64,000 nt of DNA from an uncultured Acidobacteriota bacterium (GCA_963818645.1 CAWFTF010000008.1:36197-100196), one strand, 5' to 3'. Shown: positions 1 through 64,000, counted from the stretch's first letter. The notes: generated from the letters alone by a model not told the origin. Translations and numbers: made by a program.

Positions 1-41
1 TCGAGCGCAGCGAGCTCGAAGAGAGGCTTCACGGAAGGCAT
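1..41 (-). CDS. 5' end of a hypothetical CDS running off the left edge
   Basis: ATG at 41 on the minus strand opens the frame MPSVKPLFELAAL, which continues to the window edge. Only 13 codons are visible. Confidence 0.2.
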   Translation of the reverse strand, partial: MPSVKPLFELAAL

Positions 42-50
42 TATAAGTCT

Positions 51-105
51 CGGGATTCGGGATTCGGGATTCGGGATCGGGTTCGGGGCTCGGGATCGCG
101 GTCCT
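51..105. repeat. Heptanucleotide tandem array (CGGGATT)n, degenerating at its right end
   Basis: Direct reading gives cgggatt cgggatt cgggatt cgggatc gggttcg gggctcg ggatcg. It lies in the spacer downstream of the pgl stop. Confidence 0.9.
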
Positions 106-152
106 GGTTCATTGTTCTCAGTTAGTGTTGCTCTCGTGTGTGACAGCGCAGG

Positions 153-861
153 TCACACGCGTGCGCCGGCCTCTTCGTCCAGCAGCACCAGCGGCCGTTG
201 CGCGCGACGGAGAACGAGCGACACCGGCAGCTGTGCATCCTTCTGTCGCAGCGCCTCCCGCATGATGGCGGCCTTCGATTCGCCAAGGGCCATCACGATT
301 ACGCGCTCGGCGCTTGTCAGCATCGGCAGCGTCAGCGTGAGCCGTCGTGGCGGTGGCTTCGGTGCGTCGACAATCGGCAGTGCCAGCCGATGTTCCTCGG
401 ACAGCGCCGAGTGTCCAGGAAAGAGCGACGCGACATGCCCGTCAGGTCCAACGCCCAATAACAACAGATCCAAACGCGGCGTCTTGCCGAGTACGCGAAC
501 GAGTTCCTCGCCGTAGGCAGCGGCTGCGGCTTTGAGATCAGCGTCGATCTGCGTGCATCGGGTGGATCGACGAACGGCTCGCGCCCGATTTCCGAAGCCA
601 CAGGGAATCCGCCAGTCCGAAGTTCGAATCGGGCGAGGACGCCGGCACGGCGCGCTCGTCTGCCCAGAAGATGTGCGTGACGTCCCAATCGAGGAGAACC
701 GTCGCAAGGACGGGGAAGCTGTGAATGCCGACAGATCCGCCGGGCAGCGCCATCGCGAACAGCCCGCGACGGGATCTGGCGTGCGCAGCCTCGACGCTGA
801 CATCAGCAGCGAGGCGATCGAGCAGTTGCCTGACCGGGGCGACCAGAACCTCGGGACGCAT
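153..861 (-). CDS. pgl: 6-phosphogluconolactonase with an apparent +1 frameshift near 545-552
   Basis: The N-terminal half is in ORF 538..861 (FAMALPGGSV, WDVTHIFWADERAVP, DSNFG). The C-terminal half is in ORF 153..803 (LLLLGVGPDGHVASLFPGH, PPPRRLTLTLP), one frame away. The start overlaps the zwf stop (TAATG). Confidence 0.85.
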
Positions 862-2264
862 TACTTCGCCACGAGTTGTGGGTCTGGTGCTGTCGTCGGC
901 ATCCAGCCGCCAAGGTCTTCAACGAGGCTATTGGCCTCGTCCGGTCCCCAGCTTCCGCATTCGTACATCGCCAGCGGCTTCGGCGCGTTCAACACAGGGT
1001 CGACGATCGCCCAGGCGGCTTCAACGACGTCCTGCCGAGCGAAGAGTGTGGCGTCTCCTGTCATCGCGTCGCCGAGCAGCCGCTCGTAGGGGCCGAGCCG
1101 CGTGCCGTGACCCTGTGCTGCCGTCGCGACGACCGACAGCGTCACGGGATCACCGGTCATGCCTTCTCCGGGACGCTTCGCCGACGCGCCGATATCGATC
1201 GCCACGTTCGGCGCCAACGTGAACCTCACGTAGTTGTCGCCGTGCGACGTCTCTCGAAACACGACCGGCGGCGCTTCTTTCAGGTTGACCACGATCTCGG
1301 TCGAGGTCGTGTGCAGACACTTGCCGGCGCGCACGTAGAAGGGGACACCTTCCCATCGCCACGAGTCCACGAAAAGGCGCATCGCCACGAACGTGGGCAC
1401 CTGTGAATCTGTCGCGACGCTGCGCTCATTGCGGTAGCCGCGAAACTGACCGACGACGACATCGGACGCGGAGAGTTGTCTCACGGTTCTCAGCACCTTT
1501 GCCTGCTCGTCGCGCACGGCCTCGTGATAGGTCGATGAGGGTGCCTCCATCGCGAGGTAGCTCACGATCTGCAGCAGATGGTTCTGCACGACGTCGCGGA
1601 TGACACCGGTCTCCTCGTAGAAGGCGCCGCGGCCCGCCACGCCGAAGTTCTCGGCCATCGTGATCTGCACGTGATCGACGTAGTGACGATTCCAGATCGG
1701 CTCGAGAAACGCGTTCGCGAATCGGAAGTACAGGATGTTCTGCACGGCTTCTTTCCCGAGGTAGTGATCGATGCGGAAGATCGCGTCCTCCGGGAAGACC
1801 GCGCGGAGCGTCGCGTTCAGTGAGCGCGCGGACTCGAGATCCCGGCCGAACGGTTTCTCGATGACCACCCGGGCGCCGTGCGCCGTGCAACCCGTTTCGG
1901 TCAGGTGCGTCACGACGGCCGGAAATGCCGTCGGTGGAATGGCCAGGTAATACAGCGGCCGCTGTGCGTTGCCCAGTGCCTGACGAAGACGCTCGAACGT
2001 GCTCGAGTCGTTGTAGTCGCCGGAAACGAGCTGGAACAACGCAGCGAGCTTGTCGAATACGGCCTGCTCGAAGCTGCCATCGGCCACGAGGCTGGCCCGC
2101 GCCCGTTCGATGAGATTGTCGAGTGTGCCCGAGCGTGCGACGCCGATCACGGGCACCGTCAACCGGCCACGACGGACCAGCGCGTGAAGAGCGGGAAAGA
2201 TCTTCTTGTATGCGAGGTCGCCCGTGATCCCGAAGATCACGAGCGCATCAGAGCGTTCGTGCAT
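861..2264 (-). CDS. zwf: Glucose-6-phosphate 1-dehydrogenase
   Basis: Motifs [17 protein letters not shown] (dinucleotide binding), EKPFG and RIDHYLGKE (active-site nonapeptide). The start is taken at [12 protein letters not shown], whose ATG overlaps the gnd stop (TGATG). Confidence 0.95.
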
Positions 2265-3259
2265 CACGATTTCTCCGCGTGCCCGCCGAAGCCCCACCGC
2301 ATGGCCGAGAGGACGCGATTCTGGAAGTCGGCTTCACCACGAGAGGCGAAGCGTTGAAACAGCGCCGTCGCGAGTACCGGCGTCGGCGCGCTCACATCGT
2401 TCGCTGCGGCCAGGGCCCAGCGACCTTCACCGGAGTCAGAGACTCGGCCCGCAAAGCTGTCGAGCGATCCGTTCTGCGCGAACGCCAGCGCCGTCAGGTC
2501 GAGGAGCCACGAGCTGATCACGCTGCCGTGCCGCCACACTTCGGCGATCGACGCCATGTCGAAGTCGTAGCGATAGTGCTCGGGATGGCGAAGCGGGGTC
2601 GTTTCGGCGTCGTGCTCAACCGAGCTCTTTCCCGCGTTCGCATGCTTGAGGACGTTGAAGCCCTCCGCATAGGCGGCCATCAGCCCGTACTCGATCGCGT
2701 TGTGAATCATCTTCACGAAGTGGCCTGCACCGGGAGGTCCGCAGTGGAGATAACCGCGCAAGGCGGTGCTGCCTGAGGTTGGTCCGCCGGACGCCCCGCC
2801 GGGAGACAAGGCGGCGAACATCGGATCGAGCCGTGCGACGACATCCTCGTCACCACCAATCATCAGGCAGAAGCCGCGCTCGAGTCCCCACACGCCGCCG
2901 CTCGTGCCCATGTCCACGTAGCGGATGCCGTGCGGCGTCAGGCGCGCGTGACGGGCAATGTCATCCTGAAAAAGGGAGTTGCCTCCGTCGATGACGACGT
3001 CCTGCGGTCGCAGGAGAGGAACCAGCTCATCGAGCAGCGCGTCAACTGCCCCGACTGGAACCATCACACAGAGCACGCGCGGCGTCGAGAGCCGCGCAGC
3101 GAAATCGGCGAGCGACGTAGCGCCGGTCGCACCCTCTGTGACGAGTGAGTGAACTGCGTTGGAGGACCGGTCGAAGACGACCAGTGAATGGCCGGCGCGC
3201 ATCAGCCGGCGCACCATGTTCGAGCCCATGCGGCCCAGCCCAATCATTCCGATCTGCAT
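2264..3259 (-). CDS. gnd: 6-phosphogluconate dehydrogenase, decarboxylating, short (about 330 aa) form
   Basis: [19 protein letters not shown] Rossmann motif at ATG 3259, preceded by GGAGAAGG. The 50-aa N-terminal extension in the ORF track is Arg/Pro-rich and unsupported. Confidence 0.9.
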
Positions 3260-3317
3260 GCCTTCTCCCGTCTGTGAGGAAAAGGCCAGTATAGGACGGT
3301 GGGGTCGGGAGTGTTGG

Positions 3318-4928
3318 TCAGCGCTGCAGCAGGTGTGCGTCGCCGTAGCCGGGAAGTTCACGAATGCGCAAGAGATCACGCGCGGCGGTCTGCGCGTCCT
3401 CGTAGCCATCGATGCGAATCTGCAGCACGAGACCGCGAGGAGGCCCGAGATTGAACTCCACCGCGCGTGCGCGAAAGCCTGCCTCCCCGAGCTCCGTCAC
3501 GAGACGGTCCGCGCGGTTCCGGCTCGAAAACGATGCGACCTGTATCGAGTAGCTGCCGTCATTGGCCTGCACGGTCGCGAGCGGCGCCGCTGAAGCCGCG
3601 ACCTCGCTGGCAATCGTCTGTCCCGGCGGCGTTGCTGCCTGGATGGACGTCCATCCAGGACGCGCTGGCAACGCGACCGCATCGACATCGACTGACTGCG
3701 CCTGGTAGAACAGAAAACCAGCCGCCATGCCACCGGCGACTGCGAGCGCCAGGACCAGCAACGCCAGAACGATGCGGGTCGAGCGCGATCCGCTCAGCGG
3801 CCCGGCGAGTTCGGCTTCCGTGGCGAACTCGGACAGGATCTGAGGTGAACGCGAGAGATGTGTCACCGGCATCGCCGTCGACGTGATGATCTCGATGACC
3901 GGAGGATCTGTCGTCACCGCCGCCGGCTTCTTCACTTCCGATGGCAGTTCGACGCGGGTCACGTCGGCTTCCGGGACCGGAGCCTCGAGGCCCAGTGACG
4001 TGATCGCCTCGTGAATCAGCGACGACTCGATGAGCATCGCGCGACTCTTGTAGCCGCGCTGGAGCGCTCGATCGCAAATCAGATTGATCAGGCGTGGCAC
4101 GCCTCCGGACGCCTTGAAGATCGTGCCGATGGCGCCATCGGAGAACTGAACGTGACTGCCGCCATCGCTCGCCACATGGAGGCGATGACAGACGTACTTG
4201 CCGACATCGGTCAGTCCGAGCGCCGTCAGTTCGCAGCGCACGGAGACTCGCTGATCGACCTGCCGCATCTGCGGCATCTTCAGGTGTTCTTTGAGCTCGG
4301 GCTGACCCACGAGCACGACCTGCAACAGCTTCTCGCGCTGTTCGAGGTCCGAGAGGATGCGGATCTCCTCGAGCAGTCCGAGCGGCAGGTTCTGCGCTTC
4401 GTCAATGATCATGACGGCGAAGGCCTGCAGCGGCACGAGCGAATCGAGGAACTCGTACAGTGGATAGCTCAGATCCGGCCGTGACGCGCCTGCAAGGCTG
4501 CCGCGTTTCAGATCGGTGAGCGAGACGACGCCGAAGTCCACGAGCAGCATCTTGAGCAAGTCTTCGCGCGACACGAACGGGTCCGGCACGAAGGCCGTGA
4601 ACGTCCGTCGATCGAGATGTTGCAGGACCGATCGAATCAGTGTGGTCTTGCCCGTGCCGATCTCACCGGTCAGGACGATGAGCCCTTCGCGGCGGCGAAT
4701 GCCGGTGAGCAGTTCTTCGAATGCCGGAGCGTGCGCGGGGCTGCGATAGAGAAATCGGGGATCAGCGGAGAGGCTGAACGGTTTTTCCTTGAGGCCGTAG
4801 TGCGGCTCGTACGTGAGCGACGGGGAAGGGCTGGCAGGCACGACATGTCCCTGCAGCTCGAATGGTCCCGGGGTGGACCTGGCTGCCCATTCCGACCCGA
4901 AAGTCGCGTTCGGCACCTGCTGGCTCAC
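3318..4928 (-). CDS. ExeA/GspA-like AAA+ ATPase with a TM segment and a C-terminal SPOR-like peptidoglycan-binding domain
   Basis: Walker A GEIGTGKTT and Walker B IIDEAQNL. TM helix IVLALLVLALAVAGGMAAGFLF. C-terminal YSIQVASFSSRNRADRLVTELGEAGFRARAV resembles SPOR. GTG start with AAGGGGG upstream. Confidence 0.8.
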   Translation of the reverse strand: MSQQVPNATFGSEWAARSTPGPFELQGHVVPASPSPSLTYEPHYGLKEKPFSLSADPRFLYRSPAHAPAFEELLTGIRRREGLIVLTGEIGTGKTTLIRSVLQHLDRRTFTAFVPDPFVSREDLLKMLLVDFGVVSLTDLKRGSLAGASRPDLSYPLYEFLDSLVPLQAFAVMIIDEAQNLPLGLLEEIRILSDLEQREKLLQVVLVGQPELKEHLKMPQMRQVDQRVSVRCELTALGLTDVGKYVCHRLHVASDGGSHVQFSDGAIGTIFKASGGVPRLINLICDRALQRGYKSRAMLIESSLIHEAITSLGLEAPVPEADVTRVELPSEVKKPAAVTTDPPVIEIITSTAMPVTHLSRSPQILSEFATEAELAGPLSGSRSTRIVLALLVLALAVAGGMAAGFLFYQAQSVDVDAVALPARPGWTSIQAATPPGQTIASEVAASAAPLATVQANDGSYSIQVASFSSRNRADRLVTELGEAGFRARAVEFNLGPPRGLVLQIRIDGYEDAQTAARDLLRIRELPGYGDAHLLQR

Positions 4929-5006
4929 GGCGTGCCCCCTTACTACCGGCGGATCTGGTTACTCGCGGTTGCTGTGGGTATCGGCGGGACGGGGGAGGAA
5001 CTGCAC

Positions 5007-5076
5007 TCGGGATTCGGGATTCGGGATTCGGGATCCGGGACCCGGGATCCGGGATTCGGGATTCGGGATTCGGGAT
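5007..5076. repeat. Heptanucleotide tandem array (CGGGATT)n with a GGATCC/CCCGGG-rich centre
   Basis: Direct reading. About 10 units of 7 nt upstream (minus-strand sense) of the ExeA-like gene. Its orientation is opposite to the array at 5671..5723. Confidence 0.9.
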
Positions 5077-5118
5077 GCCCGCGCCAAGTCGGCGTTTGCG
5101 CTGACGCGTGAGATCTAT

Positions 5119-5655
5119 GGTTCCGGCAGGCTCCTGCGGAGATGTGAAGTATCTGCGTCGAGGCGAACACTAGGATAGTACCGATCAGATACGCCAGTCC
5201 GCCTACTTTCGAAACGAAGCGCCAGTTCCAGTTGGGCCTCGACCTCAGCGTGGAGCCCAGCGCTCGATTACGTAGTTGCGATAAGGTGCGTGCCCTATCG
5301 TGATCTTCGACGACCTGGCAGATGGGAATGCTTACTGCGGTCGACGGAAGCTGAGAAGTCAGGCCAACGCGATCGTTCCTCGCGAGGGAAGGAACTCGTC
5401 AGCACTAGACATCCTCTCAGTACGACACGCCGCAGTTGCCATCCCCTCGCTCATCGCGGAAGGGCAGTGAACGAGCACCACGATCCTACCGCAACTACGG
5501 ATCGCGCTAGGGATTCGCAGGCTGAGTGTGAAACTCAGATGGAACTCGCACTACGGCTCGCGTTCGCTCCGCCTGCTCGGCTTCGACCGGTGAGCTTGTT
5601 GTTAAGTCGAGTGGGTCAGGTGCTTCACGGCCTGGCCCGAAGCCTGCCGGAAACC
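5119..5655. other. About 540-nt element without an ORF, with terminal inverted repeats. Candidate structured ncRNA or MITE-like element, strand unknown.
   Basis: ggttccggcaggct (5119-5132) is complementary to agcctgccggaaacc (5641-5655). A nested 10-bp pairing joins 5271-5280 to 5490-5499. Local hairpin ctgagt-gtgaa-actcag lies at 5522-5538. No convincing ORF on either strand. By eye the stretch is less GC-rich than its flanks. Confidence 0.4.
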
Positions 5656-5670
5656 TAGCGGGGACGAACT

Positions 5671-5723
5671 CGATTCCGGACCCCGAATCCCGGGCCCCGG
5701 ATCCCGAATCCCGGATCCCGGGC
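5671..5723. repeat. Heptanucleotide tandem array (GAATCCC/GGATCCC)n, inverted relative to 5007..5076
   Basis: Direct reading gives cgattcc ggacccc gaatccc gggcccc ggatccc gaatccc ggatccc, immediately downstream of the ABC permease stop. Confidence 0.9.
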
Positions 5724-5727
5724 CGAC

Positions 5728-6915
5728 TCACCGTCCAAGAATGATGTGTTCGCTCTTGAACAGTCCGGTCGTGATTCGAATGAGAATCGCGCTGGCGAGC
5801 AGGCAGGTCGCTGCCGACGTGAGAAACGCGGTCGAGTTGGGGGCGCGTCCGCCAAGGACGTCGGTGAGAAGAACGTAGGGTCCGAGCATCGGGATGGCGT
5901 AGTTCCAGGCGGCTTTGCCGATTGGATACAGCGCGGACAGGATGCCCGGCAGCATCGGCCCGAGAATGAGGACGCCCATATAGGTCTGCGCCTCTTTGAA
6001 CGATCGCGCGAGCGTGGCCACCGCGGCCTGCAGTGCCGCAGTGAACAGACACATCGGCCCGACCGCGAGCAGAATCGGAACCACGTGCTGGGGACCGATC
6101 TCGAGACGGATGCCCATGTCCTCGAGGCTGAGCAGCCTGGTGATTTGAGCACACAGCACCGTCGTCAGGCATACGCTGACGATCGCAGCGAGCGTTGCAG
6201 CCATCCACTTGCCCGCGACGAATGCGACGCGCGGCGCCGGATTCACGAGCAGAGGTTCGAGCGACCCGCGCTCGCGCTCGCCAGCGGTCGAGTCCGTTGC
6301 GATCTGCATGCCGCCCACGAAGCCGGCGACCATGATGAACATCGGGATGAACGTCAGGATCTGCGCTGCGCGCTGCTGCGCGGTGGAGACTTCGATCTCT
6401 TCGACCGCCAGCGGCCGCACGGCAGCCGGGCTCACGCCGCGCATGATGAGGCGCAGGCTGCTGATCTCGGCCGCGTACTGCTGCAAGAGGAGTTGCACGC
6501 GCTGCACGGACGGTCGAACGTCGTTACGTGAGCTGTCCGCGACGAGTTGCAGCGGAGCAGGGCGCGACGATCGAAACCGCTCGGCGAAGTCGTCAGGCAC
6601 GATCACCACGACCGCTTCGCGCTGCTCGCGCACCGCCTTCTCCGCCTCGGCCGGTCCTTCGACGACCTCCACGCCCCCCTGCTGATTCAGCCAGTTGACC
6701 AGTGCGGGCGCACGGCCCATGCCCACGACGGGAATGCGTACGACATCGGCGTCGCGCTGTCGATCGGCGAGCTTGTTCATCATGAAGCCGACGAGAACAG
6801 GGCCGATCACCACGCTGAACAGGATCGACCACAGCGCGCGTCGATCGCGCAGCGAATCCCTGAGCTCCTTCCGGCAGACGATGAGCGTCTGACGCAGTGT
6901 CCGCGATGCGCTCAC
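5728..6915 (-). CDS. ABC-2 type transporter permease (NatB-like)
   Basis: 395 aa. N-terminal TM helix, large extracytoplasmic loop and a C-terminal cluster of about 5 TM helices. The start overlaps the stop of the upstream ATPase gene by 4 nt. Confidence 0.8.
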   Translation of the reverse strand: MSASRTLRQTLIVCRKELRDSLRDRRALWSILFSVVIGPVLVGFMMNKLADRQRDADVVRIPVVGMGRAPALVNWLNQQGGVEVVEGPAEAEKAVREQREAVVVIVPDDFAERFRSSRPAPLQLVADSSRNDVRPSVQRVQLLLQQYAAEISSLRLIMRGVSPAAVRPLAVEEIEVSTAQQRAAQILTFIPMFIMVAGFVGGMQIATDSTAGERERGSLEPLLVNPAPRVAFVAGKWMAATLAAIVSVCLTTVLCAQITRLLSLEDMGIRLEIGPQHVVPILLAVGPMCLFTAALQAAVATLARSFKEAQTYMGVLILGPMLPGILSALYPIGKAAWNYAIPMLGPYVLLTDVLGGRAPNSTAFLTSAATCLLASAILIRITTGLFKSEHIILGR

Positions 6916-7646
6916 TCGTGCGCTCCTCGATCGAGGCCGGCGAGCGCGACGAATGCATCCTCGAGATTCTGATGGCCGGTATGTTGACGAAGTTCGTCGG
7001 GCGTGCCGTGGGCGACCACGCGTCCCGCGGCGATCACGACAATCGAGTCGCAGAGTGCCGACACTTCCTGCATGACATGGCTCGAGAACAGCACGCAGCG
7101 GCCCTGGTCGCGAAGTCGCCGAACGATCGAGCGCACGGCGCGCGTGCTCATCACGTCGAGGCCGTTGGTGGGTTCGTCGAGCAGGACGTTCTGCGGGTCG
7201 TGCACGAGCGCGCGAGCCAGCGCCACCTTCGTGCGCTCGCCATGTGAGAAGCCGGCGGTGCGCCGATCCGCGATCGCGCGCATGTCGAGCAGGTCGAGCA
7301 GTTCCTCGGTTCGCTTCGCGAGCCGATCGCTGTCGATTCCCTGGAGTGCGCCGAAGTAGTCGAGATGTTCACGGGCGGTGAGACGTGGATAGAGGCCGAA
7401 GCCATCCGGCAGCACGCCGAGCCTGGCTTGCGCCGCCTGCGGCGTCGCCACGGCATCCACATCGTCCACACGCACCTCGCCGCTGTCGGGTTTCATCACG
7501 GCGTAGAGCATCCGGAGTGTCGTGGTCTTCCCTGCGCCGTTCGGGCCAAGGAGACCGGTTATCGCGCCGTCTTGTGCGACAAAGCTCACGCCATCGACGG
7601 CTGTGACGCTTCCGAATTGTTTGCGGGCGTTGGCAATCTGGATCAT
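6912..7646 (-). CDS. ABC transporter ATP-binding protein (NatA-like)
   Basis: Walker A GPNGAGKTT, signature-like FSHGERTKV, Walker B VLLDEPTNGLD. The start is taken at MIQIANARKQFG (ATG 7646), overlapping the hydrolase stop (ATGA). The upstream 146 aa of the ORF track are Arg-rich noise. Confidence 0.9.
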   Translation of the reverse strand: MIQIANARKQFGSVTAVDGVSFVAQDGAITGLLGPNGAGKTTTLRMLYAVMKPDSGEVRVDDVDAVATPQAAQARLGVLPDGFGLYPRLTAREHLDYFGALQGIDSDRLAKRTEELLDLLDMRAIADRRTAGFSHGERTKVALARALVHDPQNVLLDEPTNGLDVMSTRAVRSIVRRLRDQGRCVLFSSHVMQEVSALCDSIVVIAAGRVVAHGTPDELRQHTGHQNLEDAFVALAGLDRGAHE

Positions 7647-9154
7647 TTGGCGGTGCTGTCGCCCTCCGACGGATCGGGCCCTGCGGGAGTGAGGAAGAAG
7701 GGAGGACGGCGGACGTCGCCGACGCAGTCGGTTTCGAGGCCGTCCACCGATCCGCGTTTGATGAAGTCGCTGACGATGCGATTCCCGCACGGCGTCATCA
7801 CGACTCCGTGGCCCGTTGAGGGCATGATGAGGTGCTTCCCGTGAGAGAGGTGCTTCACGACCGATTCGCCCCAGACGGGCGGCGTGACGGGATCGACCTC
7901 GCCCGACAGCACGAGCGCGGGTACGTCGGAGATCACCGGACGGTAGTAGTCGTCGTGGACCGTTCCCCTGGGCCATATCGCGCATGCCTCGAGCTGGCTG
8001 CCAATCAGGTGCGAGCCGAAGACTGACTTCGATGTCTGGTGCGCGAGCTCGTCGGGAGACACGCGAGACGCATCCTCGCTGCACAACACCGAGAGCTGCA
8101 TCCCGATGCTCATGTCCTCGCCGGCGCCTTCGCCCGCGAGCGCAAGAGCGAAGAGTCCCTGGTAGTCGTCCTTCTCAGCGCGATCGACGAGCGCCGGAAC
8201 GATCGACGCTGTAAGAGGAGAGTAGAGCGCGTTGAAGATGACGCTCGAGACCAGTCGTGCATCCACATCGACTTCCTCGGCGATGCCCGTGCGTGGATGA
8301 ACGATCCGCACGTGACGCGGATGCCGATCCAGGCTCGTGATCAGGTTTCGGATCCGTGATGCCATCGCAGGGAACGTCCCGTTGCAGGCCGATTCCGCTT
8401 CGCAGTCCGCGAGCGCTTTATCCAGTGCGTGCTGCGCGTCGCGAGCCGTGAAGAGCGGCAGCCGCATGTCGGTCGGCGCGACACCATCCAGCACGATCGA
8501 TCGCACGTGCTCGCCGTGCTGCCGGACGTAGACGAGTGCCGCGCGAGTGCCGTACGACCCGCCGTAAAGGTTGATACGGTCGTATCCGAGGACCGCGCGG
8601 ACGTCGTCCAGATCGTCCATCGCGATGTCTGTCGTGTAGAGGCGAACGTCGGCGTCGTACCCGTCGAGGCACCGGCGAAGCCGGGTGAGCGCTGCCGCGC
8701 TCCCCTCGGTCATCTCCCGAAGCGAGCTGGCACCGGAGCGGCAGTTCAAGGGGTTGGACTTTCCGGTACCACGCTGATCGACCAGCACGATGTCCCGCGT
8801 CCGTTGAACCTGACGGAAGACGCCGCGTACCTGGCTGGCCAACTGGGCTGCGGCCTGTCCGGGGCCTCCGGCCAGAAAGAACAAAGGATCGTCACTTGCC
8901 GTCGAAGCAAGCGACGGAAGCACGACAACCCAAAGCCGTATTTGACGTCCAATAGCGGTGTGGCGGTTTTCGAAGACCGTCACGGTCCCACACAAGGCGT
9001 CGGTCGGACCCTCGCTGCTCAGGCACGGGTGAAGGCGGTCGAGCGACCGATGCGATTCGGCCGCGTTGCAGGCGCCTGCGACCAACGTCAGGAGCAGGCA
9101 AATGGTCAGACCGCTCTTGCGCGGGATGGTTCCGATAAGCGACTTTGTTGCCAT
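7643..9154 (-). CDS. Secreted alpha/beta hydrolase, S33 tripeptidyl-aminopeptidase-like lipoprotein
   Basis: Lipobox-like LVAGAC. Oxyanion region FFLAGGPGQA, nucleophile elbow GGSYG, TAP-like C-terminal region. First gene of the hydrolase/ABC operon. Confidence 0.8.
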   Translation of the reverse strand: MATKSLIGTIPRKSGLTICLLLTLVAGACNAAESHRSLDRLHPCLSSEGPTDALCGTVTVFENRHTAIGRQIRLWVVVLPSLASTASDDPLFFLAGGPGQAAAQLASQVRGVFRQVQRTRDIVLVDQRGTGKSNPLNCRSGASSLREMTEGSAAALTRLRRCLDGYDADVRLYTTDIAMDDLDDVRAVLGYDRINLYGGSYGTRAALVYVRQHGEHVRSIVLDGVAPTDMRLPLFTARDAQHALDKALADCEAESACNGTFPAMASRIRNLITSLDRHPRHVRIVHPRTGIAEEVDVDARLVSSVIFNALYSPLTASIVPALVDRAEKDDYQGLFALALAGEGAGEDMSIGMQLSVLCSEDASRVSPDELAHQTSKSVFGSHLIGSQLEACAIWPRGTVHDDYYRPVISDVPALVLSGEVDPVTPPVWGESVVKHLSHGKHLIMPSTGHGVVMTPCGNRIVSDFIKRGSVDGLETDCVGDVRRPPFFLTPAGPDPSEGDSTAK

Positions 9155-9239
9155 TGGGGTCTAAACGACGAGGTTTCACACTAGAATCGCAACTTAAGGG
9201 TTTTCGGTCTCAGAACGGAAAGACAGAAGGGCTGAGAAC

Positions 9240-9965
9240 ATGAGTGACGCTGCACCACAGTCCAGTCTGGCATCGGAGGCGTACTCCGTCGTTCGCCAGC
9301 GCATCCTCAGTGGCACCATAGGTTTGGGGCAGGTAATCTCGCGCCGGAAGCTGGCCGCCGAGCTCCGCATGAGTTTTTTACCCGTATCCGAAGCGTTGCT
9401 GCGACTTGAAGTTGAAGGGTTGCTCGAGAGTCGTCCGCGTGCGGGCACCCGCGTCCGGATTCCCTCCGCCGAGGATGTGCAGGGGCATTACGTCGTCCGT
9501 GAAGCACTCGAAGTCCAGGCCGCGCTGCGCTTTGCGGCGTTTGCAACACCCCGTGAGCGCTTCGAGCTGAAGAAGCTGGCCAGCCGGGTTGACGTTCTGG
9601 GCACCCAGTCCGATCGCATGCTGTATCAAAGCGTGCATTTGAAGCTACATTCCCGAATCGCGCAGAACGCGCGGTGCCCGGCTCTCTTGGAACAGATCGA
9701 GAAAACGCACGCACTTGCGTCGATCTGGTACTGCGTCCTGCGGCAGCCGAGCCCCACGGATCCGACCACCCGCCATACCGAATTGGCTGATGCGCTGTGC
9801 GATGGCGAGCCCCATCAGGTGGCCGATGCCGTGCGCCAGCATCTGGCGGTCGCCATGACTCGTTCGATGGAAGTGCTCCAGCCGTACTTCAAGCTGCGGA
9901 AGCTCACCGGCACTACCTTCTACCGGAGCGATCGCCGGCCCGGAAGTGACCCGATCGCGCACTAG
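9240..9965 (+). CDS. GntR-family transcriptional regulator (FadR/FCD-type C-terminal domain)
   Basis: N-terminal winged HTH (VVRQRILSGTIGLGQVISRRKLAAELRMSFLPVSEALLRLEVEGLLESRPRAGTRV) followed by an all-helical C-terminal domain. Divergent from the hydrolase operon. Confidence 0.85.
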   Translation: MSDAAPQSSLASEAYSVVRQRILSGTIGLGQVISRRKLAAELRMSFLPVSEALLRLEVEGLLESRPRAGTRVRIPSAEDVQGHYVVREALEVQAALRFAAFATPRERFELKKLASRVDVLGTQSDRMLYQSVHLKLHSRIAQNARCPALLEQIEKTHALASIWYCVLRQPSPTDPTTRHTELADALCDGEPHQVADAVRQHLAVAMTRSMEVLQPYFKLRKLTGTTFYRSDRRPGSDPIAH

Positions 9966-10065
9966 GTCTCCGGCCGCCTCGATCCGGGGCGGCTGACCTA
10001 TTAAAATCGGCCTGTTATTTGAGATAGCTCTGGCTTCGACCGCCTTCTCACCCTGTTCTGCACCG

Positions 10066-10094
10066 TTGACAGGACCCCAGTGGCCAGCGAAAAT
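10066..10094 (+). promoter_or_regulatory. Possible sigma70-type promoter for the 10227-12071 cluster
   Basis: TTGACA (10066-10071), 17-nt spacer, then GAAAAT (10089-10094). The -10 element is weak. Confidence 0.25.
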
Positions 10095-10226
10095 GATCGT
10101 CCACAGTCCATGAATGTTGCGATAGTGTGTCTGCGGTCAACGTCATGGAGAGCTCCGCAGTATTGAAATGTCAGAGGATGTGACGCGACGAGTCAGGGTC
10201 GAGGACATCGCGTGGAGGATTGTTCG

Positions 10227-10631
10227 ATGCGAACCAAGTGTGCAGTCGTAGTTGCTGGCATCGCACTGCTTGTCAGCGTGATCGGTGTGAGCGCGCACCA
10301 TTCGTTCTCAGCCGAGTTCGACGCCAGCAAGCCGTTCAAGATGACTGGCACGGTGACCAAGGTTGAGTGGATGAACCCACACACCTTCTTCTACATCGAC
10401 GTGACGGATGAGAAGACCGGCAAGGTCACCAACTGGGCGATGGAGATGGGCAGCCCGAACGGCCTGATGCGCGCCGGCTGGACGCGGAACACCATGAAGG
10501 TCGGCGACAAGGTGGCCGTTGAAGGCAGCCTTGCGAAGGACGGAAGCCCGACGGGCAACGCGCGCTCGGTGACGATGGCGTCAACCGGTCAGCGACTGTT
10601 CGCCGCGTCGAGCCAGGGCAACACGCAGTAA
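10227..10631 (+). CDS. Small secreted protein, DUF6152-like by recollection, with predicted mature N-terminus His-His
   Basis: GGAGGA lies 7 nt upstream of ATG 10227. Signal peptide ...LLVSVIGVSA followed by HHSFSAEFD. The C-terminal half (VGDKVAVEGSLAKDGSPTGNARSV) looks OB-fold-like. Confidence 0.7.
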   Translation: MRTKCAVVVAGIALLVSVIGVSAHHSFSAEFDASKPFKMTGTVTKVEWMNPHTFFYIDVTDEKTGKVTNWAMEMGSPNGLMRAGWTRNTMKVGDKVAVEGSLAKDGSPTGNARSVTMASTGQRLFAASSQGNTQ

Positions 10632-10644
10632 CAAGGAGCGTCGC

Positions 10645-11652
10645 TTGAAGGGAGCTCTTCGTACCGCGCTGACAGGCGCGGCGGCGGCGGTCGTGTTTTC
10701 ATCAAGCGCGTGGATTGTCATCGCGCAAACTCGTCCAGGCGTCGCACCAGCACTTCAAGCACAAGAAAGTGGCGGAGGCCGGGGCCGCGCGGCGGGCCCG
10801 GCACTCCCGACTCCGCGATTGCCCGATGGCACCGTGAACTTTGGTCGCGTTCCCGGTGAGAAGGGCGTCTGGGCCGTTCCCTACATCACCAACATGGCGA
10901 TGAGAGTCGTCGGGCCGGATGGTCAGTTGCTCCCGGCAATCCGCGAGCAGCAGGCAGCGGCGCGCGCCGGCGGTGCGGGCGCTCGCGGCGGCGGAGGCGG
11001 TGGCGGCGGACGCGGCGGATCGAAGTCCGAGCCGTGGATGCCATGGATGCCGTGGTCAGCGGCGGTCTACGACTACAACTCCAAGAACGAATCCAAGTAC
11101 GACCCTGAAGGGTACTGTCTCCCGCCTGGTGGGCCTCGCATGATGGCGACGCCGTACCAGATGGAGATCATCCAGCAGCCAGAGCACAAGCGCATCGTGA
11201 TGATCTTCGAAGGCGCGACGCACATCTGGCGCGAGATCTACATGGACGGTCGCGCGTTCCCCGAGGGCGATGCGCTCAATCCCACGTATCTCGGCTACTC
11301 AGTCGGTAAGTGGGACGGCGACACGCTCGTCGTCGAGAACAAGGGCTTCAACGAGAACACCTGGCTCGACTACTTCGGACATCCGCACACCGATCAGATG
11401 CACGTCATCGAGCGGTGGACGCGTCCGAACAAGGGGACGCTGCATTACGAAGCCACCGTCACTGACCCCGGCGCATATACGCGTCCCTTCACGATGGCGT
11501 GGGACACACCCTGGAGAGAGGACGGCGAGCTGCCTGAGTACATCTGCCAGGAGAACAACCGCTACCTGAATCGCCTCGAAGACGACCTCGGTCAGCCGAT
11601 CTTTGGCCCGCGTCCACAGCCTGGACAGAAGCCGTCGAGCGGCACTCGCTAG
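10645..11652 (+). CDS. Secreted protein of unknown function, paralog family member P1
   Basis: TTG start with AAGGAG upstream, signal peptide and a Gly-rich linker. Family motifs CLPPGGP, IYMDGRAFP, GYSVGKWDGDTLVV, TVTDPGAYTRPF, EYICQENN are shared with 44247..45248. Confidence 0.8.
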   Translation: MKGALRTALTGAAAAVVFSSSAWIVIAQTRPGVAPALQAQESGGGRGRAAGPALPTPRLPDGTVNFGRVPGEKGVWAVPYITNMAMRVVGPDGQLLPAIREQQAAARAGGAGARGGGGGGGGRGGSKSEPWMPWMPWSAAVYDYNSKNESKYDPEGYCLPPGGPRMMATPYQMEIIQQPEHKRIVMIFEGATHIWREIYMDGRAFPEGDALNPTYLGYSVGKWDGDTLVVENKGFNENTWLDYFGHPHTDQMHVIERWTRPNKGTLHYEATVTDPGAYTRPFTMAWDTPWREDGELPEYICQENNRYLNRLEDDLGQPIFGPRPQPGQKPSSGTR

Positions 11653-11660
11653 GAGGAAGA

Positions 11661-12071
11661 GTGAGACGGTCACGGTTGCTTTACGTCTTCGCACTCTCAC
11701 TCCTGCTCGTTGCACCAAGCGGCGTGTCGGCGCAATTCGGACATCCACTCAAAGGGCAGTGGAGCGGTCAATGGGGTCCTGCTGACAGCCCTAAGCGATT
11801 GCTTCTCGATCTGCACTGGGACGGCAAAGAGATCACGGGTGTCGTGAATCCGGGAGATGAGAATGCGACTGTAAAGGCGGTGACGTTCGACTACTCGAAT
11901 CCTTCAGCGTGGAAGGTCAAGCTGACGGCCGAGGGCAAGGACAAGTCGGGCAAGCCGGTCGCGATCTCCGTGGACGGAACCCTCGAAAACATCGGCGCCT
12001 ACAGCAAGCTGTTTCATGGCACCTGGACCGAAGCGGGCCAGAAGGGCGATTTCACGCTCACGCGCAATTAG
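11661..12071 (+). CDS. Small secreted protein of unknown function
   Basis: GTG start with AGGAGGAAG upstream. Signal peptide LLLVAPSGVSA-Q. 136 aa with beta-rich composition. Followed by a strong terminator. Confidence 0.7.
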   Translation: MRRSRLLYVFALSLLLVAPSGVSAQFGHPLKGQWSGQWGPADSPKRLLLDLHWDGKEITGVVNPGDENATVKAVTFDYSNPSAWKVKLTAEGKDKSGKPVAISVDGTLENIGAYSKLFHGTWTEAGQKGDFTLTRN

Positions 12072-12161
12072 TAGGCGGTAAGCAGTAGGCAGTATGCCGG
12101 GGCCGCGCTTCACGCGGCCTTTTTCGTTTTTGCCTACCGCCTACTGCCTACCGCCTACTAC
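12071..12161. repeat. Inverted pair of heptamer arrays (GTAGGCN)n / (GCCTACN)n flanking a terminator hairpin
   Basis: Left arm gtaggcg gtaagca gtaggca gtatgcc (12071-12098). Right arm gcctacc gcctact gcctacc gcctact (12132-12159). The arms are mutually complementary. Confidence 0.9.
12101..12131 (+). terminator. Rho-independent terminator
   Basis: 7-bp GC stem ggccgcg/cgcggcc with loop cttca, followed by tttttcgttttt. Confidence 0.8.
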
Positions 12162-12181
12162 AGAGTTAAAATCCACAATTC

Positions 12182-13195
12182 ATGGTCATCGACTGCCACG
12201 GGCACTACACCACTGCTCCGAAGGAACTTCAGACATTTCGCGATAGCCAGATTGCGGCGCTGAAGGATCGGTCGCTCGCGCCCGCGGGCGGCACGCTCGA
12301 GATCAGCGACGATCAACTGCGCGAGAGCGTTCAGCCTCAGCTCAAGTTTCAACAGGATCGCGGCACTGACGTCACGATCTTCTCGCCACGCGCGTCGGCG
12401 ATGGCACACCACATCGGCGATGCACAGACCAGCCTCGACTGGTCGCGTCACTGCAACGATCTGATCCATCGCGTGTGCGGACTCTTCCCGGAGAACTTCG
12501 TCGGTGTGTGTCAGTTACCGCAGACGCCGAGCGATGTGCTCGCCAACTGCATCAGTGAACTCGAGCGCTGCGTCAACGAGCTTGGGTTCATCGGCTGCAA
12601 TCTGAACCCCGATCCGTCAGGTGGACGATGGACGGCGCCGCCGCTCACCGATCGAAGCTGGTATCCGTTCTACGAGAAGCTCGTCGAGCTCGACGTGCCG
12701 GCGATGGTCCATGTGAGCGCGTCGTGCAACCCGAACTTTCATGCGACGGGCGCGCACTACATCAACGCCGACACCACCGCGTTCATGCAGTTCCTCACCG
12801 CGGATCTCTTCAAGGACTTCCCGACGCTGCGCATGATCATTCCGCACGGCGGCGGAGCAGTGCCGTACCACTGGGGACGGTATCGAGGTCTGGCGCAGGA
12901 CATGAAGCGGCCACCGCTCCCGGATCTGATTCGCAACAACGTGTTCTTCGACACGTGCGTCTATCACCAGGCCGGCATCGATCTGCTGCTCAAGATTGTT
13001 CCCGCGGACAACATCCTCTTCGGCTCTGAAATGGTTGGCGCGGTGCGCGGTATCGACCCGGAGACCGGTCAGTACTTCGACGACACCAAGCGCTACGTCG
13101 ATGCCGCCACGTTGCCCGAGGCGGACAAGCGGAAGATTTTCGAGAGCAATGCGAGGAAAGTCTATCCTCGGATAAGCAAGAAGCTCGTGACGTAG
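12182..13195 (+). CDS. ligJ: 4-oxalomesaconate hydratase (amidohydrolase superfamily)
   Basis: MVIDCHGHYT start. The blocks ELERCVNELGFIGCNLNPDP, WYPFYEKLVELDVPAMVHVS, IIPHGGGAVPYHWGRYRGLA and LFGSEMVGAVRGIDPETGQYFDDTKRY closely match my recollection of Sphingobium LigJ. Confidence 0.85.
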   Translation: MVIDCHGHYTTAPKELQTFRDSQIAALKDRSLAPAGGTLEISDDQLRESVQPQLKFQQDRGTDVTIFSPRASAMAHHIGDAQTSLDWSRHCNDLIHRVCGLFPENFVGVCQLPQTPSDVLANCISELERCVNELGFIGCNLNPDPSGGRWTAPPLTDRSWYPFYEKLVELDVPAMVHVSASCNPNFHATGAHYINADTTAFMQFLTADLFKDFPTLRMIIPHGGGAVPYHWGRYRGLAQDMKRPPLPDLIRNNVFFDTCVYHQAGIDLLLKIVPADNILFGSEMVGAVRGIDPETGQYFDDTKRYVDAATLPEADKRKIFESNARKVYPRISKKLVT

Positions 13196-13208
13196 CCGTG
13201 CGAGGGAA

Positions 13209-13244
13209 CGGACCGTGGACTGAAGACCGTGGACCGTGGACTGG
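13209..13244. repeat. Heptanucleotide tandem array (GGACCGT/GGACTGA)n
   Basis: Direct reading gives cggaccgtggactgaagaccgtggaccgtggactgg. It lies in the 61-nt ligJ-ligK spacer. Confidence 0.85.
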
Positions 13245-13256
13245 AGATAGAGACTC

Positions 13257-13940
13257 GTGAAGCCAACCATCGTCAAGAACATCAAACGCGCTGACGCAGA
13301 AGTCATTCGCACGCTCGGTCAACTCGGCGTGGCAACCGTCCACGAAGCGCAAGGTCGGTCCGGGCTACTGCGTCCTTACATGCGCCCGATCTATCCGACG
13401 GCGAAGATGGCCGGGAGCGCACTGACGATCTCGTGTCAGGCGGGCGATAACCTGATGATCCATGCCGCCATCGAAGTGTGTCGCCCTGGCGATGTGCTCG
13501 TGGTGACGACAACTTCTGAATCGACCGATGGCATGTTCGGCGACTTGCTCGCCGTCTCCGCGCGCGCACATGGCGTTGTCGGTCTCCTCATCGACGCCGG
13601 CGTCCGCGATGTTGCCGATCTGACGACGATGGAGTTCCCGGTGTGGTCGAAAGCGATCTCGGCGCAGGGAACCGTGAAGGCCACCGCGGGGTCGGTCAAT
13701 GTGCCCGTTGTCTGTGCCGGGGCGACGATTCAGCCGGGCGACGTGATCGTCGCCGACGTCGATGGCGTCGTCGTCGTGCCGCGAGATGCCGCAACCGAGG
13801 TAGCCCGTCTGGGTAACGAGCGAGTCGCGAAGGAAGAAAAGTCTCGCGAGCGCCTGCGCAAGGGAGAGCTCGGTCTGGACTTCTACGGCCTTCGCTCGAA
13901 GCTCACAGAACTGGGTGTCCAGTTCGTCGACGAAGGCTGA
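13257..13940 (+). CDS. ligK: 4-carboxy-4-hydroxy-2-oxoadipate aldolase / oxaloacetate decarboxylase (RraA-like fold)
   Basis: 227 aa. [51 protein letters not shown] are typical of the LigK/GalC/RraA family. Adjacent to ligJ. Confidence 0.85.
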
Positions 13941-14015
13941 TTTTCGGCGCTTTCCCGAGCAATCCCATCACTGCCCGGGCTTTCTTTCCCAGTATGGGAC
14001 GGTCTGGCATCTCAG

Positions 14016-14044
14016 TTGACTTCCGTCCTTCCGAGGCATAGATT
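14016..14044 (+). promoter_or_regulatory. Possible sigma70-type promoter for TonB-dependent receptor 1
   Basis: TTGACT (14016-14021), 17-nt spacer, then TAGATT (14039-14044). Confidence 0.3.
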
Positions 14045-14130
14045 GCGGCAGCACGACGCCCCCTGAATGGGGGGGAAGTGTGGGTTCCAGGCTCGGGATC
14101 GCGTGGAACAACTCTAGGAGAACGCCAGAC

Positions 14131-17100
14131 ATGTATAGAGCAGTGAAGTGTTTCCTCGGGGTGGCAGCGTTCACGTTGCTGTCGACCTCCGCGTTCGCCC
14201 AAGGCACCCTGACAGGTACTGTTCGCGATGCGTCCGGTGCTGTGTTGCCAGGTGTGACGGTCGAGGCTGCGAGCCCGGCGTTGATTGAAAAGGTCCGCTC
14301 GGTGGTCACCGACGGCACCGGCCAGTACCGCGTCATCGATCTGAATCCGGGCACGTACTCGCTGACGTTCGCGCTTCCTGGTTTCAGCACGGTCAAGCGC
14401 GAAGGCATCGAGATCACCGGCACCGCCGTGCTGACGATCCCGATCGAGATGCGCGTGGGCGCGCTGGAGGAAACGATCACCGTGACCGGTGAGACGCCGG
14501 TCGTCGACGTGCAGAGCACGAAGCGTGAAACCGTGCTCAGCCAGGAGGTCATTTCCGCGATCCCGGCCACGCGCGCGGTCGGCTCGCTGCTCAACGCCAC
14601 TCCCGGGCTGACCGTCGACGGCAACGGCCTCGCGGCGACGCCGACGATGACGTTCTTCAGCGCGCGCGGCGGTCAGACCAACGAAGGCCGTATGGCCGTG
14701 AACGGCATGACGGTCGCGGCGGCGTTCAACGGCGGCGGCGTGTCGTCGTACATCCTCGACTCGGTGAACGTCGACGAGGTGGCGGTCGTCGTGTCCGGCG
14801 GACTCGGCGAATCGGACATCGGCGGTCCGACGATGAACCTCGTGCCGAGCTCCGGCGGCAACGCGTTCCGCGGCCAGGGATTCATCAACAATGCCGGCGA
14901 GTGGTCCAAGGGCAGCAATCTCGACGACAGCCTGCGCGCGGTCGGCATCGTGGATCCGCCCGGCATCATCGGCGCCTACGACGCCAGCGTGTCGTACGGC
15001 GGCCCGATCAAGCGCGACCGGCTGTGGTTCTTCGGCAGCTATCGCAAGCTGGATACCTCCACGACCGTCGAGGGCATCGTTGCCAACGCCAATGCCTACA
15101 ACGCCTCGAGCTGGCGGTGGGCGCCGGACGACAGCCTCGCCGCGAGGCAGTTGCAGGGACGGACGATGTACATCGGCCGCCTGACGGCGCAGGCTACGCA
15201 GAAGAACCGCTTCACCTTCGGCCACGAATATCAGCTTCGCTGCGAGGGCGCCCCGCTCAAGGTGGAAACCGATGGCTGCCACTCCCGTAGCGCCAGACTG
15301 GATTCCCGGAACCAACGCGACCACCTCGCCCGAGGCCGGGACCAACTACTTCGATTTCCCGTACTACCTGACGCAGGGAACCTGGTCGGCGCCGATGACG
15401 AACAAGCTGCTGCTCGAGGCCGGCTTTTCGCGCTTCTCGTACTACCATGCGGGCGGCCCGGGCCAGTTGCCGCCGGACGGGATCTTCGACCTGATCTCGG
15501 TGACGGAGCAGTCGACGGCGATCGATCCGGCTACCGGCATCCGCTATTCACCGCGCGCGAACTATGGGTACCGCGCGGTCCCGACCTACAACGACAACTA
15601 CGGCAACCCGAACAACTGGCGCGCCTCGGCGTCGTACGTGACCGGCGCGCACAACATGAAGGTCGGTTATCAGGGAAGCTGGCTCATTGCCAAGTCGAAG
15701 GTCGTGACACCCGAGTCGCTCGTGCAGTATCGGTTCAACCTCGGAGCACCGAATGCGTACTCGTTCCGCCTGCCGGACTGGCAAACGACCGATAACACGA
15801 AGGTCGCCGCCCTCTACGTGCAGGACACGTGGACCAGGGGACGGCTGACGCTCGCCGGCGCGCTCCGCTACGATCGCGCGTGGAGCTACAGCCCGGAGGA
15901 CGGCAACGGTACAACGAAGACGTCCATCTTCAATTCCGCGGCCGTCACGTACCCGCAGTCACCGGGCGTGAACGCCTACAACGACCTCACCCCGCGTATC
16001 GGTGTCGCGTACGACATCTTCGGCAACGGCAGGACGGCCATCAAGTTCAACTTCGGCCACTACCTCGACGCCGCCACGAACGACAGCATCTACACGCAGA
16101 ACAACCCGGCGAACAAGGCTGTGCGCCAGGTGCTGAACCGTTCCTGGACAGACAACGATCGCGACTACGTGATCGATTGTGACTTGACGAACTTCGGCGA
16201 CGCAGAGGCCGGCGACAGGATCGGTGGACAACTGCGGCGCGCTGTCGGGCGACGACTTGAATTTCGGCCGGGAGGGGACGAGCTTCGCGCAGGTCGACCC
16301 GAAGCTGCTTGGCGGCTGGGGTGCGCGGCAGAGCGACTGGCAGTGGGGCATCAACGTGCAGCACGAGCTGGTGCGGCGGGTCTCGCTCGAGGTCGGCTAC
16401 AACCGGCGGTGGTGGACGGGACCGAGCGCGTCCGATGGTTTCGTCACCGACGATCTCTCCCGTGCTCCGGGCGACTACGAGGCGTTCACGCTCATCGCTC
16501 CGAGCGACCCGCGCCTCCCGGGCGGCGGCGGCTACCCGATGACGTTCTACACCCAGACGGTGGCCGCGGGCCCGCGTGCGGCGCAGAACTTCACCACGCG
16601 CGAGGACAACTACGGCAACCTGACGGAGTACTGGCACGGTGTCGACTGGACGGTCAATGCGCGTCTCCGCGACGGGCTGTTCCTCCAGTTCGGCGCGGGC
16701 ACTGGCCGCAAGATCATCGATCGGTGCGACTCGATCACCAAGGTCGACCAGCCGACGATTCCGACGAACGCCGTCACTGCGCCGGGGTTGCAGCAGGCGA
16801 CAGCCTGCTACAGCGAGGAGCCGTGGCAGACGAACCTGCGGGGTTTGGCGAGCTACACGCTGCCGAAGATCGACGTCCGGGTCAGCGGAACGTTCCGCTC
16901 GCAAACACCCGATTCGCGTCTAGCGACCTGGGTCGTGCCGAACACTCTCATCCAGGCGTCGCTCGGCCGTCTGCCGTTCGGCCAGCTGGCCAACGACACG
17001 ACGAGCGTCGCGCTGCTCGACCTCGACGAGCGCCGCCTGTATGCCGACAATCGGCGCTCCCAGGTCGATCTGCGCGTTGCCAAGTTGTTTCGCTTTGGCG

Positions 17101-17279
17101 CCAGACGCCTCGATGCCGGCTTCGACGTGGGCAATCTGTTCAACACCAACTACGCCACGGTGTACGACAACACATACCAGTACACCGTCAACAACACTGC
17201 GCAGGGCGGGACGTGGAACAACCCGACGAGCGTCGTCGGCGCACGGTTCCTCCGCTGGAATCTCACGGTCGACTTCTAG
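14131..17279 (+). pseudogene. TonB-dependent receptor with a carboxypeptidase-regulatory-like N-terminal domain, interrupted by two +1 frame shifts (about 15265 and about 16215)
   Basis: Signal peptide then GTLTGTVRDASGAVLPGVTVEA...TGQYRVIDLNPGTYSLTFALPGFSTV, parallel to the 25088 receptor. Coding continues through ORFs 14080.., 15272.. and 16224.. in frames 1, 2 and 3. It ends ...RWNLTVDF, a terminal aromatic typical of OM barrels. Confidence 0.85.
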
Positions 17280-17291
17280 CTCGACACCAGG

Positions 17292-17317
17292 GAGCCGGCT
17301 CGATGAAGAGCCGGCTC
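17292..17317 (+). terminator. Hairpin terminator after TonB-dependent receptor 1
   Basis: gagccggctc-gatgaa-gagccggctc forms a 10-bp stem because the palindromic unit is repeated. A T-containing tract tcggtcttc follows. Confidence 0.55.
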
Positions 17318-17319
17318 TC

Positions 17320-17462
17320 GGTCTTCAGTCCTCGGTCCTCAGTCCACGGTCGTCGCCGTCGCACAGTCGCACGAGCCGAACCTGAACCTGGAACCCCGAA
17401 TCCCGAACCCCGAATCCCGAACCCCGAATCCCGAATCCCGAATCCCGGGCCCCGCATCCCGG
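17320..17462. repeat. Composite heptamer arrays: (CAGTCCT)n, then (GAACCTG)n, then (GAATCCC/GAACCCC)n
   Basis: Direct reading gives cagtcct cggtcct cagtcca cggtcgt, then gaacctg aacctgg, then aaccccg aatcccg aaccccg aatcccg... ending 50 nt before the next start codon. Confidence 0.9.
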
Positions 17463-17511
17463 ACTATAATTCCCACCAATTTCGATTCGGCTCGTGCCGA
17501 AAGGAGTATCC

Positions 17512-18006
17512 ATGTCCTCTCGTGTGCTCATACCTGCTCTTGCCGCGTTTGCATTGCTTGGTGCTGCCTGTGGCGGTTCGCCCGAGTCCAAGGCTGAAGC
17601 GCCCGCTGGTGCGCCGGCAGCTGCGCCCGCCGAAGATCACAGCGCACACGCCGGCGGAGGAAGAGTGTTCTTCACGGAGCCGACCAATGGAGCAACCGTG
17701 AAAAGCCCCGTTCACCTCGTGTTCGGCAGCGAGATGTTCACGATTGCAGCTGTCCCGCCTGGCGAAGTCACGAGCGTGCGGGCGAACACCGGGCACTTCC
17801 ACCTGGGCGTGGACACTGATTGCCTGCCGGCCGGCTCGGTGATTCCGAAGGCGAATCCGTGGGTGCACTTCGGCGACGGCAAGAACACGATCGACATGCA
17901 GCTCACGCCCGGCATGCACAAGCTCGTTGTTCAGGCCGGTGACGACAAGCACGCGACGATGACCGGACTGTGCGAGACGATCACGGTCAACGTCCAGGGT
18001 GAATAG
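17512..18006 (+). CDS. Lipoprotein, DUF4399-like by recollection
   Basis: AAAGGAG lies upstream of ATG 17512. Lipobox LLGAAC. The conserved-looking block NTGHFHLGVDTD matches my memory of DUF4399. Confidence 0.7.
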   Translation: MSSRVLIPALAAFALLGAACGGSPESKAEAPAGAPAAAPAEDHSAHAGGGRVFFTEPTNGATVKSPVHLVFGSEMFTIAAVPPGEVTSVRANTGHFHLGVDTDCLPAGSVIPKANPWVHFGDGKNTIDMQLTPGMHKLVVQAGDDKHATMTGLCETITVNVQGE

Positions 18007-18011
18007 ACCAT

Positions 18012-18158
18012 CGTTGACTTGAGGATTGGTGATTATTGATTCGTTGTTGATTGCTGATTGACGATTTCTGATTTGACGCTGATTCCAGCAACCAATCAAC
18101 AATCAACAATCTGCCAATCAACAACGATTCGACAATCACAGATCGCCAAATCAACAAT
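18012..18158. repeat. Long imperfect inverted repeat built from (TGATTGN)n / (CAATCAA)n heptamers
   Basis: The left arm (18012-18085) is rich in gattggt/gattgtt. The right arm (18091-18158) reads caatcaa caatcaa caatctg ccaatca. The arms are complementary. The repeat lies between convergent genes. Confidence 0.9.
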
Positions 18159-18161
18159 GAT

Positions 18162-18944
18162 TTAGAGACTTCCGAGAAAACCCATCAGGGCTGATGTGAA
18201 CGCGTCGGCCTGCTCGACGTTGCTCAGATGCGCGGCGTCGAGCGTGAGTAGCTTCGATCCGCTGATGCGCCCGTGAATGAACGCGAGCGCCTCTGGCGGC
18301 GTCGGCACATCCGTATGGCCCGCGATCACGAGAACGGGGCAGCTGATCGTGGCGATCGCCTCCCGCAGATCCTCGTCGCGCAACGCCGCACAGCATCCCA
18401 GGTATCCGGTCGCCGGGCACGTCTCGACCATCGTCTTGAAGCGCGCCACGATGTCCGGGTGCCGTTGATGGAAGTCCGGCGAGAACCACATCTGCATTGC
18501 GACTTCCGCGACTCCTCTCATCCCCTGTTGCTGTACGAGTGCGATCCGATCGGTCCACGACTGCACAGAGCCGATCCGCGCGGCTGTGTTCGCGAGCACG
18601 AGGCTGGAGACGCGATCGGCGGCGTGAACGCCCAGCCACATCGCCGTCAGCCCGCCGAGTGAGATGCCGCAGATGTGCGCCTGCTTCACGTCCTCGGCGT
18701 CGAGGATGGCGAGCGCATCGCGTGCGAGTTGTTCGATGGAGTAGTTGCCGGCGGGCACCGACGACGACCCGTGCCCGCGCGCGTCGTAGCGGATGACGCG
18801 ATATGTGCCGACGAGCGCGGGGATCTGTGCCGACCACAGGTCCCGTGTCGTGCCGATTGAGTTGATGAAGAGAAGAGTGGGCCGCCCGAGCGGCCCGTCG
18901 ACCGAGTAGCTGATGCGGGCGCTCGCGCTTTCGATCTCGCTCAC
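18162..18944 (-). CDS. Alpha/beta hydrolase, 3-oxoadipate enol-lactonase (PcaD)-like
   Basis: LLFINSIGTTRDLWSAQ, RYDARGHGSS, nucleophile elbow GISLGG. The start is taken at GTG 18944 (VSEIESASARISY) with GGGAG upstream. ORF-track start 18971 lies inside the repeat. Confidence 0.8.
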   Translation of the reverse strand: MSEIESASARISYSVDGPLGRPTLLFINSIGTTRDLWSAQIPALVGTYRVIRYDARGHGSSSVPAGNYSIEQLARDALAILDAEDVKQAHICGISLGGLTAMWLGVHAADRVSSLVLANTAARIGSVQSWTDRIALVQQQGMRGVAEVAMQMWFSPDFHQRHPDIVARFKTMVETCPATGYLGCCAALRDEDLREAIATISCPVLVIAGHTDVPTPPEALAFIHGRISGSKLLTLDAAHLSNVEQADAFTSALMGFLGSL

Positions 18945-18946
18945 AG

Positions 18947-19027
18947 TCAACTCCCAACGCCCAAACTCCAACTCCCAAGATCCAAACCTGCCGTTTGGAA
19001 GTTGGGAGTTGGGAATTGGGATTTGAT
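18947..19027. repeat. Hairpin of inverted heptamer arrays (CCAACTC)n / (GAGTTGG)n
   Basis: caactcccaacgcccaaactccaactcccaagatccaaac, loop ctgccg, then tttggaagttgggagttgggaattgggatttg. Confidence 0.9.
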
Positions 19028-20214
19028 CAGTGCTTGCTTGTTGCGGAGGCCATCGCTGCCTGGCCGCGCGCGTGGCTGGTGGAGAAGATCACGTGCAGCG
19101 ACATCAGCGCCTGCAACGGGTGCGCTCCTGCCTCCGCCAGCGGGCCGACGTGGTCGCTGACCTTGCCGCCCTTGCCGACGTTGATCAGTTCCTTTGCGGC
19201 CTCGCGCTGTTTGCCCTTCAGGCCGTACTCGTCAGCGACTGTCTCGAAGTCGTTGATGATGCGGTGACGCAGATCCGCGCTGTGACGCGACTCGAACATC
19301 AACTTGTTCAGCCCGTAGGCTTCCGACGGCGGATGCTTGTAGAACCGGAAGCCCTGGTTCTCGAACTTGAAGCCGCCGAACTGATCCGCCACCTGCATGC
19401 GCTCCTTCGTGCGCGCGCGCTGCGGCAGGAAGCGCATCATGCAGAGCCCGTGGTGCCAGGTCGGGATGTAGTCGATCAGCTCGCCTTCCAGCGTGCCAAT
19501 CGCACCAAACATCACGGCCCAGTTGAGCATCTCTGTGTTGCCGACTTCGTCGAGCTGCGTGCCGGTCATGTCGAGCAGCGCGTCGGTATTGCCCATCTCG
19601 AACTGCGAGACGAGCCAGCGATCGAAGTCGAACTCCGGCGTGAGGTACTTGGTCGTGCCCGGGAAGTGCGACATGCCGCCGCTGGCGATGATCGCCACGC
19701 GTTCCTTCCGTCCCTTCACGATCTCGGCGATCGCCTTGCCGAGGGCGGCGCACCGCCTGGGAGTTGGCAGCGGCGGAACGTACGTGTTCGTGAAGAAGGG
19801 GACTACCGGAATCGGCCGTTTGCCGATCACGTACTCGAACGGGATCGAGAACGCGTGACCGAGCTCGGCGTCCTCCGAGTAGGCCATGTCGAAGTTGTAG
19901 TTCGTGACCAGCTTGTTGAGGATGTCCTCGGCTAGTTCGCGATGGATCGGCAGGTTGTGCTCGCGTCCGGCGAACTTCGCGACCGCGCGGTCTCCCGCTA
20001 CGATGGCGAACGACGGCACGCAGCTCACCGAGAACGTCTCAACGTGGTCGGCGCCGAAGAACAGGATGGCATCCGGCTTGGTCTCGTCGAGAACCTTGCC
20101 GAGCTCGTTCATCGCCGCGCCGGCCTGTGCGAGTTGATTCGGATCTTCATCCGGTGGCCGCGTGAACATGTACGGCGTATGGCACGTGCCTACTGCTGCA
20201 ACGATCTCGCCCAT
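19027..20214 (-). CDS. Class III extradiol ring-cleavage dioxygenase, fused LigB-LigA architecture (gallate/protocatechuate 4,5-dioxygenase-like, GalA/DesB type)
   Basis: N-terminal LigB-like core (GTCHTPYM, FGADHVE, SGGMSHFPG) plus a C-terminal extension of about 100 aa resembling the LigA small subunit. 395 aa. Confidence 0.8.
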   Translation of the reverse strand: MGEIVAAVGTCHTPYMFTRPPDEDPNQLAQAGAAMNELGKVLDETKPDAILFFGADHVETFSVSCVPSFAIVAGDRAVAKFAGREHNLPIHRELAEDILNKLVTNYNFDMAYSEDAELGHAFSIPFEYVIGKRPIPVVPFFTNTYVPPLPTPRRCAALGKAIAEIVKGRKERVAIIASGGMSHFPGTTKYLTPEFDFDRWLVSQFEMGNTDALLDMTGTQLDEVGNTEMLNWAVMFGAIGTLEGELIDYIPTWHHGLCMMRFLPQRARTKERMQVADQFGGFKFENQGFRFYKHPPSEAYGLNKLMFESRHSADLRHRIINDFETVADEYGLKGKQREAAKELINVGKGGKVSDHVGPLAEAGAHPLQALMSLHVIFSTSHARGQAAMASATSKH

Positions 20215-20229
20215 CTGAAAGCTCCTCTT

Positions 20230-20252
20230 AAGTCCTCAGTCCTCAGTCCTTG
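20230..20252. repeat. Short heptamer array (AGTCCTC)3
   Basis: aagtcct cagtcct cagtcct tg in the 42-nt ligC to dioxygenase spacer. Confidence 0.8.
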
Positions 20253-20256
20253 AATT

Positions 20257-21189
20257 CTACCCATTCATCGCCCGGTCGATCCCGTCCAGCAGAGCCATGG
20301 TTTTCACGCAGCTCGCGGCGCTCGACTCGGGTTCGCGGCCCTCGCGGATCGCGCTGACGAATTCGACATCCTGCCGATCGAAGGCGGCAACGCCGTCGAG
20401 TTGCACATCCTTGCCTTCGCTGTCGATCATCGAGTCCCGGTAGACCTTGTAGGTCTCTTCTTCACCGATGTAGCGGTAGAAGCCGCCGAAGGGACCCTTG
20501 TTGTTGAACGACATCGCCAGGCTGAAGAGGGGCCCCTTCTTCGACTTCATGGCCACGGTCATGTCCATCGGAATCTGCAGCGCAGCGTGGTCGGGCCCCT
20601 TCTGACCCCACACCTGCCAGTTGGGCTCGTCGAGAATCCAGTGCGCTAAATCGACGGAGTGGCAACCGTGATGCCAGAGCAGGTTGTCGACCCAGGAACG
20701 CGGCTGGCCGTGCATGTTGAGATTCGTGCGGCGGAAAAAATAGGTCTCGACCACCATGTGGTGCAGATGAAATGTGCCGTCCTCGATGCGCTTGCGAATT
20801 TCACGATGCGGGCTCGAAAAGCGGCGCGTGTGCGTCACCATGCACACTTTTCCGGCCGATTTCGACGCGTCCAGCATCAGCTGTGAGTCCTTGAGTGAGA
20901 GCGCCATCGGGATCTCGACCTGGACATGCTTGCCCATCGAGAGCGCGAGGGTGGTCTGGTCAGCGTGCTGATCCGAGGGTGTGGTCAGGATGACGGCGTC
21001 AACGCCGGGACGATCGATGCAGGCTTTGAGGTCGGTCGAGGCGTACGGAATATTCCACTTCGTCGCGAATTCCTTCACGCCGTCTTCAGTGCGGCCGACA
21101 ACCGACACGATCTGCACATCGTTGATCTTCGCGAGGGCTTTTACGTGGATCTCGCCCATTGCCCCGGTGCCCGCCAGACAGATCTTCAT
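20257..21189 (-). CDS. ligC: 4-carboxy-2-hydroxymuconate-6-semialdehyde dehydrogenase (Gfo/Idh/MocA family)
   Basis: MKICLAGTGAMGEIHV Rossmann start. KHVQVEIPMA, THTRRF, ETYFFRRTNLNMHGQPRSWVDNLLWHHGCHSVDL closely match recalled Sphingobium LigC. Confidence 0.85.
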   Translation of the reverse strand: MKICLAGTGAMGEIHVKALAKINDVQIVSVVGRTEDGVKEFATKWNIPYASTDLKACIDRPGVDAVILTTPSDQHADQTTLALSMGKHVQVEIPMALSLKDSQLMLDASKSAGKVCMVTHTRRFSSPHREIRKRIEDGTFHLHHMVVETYFFRRTNLNMHGQPRSWVDNLLWHHGCHSVDLAHWILDEPNWQVWGQKGPDHAALQIPMDMTVAMKSKKGPLFSLAMSFNNKGPFGGFYRYIGEEETYKVYRDSMIDSEGKDVQLDGVAAFDRQDVEFVSAIREGREPESSAASCVKTMALLDGIDRAMNG

Positions 21190-21206
21190 TCCACCTCCTC
21201 AGCTTC

Positions 21207-21380
21207 GCCAATCACTCAATCTTTGATTTCATGATCTTTGATTGGTGATTCGTTTTCGATTGGGGATTGGTGATTGTTGATTTCGTTCCGGGTTCCGCGC
21301 GCGGCCCGAATCATCAATAATCACCAATCTCCAATCAACAACGAATCGATAATCAAAGATCGCCAAATCGACAATTCGAG
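21207..21380. repeat. Long inverted repeat of (TGATTGN)n / (CAATCAN)n heptamers around a GC hairpin. The right arm is about 85 percent identical to 18100-18158.
   Basis: Left arm ...ctttgattggtgattcgttttcgattggggattggtgattgttgattt. Centre ccgggttccgcgcgcggcccg. Right arm aatcaccaatctccaatcaacaacgaatcgataatcaaagatcgccaaatcgacaat. Confidence 0.9.
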
Positions 21381-21389
21381 AGATTACCA

Positions 21390-22296
21390 CTAGCTCCAAT
21401 ACAGCTTGGTGGGATTGTCCACCAACAGGCGGCGCTGAAGCTCCGTAGTGGTCGCGATGTGCGGGACGTAATCAACCAGCAGCCCATCATCTGGCATGTG
21501 GTTCTTGAGATTGGGATGCGGCCAATCCGTGCCCCAGAGCACGCGATCGGGAAACGTCTCGACGAGGCGACGCGCGAAGGGGACGACGTCGCGATAGGCG
21601 TTCTTCTCGCCATGAATGGCAGGCGGACCGGTCACCGTGAGCCGCTCAGGGCAGCTGACTTTCGACCAGATGTTCTGATGCTCGCGCATCATCCGCACGA
21701 ACAGCTCGAACTCGGGGCCGTCGACCGGCTTGGTCACATCGGGCCGGCCCATGTGATCGACGACGACGGTCGTTGGGAGAGTGGTGAAGAACTCCCAGAG
21801 CTCCGGAAGGTCGGCGGCCTCGAAGTAGATGACGACGTGCCAGCCGAGGGGCGCGATGCGGTGCGCGATCTCGGTGAGGACGTCGCGTGGCGTGAAGTCC
21901 ACGAGGCGCTTGACGAAGTTGAAGCGCGTGCCGCGAATGCCGGCGTCGTGCATCGCCTGTCAGCTCGGTGTCGGTGACGTCGCGGTTCACCGTCGCGATG
22001 CCGCGAGCGCGGTTGTTCGACGCGAGAAGCGCATCGACGAGCGCGCGATTGTCAGTGCCGTGACACGTCGCCTGGACGATCACGTTCTTGTCGAAACCCA
22101 GTCGGTCCCGCAGCGCGAAGAGCTGCTCTTTCGACGCATCGCACGGCGTGTACTTGCGTTCGGGCGCGTACGGGAACCGGTTGCCTGGCCCGAATACGTG
22201 GCAGTGCGCGTCAACGGCCCCGGCTGGGACCTTGAACGATGGAATGGACGGATTGGGATGAAAGGCTAACCATCCGGGCGTGACTTCGAACGTCAT
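21390..22296 (-). CDS. ligI: 2-pyrone-4,6-dicarboxylate lactonase (amidohydrolase) with an apparent +1 frameshift near 21955
   Basis: The N-terminal part is in ORF 21646..22380 from MTFEVTPGW (AVDAHCHVFGP, ATCHGTDN). The C-terminal part is in ORF 21390..21953 (GIRGTRFNF, VVVDHMGRP, LWGTDWPHPN). Total length is 907 nt, which is 3n+1. Confidence 0.85.
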
Positions 22297-23318
22297 TCGA
22301 TCAACTCCCAACTTCCAATCACCAACTCCCAATCTCCTCGGTGTCGATTTCCTGTTGCACCGTCGGGTTGTAGCGCGCACCCGACACCGTTGACGGGTTG
22401 ATCAGCCTCGTTCAGTTTCGCCATCGCTGCAGGAGAGAGTCGCACCTGTTCAGCACGGGCGTTCTCTTCGAGGTGATCGAGTCGCGTCGTGCCGGGGATT
22501 GGAATGATGTGGTGGCCCTGCGCCAGAACCCATGCGAGCGCCGCTTGCGCCATCGTGCAACCAGCATCGCGGGCGACTGCCGACAGCCCTTCGAGCAGCG
22601 ACAGGTTTCTCGTGAAGTGCTCGCCCTGAAAGCGAGGCATCGCCAGGCGGATGTCCTTCGGTGGAAACGTGGACACGTCGCGAATCTCGCCTCCGAAGAA
22701 CCCTCGCGCGATCGGGCTGAACGCGACGAACGCGATGCCGAGCTCGCGGCAGGTGTCGAGGACCGCGACTTCGGCGTTGCGGGTCCAGAGCGAGTACTCC
22801 GTTTGAAGCGCGGTGATCGGGTGGACGGCGTGAGCCTTGCGCAGCGTCGTGGCCGACACCTCCGAGAGACCGATCGCCTTCACCTTGCCTGCTTTCACCA
22901 GGTCTGCGAGTGCGCCTGCGCTTTCCTCAATCGGCAGGCGTTTGTCCCAGCGGTGAAGGTAATAGAGATCGATCACGTCGGTCTTCAGGCGCTGGAGGCT
23001 CTCGTCGCAGTTCCTTTTGATCATCTCAGGGCGGCCGTCGATCTCTCGCTGACCCTGGGCGTTGCGGAACATGCCGCCCTTGGTCACGAGGATGAACTCA
23101 CGACGCCGGCCGCTGAGCACGTTGCCGATCAACGTCTCGTTCGCACCAAAGCCATACAAAGCCGCCGAATCGATGTGCGTGTAGCCGAGGTCGAGAGCCT
23201 TCAGGAGGACTGCGGCAGCTGTCTTCTCATCTGGCGGGATCCCGTAGGCGTGCGACAAACACATGCCGCCTAACCCGATGGCAGATGACTCGAAAGGACC
23301 AAGCGTGCGTGTGTGCAT
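22293..23318 (-). CDS. Aldo/keto reductase
   Basis: GLGGMCLSHAYG, HIDSAALYG, YYLHRWD, IPIPGTTRLDHLEEN. The C-terminus is uncertain. A +1 shift near 22375 would give the more typical ...GARYNPTVQQEIDTEE ending at 22319. Confidence 0.85.
   Translation of the reverse strand: MHTRTLGPFESSAIGLGGMCLSHAYGIPPDEKTAAAVLLKALDLGYTHIDSAALYGFGANETLIGNVLSGRRREFILVTKGGMFRNAQGQREIDGRPEMIKRNCDESLQRLKTDVIDLYYLHRWDKRLPIEESAGALADLVKAGKVKAIGLSEVSATTLRKAHAVHPITALQTEYSLWTRNAEVAVLDTCRELGIAFVAFSPIARGFFGGEIRDVSTFPPKDIRLAMPRFQGEHFTRNLSLLEGLSAVARDAGCTMAQAALAWVLAQGHHIIPIPGTTRLDHLEENARAEQVRLSPAAMAKLNEADQPVNGVGCALQPDGATGNRHRGDWELVIGSWELIE
22297..22340. repeat. Heptamer array (CCAACTC-like)n overlapping the AKR 3' end and the ligI 5' region
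   Basis: tcgatcaactcccaacttccaatcaccaactcccaatctcc. It is inverted relative to 23326..23387. Confidence 0.85.
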
Positions 23319-23325
23319 CGGAGCT

Positions 23326-23387
23326 GGTTGGTGGTTAGTGGTTGGTGGTTCGTGTTTGGGAGTTGGGAGTTGGTGGTTGGGAGTTAA
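23326..23387. repeat. Heptamer array (GGTTGGT / GGGAGTT)n
   Basis: ggttggtggttagtggttggtggttcgtgtttgggagttgggagttggtggttgggagtt. It lies between the NTF2-like gene stop and the AKR start. Confidence 0.9.
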
Positions 23388-24008
23388 CTAGAGAGGTTTC
23401 CCGGCAGTCGGCGAACCATTGAGCCACGCGGCTCCCTCTGTATAGAGCGTCTGGACGGCCGCCCCGCGGAGACCGGGAAGGTTGTCCTTGATCGTGAACC
23501 CGTTCTTCGATTGCAGATATGCAAGGTGACGATAACCCTCGGGGAAGCGCGCAAGGTGTGCGGCGTCGAGTGTCAGCTGCGCGGCGGGGTCCACCGGATC
23601 CATTCGATCCTTCTCGTAAATCGGTTGCCGGCGCACGATCGCCCAGTGCCCGCGCTTCTCGAGGAAGTCATAGAAGCGGCCCGTACAGACGACGTCCACG
23701 ACGACATCGTCGACCGTCGCACGCTGGTTGATCGTCATCTTCGTCTGAGAGATTGCCCGATATCCTGCGACTTCGCAGGTGAATCCTCCGAGGAAATGCA
23801 GGATGCTCACACCCCGCTCGAATCCTTCACGGCTCACCTCGATGAACTTGCGTGCCGGCCCCTGAAACCACGTCGCCGTCATCCAGCCATCGTCGTGCCA
23901 CACCGTGGCGAAGCGATCCCAGTCGCCCGCGTCGCGCCAGAGCACCCAGTTCTCGATGACCTCGCGGATGGCGGATTTCTCGTCGCTGATGAGTGGCTGC
24001 CGAATCAT
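23388..24008 (-). CDS. NTF2/SnoaL-like fold protein
   Basis: 206 aa. N-terminal EKSAIREVIENWVLWRDAGDWDRFATVWHDDGWM is typical of SnoaL_4/NTF2-like proteins. Overlaps the upstream FAH gene by 4 nt. Confidence 0.6.
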   Translation of the reverse strand: MIRQPLISDEKSAIREVIENWVLWRDAGDWDRFATVWHDDGWMTATWFQGPARKFIEVSREGFERGVSILHFLGGFTCEVAGYRAISQTKMTINQRATVDDVVVDVVCTGRFYDFLEKRGHWAIVRRQPIYEKDRMDPVDPAAQLTLDAAHLARFPEGYRHLAYLQSKNGFTIKDNLPGLRGAAVQTLYTEGAAWLNGSPTAGKPL

Positions 24009-24907
24009 TGGACATCTCTGATTCGATTGCGCAGGATTCCGATGCCTTCGACTTCCGTTTCGAGCACATCGCCGTTAGCAAGAAACTCCTGAGGGGTGCG
24101 TCCCATCCCGACGCCTTCGGGTGTCCCGGTCGCGATGATGTCTCCCGCTTCCAGCGTGAGTCCCTTCGAAAGCCATTCGATGATCAGATCGACGGCGAAG
24201 ATCATCTTGGCCGTGCTCGCATCCTGCTTCGTGACACCATTCACGCGCAGCTGCAGCTGCTTTGTCTGTGGGTCGCCGAATTCGTCGGCAGTGACGACGA
24301 GCGGACCCATCGGGCAGAAGCCGTCCAGGCTCTTTCCCTTGAACCACTGCATGTGCTGCTGTTGCAGATCGCGTGCGCTGACGTCGTTGATGACCGTGTA
24401 GCCGAAGATGTGACTCAGCGCGTCGCTCTTCGGGATGTTACGCCCCGTCTTGCCGATGATCGCGCCGAGTTCCACCTCCCAGTCCACCTGCTGCGTGACG
24501 GCGCGGTCAACGACGATGTCGTCGAATGGCCCGGTCACCGTGGTCGGCGCCTTCGTGAAGATCACCGGGATGGTGGGGATCTTCACTTCCTGTCCCCGTG
24601 CGCGTGCCGCTTCCTCTGCGTGCGCGACGTAGTTACGTCCCAGGCAGAACACGTTCTTCGTCGGCCGTGGAATCGGCGCGTGCCAGCGAATCTCGGCGAT
24701 CGGATGTCCGATTGCGGCCGGCGCGCGATCGACGAGATCGCGCATACGACGCCACGCGTCCGGTCCTTGTTGAATCAGATCGAGCAGGCTCGATGGCGGA
24801 CGCCAATCACCGGCGGGAAGCATCGCGGTGTCGATGACACGATCTCCGCGGACGACACCAAGACGAGGAACGACATCGGACGCGAGTGAGAACGTGGCGT
24901 ATTTCAT
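24005..24907 (-). CDS. Fumarylacetoacetate hydrolase (FAH) family protein
   Basis: MKYATF..., NVFCLGRNYVAHAEE, DWEVELGAIIGK, INDVSARD, GDIIATGTPEGVG. Confidence 0.85.
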   Translation of the reverse strand: MKYATFSLASDVVPRLGVVRGDRVIDTAMLPAGDWRPPSSLLDLIQQGPDAWRRMRDLVDRAPAAIGHPIAEIRWHAPIPRPTKNVFCLGRNYVAHAEEAARARGQEVKIPTIPVIFTKAPTTVTGPFDDIVVDRAVTQQVDWEVELGAIIGKTGRNIPKSDALSHIFGYTVINDVSARDLQQQHMQWFKGKSLDGFCPMGPLVVTADEFGDPQTKQLQLRVNGVTKQDASTAKMIFAVDLIIEWLSKGLTLEAGDIIATGTPEGVGMGRTPQEFLANGDVLETEVEGIGILRNRIRDVQ

Positions 24908-24940
24908 GAAGTTTGGAGAGAAAAGTGGAATGTCAGAGTG

Positions 24941-24968
24941 TTGACATTGACGCTACGGCGAGTATACT
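24941..24968 (+). promoter_or_regulatory. Sigma70-type promoter for TonB-dependent receptor 2
   Basis: TTGACA (24941-24946), 16-nt spacer, then TATACT (24963-24968). It lies in the divergent region, about 120 nt upstream of ATG 25088. Confidence 0.45.
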
Positions 24969-25087
24969 CCGGCCACTTCTGAAGCCCGTCCGCTCCAGGT
25001 ACGAGCGGACGAACGCAAACGCGCCCCGCAGGCGCCTTCCGCTCCATGAGAGAGCGATACCGAGCCCTAGAAGGAGGAGGAACCGGG

Positions 25088-28000
25088 ATGAGGCAGGCAC
25101 TTCGTCACGTGATCGGTGGAGTGTGTGTCGTGCTCTTGACTGCAGGTCTCGCGTGGGCGCAAGCCGGCGCGACCGCGCAGATCAATGGAACTGTACGAGA
25201 TACAAGCGGAGCCGTCCTACCGGGCGTCGACGTGACCGTGACGCAGACCGATACCAACTTCACGCGGTCCGCCGTGACCGATGCTGAAGGCAACTATCTC
25301 TTTTCCAACCTGCCGCTCGGACCGTACCGGCTGCAGGCGAGCCTCTCCGGATTCCGCACGTTCCAACGCACCGGAATCGTGCTGCAGGTAAATGCCAATC
25401 CAACCATCGTGGTCGAGATGGCCGTCGGCGAGATCGCAGAGACGGTGTCGGTCGAGGCGGCGACACCACTGGTCGAGACGCGCAGTCCCTCCGTCGGTCA
25501 GGTCATCGAGAACGATCGAATCGAGGAACTGCCGCTCAATGGTCGCAATGCCACGGACCTGATTGTGTTGGCCGGGGCGGCAGTGCCGCAGCCAGCGCTG
25601 AACTCGACGAGCCGCAGTATGCCTGGCGGGCAGGCGTTTGCGGTCGCCGGAGGGCAGGCCTTCGGCGTGGCGTATCTCCTCGACGGCGCCACGCACAACA
25701 ATCCGTACGACAACCTGAACCTACCGCTGCCGTTTCCGGACGCACTGCAGGAATTCAAGCTCGAGACGAGCACGACGAACGCCAACAATGGCATGCACTC
25801 CGGTGCCTCGGTCAACGTCGTGACCAAAGCGGGCACGAACCTCCTCCACGGCGACCTCTTCGAGTTCGTGCGCAATCATCGGTTCAACGCCACCAATCCC
25901 TTCAACGCAATCGACCCGGTCACCGGTAAGCGACAGGGCGATGGCCTGAGCCGCAACCAGTACGGCGGCACTCTCAGCGGTCCCGTTGTGACCGATCGCG
26001 TCTTCTTCTTCGGCGCGTTCCAGGGCACGCGACTGCGCGAAACCCCAGCGGACCTGTTCGCCTTCGTGCCGACAGCCGCAATGCTCGCCGGCGACTTCAC
26101 GCAATATGCCTCGGCCCAGTGCAACGCGACCGGCGCCGTGAACCTGCGAGGCCCCTTCGTCGGGAATCGCCTCCCCGCCGCGTCGTTCAGCCCCGCCGCG
26201 CTGAAGCTGACCTCGCATCTGCCTACGACCACCGACCCGTGCGGCAAGGTGACTTACAGCCGCAGCCGCCCGCAGGACGAGGCGCAGTACATCGGGAAGG
26301 TGGACATGCAGCTCAGCCCGAACCACTCGCTGTTCGGCCGCTACATGCTCACCACGGTGAAATGGACGCCGCCGCTCCAGTTGCAGCCCGAGAACACGCT
26401 CGTATCGAGCCAGGGCGGCCGCGACAACAAGGCGCACTCATTCACCGTCGGCGACACGATGGTGCTGAGCAATGCGACCGTCAACGCCCTTCGCCTGGCG
26501 GTGAACTACACCGACGTCCATCGCACCCACGAACCACTAGGATTCGACGCGCCCGATCTCGGCATCAAGACCTACACCTACATCGAGGACTACCTCCTCG
26601 TCAGCGTGAACAACGGTGGTTTTCAGCTCGGGGGCGGGACCGAGAGCGAAGCGCGCTTCAAGACGCCGTCGTTCAACATCAGCGACGACGTGACGACGAT
26701 CCGGGGCAATCACCAGTACGGCTTTGGTGGCAACGTCGCGTACTGGACGTCGCTCTCGCAGGCCAACGTTCGCTCGCCAGGGCAGTTCACCTTCGACGGA
26801 TCGATCACCGGACTTCCTCTTGCTGACTTTCTCAGCGGCAGACTGCAGTCGCTCATCCAGGCGACGCCGAACTCGCTCGACATGAAGCAGTTGTATCTCG
26901 GCTTCTACGCACAGGACACGTGGAAGCTGTCGCCGAAGACGACGCTCAACTACGGTCTGCGGTGGGAGCCAGGACTCGCCCAGCAGATCCGCAACGGCGC
27001 GATCTACAACTTCAGCGTCGATCGCTTCAACAACAACATCAAGACGACGCAGTATGCCAATGCACCGCCTGGATTCCTCTATCCCGGTGATGATGGCTTC
27101 GAGAACGGCAACGCGGGCATGAAGAACAACCTCCTGCAGTTCTCTCCGCGCGTCGGTTTCGCGTGGGATCCGGCCGGTGACGGCCGCATGTCGATTCGCA
27201 CGGGCTATTCACTCGCGTACGACTTCGTCAACGCGCAGTTCCACCTGAATACCTCGGTCGCACCGCCGTTCAACGCCGAGGCTCGCGTCACGAACCCGGT
27301 TGGTGGCTTCGACGATCCCTGGCGCGGCACGGGCAACGAAAACTTCTTCCCGTTCACGACCGGACCGAACTCGGTGTTCCCATTGACCGGGCCGTACATC
27401 TCGATCCCGCCCGACATCAAGCCGCCGCGGCAACAGTCGTGGAACCTGAGCGTGCAGCGGCAGATCGGCAACGACCTCGCCGTGTCGGCGACCTACATCG
27501 GCACGTACTCCGATCGACTGTGGAACGTGCGTTCGCTCAACCCCGGCGTCTACATTCCAGGATCGTGCACGTTGCAGACCGCCACCGGGCCGCAGTTCTT
27601 CCCGGTGTGCTCGGTCAACACGAATCTCGATCAGCGCCGCCTGTTGACGATGGCGGATTACCCGGACGGGAAGTATCTGGGTTCGACCGACGAGCACACC
27701 GCGTTGGGCACGCAGAAGTACAACGGAATCCTGCTGAGCGTTCAGCGACGCCTGATCAGCGGGTTCTCCGTGGCCGGCAACTACACGTTTTCGAAGTGCA
27801 CCGGTCATCCGACGCAGGGAGGCACCACGCCCAACGTCAACTCCGGCTACGTGGATCCGAACAATATCGACTACGACTACGGTGCGTGCGACTCGGATCG
27901 CCGTCACCTCTTCAACCTGACCGCGAGCGCCGAAACGCCGCGGTTCGACAATGACTTCGCGCGAGCGCTGGCATCGGACTGGCGCCTCTCGGGGATTTTC

Positions 28001-28408
28001 CGCGCCTATTCAGGGTCGCCGCAGTCAGTGACCGTGACGGGTGACCCCGCCCGCACCGGCATCGGCGGTCAGCGAGCGGACCAGATCCTCGACGACCCCT
28101 ATGGCGACGGCACGCTGGACAACTATTACAATCGCGCGGCATTCGCCTCGCCGGCTGTGGGCACGCTCGGCACGATGGAGCGAAACTCGGTGTACGGCCC
28201 GGGCCAGCACTTCCTCGACCTGTCGCTCGTCAAGTCGTTCCGTTTCAATGGCAGCCACCGGATCGAGGCGCGCATCGAGTCGTTCAACGCGCTGAACTGG
28301 TTCCAGTGGAACAACCCGCAGAACAATTTCAACAACGTGCAGTTCGGCCAGATCACGTCAGCCGGCGATCCGCGCATTATGCAGTTCGCGATCAAGTATC
28401 AGTTCTAG
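25088..28408 (+). CDS. TonB-dependent receptor with a carboxypeptidase-regulatory-like N-terminal domain
   Basis: AAGGAGGAGG lies upstream of ATG 25088. Signal peptide ...GLAWAQ, then INGTVRDTSGAVLPGVDVTVT...AEGNYLFSNLPLGPYRLQASLSGFRTF. Plug-like region (ELPLNGRNATDL). About 1100 aa uninterrupted. Ends AIKYQF. Confidence 0.9.
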   Translation: MRQALRHVIGGVCVVLLTAGLAWAQAGATAQINGTVRDTSGAVLPGVDVTVTQTDTNFTRSAVTDAEGNYLFSNLPLGPYRLQASLSGFRTFQRTGIVLQVNANPTIVVEMAVGEIAETVSVEAATPLVETRSPSVGQVIENDRIEELPLNGRNATDLIVLAGAAVPQPALNSTSRSMPGGQAFAVAGGQAFGVAYLLDGATHNNPYDNLNLPLPFPDALQEFKLETSTTNANNGMHSGASVNVVTKAGTNLLHGDLFEFVRNHRFNATNPFNAIDPVTGKRQGDGLSRNQYGGTLSGPVVTDRVFFFGAFQGTRLRETPADLFAFVPTAAMLAGDFTQYASAQCNATGAVNLRGPFVGNRLPAASFSPAALKLTSHLPTTTDPCGKVTYSRSRPQDEAQYIGKVDMQLSPNHSLFGRYMLTTVKWTPPLQLQPENTLVSSQGGRDNKAHSFTVGDTMVLSNATVNALRLAVNYTDVHRTHEPLGFDAPDLGIKTYTYIEDYLLVSVNNGGFQLGGGTESEARFKTPSFNISDDVTTIRGNHQYGFGGNVAYWTSLSQANVRSPGQFTFDGSITGLPLADFLSGRLQSLIQATPNSLDMKQLYLGFYAQDTWKLSPKTTLNYGLRWEPGLAQQIRNGAIYNFSVDRFNNNIKTTQYANAPPGFLYPGDDGFENGNAGMKNNLLQFSPRVGFAWDPAGDGRMSIRTGYSLAYDFVNAQFHLNTSVAPPFNAEARVTNPVGGFDDPWRGTGNENFFPFTTGPNSVFPLTGPYISIPPDIKPPRQQSWNLSVQRQIGNDLAVSATYIGTYSDRLWNVRSLNPGVYIPGSCTLQTATGPQFFPVCSVNTNLDQRRLLTMADYPDGKYLGSTDEHTALGTQKYNGILLSVQRRLISGFSVAGNYTFSKCTGHPTQGGTTPNVNSGYVDPNNIDYDYGACDSDRRHLFNLTASAETPRFDNDFARALASDWRLSGIFRAYSGSPQSVTVTGDPARTGIGGQRADQILDDPYGDGTLDNYYNRAAFASPAVGTLGTMERNSVYGPGQHFLDLSLVKSFRFNGSHRIEARIESFNALNWFQWNNPQNNFNNVQFGQITSAGDPRIMQFAIKYQF

Positions 28409-28414
28409 CTTCTC

Positions 28415-28770
28415 GCTGGTGCGATCGCGCTGACGCTGGTCGGTGCGATCGCACTTCGATTGTCGGTGCGATCCCTCTCACGTTCGTCGGTGCGATCTCT
28501 GATTCTCGTCGGTGCGACGCTCCTTCGCTGGTCGGTGCGATCCCTCTATTCTCGTCGGTGCGACTCCCTTACGCTTGTCGGTGCGATCATCTGATGCTTG
28601 TCGGTGCGATCTGATGCTCGTCGGTGCCACGCTCGTCGAGGCGTCGCGATTGTCGGTGCGAGTCCGCGCACTCACTGTCGGTCCGACCCGTCTGATCGCT
28701 TGTCGCGATCTCTGAGACGCTCGTCGAGTGCGAGTTTCGGACGCTGGTCGATGCGAATCTGATTCTCGCT
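28415..28770. repeat. Array A: about 15 tandem units of 20-24 nt with conserved core (CTT)GTCGGTGCGAT(C)
   Basis: Direct reading, e.g. gtcggtgcgatccctctcacgttc / gtcggtgcgatctctgattctc / gtcggtgcgatccctctattctc. The units degenerate toward 28770. The array starts 7 nt after the receptor stop. Confidence 0.9.
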
Positions 28771-29172
28771 GCGCGCCGTGCTAGCACGTCGTGCACTACT
28801 CTCGAGCTGATCTGTCTGGAAACTCGCCGAGGCGATATCGGATCAAACGTGTTCGAGCTCACCGCCAAGCCCTTGTTCGCCGAAGACTTACAAGGCGAAG
28901 CGGCATGGCTAAGCATGCTGCCAATTCAGTCTGTCGAAATATCGCGGAGAGGCTTTGGATGTGAGACTCAACGCCGAGTTCGCGCGGTTCCTCGCAAATC
29001 TCCCGGCGATCGCTGCAACGAGGTGCACGACGTGCTGCACGGCGCGCAGTTGAAGGCTTACGTGCACGGCCTCCGAACTCGCGCGCAATCAGGAGTCTCT
29101 CGAATCGAATCTATCCAGCGTTCAGCCGACTGCGCAGCCTGGTCCGATACTCGCGCTGCGGAGTTCGACTCG

Positions 29173-29373
29173 AGCACCGACGCAGCGATCAGTCGCACCG
29201 ACAAGGATCCGACGATCGCACCGACGAGGATCAGCGTCGCACCGACAAGAATCACGGTCGCACCGACAAGGATCAGTGATCGCACCGACAAGGATCAGGA
29301 TCGCACCGACAAGCGTCAGGATCGCACCGACAAGCGTCAGAAGGGGTCGCACCGACAAGAGTCACGGTCGCAC
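29173..29373. repeat. Array B: about 9 tandem 21-nt units with core GATCGCACCGACAAG, the reverse complement of the array A core
   Basis: gatcgcaccgacaaggatcag / gatcgcaccgacaagcgtcag and similar units. It ends 7 nt before the MFS gene stop (minus strand). Confidence 0.9.
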
Positions 29374-29379
29374 GTGTGC

Positions 29380-30756
29380 TCAATGTGCGATCGGAGCGGA
29401 CCGTTGCGCAGTCGCCTGATCTGGCAGCTTGATCGTGAACGACAGGGCGATGATCGTCAGCGTCGAGATCAGCGCCGGGACGGCCGCGGCGAGGAACAGT
29501 TCTCGCGGACCCCAGTTCAGCCCGAGCAGCGTCCCCCCGAGGTAAGGTCCGACGATCGCGCCGGTGCGGCCGATGCCGAGGCCCCAGCCCACGCCCGTCG
29601 AGCGCAGGTACGTCGGATAGTACGTGGCTGAGAGCGCGTTGATGCCAGGCTGGCCGCCGATGATGGCCCACCCCGCCACAAAGACGATCACGTTGAGCAG
29701 GGCCAGAGAGATGCCGGGTTGTCCAATCAGCGCGATACTCGCGGTCGCCACGGCAAAGGTGGCCGTCAGCATCGGAATGAACCCGCCTCGCGCGATGAGC
29801 CAGGCGAGGCCGAACGTTCCGATCGTGCCGCCCACCTGAAGCACCGTGCCCACCAGCACTGCGGTCTGCGTCGTGTATCCCATCCCGGTCACCACGGTGG
29901 GCAGCCAGTTCGAGAGCGAATACAGGACAAGCAGATTCATGAAGTTCACGGTCCAGATCAGGACGGTGACGATGCCGCGCCCGTCGCGGAACAGGTGTAC
30001 GGCCGGTACGCCCGTTCGACCCTCCTCGTTGGCGACAAACTGCGTGGACGCATCGACGCGAATCGTCGGGTCGAGCTGTCTGAGCCAGCGCGCCAGCGTC
30101 GCGCGCCCGCGCCCGCTGACGGCGAGGAACTGGAGCGACTCAGGGAGGCCCCAGATCATCGCCAGTGCAATCACCAACGGAATAGCGCCGCCAAAGATGA
30201 ACACCGACTGCCAGCCGAAAGCCGGGATCATCCAAGCCGCGACGAATCCGCCGAGCGCGGCGCCCACGGTGAAGCCGACGGTGATGCACATCATGAGCGT
30301 CACGCGACTGCGCTTCGGACTGAACTCGCCAATGAGTGCCGTCGCGTTCGGCATGATGCAGCCCATGCCGATCCCGGCGATGAACCGTAGCCAGAGCAAT
30401 TGGGGCACGTTCTCGGCATATGCCGTGGCGATGGCCATGGCAGAGAAGAAGAGTGTGGCGCCGATGAGGACCGGCCGGCGGCCAATCTTGTCGGCCACCA
30501 TGCTGAAGACGAGCGATCCGAGCAGTACGCCGAAGTTGGCGGCCGCAAACACACCGCCGAGTTGCGCGCGCGGGATTCCCCAGTCTTCGACGATCGCCGG
30601 GGCGACGTAGCCCATGGCCTGGACGTCGAAGCCGTCCATGATCAGGCAGATCATGCAGAGGAGGAAGACCCGTATCTGCAGCGGTCCGATCGTGCTGTTC
30701 TCGAGCAACTCTCCGATGTTGATCTTGCTGACCGCTTGGCCCGGCATGCTCATCAA
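29380..30756 (-). CDS. MFS transporter, aromatic acid:H+ symporter (AAHS, PcaK-like) family
   Basis: 458 aa, 12 predicted TM helices. MFS motif A-like DKIGRRPVL. A second half-repeat is present. Sits within the aromatic-catabolic context. Confidence 0.85.
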   Translation of the reverse strand: MMSMPGQAVSKINIGELLENSTIGPLQIRVFLLCMICLIMDGFDVQAMGYVAPAIVEDWGIPRAQLGGVFAAANFGVLLGSLVFSMVADKIGRRPVLIGATLFFSAMAIATAYAENVPQLLWLRFIAGIGMGCIMPNATALIGEFSPKRSRVTLMMCITVGFTVGAALGGFVAAWMIPAFGWQSVFIFGGAIPLVIALAMIWGLPESLQFLAVSGRGRATLARWLRQLDPTIRVDASTQFVANEEGRTGVPAVHLFRDGRGIVTVLIWTVNFMNLLVLYSLSNWLPTVVTGMGYTTQTAVLVGTVLQVGGTIGTFGLAWLIARGGFIPMLTATFAVATASIALIGQPGISLALLNVIVFVAGWAIIGGQPGINALSATYYPTYLRSTGVGWGLGIGRTGAIVGPYLGGTLLGLNWGPRELFLAAAVPALISTLTIIALSFTIKLPDQATAQRSAPIAH

Positions 30757-30788
30757 AAACTCCTAAACGAAACGTGCCATATCAGACT

Positions 30789-30816
30789 TTGATAACGGCG
30801 ACCCGCGAAGTATACT
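30789..30816 (+). promoter_or_regulatory. Sigma70-type promoter for cassette A
   Basis: TTGATA (30789-30794), 16-nt spacer, then TATACT (30811-30816). The -10 context (aagtatactcg) resembles that of the promoter at 24941. Confidence 0.4.
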
Positions 30817-30893
30817 CGCGAGCCAATCGTAACGACCGCTGGCTCAGAAGTTTCGCGCGCTGCGCCGCGCCTTCTGCTTCAGCGAGGACACCC

Positions 30894-31814
30894 ATGACCC
30901 ACACCGCACACATTGGGAGAATCGGCGCGCTGATCCTGGCCGTCCTTACCACCGGTGCGCCTGCGTTCGCGCAGATCGATCTCTCGGGCGAATGGTCGGT
31001 CGTGCGCGCCGAGGACAACGTCGGCAATACCGAACTGGGTGACTGGGTCGGCATACCGATGAATGACGCGTCGAGACGTCGCTCGACGGCGTGGGACGCG
31101 TCGATTCAGACGCTTCCCGAATGGCAGTGCCGTCCTCATGGCAGCGCCTATATCTCACGCGGTCCCTCTGCACTGAAGATCTGGCAGGACGTCGATCCGG
31201 TGTCGCGCGAGACGACCGCGTGGCACCTTGAATGGCTGCGATCGGTGGACCGCCCGATCTACATGGATGGCCGGCCGCATCCTTCACCCAACGCTGCTCA
31301 CACCTGGGCGGGATTCTCGACGGGCGAGTGGGTGGGCGACATGTTACGCGTGCGCGTCACTCATCTCAAAGAGGAGTATCTGAAGCGCAACGGTGTCTGG
31401 CACAGCGACAAGATCGAGCTGACGCAGTACCTCATTCGCCGTGGCGACTATCTCACCTATCTCGTCATCGCGTACGACCCGGTGTACCTGAGCGAGCCGC
31501 TGGTGCGCAGCACCGAGTACAGGCTCAACGTCAATCAACAGATTCCGCCGTACCCGTGCACCGTGGTCAACGAGGTGGATCGTCCGAAAGGTGTGGTGCC
31601 GCACTACCTGCCGGGCACGAACAACGACATCACCTGGTTTTCGCGTCGGTATGGCATCCCGATGGATGTCGTGAATGCCGGAGCCGCGAATATGTATCCG
31701 GAGATTCGCGCGAAGATTCCGCGCTCGATGGGTGGATTCGGTCCGGAGCCACCGCCCACTCCAGCAAGCCAGCCCAGAACCCAGCGTCCGGCGCCGCGCG
31801 CCGGTCAGCAGTAG
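30894..31814 (+). CDS. Secreted protein of unknown function, paralog family member P2 (cassette A, gene 1)
   Basis: Start at MTHTAHIGRIGALILAVLTTGAPAFAQ. Motifs DLSGEW, WDASIQTLPEWQCRPHG, IYMDGRPHP, WAGFSTGEWVGD, YLKRNG, DPVYLSEP. Clearly similar to 35815..36699 by eye. Confidence 0.8.
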   Translation: MTHTAHIGRIGALILAVLTTGAPAFAQIDLSGEWSVVRAEDNVGNTELGDWVGIPMNDASRRRSTAWDASIQTLPEWQCRPHGSAYISRGPSALKIWQDVDPVSRETTAWHLEWLRSVDRPIYMDGRPHPSPNAAHTWAGFSTGEWVGDMLRVRVTHLKEEYLKRNGVWHSDKIELTQYLIRRGDYLTYLVIAYDPVYLSEPLVRSTEYRLNVNQQIPPYPCTVVNEVDRPKGVVPHYLPGTNNDITWFSRRYGIPMDVVNAGAANMYPEIRAKIPRSMGGFGPEPPPTPASQPRTQRPAPRAGQQ

Positions 31815-31849
31815 AGCGGTGCGGATGAGACGAACGTCAACTCTGAGGG

Positions 31850-32983
31850 TTGCGCTTGGCTATTGCCGTCGCGACGCAGACGCCACTCATCGGTCAGTCG
31901 CCAACGGTTGCGCCTTCCGGCCTGGTGAAGGCGCCGACGATCCAGCCGCCACCAGCGGGCGAGATTGAGATCCTGCCTGTTCGAGGAAACATCTACGCGC
32001 TCATGGGTGCAGGTGCGAACATCATCGCCTCGGTGGGCCCTGACGGTGTGTTGCTCGTCGATGCCGGGACCGCGGGAATGACCGACAAGATCGTTGCGGC
32101 GCTCGCACAGCTTCAACGCGAGTTTTCCGCTCGCAACGAGCCGAAGCCGCCCGGATGGGGAGCCGAGACGCGATCCTCAGTTGTCGATCGTCACATCGTC
32201 GCGCCTCCCAAGCCGATCCGCTACATCGTGAACACCGGGCCCACAGCCGATCACGTCGGCGGCAACGAGAAACTGCGCAATGCGGGACGCACGTTCACCG
32301 GCGGCAACGTCGCCGGAGATATTCGCGACTCGGGAGAAGGCGCCGCGATCCTGGCCCACGAGAACGTCCTCGTCCGACTCGGTCACGCCGCCGAGGGACA
32401 GCCGTCGCCGCCTGCCGACGCACTTCCGACCGACACGTACTTCACCGACTACTACAAGCTCAGTCACTTCTTTAACGGCGAGGGCGTGCAACTTCTTCAC
32501 ATGCCCAAGGCCAACACTGACGGCGATTCGATCGTCTACTTCCGTGGAAGCGACGTGATCGCGCTCGGCGACCTGATGGCCACCGAGAGCTATCCGACCT
32601 TCGACGTGGAGAAGGGCGGCAGCATCAACGGCGTCATCGACGGTTTGAACGCGGTGCTCGATCTTGCGATCACCGAGTTCCGTCTCGAAGGTGGGACGAT
32701 GATGGTGCCCGGGCACGGACGGCTCGTTGACTCAGGCGACGTGGCGTACTACCGCGACATGTTGACGATCATCCGCGATCGCATTCAGGACATGGTCAGC
32801 AAGGAGATGACGCTCGACGAGGTGAAGGCGGCGAAACCGACTGCCGACTACGACACCGAGTACGGCAACACGCCGGGCTGGACGTCGGACATGTTCATCG
32901 AAGCGGTCTACAAGAGTCTCGGCGGTGGGCGGACGCCTCCGCGACCCGCGCGAGCGCCGGCACGCAAGGGCGGTCAGCGATGA
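31850..32983 (+). CDS. Secreted MBL-fold protein with degenerate metal-binding motifs (cassette A, gene 2)
   Basis: ILPVRGNIYALMGAGANIIASVGPDGVLLVDAG. NTGPTADHVG replaces HxHxDH and ANTDGD replaces AHTDGD. VPGHG is retained. TTG start at 31850. ATG 31825 (MRRTSTLR...) would join with a 1-nt correction in the ggg run at 31847. Confidence 0.8.
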   Translation: MRLAIAVATQTPLIGQSPTVAPSGLVKAPTIQPPPAGEIEILPVRGNIYALMGAGANIIASVGPDGVLLVDAGTAGMTDKIVAALAQLQREFSARNEPKPPGWGAETRSSVVDRHIVAPPKPIRYIVNTGPTADHVGGNEKLRNAGRTFTGGNVAGDIRDSGEGAAILAHENVLVRLGHAAEGQPSPPADALPTDTYFTDYYKLSHFFNGEGVQLLHMPKANTDGDSIVYFRGSDVIALGDLMATESYPTFDVEKGGSINGVIDGLNAVLDLAITEFRLEGGTMMVPGHGRLVDSGDVAYYRDMLTIIRDRIQDMVSKEMTLDEVKAAKPTADYDTEYGNTPGWTSDMFIEAVYKSLGGGRTPPRPARAPARKGGQR

Positions 32984-33795
32984 ACGCGGCTTGCGCGCGC
33001 AGGCCGGGTGCTTGGACCCGGCGGGTCTATAAAACAAGACCCGCCCTGCTCGTGCTCATCGTGTGTCTGACGGCAGCTCCCGCGCTTGCGCAACGCGGGC
33101 GCGGTGAGGCGCCGACGCCACGCGCGGCTGCGCCGATCGATCTCACGGGTTACTGGGTGTCTCTCGTCACCGACGATTGGCGATGGCGGATGGTGACGCC
33201 ACCGAAGGGCGACATCCTCTATCTGCCGGTCAACGACGAGGGCCGACGCGTGGCCGACGCGTGGGATCCGGCGAAAGACGAAACCGCCGGCGAGGCATGT
33301 CGCGCATTCGGCGCGGGAGGCATCATGCATCTTCCCGGTCGCCTGCACATCACCTGGGACGGCGACACGGCGCTCAAGGTGGAGACCGACACGGGACAAC
33401 AGACACGCATCTTCGCGTTTGGACCTGCCCATGCTTCGAGCGAAGCCACATGGCAGGGATCATCTGTCGCTACGTGGGAGCTCCCGGCAGGCCGCGGCCG
33501 CGGCCGTGGCGCTGCAGGTGGAGCGAATCCGTCGCGGCCCGGCACGTCACTTCGAGTGGAGACCACGCACATGCGTCCGGGCTACTATCGCCGGAACGGC
33601 GTGCCCTACGGCGCCAACGCGCACATGACTGAGTGGTTCACCACGGTGTCCGAGCCGGATGGCAACACGTACTTGCTCGTCACGAAGATCCTCGAGGATC
33701 CGCAATACATGAACGGTCCGTACGTGCGGACGGTTCAGTTCAAGAAGCAGCCCGACGCGACGGGGTGGAATCCGACACCCTGTTCCGCGCGTTGA
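32980..33795 (+). CDS. Secreted protein of unknown function, paralog family member P3 (cassette A, gene 3)
   Basis: The ATG overlaps the MBL-A stop (ATGA). Signal peptide ...CLTAAPALAQ. Motifs IDLTGYWVS, DDWRWRM, AWDPAKDETAGEACRAFG, YYRRNGVPYG, EDPQYMNGPYV. Confidence 0.8.
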   Translation: MNAACARRPGAWTRRVYKTRPALLVLIVCLTAAPALAQRGRGEAPTPRAAAPIDLTGYWVSLVTDDWRWRMVTPPKGDILYLPVNDEGRRVADAWDPAKDETAGEACRAFGAGGIMHLPGRLHITWDGDTALKVETDTGQQTRIFAFGPAHASSEATWQGSSVATWELPAGRGRGRGAAGGANPSRPGTSLRVETTHMRPGYYRRNGVPYGANAHMTEWFTTVSEPDGNTYLLVTKILEDPQYMNGPYVRTVQFKKQPDATGWNPTPCSAR

Positions 33796-33833
33796 GCCGG
33801 ATGTGCAATCTGCGGTTGAGCGGGATATAGAAA

Positions 33834-34745
33834 ATGCGTCTCTGTCGTTTCAATGACCATCGTCTCGGCATCGTTGAAGGAGCCGACCGTTCGCGACGTG
33901 ACGGCGGCCCTCGAGGTGTTGCCGAAGCAGGAGTTATCCGTTTCCGACACACGATCTGCTGATCGAGCATCTCGATCGAATCGTGGAGCGCGCCCGCACG
34001 CTCCTGCCAGGCGCGCGCACGCTGGCAGTTGACTCAGTCACGCTGCTGAGCCCCGTCGCCAATCCGGGCAAGATCATTGCTGCTCCGGTGAACTACGAAA
34101 AGCACCGCGATCGAAGCCACCAAGGATCCTCAGCTGCACGGGAACAATCCGGGGAGTGCGTTCAGTATCCAGACAGCGGGTCTCTTCCTCAAGGCAACGA
34201 GCTCGCTCGTCGGTCCGGGTGAAGGCGTCGTCATTCGGCTTCCCGAGCGACGCACCGATCACGAGGTCGAGCTTGTCGTCGTGATCGGGAAGCGCGCGAA
34301 CCACGTCGCGCGTCAGGATGCGCTGGCGTACGTGGCCGGTTACTCGATCGGGCTCGACATCTCGATTCGAGGGTCTGAGGATCGCAGCTTCCGCAAGTCC
34401 CCGGACAGCTACACGGTGCTCGGGCCGTGGCTCGTGACCGCCGACGAGATTTCGAACCCAGGCGCGCTCGATCTGCAGATCACGGTCAACGGCGAAGTGC
34501 GTCAGCAGTCGAACACCCGGCACTTCATTCTGGGCGTTGCCGAACTGATCGAGATGGCGTCGTCGATGTACACGCTTCACCCCGGGGATCTCATCTTCAC
34601 CGGCACGCCGGAGGGAGTGAGCCCGATTCGCGCCGGCGACAGCATCGTGGCCACGATCGCGAACATCGGAAGCATGGCGGTTGCCGTCCGTGCCGAAGAG
34701 GCGATCTCCGCGCCGGCCATGAGCGCCTCGTCCGCCGGAGCCTAG
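33834..34745 (+). pseudogene. FAH-family hydrolase (fumarylpyruvate/maleylpyruvate hydrolase-like) interrupted by three +1 shifts (about 33886, 33935, 34108)
   Basis: MRLCRFNDHRLGIVEG..., then TVRDVTAALEVLPKQ, then YPFPTHDLLIEHLDRIVERARTLLPGA...NYEKHR, then EATKDPQLHG...HEVELVVVIGKRANHV...GDLIFTGTPEGV, read in frames 0, 1, 2, 0. Adjacent to the gentisate dioxygenase gene. Confidence 0.8.
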
Positions 34746-34753
34746 GACACACC

Positions 34754-35818
34754 ATGGACGGCGCCAGCACGACGTTCTTTACCAAGCCCTCGCTCACCGA
34801 AGAGCGAAAGGAGTTCTACCGTCGTCTCGAGGCCAAGGGGGCAGCGCCGCTCTGGGAAGTGCTGGGCGCGATCATTCCGCCCGAACCTCGCCCCGAAATG
34901 GTTCCGGTGCTCTGGCACTACGACGATCTACGGCCGCTGCTCATGGAAGCGGGACGTCTGCTCACCGAGAAGGAAGCCGAGCGGCGTGTGCTCGTCCTCG
35001 AGAACCCTGGACTTCGCGGCAAGTCTCGCGTGACCGGCAGCCTCTACATCGGTCTTCAGTTGATCCTTCCGGGCGAGACCGCGCGCTGTCATCGTCATGC
35101 GACGTCGGCGCTCCGATTCGTGCTCGAGGGGAGCGGAGCGTACACTGCGGTCGAGGGTGAACGGACGACGATGAACCCGGGGGACTTCATCCTGACGCCT
35201 TCGTGGACGTACCACGATCACGGCAATCCGAGTGACGGCCCGATGGTCTGGCTGGACGGTCTCGACATTCCGATCGTCAACCTGTTCGACACGAGCTTCG
35301 CCGAGCACTACCCGGGAGAGGTTCAGCCGAACACGATCGCGTACGGCGATTCACTCGCTCGATACGGCGCGAACATGCTGCCTGTGGACTACTCACCGAC
35401 GCGGCCTTCGTCGCCGATCTTCAACTACCCGTATGAGCGCAGCCGTCAGGCGCTCGAGCAGTTGAAGCGGAACGGCGCACCGCATCCCAGTCACGGGATC
35501 AAGATGCGATTCGTGAATCCGGTGTCGGGCGGATACACCATGCCGACGATCGGCGCGTTCATGCAATTGCTGCCGGCGGGGTTCAGCGGCGTGGCGTATC
35601 GTCAAACCGACGCCACGATCTACGTCGTCGTCGAAGGACAGGGGCGAACGCGCATCGGCGATCAGGTGTTCGAGTGGCGTCCACGCGACATCTTCGTGAC
35701 GCCGTCGTGGGCGCCGGTTGCGCACGAGGCGCAGTCGGAGGCCGTGCTCTTCAGCCTGTCCGATCGTCCCGCGCAGCAAGCACTTGGCTTGTGGCGCGAG
35801 CAGGTTCCATTGAAATGA
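34754..35818 (+). CDS. Gentisate 1,2-dioxygenase (bicupin)
   Basis: EFYRRLEAKGAAPLWEVL, ENPGLRG, CHRHATSALRFVLEGSGAYTAVEGE, SWTYHDHGN, and a second cupin half (YVVVEGQGRTRIGD). Confidence 0.9.
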   Translation: MDGASTTFFTKPSLTEERKEFYRRLEAKGAAPLWEVLGAIIPPEPRPEMVPVLWHYDDLRPLLMEAGRLLTEKEAERRVLVLENPGLRGKSRVTGSLYIGLQLILPGETARCHRHATSALRFVLEGSGAYTAVEGERTTMNPGDFILTPSWTYHDHGNPSDGPMVWLDGLDIPIVNLFDTSFAEHYPGEVQPNTIAYGDSLARYGANMLPVDYSPTRPSSPIFNYPYERSRQALEQLKRNGAPHPSHGIKMRFVNPVSGGYTMPTIGAFMQLLPAGFSGVAYRQTDATIYVVVEGQGRTRIGDQVFEWRPRDIFVTPSWAPVAHEAQSEAVLFSLSDRPAQQALGLWREQVPLK

Positions 35819-36699
35819 CTCAACTCCCAACGTCCAACTCCCAACTCCCAAGATACCTGGCGCGAATCGTAACCCTGGCGCTTATCGCGCTGGCGGTCGG
35901 AATCGCACCAGCTGCCGCGCAGGTGGATTTCTCCGGCGAATGGGCGCCGCGCTTCTGGGAGGACCAGCCCGAGCGCGTGCCCGGTCCTGAGCTTGGCGAC
36001 TACCTGGGTATTCCGATCAGCGACGCTGCAAGGCTGCGCGCCGAGTCGTGGGACGCGTCGATTCAGACGCTGCCTGAGTGGCAGTGCCGGCCGCACTCGG
36101 CCGATTACATCTGGCGCGGCCCGTCACCGCTGAGAATCTCGAAGGAAGTCGATCCCGTCTCGCGCGAGATCGTCGCGTTTCACGCCGAGTGGCTTCGCTC
36201 CGTCGATCGAGCGGTGTTTCTGGATGGCCGTCCGCATCCTCCCGCCGATGCACTGCATACGTGGGCGGGCTTCTCGACCGCCAGGTGGGATGGCGACATC
36301 CTGACCGTCACCGTGACGCACCTGAAGGAAGGCTACCTCCGGCGCAACGGTCTTCCGCGCAGCGACAAGGCCACGTTGACCGAGCACTGGATTCGCAACG
36401 GCGACTTCCTCACGGTCGTCACGATCGTGAACGATCCCGTCTACCTGACGGAGCCCTTCATCAGAACCACCGACTACGAACTGAGCCTCACACAGCAGGT
36501 GCCGCCCTATCCCTGCGGCGTCGTGCAGGAAATCGATCGAGGAGAAGGGGAGGTTCCGCACTATCTGCCGGGCACCAATCCCTACACGAAGGAGTTCGCC
36601 GTCAAGCATGGCCTGCCGATCGAAGCGACTCGCGGCGGTGCGGCCACGATGTATCCAGACTTCAAAGAGAAACTGAAGACACTGCCGCCCGCAAAATAG
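35815..36699 (+). CDS. Secreted protein of unknown function, paralog family member P4 (cassette B, gene 1)
   Basis: The ATG overlaps the gentisate dioxygenase stop (ATGA). The N-region MTQLPTSNSQLPR is encoded by a (CCAACTC)n array. Signal peptide ...AVGIAPAAAQ. Same motifs as P2. Confidence 0.8.
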   Translation: MTQLPTSNSQLPRYLARIVTLALIALAVGIAPAAAQVDFSGEWAPRFWEDQPERVPGPELGDYLGIPISDAARLRAESWDASIQTLPEWQCRPHSADYIWRGPSPLRISKEVDPVSREIVAFHAEWLRSVDRAVFLDGRPHPPADALHTWAGFSTARWDGDILTVTVTHLKEGYLRRNGLPRSDKATLTEHWIRNGDFLTVVTIVNDPVYLTEPFIRTTDYELSLTQQVPPYPCGVVQEIDRGEGEVPHYLPGTNPYTKEFAVKHGLPIEATRGGAATMYPDFKEKLKTLPPAK

Positions 36700-36710
36700 C
36701 CGGAGCCGAC

Positions 36711-37836
36711 ATGCCCGCACAGGTCGTTGCCACGTTGCCCCGCGCCTGGTTGTTGCTGACCGTTCTCACCGCTCTCGCCGTCGCCGCGCCGTCCGTTCCT
36801 ATTGCAGCGCAGCAGGCTCCATCGAGTGAGATTCAGGTGCTGCCGGTTCGCGGCAACATTTACATGCTGCAGGGTGCTGGCGCGAACATCACCGTGTCCA
36901 TTGGACGCGACGGTGTGCTGATGGTGGACAGCGGTCTGGCGTCGATGGGCGATCAGGTGCTTGCAACGATTCGTCGCTTGCAGAATCAGATCGATCTCGG
37001 GGACAAGCCGCTCGGATGGGGAGCGGAGACGCGATCGAGTATCGCGGACAGGAACATCGAGACTCCCGCCAAGCCAATCCGCTACATCATCAACACCCAT
37101 GTGCATTCGGATCACGTCGGCGCGAACCAATTGCTCCGGCGCTCAGGGATGACGTTCACGGGCGGCAATGTCACGGGCAACATCTCCGACGCCACCGAAG
37201 GCGCGGCCATCATGGCGCACGAGGCGGTACTCACGCGGATGACGTCGACCGCAGGTGGTGCGACGCCTGTCGCCCGCGGATGCGCAGCCGACCGACACCT
37301 ACTACACCGACACGATGAAGCTCAGTCACTTCTTCAACGGCGAAGGAGTGCAGCTCATTCATCAGGCGTCCGCGCACACCGACGGCGATACGCTGGTCTG
37401 GTTTCGCGGGTCTGACGTGATCGCGGCTGGTGACGTGTTTTCTACAACGAGCTATCCGGTCATCGACGTGAAACAAGGTGGCTCGATTAACGGCGTCGTC
37501 GAAGGGTTGAACCGGATTCTGCGGCTCTGCATCGCCGAGTTCCGCACCGAGGGCGGCACGCTCGTCATTCCCGGTCACGGGCGCCTGAGTGACTCGGCAG
37601 ACGTGGCTTACTACCGCGACATGGTCACGATCATTCGCGACCGCGTGAGTGCGATGGTCGGAAGGGGTCTGACCCTCGAGCAGGTCAAGGCGTCGAAGCC
37701 GACGGCGGACTACGAACCTCGCTACGGCGCGACGAATGGTGCATGGACGACGGATCAGTTCATCGCGGCGGCTTATGAGTCGCTCGGTGGAGGAAAGACA
37801 ACAGCGCCGAAGACCGCGCCGGGGCGATCGAAGTGA
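36711..37836 (+). CDS. Secreted MBL-fold metallohydrolase with intact HxHxDH and an apparent +1 frameshift near 37265 (cassette B, gene 2)
   Basis: Signal peptide ...LAVAAPSVPIAAQ. VLPVRGNIYMLQGAGAN, NTHVHSDHVG, AHTDGD, IPGHG. The N-terminal part is in the frame of ORF 36078.. and the C-terminal part in ORF 37255... Colinear with MBL-A. Confidence 0.8.
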
Positions 37837-38600
37837 AGTCGCACGAACGTCATTTGGCGATACGGATCTCGATCGTCGTCGTGTGTCTCGCGAGTGTGGC
37901 GCCTTTAGCGGCGCAGCGCGGCCAGGGACGGCAGGGTGGCGCGCCATCCGCGCGGGCGTCGGCGCCAGTCGATCTCACCGGCATGTGGGTCTCGATCGTC
38001 ACGGAAGACTGGCGTTGGCGCATGCGCACGCCACCGAAGGGCGACTACGCAAGCCTTCCGCTCACCGACGCCGCGGTCAAAGTAGCCGATAGTTGGGATC
38101 CGGCGCGCGACGCGGCAGCCGGCGAACAGTGCCGGCCGTTCGGTGGCGCGGCGATTATGCGAGTGCCCGGCCGCATCCGTATCAGCTGGAACGACGACAC
38201 CAGTATCAAAGTGGAAACTGAGGCAGGGACACAGACGCGTGCGTTCGCATTTGGCTCGGCTCCAGCCGCCGAACCGAGTTGGCAAGGCGTCTCAGTGGCC
38301 AACTGGCAGGTAGCGGGCGGCGGTGGACGTCGCGGCGGCGGTCCTCCACGAGGCGGTTCCCTGCGCGTCGTGACGACGAACCTGCGGCCCGGATACCTGC
38401 GGAGAAACGGCGTTCCCTACAGCGCAAACGCCCGCGTCACCGAGTACTACAATCGCGTCAACGAGCCGAACGGCGATTCCTGGCTCATCGTGACGACGAT
38501 GGTTGAGGACCCGCAGTATCTGAACGCCCGGTTCGTGACGAGTTCGCACTTCAAGAAGATCCCGGACGACTCGCCCTGGAAGCCCACGCCATGCGACTAG
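37833..38600 (+). CDS. Secreted protein of unknown function, paralog family member P5 (cassette B, gene 3)
   Basis: The GTG overlaps the MBL-B stop (GTGA). Signal peptide ...LASVAPLAAQ. VDLTGMWVS, EDWRWRM, SWDPARDAAAGEQCRPFG, YLRRNGVPYS, EDPQYLNARFV. Paralog of P3. Confidence 0.8.
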   Translation: MKSHERHLAIRISIVVVCLASVAPLAAQRGQGRQGGAPSARASAPVDLTGMWVSIVTEDWRWRMRTPPKGDYASLPLTDAAVKVADSWDPARDAAAGEQCRPFGGAAIMRVPGRIRISWNDDTSIKVETEAGTQTRAFAFGSAPAAEPSWQGVSVANWQVAGGGGRRGGGPPRGGSLRVVTTNLRPGYLRRNGVPYSANARVTEYYNRVNEPNGDSWLIVTTMVEDPQYLNARFVTSSHFKKIPDDSPWKPTPCD

Positions 38601-39373
38601 CCTTGCTGAGTCTGGTGATCGCGTTCGCGATGCCGGTCGTGTCGGCTGCGCAAAACGCTACCGATGTCGCCGAAGGGAAGAAACTCTTCGGCGGCTTGTG
38701 CGTCACCTGCCACGGCTTCGACGGAACCGGTGGCGCCGGGCCTCCACTCAATCGGCCACGGCTGCTCTCGGCCCCCGACGATGCGTCGCTGCGCAACATC
38801 ATCGCGGAAGGGATTCCCAACCGCGGCATGCCGAGAGTCCGTCGCGTCACCGATGATGAGATGCGTCAACTCGTGTCATATGTGCGGTCGATTGGAAAGA
38901 TCGCACGCCCCGCTGTGCGCGGCGACGCTGCACGCGGCGGGCAGTTGTACGCCAAGCTCGGATGCGCCGGCTGTCATATCGTGAATGGGGCCGGCGGCAG
39001 CCTTGGCCCCGAGCTGACCAGCATCGGATGGATTCGCGGACCCGAGTACCTGCGCCAGGCGGTGCTCGAGCCGGCGGCACGCCTGCCACAAGGGAACCTG
39101 CCGATTCCCGCGCGTGGTTACAACGAATTCCTCCCGGTGACGATCGTCACGAAGGATGGCGCGGAGGTGCGCGGGATTCGTCTGAACGAGGACGTCTTCA
39201 CGATTCAGATCCGCGACTTAGCGGGGAAGTTCCACTCGGTGCGGAAGAGCGATGCTGCAGTCATTCGAAAGGAAATCGGAGCCAGCTTGATGCCGAGCTA
39301 TGCCAATCGGCTCGCCGGCGGTGAGATTGACGACCTTGTCGCGTATCTGTCGAGGCTCGGAGGGGCGCTGTGA
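38591..39373 (+). CDS. Diheme c-type cytochrome
   Basis: Signal peptide ...AMPVVSAAQ. Two CxxCH motifs (CVTCH and CAGCH), each followed later by a candidate axial Met. The start overlaps the P5 end by 10 nt. Confidence 0.85.
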   Translation: MRLALLSLVIAFAMPVVSAAQNATDVAEGKKLFGGLCVTCHGFDGTGGAGPPLNRPRLLSAPDDASLRNIIAEGIPNRGMPRVRRVTDDEMRQLVSYVRSIGKIARPAVRGDAARGGQLYAKLGCAGCHIVNGAGGSLGPELTSIGWIRGPEYLRQAVLEPAARLPQGNLPIPARGYNEFLPVTIVTKDGAEVRGIRLNEDVFTIQIRDLAGKFHSVRKSDAAVIRKEIGASLMPSYANRLAGGEIDDLVAYLSRLGGAL

Positions 39374-39382
39374 CCACACAAA

Positions 39383-39445
39383 CCGGGATTCGGGATTCGG
39401 GACTCGGGATTCGGGATTCGGGACTCGGGATTCGGGTCCGGCTCG
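39383..39445. repeat. Heptanucleotide tandem array (CGGGATT/CGGGACT)n inside the 5' end of the PQQ dehydrogenase gene
   Basis: cgggatt cgggatt cgggact cgggatt cgggatt cgggact cgggatt cgggtcc. It lies between GTG 39370 and the signal-peptide hydrophobic core. Confidence 0.9.
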
Positions 39446-39484
39446 GGGCCGACCGTCCTCCTCCTGGTTGCGTTCGCCGTCTCG

Positions 39485-41026
39485 GTGCACGCACAGGTGC
39501 CGTACGAGCGGCTGCTCAAGGCCGAGAGCGATCCGCAGAACTGGATGACGTACGCCGGGTCCTACAAGTCGCATCGCTACTCGGTGCTCGATCAGATCAA
39601 TCGCAAGAACGTGGCGTCGCTGAAGCTGGCGTGGGCGTATCAGATTCAACGGGCCGGCATCGTCGAGACGTCGCCGCTCGTCGTCGACGGCGTCATGTAT
39701 CTAACGGAGCCGCCGAGCACGGTAACTGCGCTCGACGTGCGTAGCGGCCGGCCGCTCTGGACGTACTCGCCCAATATTCCGCCCGACGTCATCGTCATCG
39801 GATCGCCGCCAGTGAATCGGGGCGTCGCGATTCTCGACGATCTCGTCTATGTCGGGACCGTGCACGGTCACCTGATTGCGCTCGACTCGAAGTCGGGCAC
39901 GGTTCGCTGGGACATCACGGTCGGCGACAACAAGTCCGGCTACTACCTGACGCTCGCGCCGCTCGCGCTCGACGGGAAGATCGTCGTCGGCGTCTCGGGT
40001 GCGGAGACCGGCATCCGCGGCTTCATCGACGCGTACGACGCCAAAACGGGGAAGCTCACATGGCGCACGTACACAATCCCCGCGCCGGGTGAACCAGGCT
40101 TCGAGACGTGGGGCAAGGGCAACGGCTGGCAGACCGGAGGCGGCTCGACCTGGCTGACCGGCTCGTTCGATCCCGAACTGAACCTTCTCTATTGGGCGAC
40201 CGGCAATCCCGCGCCTGACTGGAACGCGGACAATCGCCCGGGCGACAACCTCTACACCGACTCTGTGCTCGCGCTCGATCCCTCCACTGGAAAGATCAAG
40301 TGGCACTTCCAGTTCACGCCTGAGGACGTGCACGACTGGGACTCGAACGAGACGATGATCCTCTTCGAGGCGCAGATCGGCGGACGCGAAAGAAAGCTGC
40401 TCGCGCAGGCGAATCGCAACGGGTTCTACTATGTGCTCGATCGAGCCACTGGAGAGTTCCTGACAGGTGTACCGTACGCCAAACAGACGTGGGCAGACGG
40501 CCTCGACGCGAAGGGGCGCCCGATTCGCAAGAAGGGAATCTCACCGAGCCTCGAGGGGACGCTGGTCTTCCCTAACATCGGGGGCGCGGCCAACTGGTTC
40601 AGCCCGAGCTATAGCCCTCAGACGAAGCTGTTCTATCAGGCCGCGCGCGAGATGGGCACGGTCTACTTCAAGGGAGCGGCCGAGTACAAGCCAGGTACCG
40701 CGTTCACCGGCGGTGGCGGCCGTCACGTCCAGGGTGACGACGCGTCCGGCGCGATCCGGGCGCTCGACGCGACGACCGGAAAGATGAGATGGGAGTTCCC
40801 ACTGCTGTCTCCCGGTTATACCAGTCTGCTGTCGACGGCGGGCGGCCTCGTCTTCGGTGGATCGGAAGAGGGCAACTTCTTCGCGCTCGATGCCGAGACG
40901 GGAAAGCCGCTCTGGGATACACAAATCGGCGGCGCTGTGCGCGGCATTCCGATGTCATATGCTGTTGACGGCAAGCAGTACATCGCCATTGCTGCTGGGT
41001 TTACGTTGTTCGTCTTTGCGTTGTAA
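39485..41026 (+). CDS. PQQ-dependent dehydrogenase (quinoprotein eight-bladed beta-propeller). The true start is probably upstream (GTG 39370) across a frame discontinuity.
   Basis: WMTYAGSYKSHRYSVLDQIN, ETSPLVVDGVMY, VSGAETGIRGFIDAYDAKTGKLTWR, GDNLYTDSVLALDPSTGKIKWHFQ, HDWD, ANRNGFYYVLDR. The upstream in-frame codons encode ...GPTVLLLVAFAVSVHAQ but hold no canonical start. Confidence 0.85.
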   Translation: MHAQVPYERLLKAESDPQNWMTYAGSYKSHRYSVLDQINRKNVASLKLAWAYQIQRAGIVETSPLVVDGVMYLTEPPSTVTALDVRSGRPLWTYSPNIPPDVIVIGSPPVNRGVAILDDLVYVGTVHGHLIALDSKSGTVRWDITVGDNKSGYYLTLAPLALDGKIVVGVSGAETGIRGFIDAYDAKTGKLTWRTYTIPAPGEPGFETWGKGNGWQTGGGSTWLTGSFDPELNLLYWATGNPAPDWNADNRPGDNLYTDSVLALDPSTGKIKWHFQFTPEDVHDWDSNETMILFEAQIGGRERKLLAQANRNGFYYVLDRATGEFLTGVPYAKQTWADGLDAKGRPIRKKGISPSLEGTLVFPNIGGAANWFSPSYSPQTKLFYQAAREMGTVYFKGAAEYKPGTAFTGGGGRHVQGDDASGAIRALDATTGKMRWEFPLLSPGYTSLLSTAGGLVFGGSEEGNFFALDAETGKPLWDTQIGGAVRGIPMSYAVDGKQYIAIAAGFTLFVFAL

Positions 41027-41105
41027 TGCAAGATGCAAAATTCAAAATGCAAACGATGCAATTTGCATTGCTTTTGCCTTTTGCCTTTTGCATTTTGAAT
41101 TACGA
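41027..41105. repeat. Hairpin of inverted heptamer arrays (TGCAAAA)n / (TTTTGCN)n
   Basis: tgcaaga tgcaaaa ttcaaaa tgcaaac gatgcaa | tttgcat tgctttt gcctttt gcctttt gcatttt gaatt. It lies immediately after the PQQ gene stop. Confidence 0.9.
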
Positions 41106-41113
41106 GTATCAGC

Positions 41114-41779
41114 GTGCTTAAAGCCGTCGAATCTCTCACGCGCCTTCGTGAAGGCAACCGCCGATTCGTAGCCGGTGAATCCTTGAATGCCGCGCTCTCG
41201 AACAGCGCGCGCCGTGAGGCGCTCGTCGCGGGGCAGGAGCCGTTTGCGATCATCCTCGGCTGCTCTGATTCGCGTGTGCCTGCAGAGCTCGTCTTCGATC
41301 AGAGCTTCGGTGATCTCTTCGTCATCCGCGTGGCGGGGAACATCGTCGCGCCCTCGCAGGTCGGGAGCGTCGAGTTTGCCGCATCTCGTTACGGGACGCG
41401 ACTGGTCGTCGTCATGGGGCACTCTCAGTGTGGTGCCATCCTTGCCACGCTCGAAGAACTGCAAGGCGGGGCGACGAATCAGTCCGGCAACCTCCGGTCC
41501 ATCGTCGATCGCGTTCGCCCATCGGTCGAGACGTTGCTCTCGGGCAGGCGGCAGCAAAGTGCCGACGATCTCGTCCGTGACGCGGTGCGCGCGAACGTCC
41601 GCGTGTCGGTCAACCATTTACGGCACGGGTCCGAGTTGCTCGAGAAGCTGATTCAGGAGACCGGCCTTCTGGTGGTTGGCGCCGAGTATTCGCTCGAGAC
41701 CGGCGTGGTCGATTTCTTCGAGAACGTTCCCGAATCTGCGCAGCAGGGCCTATTCGGCACAGTGGGGCTTCGTATCTGA
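41114..41779 (+). CDS. Beta-class carbonic anhydrase
   Basis: LREGNRRF, GCSDSRVPAE (Cys/Asp/Arg), VMGHSQCGA (His/Cys zinc ligands). Confidence 0.9.
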   Translation: MLKAVESLTRLREGNRRFVAGESLNAALSNSARREALVAGQEPFAIILGCSDSRVPAELVFDQSFGDLFVIRVAGNIVAPSQVGSVEFAASRYGTRLVVVMGHSQCGAILATLEELQGGATNQSGNLRSIVDRVRPSVETLLSGRRQQSADDLVRDAVRANVRVSVNHLRHGSELLEKLIQETGLLVVGAEYSLETGVVDFFENVPESAQQGLFGTVGLRI

Positions 41780-41834
41780 GCGAGTTCCGCGTCCGCTGCT
41801 GGTGCCCCCCTGAAGATCTGCCGACAAGCAGGGA

Positions 41835-44006
41835 GTGCCTGTACTGTTTGCGGGTGTTCTATTCCTGAACGCGTTCCTGCTGTTCTGGGTCCAGCCGCTC
41901 TTCGCCAGGATGGTGTTGCCAGTCCTGGGTGGTTCCCCCTCGGTCTGGACGACATGCATGCTGTTCTTCCAGGCTGCGTTGTTGGTCGGCTATGCGTACG
42001 GTCACGCAGGGCTGCGATGGTTCGGGATCAGGCGACAGGCCGCGATCCACAGCGTGATCGTCTGGATTCCGCTGCTCCTGTTGCCCATTGAGGTGACGCA
42101 GGTCGGTGCCGCACTTGCGACGCAAGAGCCCATCACCTGGCTCCTGACCATCGTCGCCACGACCGTCGGTCTGCCGTTCGTGGTGCTGGCTTCAACCGCA
42201 CCCCTGTTACAACGTTGGTTCTCGGCCGCAAGCCGCGGCGCGTCGGATCCCTACTGGCTGTACGCCGCCAGCAATGCCGGCAGTCTCGTGGCGCTGCTTG
42301 CATTTCCGATGTTGTTCGAGCCATTGCTCCCCGCTCAGGCGCAGGCATCCATCTGGAAGATCAGTTACGGCATCGTCGCAGCGCTGTTGACGACGTGTGC
42401 GCTCATCGTAATTCGGCGCGGCCCCGCCACGGCGCCATTGATTCGCGCGCAAGACGAGGAGACATCGGCCGACGTGAAGCCTTCGGCTCGTACGCGGATC
42501 CAATGGCTGGCGTTGTCGTTCGCGCCATCGACACTCATGCTCGGCGTGACCACGTACATCTCGACAGATGTCGCGGCCGTTCCGCTTCTGTGGGTGTTGC
42601 CGCTGTCTTGTTATCTGCTCACGTTCATCGTTGCGTTCGGTTGGTTCTCGGAGGCCGCCTACTCGTTCACGAGGCGCATGCTGCCGCGGGTGCTGCTGCC
42701 GCTGATGTTCGTGGTCCTCATCAGTCTCCCTGTGCAGATGTGGATCACGATTCCGCTTCACATCGCCACGTTCATCGTGCTCGCGCTGCTGTGTCACGGC
42801 GAGCTCGCGCGAAATCGTCCAGGGATCGGGCACCTTACTGAGTTCTATTTGTGGCTGGCCGCCGGTGGTGTTTTAGGCGGTGTCTTCAACACGCTGATCG
42901 CCCCGCAGATCTTTACGTCGGTGGCTGAATATCCGATTGCGATCGCCGTGGCATGTCTGCTGTGTGTATCCCGCGAACAGCTCGTCGAGACCGTGTCCAA
43001 TCCGCGGCGGCTGGCGAGGCCGGCTCTGGCTGTGGCGATGGCTGCGGCGCTGCTGGTTGGTGGACGGCTCACCACCGTTCCGTCGGTTCCGATACTGGCG
43101 CTTCTCGGCGCCCCGGTCATCATGTGCATGAGCGTCGCGAAGGACAGTGCGCGGTTCGCTTTGACGATCGCCGGCCTGCTCGCTGCGCTGCTGCTGGGGA
43201 ACGCGGTTGCGCCCGTGGAAGGTGGTCACGTCTGGTACGCAGATAGAACGTTCTTTGGTGTCTATCGCGTACGAACGGATGCCGCCAACCATCTCGTCTC
43301 ACTCGCGCATGGGACAACCACGCACGGAGCGCAAGTGGCCGGCGACAAGAATCCCGAGCCGTTGACCTACTACCATCGCCAAAGTCCGATTGGACAGCTG
43401 TTCGCCACGCTCGGACCATCAGCACGATCAGTGGGTGTCATCGGGCTTGGCGCAGGAACGCTTGCGGCGTACGTGCAGCCTGGCGCGTCATGGAGTTTCT
43501 ACGAGATCGATGCGGCGGTGGAACGGATCGCGCGCGATGCTCGGTACTTTCACTATCTCGAGCGGTGCGGATCGCAGTGTTCCGTCATCCTCGGGGATGC
43601 ACGGCTGACGCTTGCGCAGCATGAGGGGTCGCACGACGTACTCGTGCTCGATGCGTTCAGTTCCGATGCGATTCCAATGCACTTGCTGACGACCGAGGCG
43701 TTGCAGACGTACGAATCACGACTGGCACCGGACGGCATCCTGGCGTTCCACATCTCGAATCGCCACATCCACCTGCGCCCCGTGGTCGCGAGACTCGCGC
43801 GCGACCGCCGTCTGATAGCGCTGGTGCAGCTCGATCCCACTGTCGACATGACGCGCGGCTACACGGCATCTGACTGGGTGCTGATGGCCCGGAATCCGGC
43901 TGCACTTGAAAGGTTCAGGCGGGATTCACGATGGAAGCCGCTCGAAGCCGACGCGAAACGCGCCTGGTCTGACGACTTCTCGAATATCTGGACTGAGCTG
44001 CGCTAA
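41835..44006 (+). CDS. Fused polytopic membrane domain / spermidine synthase-like (class I methyltransferase fold) protein
   Basis: About 480 aa of TM helices, then VGVIGLGAGTLAAY, VLVLDAFSSDAIPMHLLT, PDGILAFHISN, which is typical of the spermidine-synthase-like fold. 723 aa. Confidence 0.8.
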   Translation: MPVLFAGVLFLNAFLLFWVQPLFARMVLPVLGGSPSVWTTCMLFFQAALLVGYAYGHAGLRWFGIRRQAAIHSVIVWIPLLLLPIEVTQVGAALATQEPITWLLTIVATTVGLPFVVLASTAPLLQRWFSAASRGASDPYWLYAASNAGSLVALLAFPMLFEPLLPAQAQASIWKISYGIVAALLTTCALIVIRRGPATAPLIRAQDEETSADVKPSARTRIQWLALSFAPSTLMLGVTTYISTDVAAVPLLWVLPLSCYLLTFIVAFGWFSEAAYSFTRRMLPRVLLPLMFVVLISLPVQMWITIPLHIATFIVLALLCHGELARNRPGIGHLTEFYLWLAAGGVLGGVFNTLIAPQIFTSVAEYPIAIAVACLLCVSREQLVETVSNPRRLARPALAVAMAAALLVGGRLTTVPSVPILALLGAPVIMCMSVAKDSARFALTIAGLLAALLLGNAVAPVEGGHVWYADRTFFGVYRVRTDAANHLVSLAHGTTTHGAQVAGDKNPEPLTYYHRQSPIGQLFATLGPSARSVGVIGLGAGTLAAYVQPGASWSFYEIDAAVERIARDARYFHYLERCGSQCSVILGDARLTLAQHEGSHDVLVLDAFSSDAIPMHLLTTEALQTYESRLAPDGILAFHISNRHIHLRPVVARLARDRRLIALVQLDPTVDMTRGYTASDWVLMARNPAALERFRRDSRWKPLEADAKRAWSDDFSNIWTELR

Positions 44007-44246
44007 GCGTAGTCCGCTTCGCTCTTCGAACGAGCTCGGCCGTACCTCAGCAAATTCCATCCTCCGCAGCTTTTGTGCAAATCCTTGCTGGAGTCCACGG
44101 CGACGGCTGCGCGAACGTTGCAGCACACGATTTCGACCCTTGCTGTGCGCGAATGAGTCGGGCGGGCGCGGGGGCGCGGACCGGGCCGCTAAAGCTTTAC
44201 GTATAACGGCTTGCTGGCTGTAAGATCTCCGCGGAGGCGGGTTTCC

Positions 44247-45248
44247 ATGAAGCATCGCGCCCTCGTCGTTTCGGCCGCAGTCATGCTGGCGGCCCTGTCC
44301 TTATCAACTGTTGTTGCCCAGAGTCCGAAGGCCCGCAGCACAAACTCGACTGGTGCCGCGATCCCACGCACACATGACGGTCATCCCGACATGCAGGGTT
44401 ACTGGACCAACGACACCGTGACGCCGCTCGAGCGTCCTCCGGAGTTCGGCGAGAAAGCCGTCATTTCCGCCGAGGAGGCCGCCGCATACGCCAAGAAGCG
44501 GATGGATCAGTTCCTCGCCCAGCCGAAGGACGACATCCACTACGACGATGCGATCTGGCAGGGCGAGAACTACGGTAAGCAGACGACGCTGCGCACGTCG
44601 CTCGTTACCGACCCGAGCAACGGCCGCCTTCCGCCGCTGACGCCCGCGGGGCAGGCGCGTTCAGCGGAGCGCGCGAGGCGAGGCGGTGCTGGCGGACCGT
44701 CTGACAGCGCACAGAGCCGCACTCTTGCCGAACGCTGCATTTCGTGGGGCAACGTCGGTCCGCCGATGATTCCGCCCACCTACTACGCAAACATGCAAAT
44801 CATGCAGGCGGCCGATCACGTCGCGATCCGGCACGAACTGATGCACGACGTACGTCTGATCAGGCTCGACGGGGCTCCTCGTCCAGGGTCCAACGTGCAG
44901 TGGCTGGCTGGTGATGCGCGCGGCCGGTGGGAAGGCGACACGTTCGTCGTCGAGACCACCAACTTCACCGAGGAGACGCCCTTCAGAGGGCCGCCCCGAA
45001 CGACGCGGCAGGACATCGCCACCAGCACGCAGCTCAAGGTGACCGAGCGATTCACGCTGGTCAGACCGCGACACGATTCGTTACGAGTTCACCGTGGACG
45101 ACCCCGGCACGTGGACCCGCCCCTGGTCCGGTGAGATCCCGATGCGCCGGATCGAAGGGCCGATTTACGAGTATGCCTGCCACGAAGGGAACTACGGCCT
45201 TGCCAACATCCTGCGGGCCGCGCGGGTTCAGGAGGCGAACGCACGATA
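44247..45248 (+). CDS. Secreted protein of unknown function, paralog family member P6, with an apparent +1 frameshift near 45060
   Basis: Signal peptide MKHRALVVSAAVMLAALSLSTVVAQ. LAERCISWGNVGPP, IRLDG, GRWEGDTFVVETTNF. After the shift: DRDTIRYEFTVDDPGTWTRPW...YEYACHEGNYGL, ending with TAA at 45246. Confidence 0.8.
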
Positions 45249-45258
45249 AAATAAACCC

Positions 45259-45855
45259 ATGCAGGACCTTATCCGGCAGCTCCTGGTCGAGCTGGGCGAG
45301 GACCCGGCTCGCGAGGGGCTGGTCCGGACGCCGCACCGCGTCGAGAAGGCGCTCAAGTTCCTCACGAGCGGCTACGGCGCCGACATCGACACAGTCCTCA
45401 ACGATGCGCTCTTCACGGTGGACTACAGCGAGATGGTCATCGTGAAGGACATCGATTTCTACAGCCTGTGCGAGCATCACTTGCTGCCGTTCTTCGGCAA
45501 GTGCCACGTCGCCTACATTCCCCAAAGACACGTGATCGGTCTGAGCAAGATTCCTCGCCTGGTGGATGTCTTCGCGCGGCGCCTGCAGGTGCAGGAGCGA
45601 ATGACCAACCAGATCGCCGAGACCATACGTCAGAAGATCGACCCACTTGGCGTGGCGGTCGTCTGCGAGGGGACTCACCTGTGTATGTCGATGCGTGGCG
45701 TGGAGAAACAGAATTCGTTTGCGGTCACGAGCGCCATGCTCGGGTCGTTCCGCGACAACGCCCGCACGCGAATGGAGTTTCTCGAGCTGATCAAGGGAAG
45801 AGCGAGTGGCCCGTGGGCGACGAGTCCTGCCGGGCTCGCGTGCGTGGCTGATTGA
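45259..45855 (+). CDS. folE: GTP cyclohydrolase I (FolE type 1)
   Basis: [43 protein letters not shown]. Confidence 0.95.
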
Positions 45856-45868
45856 GAGTGAAATCAGC

Positions 45869-46540
45869 GTGCGAATAGCAGCCGTCCTGATCGCTGCCGC
45901 GCTTGCCGGTCAGGTCTTGATATCAGCGCAGACCACGCAGGCCAAGCGTCCGCCCGCGCGCCGGCCAACGGTGCCGCCGAAGATCGAAGAGGCGATGGTG
46001 AACTGCCCGACAGTGCTCGGGGAGGGAGCGAACACCGGGCGGATGTTTTGCGATGTCCTGATCGAGCGAGAGCCCAGGGCTGGCATCATCATTCAGTTTC
46101 CGCCCCATACGGGCGACGTGACGCTCAGCTTCACGCTCCACAATCGGCACACGTATTCCGAGGAGGAGGTCAAGAACAAGCGTGCGTACCACCGCTACAC
46201 GGCTTCGATCGGAGTGATGGCGCTGGACAACACGCTTCTCAGTCGCGCTGTCGTTCAGAACGAATTCCGCACGGCAGGCGATCTCGTTGACCGGGTGCGC
46301 GGCGGAAGCGGCGCAGGCGGGCTGAAAGCTGTCGCGCCCACCGGCGCCGAGAACATCGTCTTGACGATCCCCGAGACGGAGCAGGGTGTCAGCCTGCTTG
46401 GTGAGAAGTTGACGGTGATCCGCGTGGACGGCAAGGACGAGTTCACAACGCTGGGCCGCCCGATCGCCGTCATCAGTAACGTGATGATCGAGTATCGGCC
46501 TGGGCCACCGCCCCGGCCGGCGCCGGCGCGGCAAAAGTGA
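45869..46540 (+). CDS. Secreted protein of unknown function
   Basis: GTG 45869 gives VRIAAVLIAAALAGQVLISAQ as a signal peptide. Coding-like composition, Pro-rich C-terminus. The ORF-track start 45806 overlaps folE. Confidence 0.6.
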   Translation: MRIAAVLIAAALAGQVLISAQTTQAKRPPARRPTVPPKIEEAMVNCPTVLGEGANTGRMFCDVLIEREPRAGIIIQFPPHTGDVTLSFTLHNRHTYSEEEVKNKRAYHRYTASIGVMALDNTLLSRAVVQNEFRTAGDLVDRVRGGSGAGGLKAVAPTGAENIVLTIPETEQGVSLLGEKLTVIRVDGKDEFTTLGRPIAVISNVMIEYRPGPPPRPAPARQK

Positions 46541-46549
46541 TCTCGTGCC

Positions 46550-48347
46550 TTACCTGCAGGAGATGACTCGGACGGACGTCCGGGTCGCCTTCGGATCTTC
46601 GTCGTCGGTGACTTCGTTCAGTTTCTGAACAACGGCCGCAAATCCGCAGCGGTCGGGATCGAACAATCCCCACTCGTCCTGAGCTGGCCGCGTATTCGAC
46701 TTGGAGGGCTTCTTCGGTCCCTTCTTGTCGGAGCGCTTCCGCGATTTTTCTGGCTTCTCCTTGTTGACAGCCGGGTGCGCCTCGACTGGTGGCAGGCTCG
46801 GCGGTCGCGATCTCGTGGAGCGGGTTCGGCACGACAGCCGCCGGCGGCGCTGCGGCCTCGAGCGCGGACTCGAGATCATGCAGCGCCGGCGACGCGTTCA
46901 GCTCGTAGACGTCCTCTTCGGGTGGAGCGGCGTCGACTGCAGTCTCCGCCTCGGGCTCCTCGAGTGCGTCGATGTCGCACGTCAAGTCGACTTCGAGAGG
47001 CCCTCGGGTCTCTCCCGGGGTTTCTGACGTCGCAACTGGCTCCGCCATTTGAGGTGCGATCGACGCCTGTCCCTGCTCCGCCACTGGCTGCTCCGAGTCC
47101 ACCAGAGACGGCTCAGAGGCCCGGACTTTCTTACCCCACGCGCCGCGGATGGCGGCCAGCGCAGCCTCGAACGATGCCGTACGCCGTGGTGCCGGAGGCG
47201 CAACGGGGGGAGGAGGCGCAACCGGAGACACGGGTTCAACGTGATCTCGGGCCGGCTCCTCTCGAGGTTCGATTGGCGCGAGATCGTACTCGACGATGAC
47301 CGGCGTGGCCACGACGTCGGAAGCCTCGTCGACGATAGCCTGAACATCGTCCGTCATCTCGTAGACGATGGCGACCGGCATGTCCTCGTCTACGGCATCC
47401 TGCTGTTCGATGTGAGCTGCGGGTTCGTCGATCGGGACAGAGGCAGAAGCGGCGACAGTGTCGTCCGATTGGTCGTCGACCGACGCGAGCATCTGCAGGC
47501 TCGCATCCTCGACATACATCGGCGCTTGTTCTGCGTCGGGCCGTGGTGCCGGGTCACAGTGTGCGACCGTGTCGGGCTGAGCCACGTCAGGCTCACCGTA
47601 CGGCAGCACCTCGACATACATCGGCGCTTGCTCTTCGTCGGGCCGTGGTGCCGGGTCACAGTGTGCAACCGCATCTGGCGGAGCCACGTCAGGCTCACCG
47701 TACGCGAGCACCTGCTCATCTTCGTGTCGCTCTGCCGATTCGTCGAGGCTTTCCTCGTCCCGCGCCGGAGGCGCTGGTGCGACGTAAATCGGCGTCTCGT
47801 CCCGGAATTCGTATTCGACGGGGTGCGCGGTGGCAGCGTCGGACGTATACGACTCCGGCTCATACGCAGGCACATACGTGACGGTCACCTCGTGTGGCTC
47901 TGCGTCGGCAGGAAGAGCGGCAGGGGGCTCCGGAGATTCGTTGGTTGCCTGGCGCTCCTCGGCGGCCCGTGCAAGATAGACGGCGATTTCGTCGGCGAAG
48001 AACGTGGGATCGCAGCCGTCCGGCGCCGACTCGTTTCGGCGTTTGCGACCGAATGAGAACAGGCCACGGCCGGCTGGCTTGGCCACGCCGAGGACAGGGA
48101 TGCGCAGCGTTTGCACGTGCGCCCCTGCAGGTCCGATCTCACGCAGATACTCTGCCAGGACGCCGTCGTCGAACGGGGACAGCAACGGCGAGGTCATGAT
48201 GAGGTCAGGCACGCGCTCCGCGAGCACTTGAAGCGCCTCGCCGGCGGATTCGGCTTGCACGAACTCCGCGTCAAATCGTCCGCGGACCAGTGCCGCGAGT
48301 TGAGCGGCCTGGCGTTTATCGGCGTCGATCGCGAGAATGAGCTGCAT
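46550..48347 (-). CDS. Receiver-like domain protein with a long acidic/Pro-rich repeat region and a conserved-looking C-terminal WGLFDP..CGF motif. Apparent +1 frameshift around 46790-46880.
   Basis: N-terminal MQLILAIDADKRQAAQLAALV...VPDLIMTSPLLSPFD resembles a CheY-like fold. The C-terminus continues in ORF 46550..46879 (KKPSKSNTRPAQDEWGLFDPDRCGFAAVVQKLNEVT). Confidence 0.65.
47511..47714. repeat. Two tandem copies of a 102-bp repeat inside the receiver-like gene
   Basis: gacatacatcggcgcttg... recurs at 47511 and 47613. It encodes VL(A/P)YGEPDVA(P/Q)PD(A/T)VAHCDPAPRPD(E/A)EQAPMYVE twice. Confidence 0.9.
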
Positions 48348-48348
48348 T

Positions 48349-48624
48349 CTAGGTCCGTACCATGAACAGCACGAGCACAGCGGACGCGACGGCGAAGATC
48401 ACCATCGGAGCGTGTTCGACACTCTGATCGCGCGCCGCCTTGTAGATCAGGGTCGACATGTTCTCGATGTCCGCGCCGACGCCGCCGATCTGTGAAGAGC
48501 TCGGAACCGTGGTCACCAGGCGTTCGACACGCTCTCGTACGCGCTCGTCAATCGACACGAGTGCCACCAGCAGTATCAGAACTGCTCCGAGAGAAATCAG
48601 GGCGTCGCTCACTACGCGTCGCAT
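48349..48624 (-). CDS. Small membrane protein (two TM helices) of unknown function
   Basis: Start taken at MRRVVSDALISLGAVLILLVALV (ATG 48624). C-terminal helix MVIFAVASAVLVLFMV. Its stop lies 1 nt before the receiver-like gene start. Confidence 0.55.
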   Translation of the reverse strand: MRRVVSDALISLGAVLILLVALVSIDERVRERVERLVTTVPSSSQIGGVGADIENMSTLIYKAARDQSVEHAPMVIFAVASAVLVLFMVRT

Positions 48625-49008
48625 CGTCTTTTTACCCTTGGTGACACTCAGACCTTCCCTCCTCACGCAAGTGCCGTTCCGCACCTGCTGAATAGCGCCA
48701 ACACGCTGTCTCTTCGTCACTTGATGTAGAAGGCTTGCGGAAGACGAGGCCAGGCCCACACACGGATTTCGTCTGCGCGTTTACAGATCCGCTGCAACGG
48801 TGCCGCGCATGGGCAAGCGTTGACAACGCTTCGTCTCAATCCACCAGACACCCGTCAGGTACGGGAATCGATTGTTCGCTTACGAAGCTGGAGCTCGACA
48901 GCGACCTGGAGGAGTGTCGACTCGTGCAACGACCATGCGGTGTGAACGCGGTCAAGTCGTTGCGACACCTGCACTTCAACCTCACTTCGCATGCCTCGTT
49001 TGTGCTGC

Positions 49009-49024
49009 TGGCATCGCCGTTGCG
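49009..49024 (+). promoter_or_regulatory. Candidate sigma54 (-24/-12) promoter upstream of flp1
   Basis: TGGCATcgccgTTGCG matches TGGCAC-N5-TTGCW in the GG and GC elements with correct spacing. It lies about 105 nt upstream of ATG 49128. Confidence 0.35.
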
Positions 49025-49127
49025 CTTAGTGAGGCTGTGGTCGCGGTCACGCCGTATCACAGTGGCCGCTTTCGGAACATTGGCGCATGCGGATCGGGCA
49101 ACCGATCGCATCAAGGAAAGGGATCGT

Positions 49128-49319
49128 ATGAACTTCATTGCTCGTTTGCGCGCGTTGCTTCGCGACACCTCTGGTCAGGACCTGTTGGAATACGCGCTCC
49201 TCGTGGCGCTCATCGCGCTCGTTTGCGTTGCGGTGATCACGTCGACGGGAACGAACGTGCAGAGCATCTTCACGAAGATTTCGACTGCACTGTCGACTGC
49301 TGCGACGCCGACCCCCTAA
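49128..49319 (+). CDS. flp: Flp family type IVb pilin
   Basis: 63 aa. AAGGAAAGGG upstream. Flp motif SGQDLLEYALLVALIALV. Confidence 0.9.
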   Translation: MNFIARLRALLRDTSGQDLLEYALLVALIALVCVAVITSTGTNVQSIFTKISTALSTAATPTP

Positions 49320-49353
49320 ACAGGGCGCAGGTATCGATGGCTGATCAGACGAA

Positions 49354-49378
49354 GGGCGGGCAGAACGTAAGCCCGCCC
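49354..49378 (+). terminator. Intercistronic hairpin (possible attenuating terminator) after flp1
   Basis: gggcggg-cagaacgtaag-cccgccc forms a 7-bp GC stem. There is no strong T-tract. Confidence 0.4.
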
Positions 49379-49414
49379 TCTCGTTCACTGGAAAGGACGG
49401 ACGAAGAGAGGGCG

Positions 49415-49612
49415 ATGAACATGATGCGAAATGCTGTTGACCTCCTGTTGAAGTCGTCCGTTCTGATCGAGGAATCCGGACAGGATCTGCTCGAGTACGC
49501 ACTACTCGTCGCGCTCATCGCGCTCGTCGCGGTCGGTGCTGTCACGACGGTCGGCACGACCATCAACACCGTGTTCTGGACCTACATTTCTGGAGTCATG
49601 AGTGCCATCTGA
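49415..49612 (+). CDS. flp: Flp family type IVb pilin (second copy)
   Basis: 65 aa. SGQDLLEYALLVALIALVAV. Start at MNMMRNAV (ATG 49415). Confidence 0.85.
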   Translation: MNMMRNAVDLLLKSSVLIEESGQDLLEYALLVALIALVAVGAVTTVGTTINTVFWTYISGVMSAI

Positions 49613-50105
49613 AGCTATCGCCCTCACGATTGTCACTGCCGGCACGGGCCTGGCGGCGGTGATCGATCTCCGCACGCGGAGAATCCCGAACGCGCTGACA
49701 GGTGCGCTTGCGATGGCCGGCCTGAGTATCGCCGCCGCCAAGCTCGGACCGATCGGCCTCGGCGGCGCCTTGCTCGGATGCGCTCTTGGACTCGCGTTCA
49801 TGTTGCCTGGCCATATCTTCGGAGCGACTGGTGCCGGCGACGTCAAGCTCTTTGCCGCAGCGGGCGCCCTGCTCGGCCCCGCGACGACGGTTCAGGCATT
49901 CCTGTACACCGCCATCGTAGGAGGCGTCCTCGCGGTAGCCATTGCGATCCGTCGCCGCCGCCTTGGTCGCACGCTGGGTGCCACCGCGTGCCTGGTCACG
50001 GACCGGAATGCCGGTGTGGCCGCGATTGAGTCGCCCGAGGCCGACAACCGTTTTGCGTATGCACCGGCGATCGCCGTCGGCGTTGTCATCGCGGCCTTGC
50101 TGTGA
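49602..50105 (+). CDS. cpaA: Prepilin peptidase, A24 family (CpaA/TadV)
   Basis: Polytopic, with two Asp motifs (IDLRTRRIPN and GAGDVKLFAA). The GTG start overlaps the flp2 end. Confidence 0.85.
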   Translation: MPSEAIALTIVTAGTGLAAVIDLRTRRIPNALTGALAMAGLSIAAAKLGPIGLGGALLGCALGLAFMLPGHIFGATGAGDVKLFAAAGALLGPATTVQAFLYTAIVGGVLAVAIAIRRRRLGRTLGATACLVTDRNAGVAAIESPEADNRFAYAPAIAVGVVIAALL

Positions 50106-50122
50106 CCTGGAAGGACAGACCA

Positions 50123-50575
50123 ATGCCGAGACTTTCCCAACGCGTCCGGAGTCAGCGAGGCGCCGCCCTCCTCGAGATGGCGCTGACGCTCCCGCTGCTG
50201 CTCCTGGTGTGCGTCGGCATTCTGGAGTTCGGCCGCGCGTATCAGACCTGGCAGGTCATCACGAATGCCGCGCGTGAGGGCGCCAGAATCGCCGTCCTCC
50301 CGGGTATGGACGATACGGCGGTGCGAAGCCGGGTGCAGCAGTACATGACCATCGGTCAGCTGCCTCAAGCCGCCAGCGCAACGATTGCGATCGACCGCAA
50401 TCAGACGGTCTCAGTTGGGGGAACGGACACCGCCTCGGCGTCTCAGGTCATCGTGAACTACCCGTTTGACTTCGTCGTACTCGACCCGATTGCCCGCCTT
50501 GCCACCGGTCAGGGAAGCGGTACGCCTTCTTCTTTGAACATGGTGGCGACAGCCACCATGCGTAACGAATCGTAG
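50123..50575 (+). CDS. tadE: TadE-like pseudopilin/assembly protein
   Basis: SQRGAALLEMALTLPLLLLVCVGILEFGR is the TadE N-terminal motif. Alternative GTG start at 50102 overlaps the cpaA stop. Confidence 0.8.
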   Translation: MPRLSQRVRSQRGAALLEMALTLPLLLLVCVGILEFGRAYQTWQVITNAAREGARIAVLPGMDDTAVRSRVQQYMTIGQLPQAASATIAIDRNQTVSVGGTDTASASQVIVNYPFDFVVLDPIARLATGQGSGTPSSLNMVATATMRNES

Positions 50576-50595
50576 CAACAGGGAGCTCGCCACAT

Positions 50596-51441
50596 ATGGC
50601 TCGCATGCGTGTTTTCATCGTTCTGGCACTGGCAATCGCGGCCGGTGGCACCTTCGCGTTCGGCACGTATCGCTACATGCAGAACGTACCTACTCAAACC
50701 GTGAGTGTGCCGACGAGCGGTGTCGTGGTGGCTGCTGCGGACCTCCAGCTTGGCACTGAGTTGCGGCAAGAAGACCTGCACGTCATCCAGTGGCCAGCCA
50801 CAGCGGTTCCCGAGGGTGCGTTCACCAAGCCAGAGGAACTGGTTGGCCGTGGCCTCATTCAGCCCATTGCCACCAACGAACTGTTCCTGCCCAGCAAGCT
50901 CGCACCGAAGGAAGCCGGCGCCGGTCTTCCGCCGGTGATCGCGCCGGGATACCGCGCCCTGTCGGTTCGCGTCAACGATGTCATCGGTGTGGCCGGATAC
51001 GTGCTGCCTGGTAACCGCGTCGACGTGGTGGCGACAGTGAACCCGACGCAGCAGCCCACTGACGTGACGTCGAAGGTGGTCCTCACGAACGTGCTGGTGC
51101 TGGCCTCCGGCACCAAGATCGAACGCGACGCCAAAGACAACAAACCGATTTCGGTCAATGTGGTCACGATGCTCGTGAACCCGGAAGAAGCCGAGCGGCT
51201 GACGCTCGCCAGCACAGAAGGAAAGATTCAGCTGGCGCTGCGCAATCCCCTGGATCAAACGACGCCGCCGACGCCGGGCATTCGTCCCGCCGCGTTGATG
51301 GGCTCGGCAGGCTCGGCGCCTGTGCGAAGAGTGGCGAGCAATGGCAGCGCCCCGCGGGTGGACGTCAAGCCCGCGCCCGTTCCGACCGTCGAGATCATCC
51401 GTGGTGACAAACGGGCACAGGAAGTTGTGACCCAGGAGTAG
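50596..51441 (+). CDS. cpaB: Flp pilus assembly protein CpaB/RcpC
   Basis: N-terminal TM helix, SAF-like domain (VVVAAADLQLGTELRQEDL), RcpC-like C-terminal region. Confidence 0.85.
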   Translation: MARMRVFIVLALAIAAGGTFAFGTYRYMQNVPTQTVSVPTSGVVVAAADLQLGTELRQEDLHVIQWPATAVPEGAFTKPEELVGRGLIQPIATNELFLPSKLAPKEAGAGLPPVIAPGYRALSVRVNDVIGVAGYVLPGNRVDVVATVNPTQQPTDVTSKVVLTNVLVLASGTKIERDAKDNKPISVNVVTMLVNPEEAERLTLASTEGKIQLALRNPLDQTTPPTPGIRPAALMGSAGSAPVRRVASNGSAPRVDVKPAPVPTVEIIRGDKRAQEVVTQE

Positions 51442-51445
51442 TGAG

Positions 51446-53567
51446 ATGCGAATGACACGGCACACAGCACGGATCGCCGCGTGCGGCGTCCACATGTTCA
51501 TCATCGGGGTGTTTGGCACCCACGCGACCTTCGCACAGGTGCAGCCGAGCCCTCGGTTGGGCTCGAGCGCCCAGACACCTGCTGCGCTGCCGTCGGCGTC
51601 GGCGCCAGTTATCGAGAGCACCGACGCGAAGGCGGTCGAGTTGCTGGTCGGGCGTTCGGCGCTCGTCGACATCGGCACGCCGATCGCGCGCGTGTCGTTG
51701 ACCAGTGCCGACATCGCCGACGCGCTCGTCACGGGCCAAAGTCAGTTGCTCGTGCACGGCAAGACGCCCGGCTCCATCTCCATGTTCGTCTGGGATCGGG
51801 CCGGCGCAGTGAAGCGATACGAGATCGCTGTGCAGCGCGACCTTGCACGCCTGAACGATCAGATGAGGGAGCTCTTCCCCGGTGAAAGCATCCAGGCGCG
51901 GAGCAACGGTAAGGCAGTGGTGCTGTCCGGGAAGGTCACGAGCAAGGAGGTCGCGGACAAGGCGGTCGCGGTTGCTGCCGGCTACGTCGACAAGCCGGCA
52001 GACGTGACGACGCTACTGCAAGTGCAGCCGGGACCGCGAAGCAACCAGGTGCTGCTGCGTGTCCGGTTCGCTGAGGTCAGCCGCTCGGCGATGTCCGAGT
52101 ACGGCATGTCGCTGTTTACCGGCCCGACTGGTATCAACAACACAATCGGCCGCGCGACGACGCAGCAGTACCCCGCGCCCGCTTACACCGACCTGGCGTG
52201 GCAGAAGGCGGGCTCCGATTTCGGCTCCGACGTGACGAAGGCAGAAGGCAAGCTCGCCTTCAGTGATTTCCTGAACGTGTTTCTGCTGAACCAGAAATAC
52301 GACCTCGGCGTGCTCATCAAGGCGTTGCAGAACAAGGGGCTGTTTCAGAGCCTGGCCGAACCGAACCTCGTGGCCGAAAGTGGCAAGGAAGCGAGCTTCC
52401 TGGCCGGCGGTGAGTTCCCGGTTCCGATCGCGCAGGGTTCAGGCGCGAACATCGGCGTATCGGTGCAGTTCAAGGAGTTCGGCATCCGCCTCAACTTCAC
52501 GCCGACCGTCGTGGGCGATCGTGTCCACCTCAAGGTTCGTCCCGAAGTCAGCACGCTCGACTACGGCAACGCGGTTCTCCTGAGCGGATTCCGCATCCCC
52601 TCGCTTTCGACTCGCCGCGCCGAGACCGAGCTCGAGCTGCAGAGCGGCCAGACGTTTGCCATCGCCGGTCTGATGAGCAACCAGATGCAGACGACGATGC
52701 AGAAGATTCCTGGCATCGGCGACATTCCGATCCTCGGCTACATGTTCAAGAGCAAGGCGTCGAAGCGCGATCAGACGGAACTCGTCGTGATGATTACGCC
52801 GGAGATTCTGCCGAACAATTCGCCGGGCGTGACGCCGTCGCTTCCGAATTACCCGGATACGTTCATGCCGCCGCTGTCGGATCTGAAGAAGACGTATCCC
52901 GCTCCGGCGCCCGCGTTCACCGAGTCGTCACGGTCGCAGGCGGCGAATCCGGCAGCAGCGCCCGTTGCGGACAACCGCACCGAGGTCGAGCGCGCACAGG
53001 ATCGGGCACTCGCAACGCTCGACGGTCAGAGCCCAACGCCAGCCGCGGCCGCCGTTGCCGCCGCGCCCGCAGCAGGCGAGCCCCGTCGTGGCTCCGCCCG
53101 TTGCAGCGCAGGCTCCAGCGGCGCAGGTAACGGAGCAGGCAACGGATCCGGCGGTCTCGCAGCAGGCCGACGCCGATGTCGCCGAATTGTCGAAGGAACA
53201 GCGTCAGCTCGAGAAGGCCGCACGCGAACAGGCTGAGCGTGATGCGAAGGCTGCCGACAAGGCGCGGAAGGAAGAAGCGAAGCGGGCCGCTGCAGCGCAG
53301 GCGAAGCAGGACGAGCTCGATCGCGAGCAGGCCAAGAAGGATGCGAAAGCCGCCAAGGTTCAGGCGAAGAAAGACGCCGAAGCGGCCAAGCTCCAGGCCA
53401 AGGCCGTCAAGGAAGCCGAGGCAACGGCGCAGCGTCAGATGCTCGACGCCAGGCGCGAAGCCGAGCGGGAAGCCGAGCGGCAACGAGCGATCGATGCCGC
53501 GGCCGAGCGACTGCGCACTGCCGAAGCGGAATATCAGGCCGAGTTGGAGCGACGCACGCAGCGCTGA
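51446..53567 (+). CDS. cpaC: Secretin CpaC/RcpA with a C-terminal Ala/Lys/Glu-rich coiled-coil extension. Apparent +1 frameshift in the cccc run at 53081-53084.
   Basis: GGEFPVP, QTFAIAGLM, IPGIGDIPILGYMFKS, ELVVMITPEIL. After the shift ORF 52965..53567 continues PVVAPPVAAQ...SKEQRQLEKAAREQAERDAKAADKARKEEAKRAAAAQAK... Confidence 0.8.
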
Positions 53568-53640
53568 ACGTTGCCCGAGTTTGCCGAGTCAGGACTGAGC
53601 CGCGGCGGGTTGTGAGGCCCGCCGTCGCAATGGAGCGCAC

Positions 53641-54807
53641 ATGATGAGAAGCCGTTTTGAACATTTGCGACGCGACGAACGAGGGATGTCGTTCGTCTGG
53701 GTCGGGATGGGCTTCATGACGTTCTTTGCCGCGTCAACGCTGGCCATCGACGTCGGCATGTACATGACGGCGCGGTCGCAGGCACAGAACGCCGCCGATG
53801 CCGGGGCGCTCGCAGGCGCAACGGCGCTCGTCTTCAACGACTACGACGACCGATCCGCCGGCGGCCCCGTGGTCCGCAGCGCAATAACCACGGCGGAATC
53901 CAATCTCGTGATCAAGAACACCGTCTCCGTGCAGACGGGAGACGTCACCTTCCCGCTCGGGCCGACTGGTTTGGACAACCGGGTGCAGGTGAACGTGTTT
54001 CGGACCACCAACCGGAGCAACCCCGTCGCGACGCTCATCGGGCCCGTGTTTGGCATCAACACCATCGACATCGGCGCCACGGCGACGGCAGAAGCGTCTC
54101 CGGCGAACGCCGTCGAGTGCGCGAAACCGTTCACCGTTCCAGATCGCTGGAAAGAGAACTCCATTCCGCCCAACGGGACCTTTGAGCGATACGACAACAA
54201 GGGCGATCTCCTCCCGAATGCTGACGAGTACTTTCCCCCAGGCACGCCTGGGCACGCGATGTATGGCTACTCCGACGCGTTGCCGCCAAGCGGAGACAGA
54301 GGGGTGGTGTTGACGCTTCGTGCCGGCACCGGCAACAACATCGAGCCGAGCTTCTATTTCTCGTGGGTCATGCCGGGCGGGGAAATTGGAGGCGATTTCT
54401 ACCGGGAGAACATCGCCAACTGCAATAAGGGGCAGCTGGGTCGTGGGTTGGACTTCACACAAGAGCCGGGAAACAAAGTGGGCGAGACGAACCAGGGGAT
54501 TGACGATCTGATGGCCAAAGATCCACTGGCGTACTACGACACGACGCGCAAGAAGGTGGTCAGCCCGAACAGCCCGAGCCCGCGGGTTTTCCCAATTCCC
54601 TTGTTCGACCCCGACTACTACCAGAACGGCATTACGCACGGCCGCAACGCCTCGCTGAGGATCGTGGACTATCTCGGCTTCTTTCTCGAGGGACGCAGCG
54701 GCAACAACGTGTATGGCCGGATCGTGCCGTACCTCGGCGTCGTCAATGACTCCGCCGGGCCCGCACCGGCGGACTCGTTCCCGAAAGCTATACGACTGGT
54801 GCAATAG
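53641..54807 (+). CDS. tadG: TadG-like pilus assembly protein
   Basis: N-terminal ERGMSFVWVGMGFMTFFAASTLAIDVGMYMTARSQAQNAADAGALAGA is the Tad N-terminal motif. 388 aa. Confidence 0.75.
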   Translation: MMRSRFEHLRRDERGMSFVWVGMGFMTFFAASTLAIDVGMYMTARSQAQNAADAGALAGATALVFNDYDDRSAGGPVVRSAITTAESNLVIKNTVSVQTGDVTFPLGPTGLDNRVQVNVFRTTNRSNPVATLIGPVFGINTIDIGATATAEASPANAVECAKPFTVPDRWKENSIPPNGTFERYDNKGDLLPNADEYFPPGTPGHAMYGYSDALPPSGDRGVVLTLRAGTGNNIEPSFYFSWVMPGGEIGGDFYRENIANCNKGQLGRGLDFTQEPGNKVGETNQGIDDLMAKDPLAYYDTTRKKVVSPNSPSPRVFPIPLFDPDYYQNGITHGRNASLRIVDYLGFFLEGRSGNNVYGRIVPYLGVVNDSAGPAPADSFPKAIRLVQ

Positions 54808-54809
54808 AC

Positions 54810-55979
54810 ATGGCGCGACTGACAGGCTCCCTCTACACCCCCGACGACTCGTTTCGAACCGACGTAGCGACGTTGCTACGAACGACATCGGTGCAGGTCT
54901 CGCTTGGCGACGAGCGATCGGCCCGCACGGGCGCGCCTCCCGACATCATCTTCGTCGATGGCCGCGTGGACCTCGACGGATCGTTGGATGCGGTTCAGCG
55001 TCTGCGCGCCGAGCACCCGGTGGCCGTCATCCTGTTCATGGCGGCGGAAGCGAATCCGGACCTGATCCTGCACGCGATGCGTGCGGGCGCCAACGAGTTC
55101 TTCGCGTGGCCTCCATCGCGCAGCGCTCTCGACGAGGCGCTGCAACGGGCGGCGGCGAGGCGCGCCACGTCCCCATCAGGGGGACCGGAGTCGACCACGA
55201 TCGTGTTCTTCGGCGCCAAAGGGGGCGCCGGCACGACGACGATCGCCGTCAACTGCGGCGTGGATATCGCGCGCCTGCGCAAGCGGCCGACACTGATTGT
55301 CGATCTGAAGCCCGGGCTGGGCGAGGTCACGCTCTTCCTCGGCGTCCGCAGCCGTTACACGCTGCTCGACGCGCTGGACAACCTCCATCGACTGGACAGC
55401 GAGTTCATGCGGGAGCTCGTCGTCAAGCACAAATCAGGGCTCGAGATCCTTGCCGGCTCCGATCTGTTTGACAGGCCTGGCGGCAGCGACAGCGCCGCAC
55501 TGGAGGAGATCTTCCGGATCCTCGGCCGTCAGTACGAATACATCCTCGTTGACGCCGGCTCGCAGTTGAATGCGCCGGCGGTCGCGGGTCTGTACACGGC
55601 CGATCAGATCTGCCTGATCGCGTCTCCCGACGTGCCGTCCGTGCGAAATGCCCAGCGGCTGCTCGATCGCATTGGGCAGCTCGGGACTTCGGGCGGACGC
55701 GTCCGCCTGCTCTTGAACCGCGCCGCGGAACCTTACCCGATTCCGCCCGCCCAGATCGAGAAGGCGATCGGACTTCCAATCTTCCAGACGTTCCTGAGCG
55801 ATTACAAGACGGTCTCGACGGCGCTCAATTCGGGCGTCCCGATCGCGCTCGCGGGGAACAGCGAGCTGGCGTCGCAGTTCGACCAGTTCTCCAAACAGAT
55901 CGTGGATCCCGGTGGAGCCGAGGAACTTCCGGTTAAACGCTCGTCGCTCGGCCTCCAGCGACTGGCTTCGATGTGGTAA
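54810..55979 (+). CDS. cpaE: CpaE/TadZ-like pilus localisation ATPase (receiver-like N-domain plus MinD/ParA domain)
   Basis: Receiver-like N-terminal region of about 120 aa. Deviant Walker A FFGAKGGAGTTTIA, then LVDAG. Confidence 0.85.
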   Translation: MARLTGSLYTPDDSFRTDVATLLRTTSVQVSLGDERSARTGAPPDIIFVDGRVDLDGSLDAVQRLRAEHPVAVILFMAAEANPDLILHAMRAGANEFFAWPPSRSALDEALQRAAARRATSPSGGPESTTIVFFGAKGGAGTTTIAVNCGVDIARLRKRPTLIVDLKPGLGEVTLFLGVRSRYTLLDALDNLHRLDSEFMRELVVKHKSGLEILAGSDLFDRPGGSDSAALEEIFRILGRQYEYILVDAGSQLNAPAVAGLYTADQICLIASPDVPSVRNAQRLLDRIGQLGTSGGRVRLLLNRAAEPYPIPPAQIEKAIGLPIFQTFLSDYKTVSTALNSGVPIALAGNSELASQFDQFSKQIVDPGGAEELPVKRSSLGLQRLASMW

Positions 55980-55985
55980 CCGATC

Positions 55986-57320
55986 ATGCGTAGTGCTGCT
56001 GCCCCCAACATTGCTGCCGCTGCCTCTCCGGTTCAGGCGACTGTTCGACATCAGTATCTCGAGCTGCGCGCCAGCGTCCATCGCAAGCTGCTCGGTAGAT
56101 TGAACCTCGAAGCGCTCGCGCATGTGGAGCGTGCCAAAGCGGAAAGCGAAATCCGTACGCTGCTCGCGCAGTTGCTGTCGGAGGAATCGACTCCGCTCAG
56201 CCTGGCGGAGCGGGAAACCCTGTTTGCCGAGGTCCTCGACGACGTGTTCGGTCTCGGTCCCCTCGAGCCGCTGCTGCGGGATCCGACGATCAGCGACATT
56301 CTGGTCAACACGTATCGAAACGTGTTCGTGGAGCGCCGCGGCGTACTCGAACGTGTCACGGCCACGTTCCAGGACGATGCCCATCTGCTTCGCGTCATCG
56401 ACCGGATCGTGAGCCGGATCGGCCGCCGCGTCGATGACAGCTCGCCGATGGTCGATGCCCGTCTGGCCGACGGCTCTCGTGTGAACGCCATCATTCCGCC
56501 GCTGGCGGTCGATGGTCCGCTGATGTCGATTCGCCGATTCCCGGCAGAGCGTCTCAAGGCCGACGACCTCGTGACTCTGGGTGCGTTGACCAAGCCGATG
56601 CTCGACTTTCTGTCGCATTGCGTGCGCGGACACCTCAACTGCATCATCAGCGGCGGCACCGGCGCCGGCAAGACGACGTTGTTGAACGTGCTCTCGAGCT
56701 TCATCTCGTCGCGCGAGCGCATCGTGACGATCGAGGACGCCGCCGAGCTGCAGCTCCATCAGGAGCATGTCGCCCGGCTCGAAACGCGCCCGCCCAACGT
56801 CGAAGGCAAGGGCGCCATTCGTCAGCGGCAGCTCGTGGTCAATGCGCTGCGTATGCGCCCCGACCGCATCGTCGTGGGTGAGGTTCGCAGCGAGGAAGCG
56901 CTCGACATGCTTCAGGCGATGAACACCGGTCACGACGGATCGCTGACCACGGTCCATGCCAACACGCCGCGCGACGCGCTGACCCGTATCGAGACGATGA
57001 TCGCCATGGGCGGCACGACGCTGCCCGACAAGGCGATGCGGCAGCAGATCGCGTCCGCCATTCACCTGGTCGTCCAGCAGACGCGGTTGGCCGATGGCAC
57101 CCGCAAAGTCACCAGCATCTCGGAGATCACGGGCATGGAAGGTGACGTGATCACGATGCAGGAGGTCTTCGTGTTCGAGAAGGCCGGCCTCAACAAAGAT
57201 GGGAAAGTCGTGGGACGTTTCCGCGCGACCGGCGTGCGGCCCAAGTGTGCGGAGCGACTCAAGGCCGCGGGCATCCTTCTGCCAACGGAAATGTTCGAAG
57301 GCATCACGGAGGTTCGGTGA
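55986..57320 (+). CDS. cpaF: CpaF/TadA secretion ATPase
   Basis: Walker [10 protein letters not shown], Walker [37 protein letters not shown]. Confidence 0.95.
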
Positions 57321-58276
57321 TGCTGATTGCCTTCATTGCCTTCCTCGTCGTGACCGGACTCGTGGCCGCGGCCGGCATCGGCGCCCTGCGTCTTCCAGGG
57401 ACGCTCGCCGATCGGCGCATGGAGCGGCGGCTGCGCGAGGTCTCGGATCGGGATGACACTCCACAGACGGCGTCGTTCATTCGCGAGCGCAAGTCAGGAC
57501 CGATGCCGGCATTGGACCGTGCGTTCGGCGGCACGGGATCGCCGCTGTCGCGGCTGATCGAGCAGTCGGGCGTCGTCACGACTCCCAGCACCATCATCCT
57601 GTCCAGTATCGGGCTCAGCGTGGTGCTGGCCGTGGCCTCACTGATGTTCGTCCGGCAGCCGTTCGCCTGGGCGGGCGCGGGGCTCGTCGGCCTGGCGCTT
57701 CCGTACGGCTATCTGAGATATCGCAAAAACGCGCGCATGAAGCGATTCGAGGAGCAGTTTCCTGAGGCGCTCGACTTGCTGTCTCGAGCGATTCGCGCTG
57801 GTCATGCGTTTCAGACGGCGATGGGCATGTGCGCGGACGAATTGCCGGCACCCGTCGGCGTTGAGTTCAAGAAGAGCTTCGAGCAGCAGAACTTCGGTCT
57901 TCCACTGAAGGACACGCTGAACGAGTTGGCCGAGCGAGTGCCGCATCTGGATGTGAGGTTCTTCGTCACTGCTGTCCTGATTCAGCGAGAAACGGGCGGC
58001 AACCTGGCGGAGATTCTCGACAACCTCGCACACGTCGTCCGTGAGCGATTCAAGATTCTGCGGCAGGTCCGGGTCCACACGGCGCACGGCCGTTTCACCG
58101 GCTATGTGTTGCTGGCACTCCCGGCCTCGCTGGGTGTGGTGCTGGCGTGGATGAATCCCGAGCACATGGATCTGCTGTTCAAGGAAAAGATGGGCCAGAT
58201 GATGATCATGGGCGCCATCGTCATGCAGACGATTGGCTACTTCTGGATTCGCAAGGTCATCAAGATCGAGGTATAG
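57320..58276 (+). CDS. tadB: TadB (T2SS F-type inner-membrane platform protein)
   Basis: The ATG overlaps the cpaF stop. FPEALDLLSRAIRAGHAF is the T2SSF-domain motif. TM helices at both ends. Confidence 0.85.
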   Translation: MLIAFIAFLVVTGLVAAAGIGALRLPGTLADRRMERRLREVSDRDDTPQTASFIRERKSGPMPALDRAFGGTGSPLSRLIEQSGVVTTPSTIILSSIGLSVVLAVASLMFVRQPFAWAGAGLVGLALPYGYLRYRKNARMKRFEEQFPEALDLLSRAIRAGHAFQTAMGMCADELPAPVGVEFKKSFEQQNFGLPLKDTLNELAERVPHLDVRFFVTAVLIQRETGGNLAEILDNLAHVVRERFKILRQVRVHTAHGRFTGYVLLALPASLGVVLAWMNPEHMDLLFKEKMGQMMIMGAIVMQTIGYFWIRKVIKIEV

Positions 58277-58277
58277 C

Positions 58278-59177
58278 GTGACGGTCATCCTTCCGCTGCT
58301 CGGATTCGTGTTCGTCTCGCTGCTCATTGCTGCAGCCGCCATGGTGCTGTCGCCGAGCGGCAGCGCGATCATTCCGCGTCGCCTTGGTGAGCTCCGCGGC
58401 GTCCCCGTCGAGGAGCCTGTTTACACCGAGAAGGCGATCAAGACGCTGAAGCATCTGGCCAAATACGCTCCGCAGTCGCCCTCCGAGATGGGGAAGCTGC
58501 AAAAGAAGCTCGTCTGTGCAGGCTATCGCAATAAGGAAGCGCTGACGATCTTCATGGGGATCCGCCTGGCCGCATCTATCACGGCCTTCGCCATTGCGTC
58601 ATCGCCTCTGGTCGGCAGACCGAATGTGTTCCTCGCCATCGGGGTGGCGGCGGTTGGCTACCTGCTCCCGAGCATGGGTCTTGGGCGAATCGCGAAAAAA
58701 CGACAGCATCGGATTCGCCTCTCGCTGGCCGATGTGCTCGATCTGCTGGTCGTGAGTGTCGAGGCGGGACTCGGTCTGGACCAGGCCCTTCAGCGGGTTG
58801 GAGAAGAACTGTCGTCCACCCACAAGGACTTGTCCGAGGAGTTGCGACTCGTCAACCTGGAGATGCGGGCTGGCAAGGCACGGTCGGAGGCGCTTCGTAA
58901 TCTAGCCGACCGCACCGGCGTCGACGATTTGACGTCGCTCGCGGCGATGCTGATTCAAACGGACAAGTTCGGCACCAGCGTGGCGCAGTCGCTGCGCGTG
59001 CACTCGGACACGCTTCGCACCAAGCGACGACAGCGCGCCGAGGAAGCCGCAGCCAAGACGGGCGTGAAGATGGTGTTCCCGCTCGTGTTCTGCATCTTCC
59101 CGGCGATCTGGGTGGTGACAATCGGACCGGCAGCGATTCGCTTCGTGCAGGTCCTCTTCCCGATGGCGCAGCAGTAA
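58278..59177 (+). CDS. tadC: TadC (T2SS F-type inner-membrane platform protein)
   Basis: GTG 58278 lies 2 nt after the tadB stop. LADVLDLLVVSVEAGLGLDQAL is the T2SSF motif. C-terminal TM helices. Confidence 0.85.
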   Translation: MTVILPLLGFVFVSLLIAAAAMVLSPSGSAIIPRRLGELRGVPVEEPVYTEKAIKTLKHLAKYAPQSPSEMGKLQKKLVCAGYRNKEALTIFMGIRLAASITAFAIASSPLVGRPNVFLAIGVAAVGYLLPSMGLGRIAKKRQHRIRLSLADVLDLLVVSVEAGLGLDQALQRVGEELSSTHKDLSEELRLVNLEMRAGKARSEALRNLADRTGVDDLTSLAAMLIQTDKFGTSVAQSLRVHSDTLRTKRRQRAEEAAAKTGVKMVFPLVFCIFPAIWVVTIGPAAIRFVQVLFPMAQQ

Positions 59178-60553
59178 TGACGACCGCAGCAGCGCTCACC
59201 GCGCCCTCGCTCGACGACATCCGGACGACGGCTCCGCAGGTTCCAACGACGTTGGAACAGACGGGGCTGACGACCGACATGATCGAGCAGCTTCTGATCA
59301 AGACGCTGTACGGCGGCGAGCTGACCGGCCTGATGCTGGCCGAGCGGCTGCGTCTTCCGTTCACGATCATCGAGCCAATCATCGAGCGCCTCCGCATCGA
59401 GCGGTTGATCGAAGTGCGCGGTGGGACGTCAACGGCAAGCTATCGCTACACGCCCACAGACCTCGGACGCGACCGCGCCCAGCAGTACCTCGCGGTCAAC
59501 CAGTACACCGGCGCGGCGCCTGTGCCTCTGGCGACCTATGTCGCCCAGATGCGCGCCCTCGCCGCGTCGCGCGGTTATATCGATCGCGAGCGGCTGCGCA
59601 AGGGCTTCGCGCACCTCATCGTCCCTGACGCTGTGCTCGAGCAACTCGGCCCCGCCGCGAACGCGAACAAGGCGATCTTCCTGTACGGGCCCCCAGGCAA
59701 CGGCAAGACGGTGCTCGCTGAGGGGCTCTCACGGACACTCGGCGGCGACATGTATATGCCGTACGCCATCGAAATCGAGGGTCACATCGTCACGATGTAC
59801 GACCCGATCAGCCACGAGGCGCTCGATGCCGATGTGCCGGACGCGACCAGCATCATCGCCGCCGCGCCGCGCGACCGCCGCTGGGTCCGCATCCGTCGTC
59901 CTGTCGTCATCGTCGGCGGCGAGCTCACGCTCGACATGCTCGACCTGACGTTCAACCCGCTCGCGAAGTTCTACGATGCACCGCTGCAGCTGAAGGCAAA
60001 CGGCGGCATCTTCCTCGTGGACGACTTTGGCCGTCAGCGCATGCGGCCTGAGGATCTGCTCAATCGCTGGATCGTGCCGCTCGAGAGTCGAGTGGACTAT
60101 CTCACGCTGCACACCGGCAAGAAATTCCAGGTGCCGTTCGACGTGTTGACCGTCTTCGCGACCAACCTCGATCCCGCGTCACTGGCAGACGAAGCGTTCC
60201 TGCGCCGTATTCCCTACAAGATCGCGATTCAGGATCCGTCGATCGAGGACTTCACGCGCATCCTCGAGCTCAATTGCCGGCGTCGCGATCTGCGCTTCCA
60301 TCCAGTGATGGCGGCGTACCTGCAGCGACGGCACTACCTTCCGATCAATCGGCCGCTGCGTGCGTGTCATCCGCGCGACCTGCTCGATCAGGTGACGGCG
60401 CTCTGCCGATACCGCGGGATCGAGCCGATCCTCAGCCGCGAAATGATCGACGCCGCGTGCGACGCCTACTTCCTCGACGACAAGGTGTCTCAGCCGGAAC
60501 CCGCGAAAGTTCGTACACGGCGAAAGCGGGGCGCTCCGGTCGAGGTGAAGTAA
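59177..60553 (+). CDS. AAA+ ATPase of unknown role, translationally coupled to tadC
   Basis: The ATG overlaps the tadC stop (TAATG). N-terminal wHTH-like region (LMLAERLRLPFTIIEPIIERLRIERLIEV). Walker A GPPGNGKT, Walker B IFLVDDFGRQ, sensor-1 VFATN, AFLRRIPYKI. Confidence 0.8.
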   Translation: MTTAAALTAPSLDDIRTTAPQVPTTLEQTGLTTDMIEQLLIKTLYGGELTGLMLAERLRLPFTIIEPIIERLRIERLIEVRGGTSTASYRYTPTDLGRDRAQQYLAVNQYTGAAPVPLATYVAQMRALAASRGYIDRERLRKGFAHLIVPDAVLEQLGPAANANKAIFLYGPPGNGKTVLAEGLSRTLGGDMYMPYAIEIEGHIVTMYDPISHEALDADVPDATSIIAAAPRDRRWVRIRRPVVIVGGELTLDMLDLTFNPLAKFYDAPLQLKANGGIFLVDDFGRQRMRPEDLLNRWIVPLESRVDYLTLHTGKKFQVPFDVLTVFATNLDPASLADEAFLRRIPYKIAIQDPSIEDFTRILELNCRRRDLRFHPVMAAYLQRRHYLPINRPLRACHPRDLLDQVTALCRYRGIEPILSREMIDAACDAYFLDDKVSQPEPAKVRTRRKRGAPVEVK

Positions 60554-60963
60554 TGACGGCCCCTCGGATGGCGTTGGTCAATCAGCGTACGGACGAAGCG
60601 CTTGCCGACCGTATCGAGCTCGCGGTCACGCGAAACGATCGGCGCAAGGGTCTGCTCGGACGCGACGTCTTCGAGACGTCGAGCGCGTTGATCATCGCTC
60701 CGTGCTTCTCCATCCACACGATGTTCATGCGGTTCGACATCGACGCCGTGTTCGTAGACGACGACGGACGTGCGGTGAAGGTGGTGCAGGGAATGGGCCC
60801 ATGGCGAATCGCGGTGCAGCCGTTCGCGCATGCCGTCGTTGAACTGCCGGCCGGCAGCCTGCGCGAGCGTCCGGTGGACGTGGGCGATCGCCTGTATCTC
60901 GTGAACAGCAGCGGTGAACGCGTCGGGCTGTCGGTGGCCGATCTCAGGGAGCGCGTGTGCTGA
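60553..60963 (+). CDS. DUF192-like protein
   Basis: The ATG overlaps the AAA+ stop (TAATG). 136 aa. GLLGRD...ALIIAPCFSIHTMFMRFDIDAVFVD...VVELPAG matches my recollection of DUF192. Confidence 0.7.
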   Translation: MTAPRMALVNQRTDEALADRIELAVTRNDRRKGLLGRDVFETSSALIIAPCFSIHTMFMRFDIDAVFVDDDGRAVKVVQGMGPWRIAVQPFAHAVVELPAGSLRERPVDVGDRLYLVNSSGERVGLSVADLRERVC

Positions 60964-62343
60964 GCTCCCGCGCGCAAAAGCCCGAGGTCTCCGGGCAGCA
61001 ATACGCCGTCGTCCTGGTAAACGAGGATCAGCTCAGTCAGCTGATGAAGCGGCCGGCGATGCGTCAGGTGAATTCGCGTTTCCTGGCGCAGGACGCGTAC
61101 TCGCGCTACGAGAAACTCAAGCAGCGAACCACTGCGGCAGCCATCCTGCTGCTCGTGCTCGTCGCCGGCGGCCTCGCCTGGGTCTTCGTGCCACAGCCTG
61201 CGATGGCATCGATGTTCGATTGGTCGAAGCCCGCGGCGATCCCGACGCTCTACACCGGCGCCAGCTTCAGCGTCACGATTGCCTCGGTTGACAGTGCCGA
61301 CGGCGCCAACGTCGCGGCGTCGCGCGTTCGCGCTCTCGGGTTGCCCGCATTCACGCGTCGCTCTCCCGGCAAGGATCAGGTGTACCAGGCAATGGTGGGT
61401 CCGTTCGCATCACTCGACGAAGCCGAGAAGGCGCAGCGGAATCTCGGAAGTCTGGGATATCGGGCCGCGCGGATCTTCGTTGACGAGTCGCTGCGCACTG
61501 CGCCTCGCGGCGAGCAGCCCATCGTCGATACGGCAGCGGCCAACCCGGGAATACTGCTCCTCGGCGCGCCCGATCGCGTGTCGCTCGTGTTCGAGATGCA
61601 GTCTGAGCCGCGTCAGGTGAGTTCGTCACGGCCGGATGGCACGACGGTCCAGATCGACGCCGGCCCGATGCCCACTCCAGCGCAGCCGCAGCAGTGGAGT
61701 GCGCCGGAGGGTGTTCATCTGCTTCATACCGTATCGATCGAATCGCTGTCTGCTCAGGGCGGATTGAACTACGTGCGTACGCGAATCGCCTTGCCGGAGT
61801 TTGCGAAGGCCAACGTGCGAACCGAAGGGCGCCGCGTGTATGTCGACCTGACATGGCCGCTCGACGGAGAGAACGCGCGCGCACCGAAGCGCATGACGGT
61901 CATTCAAGAGGGCGATCGAGGAGCGGCCTCGACGCCAGACCAGGCCGCAAGTGTGCCGGCAAAACAGAGCACAGCGACCGCAGCCAGTGGAAGAGCGGTA
62001 TCGCCAGGAGATCGAGCCGATCCACCAGCGCATCCGCGAGGTGCGTCCGTTCCTGTTGTCCGCTGCGCAGTCAGGATCGACCGACGTCTACGCGGCGCTC
62101 GATCAGACGTTCGCGGCGCTCGAAGCGTCGCTGACCAGGATCAACGTGCCGCCGTCAGAGGCCGGACAGCATCAGTTGCTGCTGAGCGCCACGCGAGCTG
62201 TCAGGCAGGGATTGGATCCTGCGTTCGCCGGGGATCGACTGGCGCAGGCGCAGAAGGCGCTCGTCATGTTCGATGGAGCGATGGCCGCGCCCAGTCGTCA
62301 TTACTGCTCCGTAGTCTTCAGACCCGCCTGTGCAAATCTATGA
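60957..62343 (+). CDS. Single-pass membrane protein with a SPOR-like and a possible AMIN-like domain. Apparent +1 frameshift near 61995.
   Basis: TM AAAILLLVLVAGGLAWVFV. SPOR-like FSVTIASVDSADGANVAASRVRALGLPAF...VGPFASLDEAEKAQRNLGSLGY. AMIN-like ...GRRVYVDLTWP. The C-terminus continues in ORF 61951..62343 (EERYRQEIEPIHQRIREV...). Confidence 0.7.
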
Positions 62344-62360
62344 AGGGGTCTGACCCCTTC
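62342..62360. terminator. Bidirectional hairpin terminator between convergent genes
   Basis: gaagggg-tctga-ccccttc forms a 7-bp stem, immediately after the stop at 62343 and 7 nt from the minus-strand stop at 62367. Confidence 0.55.
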
Positions 62361-62366
62361 ACACTT

Positions 62367-63020
62367 CTACGCTGCCAGCCACACGCCTCCAACCACAATC
62401 GCCAGAAGCGCAGCCGCGGTCATCATCGCGCGGTACGCGCGTGGGCCGTGTATGCCGCGAATCGCAATCGTTCCGACCGCTGCTGCGAACATCGTCATTG
62501 CGGCAACGGTGCCCACGCCGAAGGCCGCGATATAGAGGACCGCAGCTGTCGTCGTCGGCAAGGCGAGTGCAGGTAGCACGCCGAAGAAGTGGGAGCTTCC
62601 TGCGACGCCATGTAACACGCCCATGCAGAATGAGGCGTGGGCGTGTCCCAGTCGGCGAATCCATGCGGGGCCAGCCTGTACGTGAAGGTGGTCGTGCGTG
62701 CGTTCGTCGTGCTGGTGCGGCGCTCGGCCAACGTGGAGGCAACGACTCAGGGCCCACAGGCCGATGCCGATGAGCGCCGCTCCAACGACACGCTCGCTCC
62801 ATGTCGAGAGGATTTCGATCGGCGGCAGAAGCTCGCGCAGGAGGACGCCGAGTAGCGCGACGACGACGACGCCCGAGGCATGACCCAGCCCCCACGTCCA
62901 TCCGGCAATCCAACCCTTGCGGCGCCCATCGACTGCAAGCGGTGCGACTGCGGCCAGATGATCGGGTCCGGAGAGCACGTGGAACAGGCCGGCAAGCGCG
63001 CCGGTCACGAGGACTAGCAT
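62367..63020 (-). CDS. HupE/UreJ- or NicO-like metal (Ni/Co) transporter family membrane protein
   Basis: Start at MLVLVTGALAG. FHVLSGPDHLAAV (H-x5-DH), GLGHASG, and a His-rich loop HVGRAPHQHDERTHDHLH. About 6 TM helices. The family assignment is tentative. Confidence 0.6.
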   Translation of the reverse strand: MLVLVTGALAGLFHVLSGPDHLAAVAPLAVDGRRKGWIAGWTWGLGHASGVVVVALLGVLLRELLPPIEILSTWSERVVGAALIGIGLWALSRCLHVGRAPHQHDERTHDHLHVQAGPAWIRRLGHAHASFCMGVLHGVAGSSHFFGVLPALALPTTTAAVLYIAAFGVGTVAAMTMFAAAVGTIAIRGIHGPRAYRAMMTAAALLAIVVGGVWLAA

Positions 63021-63025
63021 TCCGT

Positions 63026-63100
63026 AACTCCCAATCGCCAACTCCCAACTCGATCCCAAGTCCCGGATCCCAGCCCCGGATCCCGAGCCCCGGATCCCGG
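63026..63100. repeat. Composite heptamer arrays (CCAACTC)n then (CCGGATC/CCCGAGC)n
   Basis: aactcccaatcgccaactcccaactcgatcccaagtcccggatcccagccccggatcccgagccccggatcccggg. It lies in the SDR-stop to transporter-start spacer. Confidence 0.9.
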
Positions 63101-63105
63101 GTCGA

Positions 63106-63873
63106 TCACTTAGGCGCCATTCGAATCGCGCCATCCAGCCTGATCACTTCGCCGTTCAACATCTCGTTCTCGAAGATGTGCCTGACGAGTGACGCGTACT
63201 CCTCAGGTCGGCCGAGACGTGGCGGAAAGGGAACCTGCTGCGCGAGCGACACGCGAGCGGCCTCTGGCAAAGCGGCCAGCAGCGGCGTGTCGAATGTGCC
63301 CGGCGCGATCGTCATCACGCGGACGCCGATGCGAGCGAACTCGCGTGCGATCGGCAGCGTCAGCGCGACGATGCCACCCTTCGAGGCTGAATACGCAGCC
63401 TGACCAATCTGGCCATCGAAGGCCGCGACCGATGCCGTGTTCACGATCACGCCCCGTTCGCCGCCGTCGCTTGGGGTGTTCGTGGCCATGGCCGCCCCAG
63501 CCAGCCGGATGGCGTTGAACGTGCCGACAAGATTCACGTGAATGACGCGCGTGAAGTGATCGAGCGGTTGAATGCCTTCCTTGCCGAGCACGCGCTCGGC
63601 TGCGGGAATGCCCGCGGCATTGACCAGGCCATCGAGTTGGCCGAATTCCCTGGTGGCTGTGTCGATGGCCGCCTGAACGTGGTCCTCGCGGGTCACGTCG
63701 CCTTTGACGAACCGCACGCTCGACCCGTGCTGCGCCGCTTTTGCGCTCCCGACGTCGTCCTTGAGGTCGATGACGACCGCTCGTCCGCCGGCAGCGACAA
63801 TCGTGTCGACGGTCGCGCCGCCAAGGCCGGACGCGCCGCCTGTGACGAGGACTGTTCGCCCTTTGAGCAGCAC
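63106..63873 (-). CDS. Short-chain dehydrogenase/reductase, 3-hydroxyacyl-CoA dehydrogenase type-2-like
   Basis: [11 protein letters not shown] cofactor motif, NTAS, catalytic [17 protein letters not shown]. Confidence 0.85.
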
Positions 63874-63964
63874 ACGGCGATTCTATCAGGCGGCTCATTC
63901 GTCCAAGGCTCTGTGAGAGTGACGGCGCATATACTTGTCGGTCACTCAGCGGAGGACGCTCGGT

Positions 63965-64000
63965 ATGCAATCCAGGCGGATAACCTCGTCTCTCGTCGGC
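63965..64000 (+). CDS. 5' end of a hypothetical CDS running off the right edge
   Basis: GGAGGA lies 8 nt upstream of ATG 63965. The open frame MQSRRITSSLVG runs to the window end. Only 12 codons are visible. Confidence 0.25.
   Translation, partial: MQSRRITSSLVG

Follow-up and report, generated by a model that had tools for sequence, protein, structure and literature searches.

The window analysed here is a 64,000-nt stretch of DNA from an uncultured Vicinamibacterales bacterium (Acidobacteriota), a soil acidobacterium. Many of its spacers carry arrays of tandem 7-nt units, and the genes beside these arrays are ordinary metabolic genes by Pfam, not surface or contingency genes. A preliminary description had listed at least 16 such sites with varied words. 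Tandem Repeats Finder detects a period-7 array at all 16, with words as quoted: CGGGATT, CAACTCC, CAATCAA, CAGTCCT, GGACCGT, GTAGGCA and TGCAAAA.

Downstream of the 6-phosphogluconolactonase gene lies a CGGGATT (G3N4) array of about 7 units (50..96, - strand), which reads on the - strand as (GAATCCC)n followed by GACTTATAAT. A 10-unit CGGGATT array (5007..5076, -) is the left half of a distant inverted pair around a 600-nt region, and a GATCCCG/GAATCCC array of about 7 units (5672..5721, -) begins 6 nt past the ABC-2 permease stop. The GAACCCC/GAATCCC array at 17376..17461 (+) has a 14-nt higher-order unit and ends just 5' of GACTATAAT and the DUF4399 gene. After the cytochrome c gene comes a CGGGATT/CGGGACT array of 8 units (39384..39436, +), whose 21-nt higher-order unit matches at 100%. 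Between two - strand genes, an AACTCCC array is followed by a GATCCCG/GAGCCCC array with a 14-nt unit (63026..63100, -).

Two CAACTCC arrays reach into coding sequence. One (22302..22337, -) falls in the final 15 codons of the aldo-keto reductase ORF, whose stop overlaps the start of the next gene (ATGA); the other (35821..35851, +; 4.4 units) follows immediately on the cupin-gene stop and falls in the opening 12 codons of the next ORF, which is predicted to encode a signal peptide. Solitary arrays include GGACCGT (13210..13241, +; 4.6 units; no hairpin, z -0.4), CTCGGTC/CAGTCCT (17317..17355, +), found behind a U-less stem-loop 3' of the outer-membrane receptor gene, and AGTCCTC (20231..20250, -; 2.9 units). 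Solitary TGGTTGG and GGGAGTT arrays (23323..23380, -) occupy the SnoaL-to-reductase spacer, where the RNA is unstructured (MFE 0 kcal/mol).

True array hairpins occur in just five window spacers (12072, 18007, 18945, 21190 and 41027; z -4 to -10). The remaining arrays, about two thirds, are solitary and fold no better than shuffled sequences, so inverted pairs are not the usual arrangement that had been claimed. At 12070..12159 (+), inverted GTAGGCA arrays do flank a canonical terminator (12099-12131) as described, with the GTAGGCA arm at 12070-12094 and the TGCCTAC arm at 12131-12159 (MFE -59 kcal/mol, z -7.1). A 155-nt palindromic element with GATT cores at 7-nt spacing lies between convergent genes (18007..18161, given without strand; z -9.5), and a GATT-core palindromic element of 200 nt is found at 21190..21389 (-; z -9.9). 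The hairpin with CAACTCC and GGGAGTT arms (18945..19026, -) takes up the whole LigB-to-hydrolase spacer (MFE -42.2 kcal/mol, z -5.1), and one with ATGCAAA and CTTTTGC arms (41025..41101, +) begins at the PQQ-dehydrogenase stop (MFE -34.4 kcal/mol, z -6.8).

The 7-nt period was examined by scanning the window at different lags. With a 14-nt window and at least 12 matches, lag 7 gave 17 segments and lag 14, a multiple of 7, gave 14, against 0–5 at each other lag from 4 to 13 and 4 at lag 15. A more stringent scan (21-nt window, 18 or more matches) gave 9 segments at lag 7, 6 and 5 at lags 14 and 21, and 0–1 at every other lag. Lag 7 is thus dominant, but the period is not strict: several arrays have small indels and 14- or 21-nt higher-order units, which in some arrays outscore the 7-nt unit in Tandem Repeats Finder. 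Checking independent assemblies of the organism had been proposed, and the same arrays are present in at least 10 of the same species, at 97–99.5% identity. These come from ENA, JGI, NCBI and Logan and were built with different assemblers, so the arrays are not assembly artefacts; the phenomenon is also seen in 55 related genomes. Single-base insertions relative to same-species short-read contigs do show that the window sequence contains errors, but the idea that the arrays are chance low-complexity sequence or artefacts of assembly has practically no probability left, being refuted by the lag scan, the relatives and the same-species assemblies. The arrays are real and dispersed.

Arrays are nearly confined to non-coding DNA and packed straight behind stops, with a median of 7 nt from the upstream stop codon to the array start. 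In a wider sample of about 1 Mb from 56 genomes (W denotes the window's own genome), arrays numbered 0.99 per kb of tandem, 1.11 of convergent and 0.22 of divergent spacer, against 0.03 per kb of coding sequence. Arrays were borne by 18 of 82 convergent spacers (22%), 65 of 406 tandem spacers and 6 of 113 divergent spacers (5%). The convergent–divergent difference (Fisher's test, p=7e-4) upholds the enrichment in 3' over 5' regions that the preliminary description had asked to see tested, and divergent spacers are depleted about 4–5 fold. The four divergent regions of the window are array-free, as had been stated, by both Tandem Repeats Finder and the lag scan. Other positional claims were too broad. 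Instead of almost every spacer, arrays occupy about 14 of about 25 non-divergent window spacers of at least 30 nt (a manual count on a Pfam-corrected gene set), and there is none between 41.2 and 63.0 kb, a region that includes the whole Tad-pilus operon. The 3' bias is strong, but not all arrays lie cleanly downstream of stops: two overlap ORF ends (22302-22337 and 35821-35851), and two GAATCCC arrays (17391-17461, and 50-96 in reverse complement) adjoin a TATAAT -10-like box and so are placed promoter-proximally.

An action at the RNA level, as terminators, stabilisers or processing sites, had been inferred for the arrays. A terminator or stabiliser role agrees with their position, but no test bore it out. 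Spacers folding far better than shuffled sequence (z < -3) made up 50% of array-bearing tandem and 77% of array-bearing convergent spacers, compared with 31% and 67% of array-free ones and 0 of 25 divergent spacers; since array-free spacers often fold well too, the array contributes only moderately (50% versus 31%). No orientation bias on the sense strand was found (23 G-rich, 18 C-rich and 18 neutral arrays), nor was there an excess of G:U over A:C among sense-strand stem mismatches (39 versus 32, p=0.48). Most array hairpins lack the combination of GC-rich stem and U-tract that marks an intrinsic (Rho-independent) terminator. In a scan of hairpins for a following U-tract, which covered 10–26 kb of the window, only 12099-12131 qualified, plus a weak match within 18125-18153; a U-tract is absent from the 18945 hairpin. 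For the 41025 hairpin, beyond the scanned part, visual inspection shows a 3' arm that is U-rich in its own right.

Unit number in long arrays differs between strains, which suggests replication slippage; the better scores of 14- and 21-nt higher-order units point the same way. The 39384 array has 8, 12, 13 and 16 units in four strains while the flanking protein is identical, and the 5672 array ranges from 4 to 14 units among the species' other strains. Overall, long CGGGATT arrays range from 4 to 16 units, so that the suggested comparison of copy numbers among strains lends backing to a common mechanism generating the 7-nt period. At the 41027 hairpin, the 3' arm of strain L066 lacks exactly one 7-nt unit. 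Within the species, short and degenerate arrays are stable.

Between species the words themselves change. The spacer upstream of LigB was compared in 41 species: 20 have 7-, 8- or 9-nt arrays with nearly all words different, 11 have other hairpins, and nothing was detected in 10. The site keeps a structure while its sequence turns over. Arrays with 8- and 9-nt units occupy the same spacers in related species, so the period is not fixed at 7 in this lineage. In orthologous spacers the word differs from species to species, and often the spacer has been wholly replaced rather than gradually diverged, with GC-rich REP-like palindromes in other species. At the 13210 spacer, the GGACCGT of W is replaced by other words in L003, L007 and L012. 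At the 20231 site L048 and L003 have both hairpin arms and W only one, which makes the W array a decayed half-hairpin. At the 12072 spacer, L003 mixes GTAGGCA and GTTCAC in both arms, whereas W has only GTAGGCA in both, which suggests that hairpin arms evolve together.

The elements at 18007..18161 and 21190..21389 are copies 1 and 2 of one dispersed GATT-core family. The arms of the 21190 element, but not its loop, are conserved in 8 genomes. The irregular core of the palindrome, GATTCGTTGTTGATTGG, was located 19 times in intergenic DNA, in 11 genomes, and 0 times in shuffled sequence. Its GATT:AATC cores are invariant and the three intervening bases vary with almost no covariation. By these comparisons the palindrome is a conserved dispersed family and not a local array. 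No empty site of the element was found among the strains compared.

Several known repeat systems resemble the arrays in part. REP/BIME elements are extragenic palindromes at gene 3' ends or between cistrons in enterobacteria and pseudomonads, with species-specific sequence and proposed roles as mRNA stabilisers or terminators. REPs are single GC-rich palindromes of 20–40 nt with one conserved sequence, tied to RAYT transposases. The arrays share the 3'/intercistronic location, and in other species GC-rich REP-like palindromes sit in the same spacers. Unlike REPs, the stems here are made of tandem units of many words (85 among 139 arrays), and the 64-kb window has no RAYT; one conserved palindrome at many extragenic sites is found only in the GATT-core family.

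The short tandemly repeated repetitive (STRR) sequences of cyanobacteria have the words CCCCAGT, TTGGTCA and CAACAGT, and hairpins of inverted arrays are, to our knowledge, not part of their definition. STRR in the strict sense is defined for heterocystous cyanobacteria; this assignment was rejected, as the host belongs to another phylum (Vicinamibacterales, Acidobacteriota) and none of the three words is among the tabulated array words. Like STRR and Nostoc repeats, the arrays comprise several heptamer words per genome, dispersed and intergenic, also inside operons. PMC4692102 cites a report of STRR heptanucleotides in Calothrix PCC 7601 and itself examines the GGGGA(C/T)T repeats of Nostoc.

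The preliminary description knew of no equivalent in high-GC bacteria, yet the (GGGANTN)n repeats of Xanthomonas share both positional and inverted-pair statistics (Rehm et al., 2015; PMC4692102). They are 89–93% intergenic, at mean distances of 28 nt from the ORF upstream and 160 nt from the one downstream; 16% fall between convergent genes and 7–8% between divergent ones. Inverted pairs number 70–75, most of the repeats are transcribed, and they differ from species to species (PMC4692102). The arrays here, too, are tandems of 7-nt units, and one G3N4 word is nearly the same in both (GGGATTC here, GGGAATC in Xanthomonas). They are intergenic in a high-GC genome, near the 3' end of the upstream ORF and more frequent between convergent than divergent genes. 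Both strands are used equally, inverted pairs are frequent, and length and sequence vary between close relatives. Xanthomonas, however, has essentially one word family with about 186 arrays per 5 Mb, whereas at least 8 unrelated words occur here in 64 kb, which amounts to about tenfold the density if the window is representative; G-tracts are missing from many of the words here, and relatives also use 8- and 9-nt units. In the Vicinamibacteria, no description of such repeats was found in the literature searched. Position, orientation statistics, inverted pairs and variability match the Xanthomonas and cyanobacterial heptamer repeats.

TAACTGA direct repeats of marine Beggiatoaceae, some cyanobacteria and Bacteroidetes (MacGregor, 2015; PMC4679880) are also intergenic heptamers, with 2–6 or more units, sometimes of mixed words, and contigs break there. 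They use one word and stand mostly directly upstream of start codons in forward orientation, while the arrays here hug stops and show no orientation bias. As for the arrays here, a putative role at the RNA level has been proposed for TAACTGA (PMC4679880). More generally, in the account of Mrazek et al. (2007) given in PMC4679880, heptanucleotides form, in most genomes, the commonest class of long simple sequence repeat (SSR), and the richest genomes include those of Burkholderia, Actinobacteria and Xanthomonas. Polymerase slippage is the proposed origin of long prokaryotic SSRs with units of 5–11 nt (Mrazek et al., 2007, as related in PMC4679880 and PMC4692102). The arrays resemble the SSRs of that account in heptamer units and non-coding location, and they show what characterizes heptameric long SSRs: tandem 7-nt units, non-coding bias, stop proximity and variation.

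The explanation we favour, at a probability of roughly 55%, is that these are heptameric SSR arrays of a known kind that originated by slippage and whose pairs have a REP-like role at 3' ends. Arrays would lengthen and shorten in place, either because replication slips or because blocks of 7, 14 or 21 nt are exchanged unequally. Strand or template switching could copy an array across an existing terminator or stem-loop to its other side, giving inverted pairs whose arms afterwards evolve together. Arrays would survive where harmless, in 3' and intercistronic spacers, and be purged from genes and promoter-only spacers. Paired arrays would form long, register-tolerant stem-loops at cistron 3' ends that may act like REPs, serving as structures for transcript ends or attenuation and blocking 3' exonucleases; solitary arrays may be halves in the making or in decay and have no function themselves. 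Within-genome word recurrence and the dispersed GATT-core family speak against a purely in-place origin.

A possible but unlikely account is that the arrays are small mobile palindromic elements (REP/BIME- or MITE-like), spread in trans by an enzyme encoded elsewhere. It predicts word families peculiar to each genome and wholesale replacement of spacers by insertion. An identical word at different spacers is indeed six times commoner within one genome than between genomes (6.2% versus 1.0%), and CGGGATT-type arrays recur in 6 window spacers and CAACTCC-type in 5. The GATT-core palindrome is truly dispersed, the replaced orthologous spacers fit insertion, and short-read contigs frequently break inside arrays. 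Against this, a Pfam search of the 64 kb recovers neither a transposase nor a REP-associated tyrosine transposase (RAYT) nor a reverse transcriptase, and the word diversity exceeds what a few sequence-specific enzymes could handle. Strains differ in unit number inside arrays, not in presence or absence of whole elements. The flanks of same-word arrays show no homology except for two TATAAT boxes, and the mixture of two words in both arms of one spacer argues for evolution in place.

We consider it improbable that the arrays act at the DNA level, as protein-binding repeats, G-quadruplex or i-motif formers, or cruciforms, with variable-number repeats tuning neighbouring promoters like contingency loci. 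The absent strand bias and G:U asymmetry suit a double-strand feature, and long arrays are hypervariable. The CGGGATT arrays at 50, 5007, 5672, 17391, 39384 and 63052 hold, by a sequence criterion, at least four G3 tracts at 4-nt spacing, and the near-identical GGGAATC repeats of Xanthomonas form G-quadruplexes in vitro (PMC4692102); most other words, though, have no G-tracts, and the Xanthomonas repeats are likewise without an identifiable gene-regulatory role (PMC4692102). The invariant GATT:AATC cores, separated by bases that vary with almost no covariation, are what a sequence-specific binding site might show, but the words share no motif (4.33 bits versus 4.32 +/- 0.23 for natural intergenic heptamers). 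In contrast to phase-variable contingency SSRs, the hypervariable arrays sit behind stops of metabolic genes and are depleted in divergent spacers, where promoters are certain. Of 230 array flanks, 5 have a TATAAT no farther than about 20 nt from the array end, where about 0.08 would be expected, but three of the five cases are one orthologous promoter. The DUF4399 promoter keeps an upstream array in W, L003 and L005; the L005 word differs from that of the other two. Arrays adjoining TATAAT count against a purely 3' role.

The 7-nt arrays of the window are real. They are heptameric SSR arrays, an already known type of element present here at very high density; for this phylum the literature searched has no description of them. 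Tandem Repeats Finder reports a period-7 array with the expected word (the sequence of the repeated unit) at each of 16 places where a preliminary description, made from the sequence alone, had read one. A separate lag scan, requiring at least 12 matches in a 14-nt window, detects 17 segments at lag 7 and 0-5 at every other lag from 4 to 13, with 14 at lag 14 and 4 at lag 15. Under a stricter scan, lag 7 keeps 9 segments, lags 14 and 21, both multiples of 7, keep 6 and 5, and every other lag has 0-1.

The window (~63% G+C) holds ordinary chromosomal genes, as called by a self-trained codon-usage gene model and checked with Pfam: pentose-phosphate enzymes, an ABC transporter, an aromatic ring-cleavage (LigB) operon, CarboxypepD_reg/OMP_b-brl_4 outer-membrane receptors, a PQQ dehydrogenase and a Tad-pilus operon. 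The whole window has no tRNAs and no Rfam family at gathering thresholds, and Pfam finds no transposase, RAYT or reverse transcriptase near the arrays in these 64 kb. Using the LigB-like protein (19027-20214, minus strand) as a query, we collected 55 loci (numbered with L), labeled mostly as MAGs of Acidobacteriota, Vicinamibacteria or Vicinamibacterales (gp6), with two records labeled Bifidobacteriaceae. An identical protein is encoded on at least 22 contigs, drawn from ENA, JGI, NCBI and Logan. Ten of these were compared with the window (97.4-99.5% identity) and carry its arrays; since these are independent assemblies of the same species, the arrays are genuine. Compared with two short-read contigs of the species (L057, L058), the window carries one extra base at each of 15295, 16200, 21963, 22404 and 25079; these insertions break an outer-membrane receptor gene (14080-17279) and an amidohydrolase gene (21390-22290) into pieces. 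The split genes are either assembly errors or pseudogenes.

Arrays are concentrated behind stop codons. The preliminary description had placed them in almost every 3' spacer; many spacers do carry one, but the count is only ~14 of ~25 non-divergent spacers of at least 30 nt (gene-model spacers corrected with Pfam results), and the region 41.2-63.0 kb has none. The positional bias itself holds in a larger sample of ~0.98 Mb, the window plus the 55 loci with our own gene calls. There, lag-7 arrays occur at 0.03 per kb of coding DNA, 0.99 in tandem spacers, 1.11 in convergent spacers and 0.22 in divergent spacers. Array-bearing spacers (at least 30 nt) number 18 of 82 convergent, 65 of 406 tandem and 6 of 113 divergent (Fisher's test against divergent spacers, P=7e-4 for convergent and P=0.003 for tandem ones). 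In tandem spacers the first array begins a median of 7 nt past the stop codon (quartiles 2-31), and the last ends ~30 nt before the next start, whose position is approximate. Two arrays overlap ORF ends: 22302-22337 lies inside the last 15 codons of an aldo-keto reductase ORF, as read from the sequence, and 35821-35851 falls in codons 1-12 of a predicted signal-peptide ORF, with the same start called independently in strain L066.

Some arrays adjoin promoter-like sequence. Two GAATCCC arrays in the window end directly upstream of GAC(T)TATAAT. TATAAT lies within ~20 nt of an array end at 5 of 230 flanks (~0.08 expected), and three of the five cases are one orthologous promoter, that of a DUF4399 gene. 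Places where an array ends a few bases upstream of such a -10-like box are 37-46 (minus strand) and 17455-17462 in the window and L003:11951-11974, L005:11671-11727 and L015:2853-2878 in related loci. At the DUF4399 promoter, the window, L003 and L005 all have an array upstream of a conserved TATAAT box; the word in L005 differs from that in the other two.

Inverted pairs are less common than first thought. The preliminary description had arrays usually paired, but RNA folding against shuffled sequence finds real array hairpins in only five window spacers: 12060-12165 (-59 kcal/mol, z -7.1), 18940-19030 (-42.2 kcal/mol, z -5.1), 41020-41105 (-34.4 kcal/mol, z -6.8), 18007-18161 (z -9.5) and 21190-21389 (z -9.9). 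The arrays at 13210, 20231, 22302, 23323, 35821, 39384 and 63026 fold no better than shuffles. In the scanned part of the window (10-26 kb), only the stem-loop at 12099-12131 has a proper U-tract. Of array-bearing spacers, 50% of the tandem and 77% of the convergent ones fold strongly (z < -3), compared with 31% of tandem, 67% of convergent and 0 of 25 divergent spacers that lack arrays. Since array-less 3' spacers also fold and divergent ones do not, hairpins are a general property of this lineage's 3' spacers, and arrays often, not usually, form part of them.

Position and folding suggest an RNA-level function. The preliminary description had proposed a terminator, stabilizer or processing site, and two tests able to support such a role did not do so. 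Stem mismatches read on the sense strand include 139 G:U and 117 A:C (39 and 32 at higher stringency); neither excess is significant, which gives no support for an RNA-strand signature. Sense-strand orientation, checked for solitary arrays, is unbiased, with 23 G-rich, 18 C-rich and 18 neutral. We also considered a 'three-frame stop barrier', in which a stop codon within a 7-nt unit falls in all three frames, and rejected it: 20 of 82 words have one in sense and 21 of 82 in antisense.

The 139 arrays comprise 85 different canonical words. Words are not drawn at random in each genome: different spacers share an identical word six times as often within one genome as between genomes (6.2% versus 1.0%). 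An apparent shared G-R-Y-T core (4.62 versus 3.53 bits against letter-shuffled words) looked significant at first but vanished when unique words were compared with natural intergenic heptamers (4.33 versus 4.32 +/- 0.23 bits).

Unit length also varies. Intergenic arrays number 2 at lag 5, 7 at lag 6, 109 at lag 7, 33 at lag 8, 54 at lag 9 (some of which may fall in unrecognized coding sequence), 3 at lag 10, 9 at lag 11 and 9 at lag 12. The 8-nt arrays are found in related species, as GAATTGAC in L039, and L044 is also rich in them; 9-nt arrays of the GGGTAGGTC family occur in L011, L019 and L036-L038, one 9-nt family recurring across several species. Arrays of both lengths follow stop codons and are often paired in inverted orientation, and their spacers are orthologs of ones that hold 7-nt arrays. 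Arrays of 9 nt that are GGGTAGGTC-like are found in L011, L019, L024, L036-L038, L041 and L043.

Hairpin arms and arrays that are short or degenerate hardly vary within the species, and long near-perfect CGGGATT arrays are hypervariable. Copy number among close strains differs at the long arrays, over 4-16 units. The array behind the cytochrome c stop codon has 8, 12, 13 and 16 units in four strains with an identical flanking protein, and the one behind the ABC-2 stop codon ranges from 4 to 14. At the 41027 hairpin, strains differ in one arm, by exactly one 7-nt unit. Higher-order periods of 14 and 21 nt give a better match than the basic period of 7 (39384-39436 is 100% identical at period 21). 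The differences in unit number and the higher-order units point to change of the long arrays in place, by slippage or unequal exchange. Same-species short-read metagenome contigs often end inside or just after CGGGATT arrays (L068, L069, L073-L078), so the arrays fragment assemblies of these genomes.

Between species, the outcome varies from spacer to spacer. Compared with L048 and L003 (~90% and ~87% DNA identity to the window), some spacers are conserved and others wholly replaced by a hairpin or array of another word, or by GC-rich REP-like palindromes. Among 41 species, the spacer upstream of LigB has 7-nt arrays in 13, 9-nt arrays in 6, an 8-nt array in 1, other hairpins in 11 and nothing detected in 10, and the word differs in almost every species. 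At spacer 12072, L003 mixes two words in both arms where the window has one word in both, so the arms evolve together. At 20231, L048 and L003 have two arms and the window one; the window's array is a decayed hairpin.

Each of the two 'CAATCAA' arrays (18007-18161 and 21190-21389) is a copy of one palindromic element of 150-200 nt, with GATT cores every 7 nt and an irregular but conserved unit order. The element's core, GATTCGTTGTTGATTGG, was counted at 19 intergenic sites across 11 genomes, against none in shuffled sequence. In species with 76-85% gene identity, the arms of the 21190 spacer retain 65-81% identity to the window and the loop only 11-21%. The GATT:AATC cores never change; the three bases that separate them do. 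There is almost no covariation: double changes are seen at only 2 of 38 pairs, with an unfavorable covariation term. Rather than a simple repeat, the element seems to be a dispersed family under constraint, either REP- or MITE-like or an array of binding sites.

The preliminary description knew of nothing equivalent in high-GC soil bacteria. That view does not survive the literature: almost every feature has a published counterpart, high-GC bacteria included, given reports from Xanthomonas, Nostoc, Calothrix, Burkholderia and Chloroflexus. Xanthomonas genomes have 183-186 (GGGANTN)n heptamer repeats each, 89-93% intergenic, with a mean distance of 28 nt to the upstream ORF and 160 nt to the downstream one; 16% lie in convergent and 7-8% in divergent spacers (Rehm et al., 2015; PMC4692102). 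They use both strands equally, form 70-75 inverted pairs, vary much between two close species, are mostly transcribed and form G4 structures in vitro; their function was left undecided (PMC4692102). The same paper covers GGGGA(C/T)T repeats of Nostoc and cites three heptanucleotide repeats in Calothrix. A survey of 5-11 nt repeats (Mrazek et al., 2007), as summarized by MacGregor (2015; PMC4679880), included among the richest genomes four Burkholderia, three Actinobacteria, two cyanobacteria and Xanthomonas; one proposal was a 7-nt polymerase footprint favoring slippage. Heptamer-derived satellites were noted in Chloroflexus, and the many microsatellites of B. mallei and B. pseudomallei discussed, by Subirana and Messeguer (2019; PMC6749651). 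Neither PMC4692102 nor PMC4679880 draws a conclusion on function. We found no description of such repeats in Vicinamibacteria in the literature searched. Beyond the published descriptions, the window's lineage has genome-specific word families, a spread of 7-, 8- and 9-nt units among lineages and the conserved GATT-core palindrome.

In the best-supported account, arrays would arise in place by slippage and survive only behind stop codons, and arm-to-arm copying would yield register-tolerant stem-loops, which probably behave like REP-type 3' structures. Given the word families, the unit-length spread and the palindrome, a more active lineage-specific mechanism is possible but unproven. One reading of this kind, which we consider unlikely, is an active process specific to Vicinamibacterales, driven by an unrecognized enzyme or element, that installs and spreads 7-, 8- or 9-nt arrays (by lineage) behind stop codons. 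Each genome would thereby gain word families of its own. Together, the hairpins and the GATT-core palindrome would make up a post-transcriptional layer of REP type for which no mobilizing protein is known.

The arrays bear on why bacteria accumulate 7-nt repeats and what such repeats do. Because this lineage combines very high array density and many words with dozens of related genomes and strain-level assemblies, array birth, arm copying, decay and replacement can be traced spacer by spacer. If paired arrays set transcript ends or stability, they would show how abundant soil Acidobacteria organize operon expression. In practice, short-read assemblies break at the arrays, and the long arrays could be used to mark strains.

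The window contains other repeats. Two inverted arrays of a longer repeat (28418-28662 and 29174-29373) surround ~530 nt in a 971-nt convergent spacer between outer-membrane receptor and MFS transporter genes. They hold 9 and 8 copies of the core GTCGGTGCGAT, spaced 21-24 nt; the only other occurrence in the window is a 1-mismatch match in a gene. L048 and L003 have similar sequence. Rfam gives no match for 28300-29500 at E up to 1, and Pfam gives none for the ORF between the two arrays.

Between inverted CGGGATT arrays, the 600-nt region 5077-5671 has a 23S rRNA-intervening-sequence protein gene (PF05635) only in fragments, one per strand and one with stop codons. One strain has an intact 120-aa PF05635 gene at that site (L071:3978-4340, E=6e-27), with a weak bAvd-like match, and two further contigs (L070, L074) carry the same allele; strain groups thus have different alleles of the sequence adjoining the array.

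GC-rich REP-like palindromes of the type GGCGGGTC...GACCCGCC(CTACG) fill the orthologs of array-bearing spacers in other species (L005, L007, L010, L012, L013, L054). Their places in the window are 32984-33051, with one copy (z -4.0), and 49340-49385.

Two repeats are associated with ORFs. A 102-nt unit occurs twice at 47507-47713 (91% identity) inside a 624-aa ORF (46473-48347, minus strand) with no Pfam match. Following the Tad secretin ORF, a lysine/alanine/glutamate-rich, internally repetitive stretch (53237-53567), either the C-terminal tail of that ORF or a separate small ORF, has a 33-nt period at 53328-53402.
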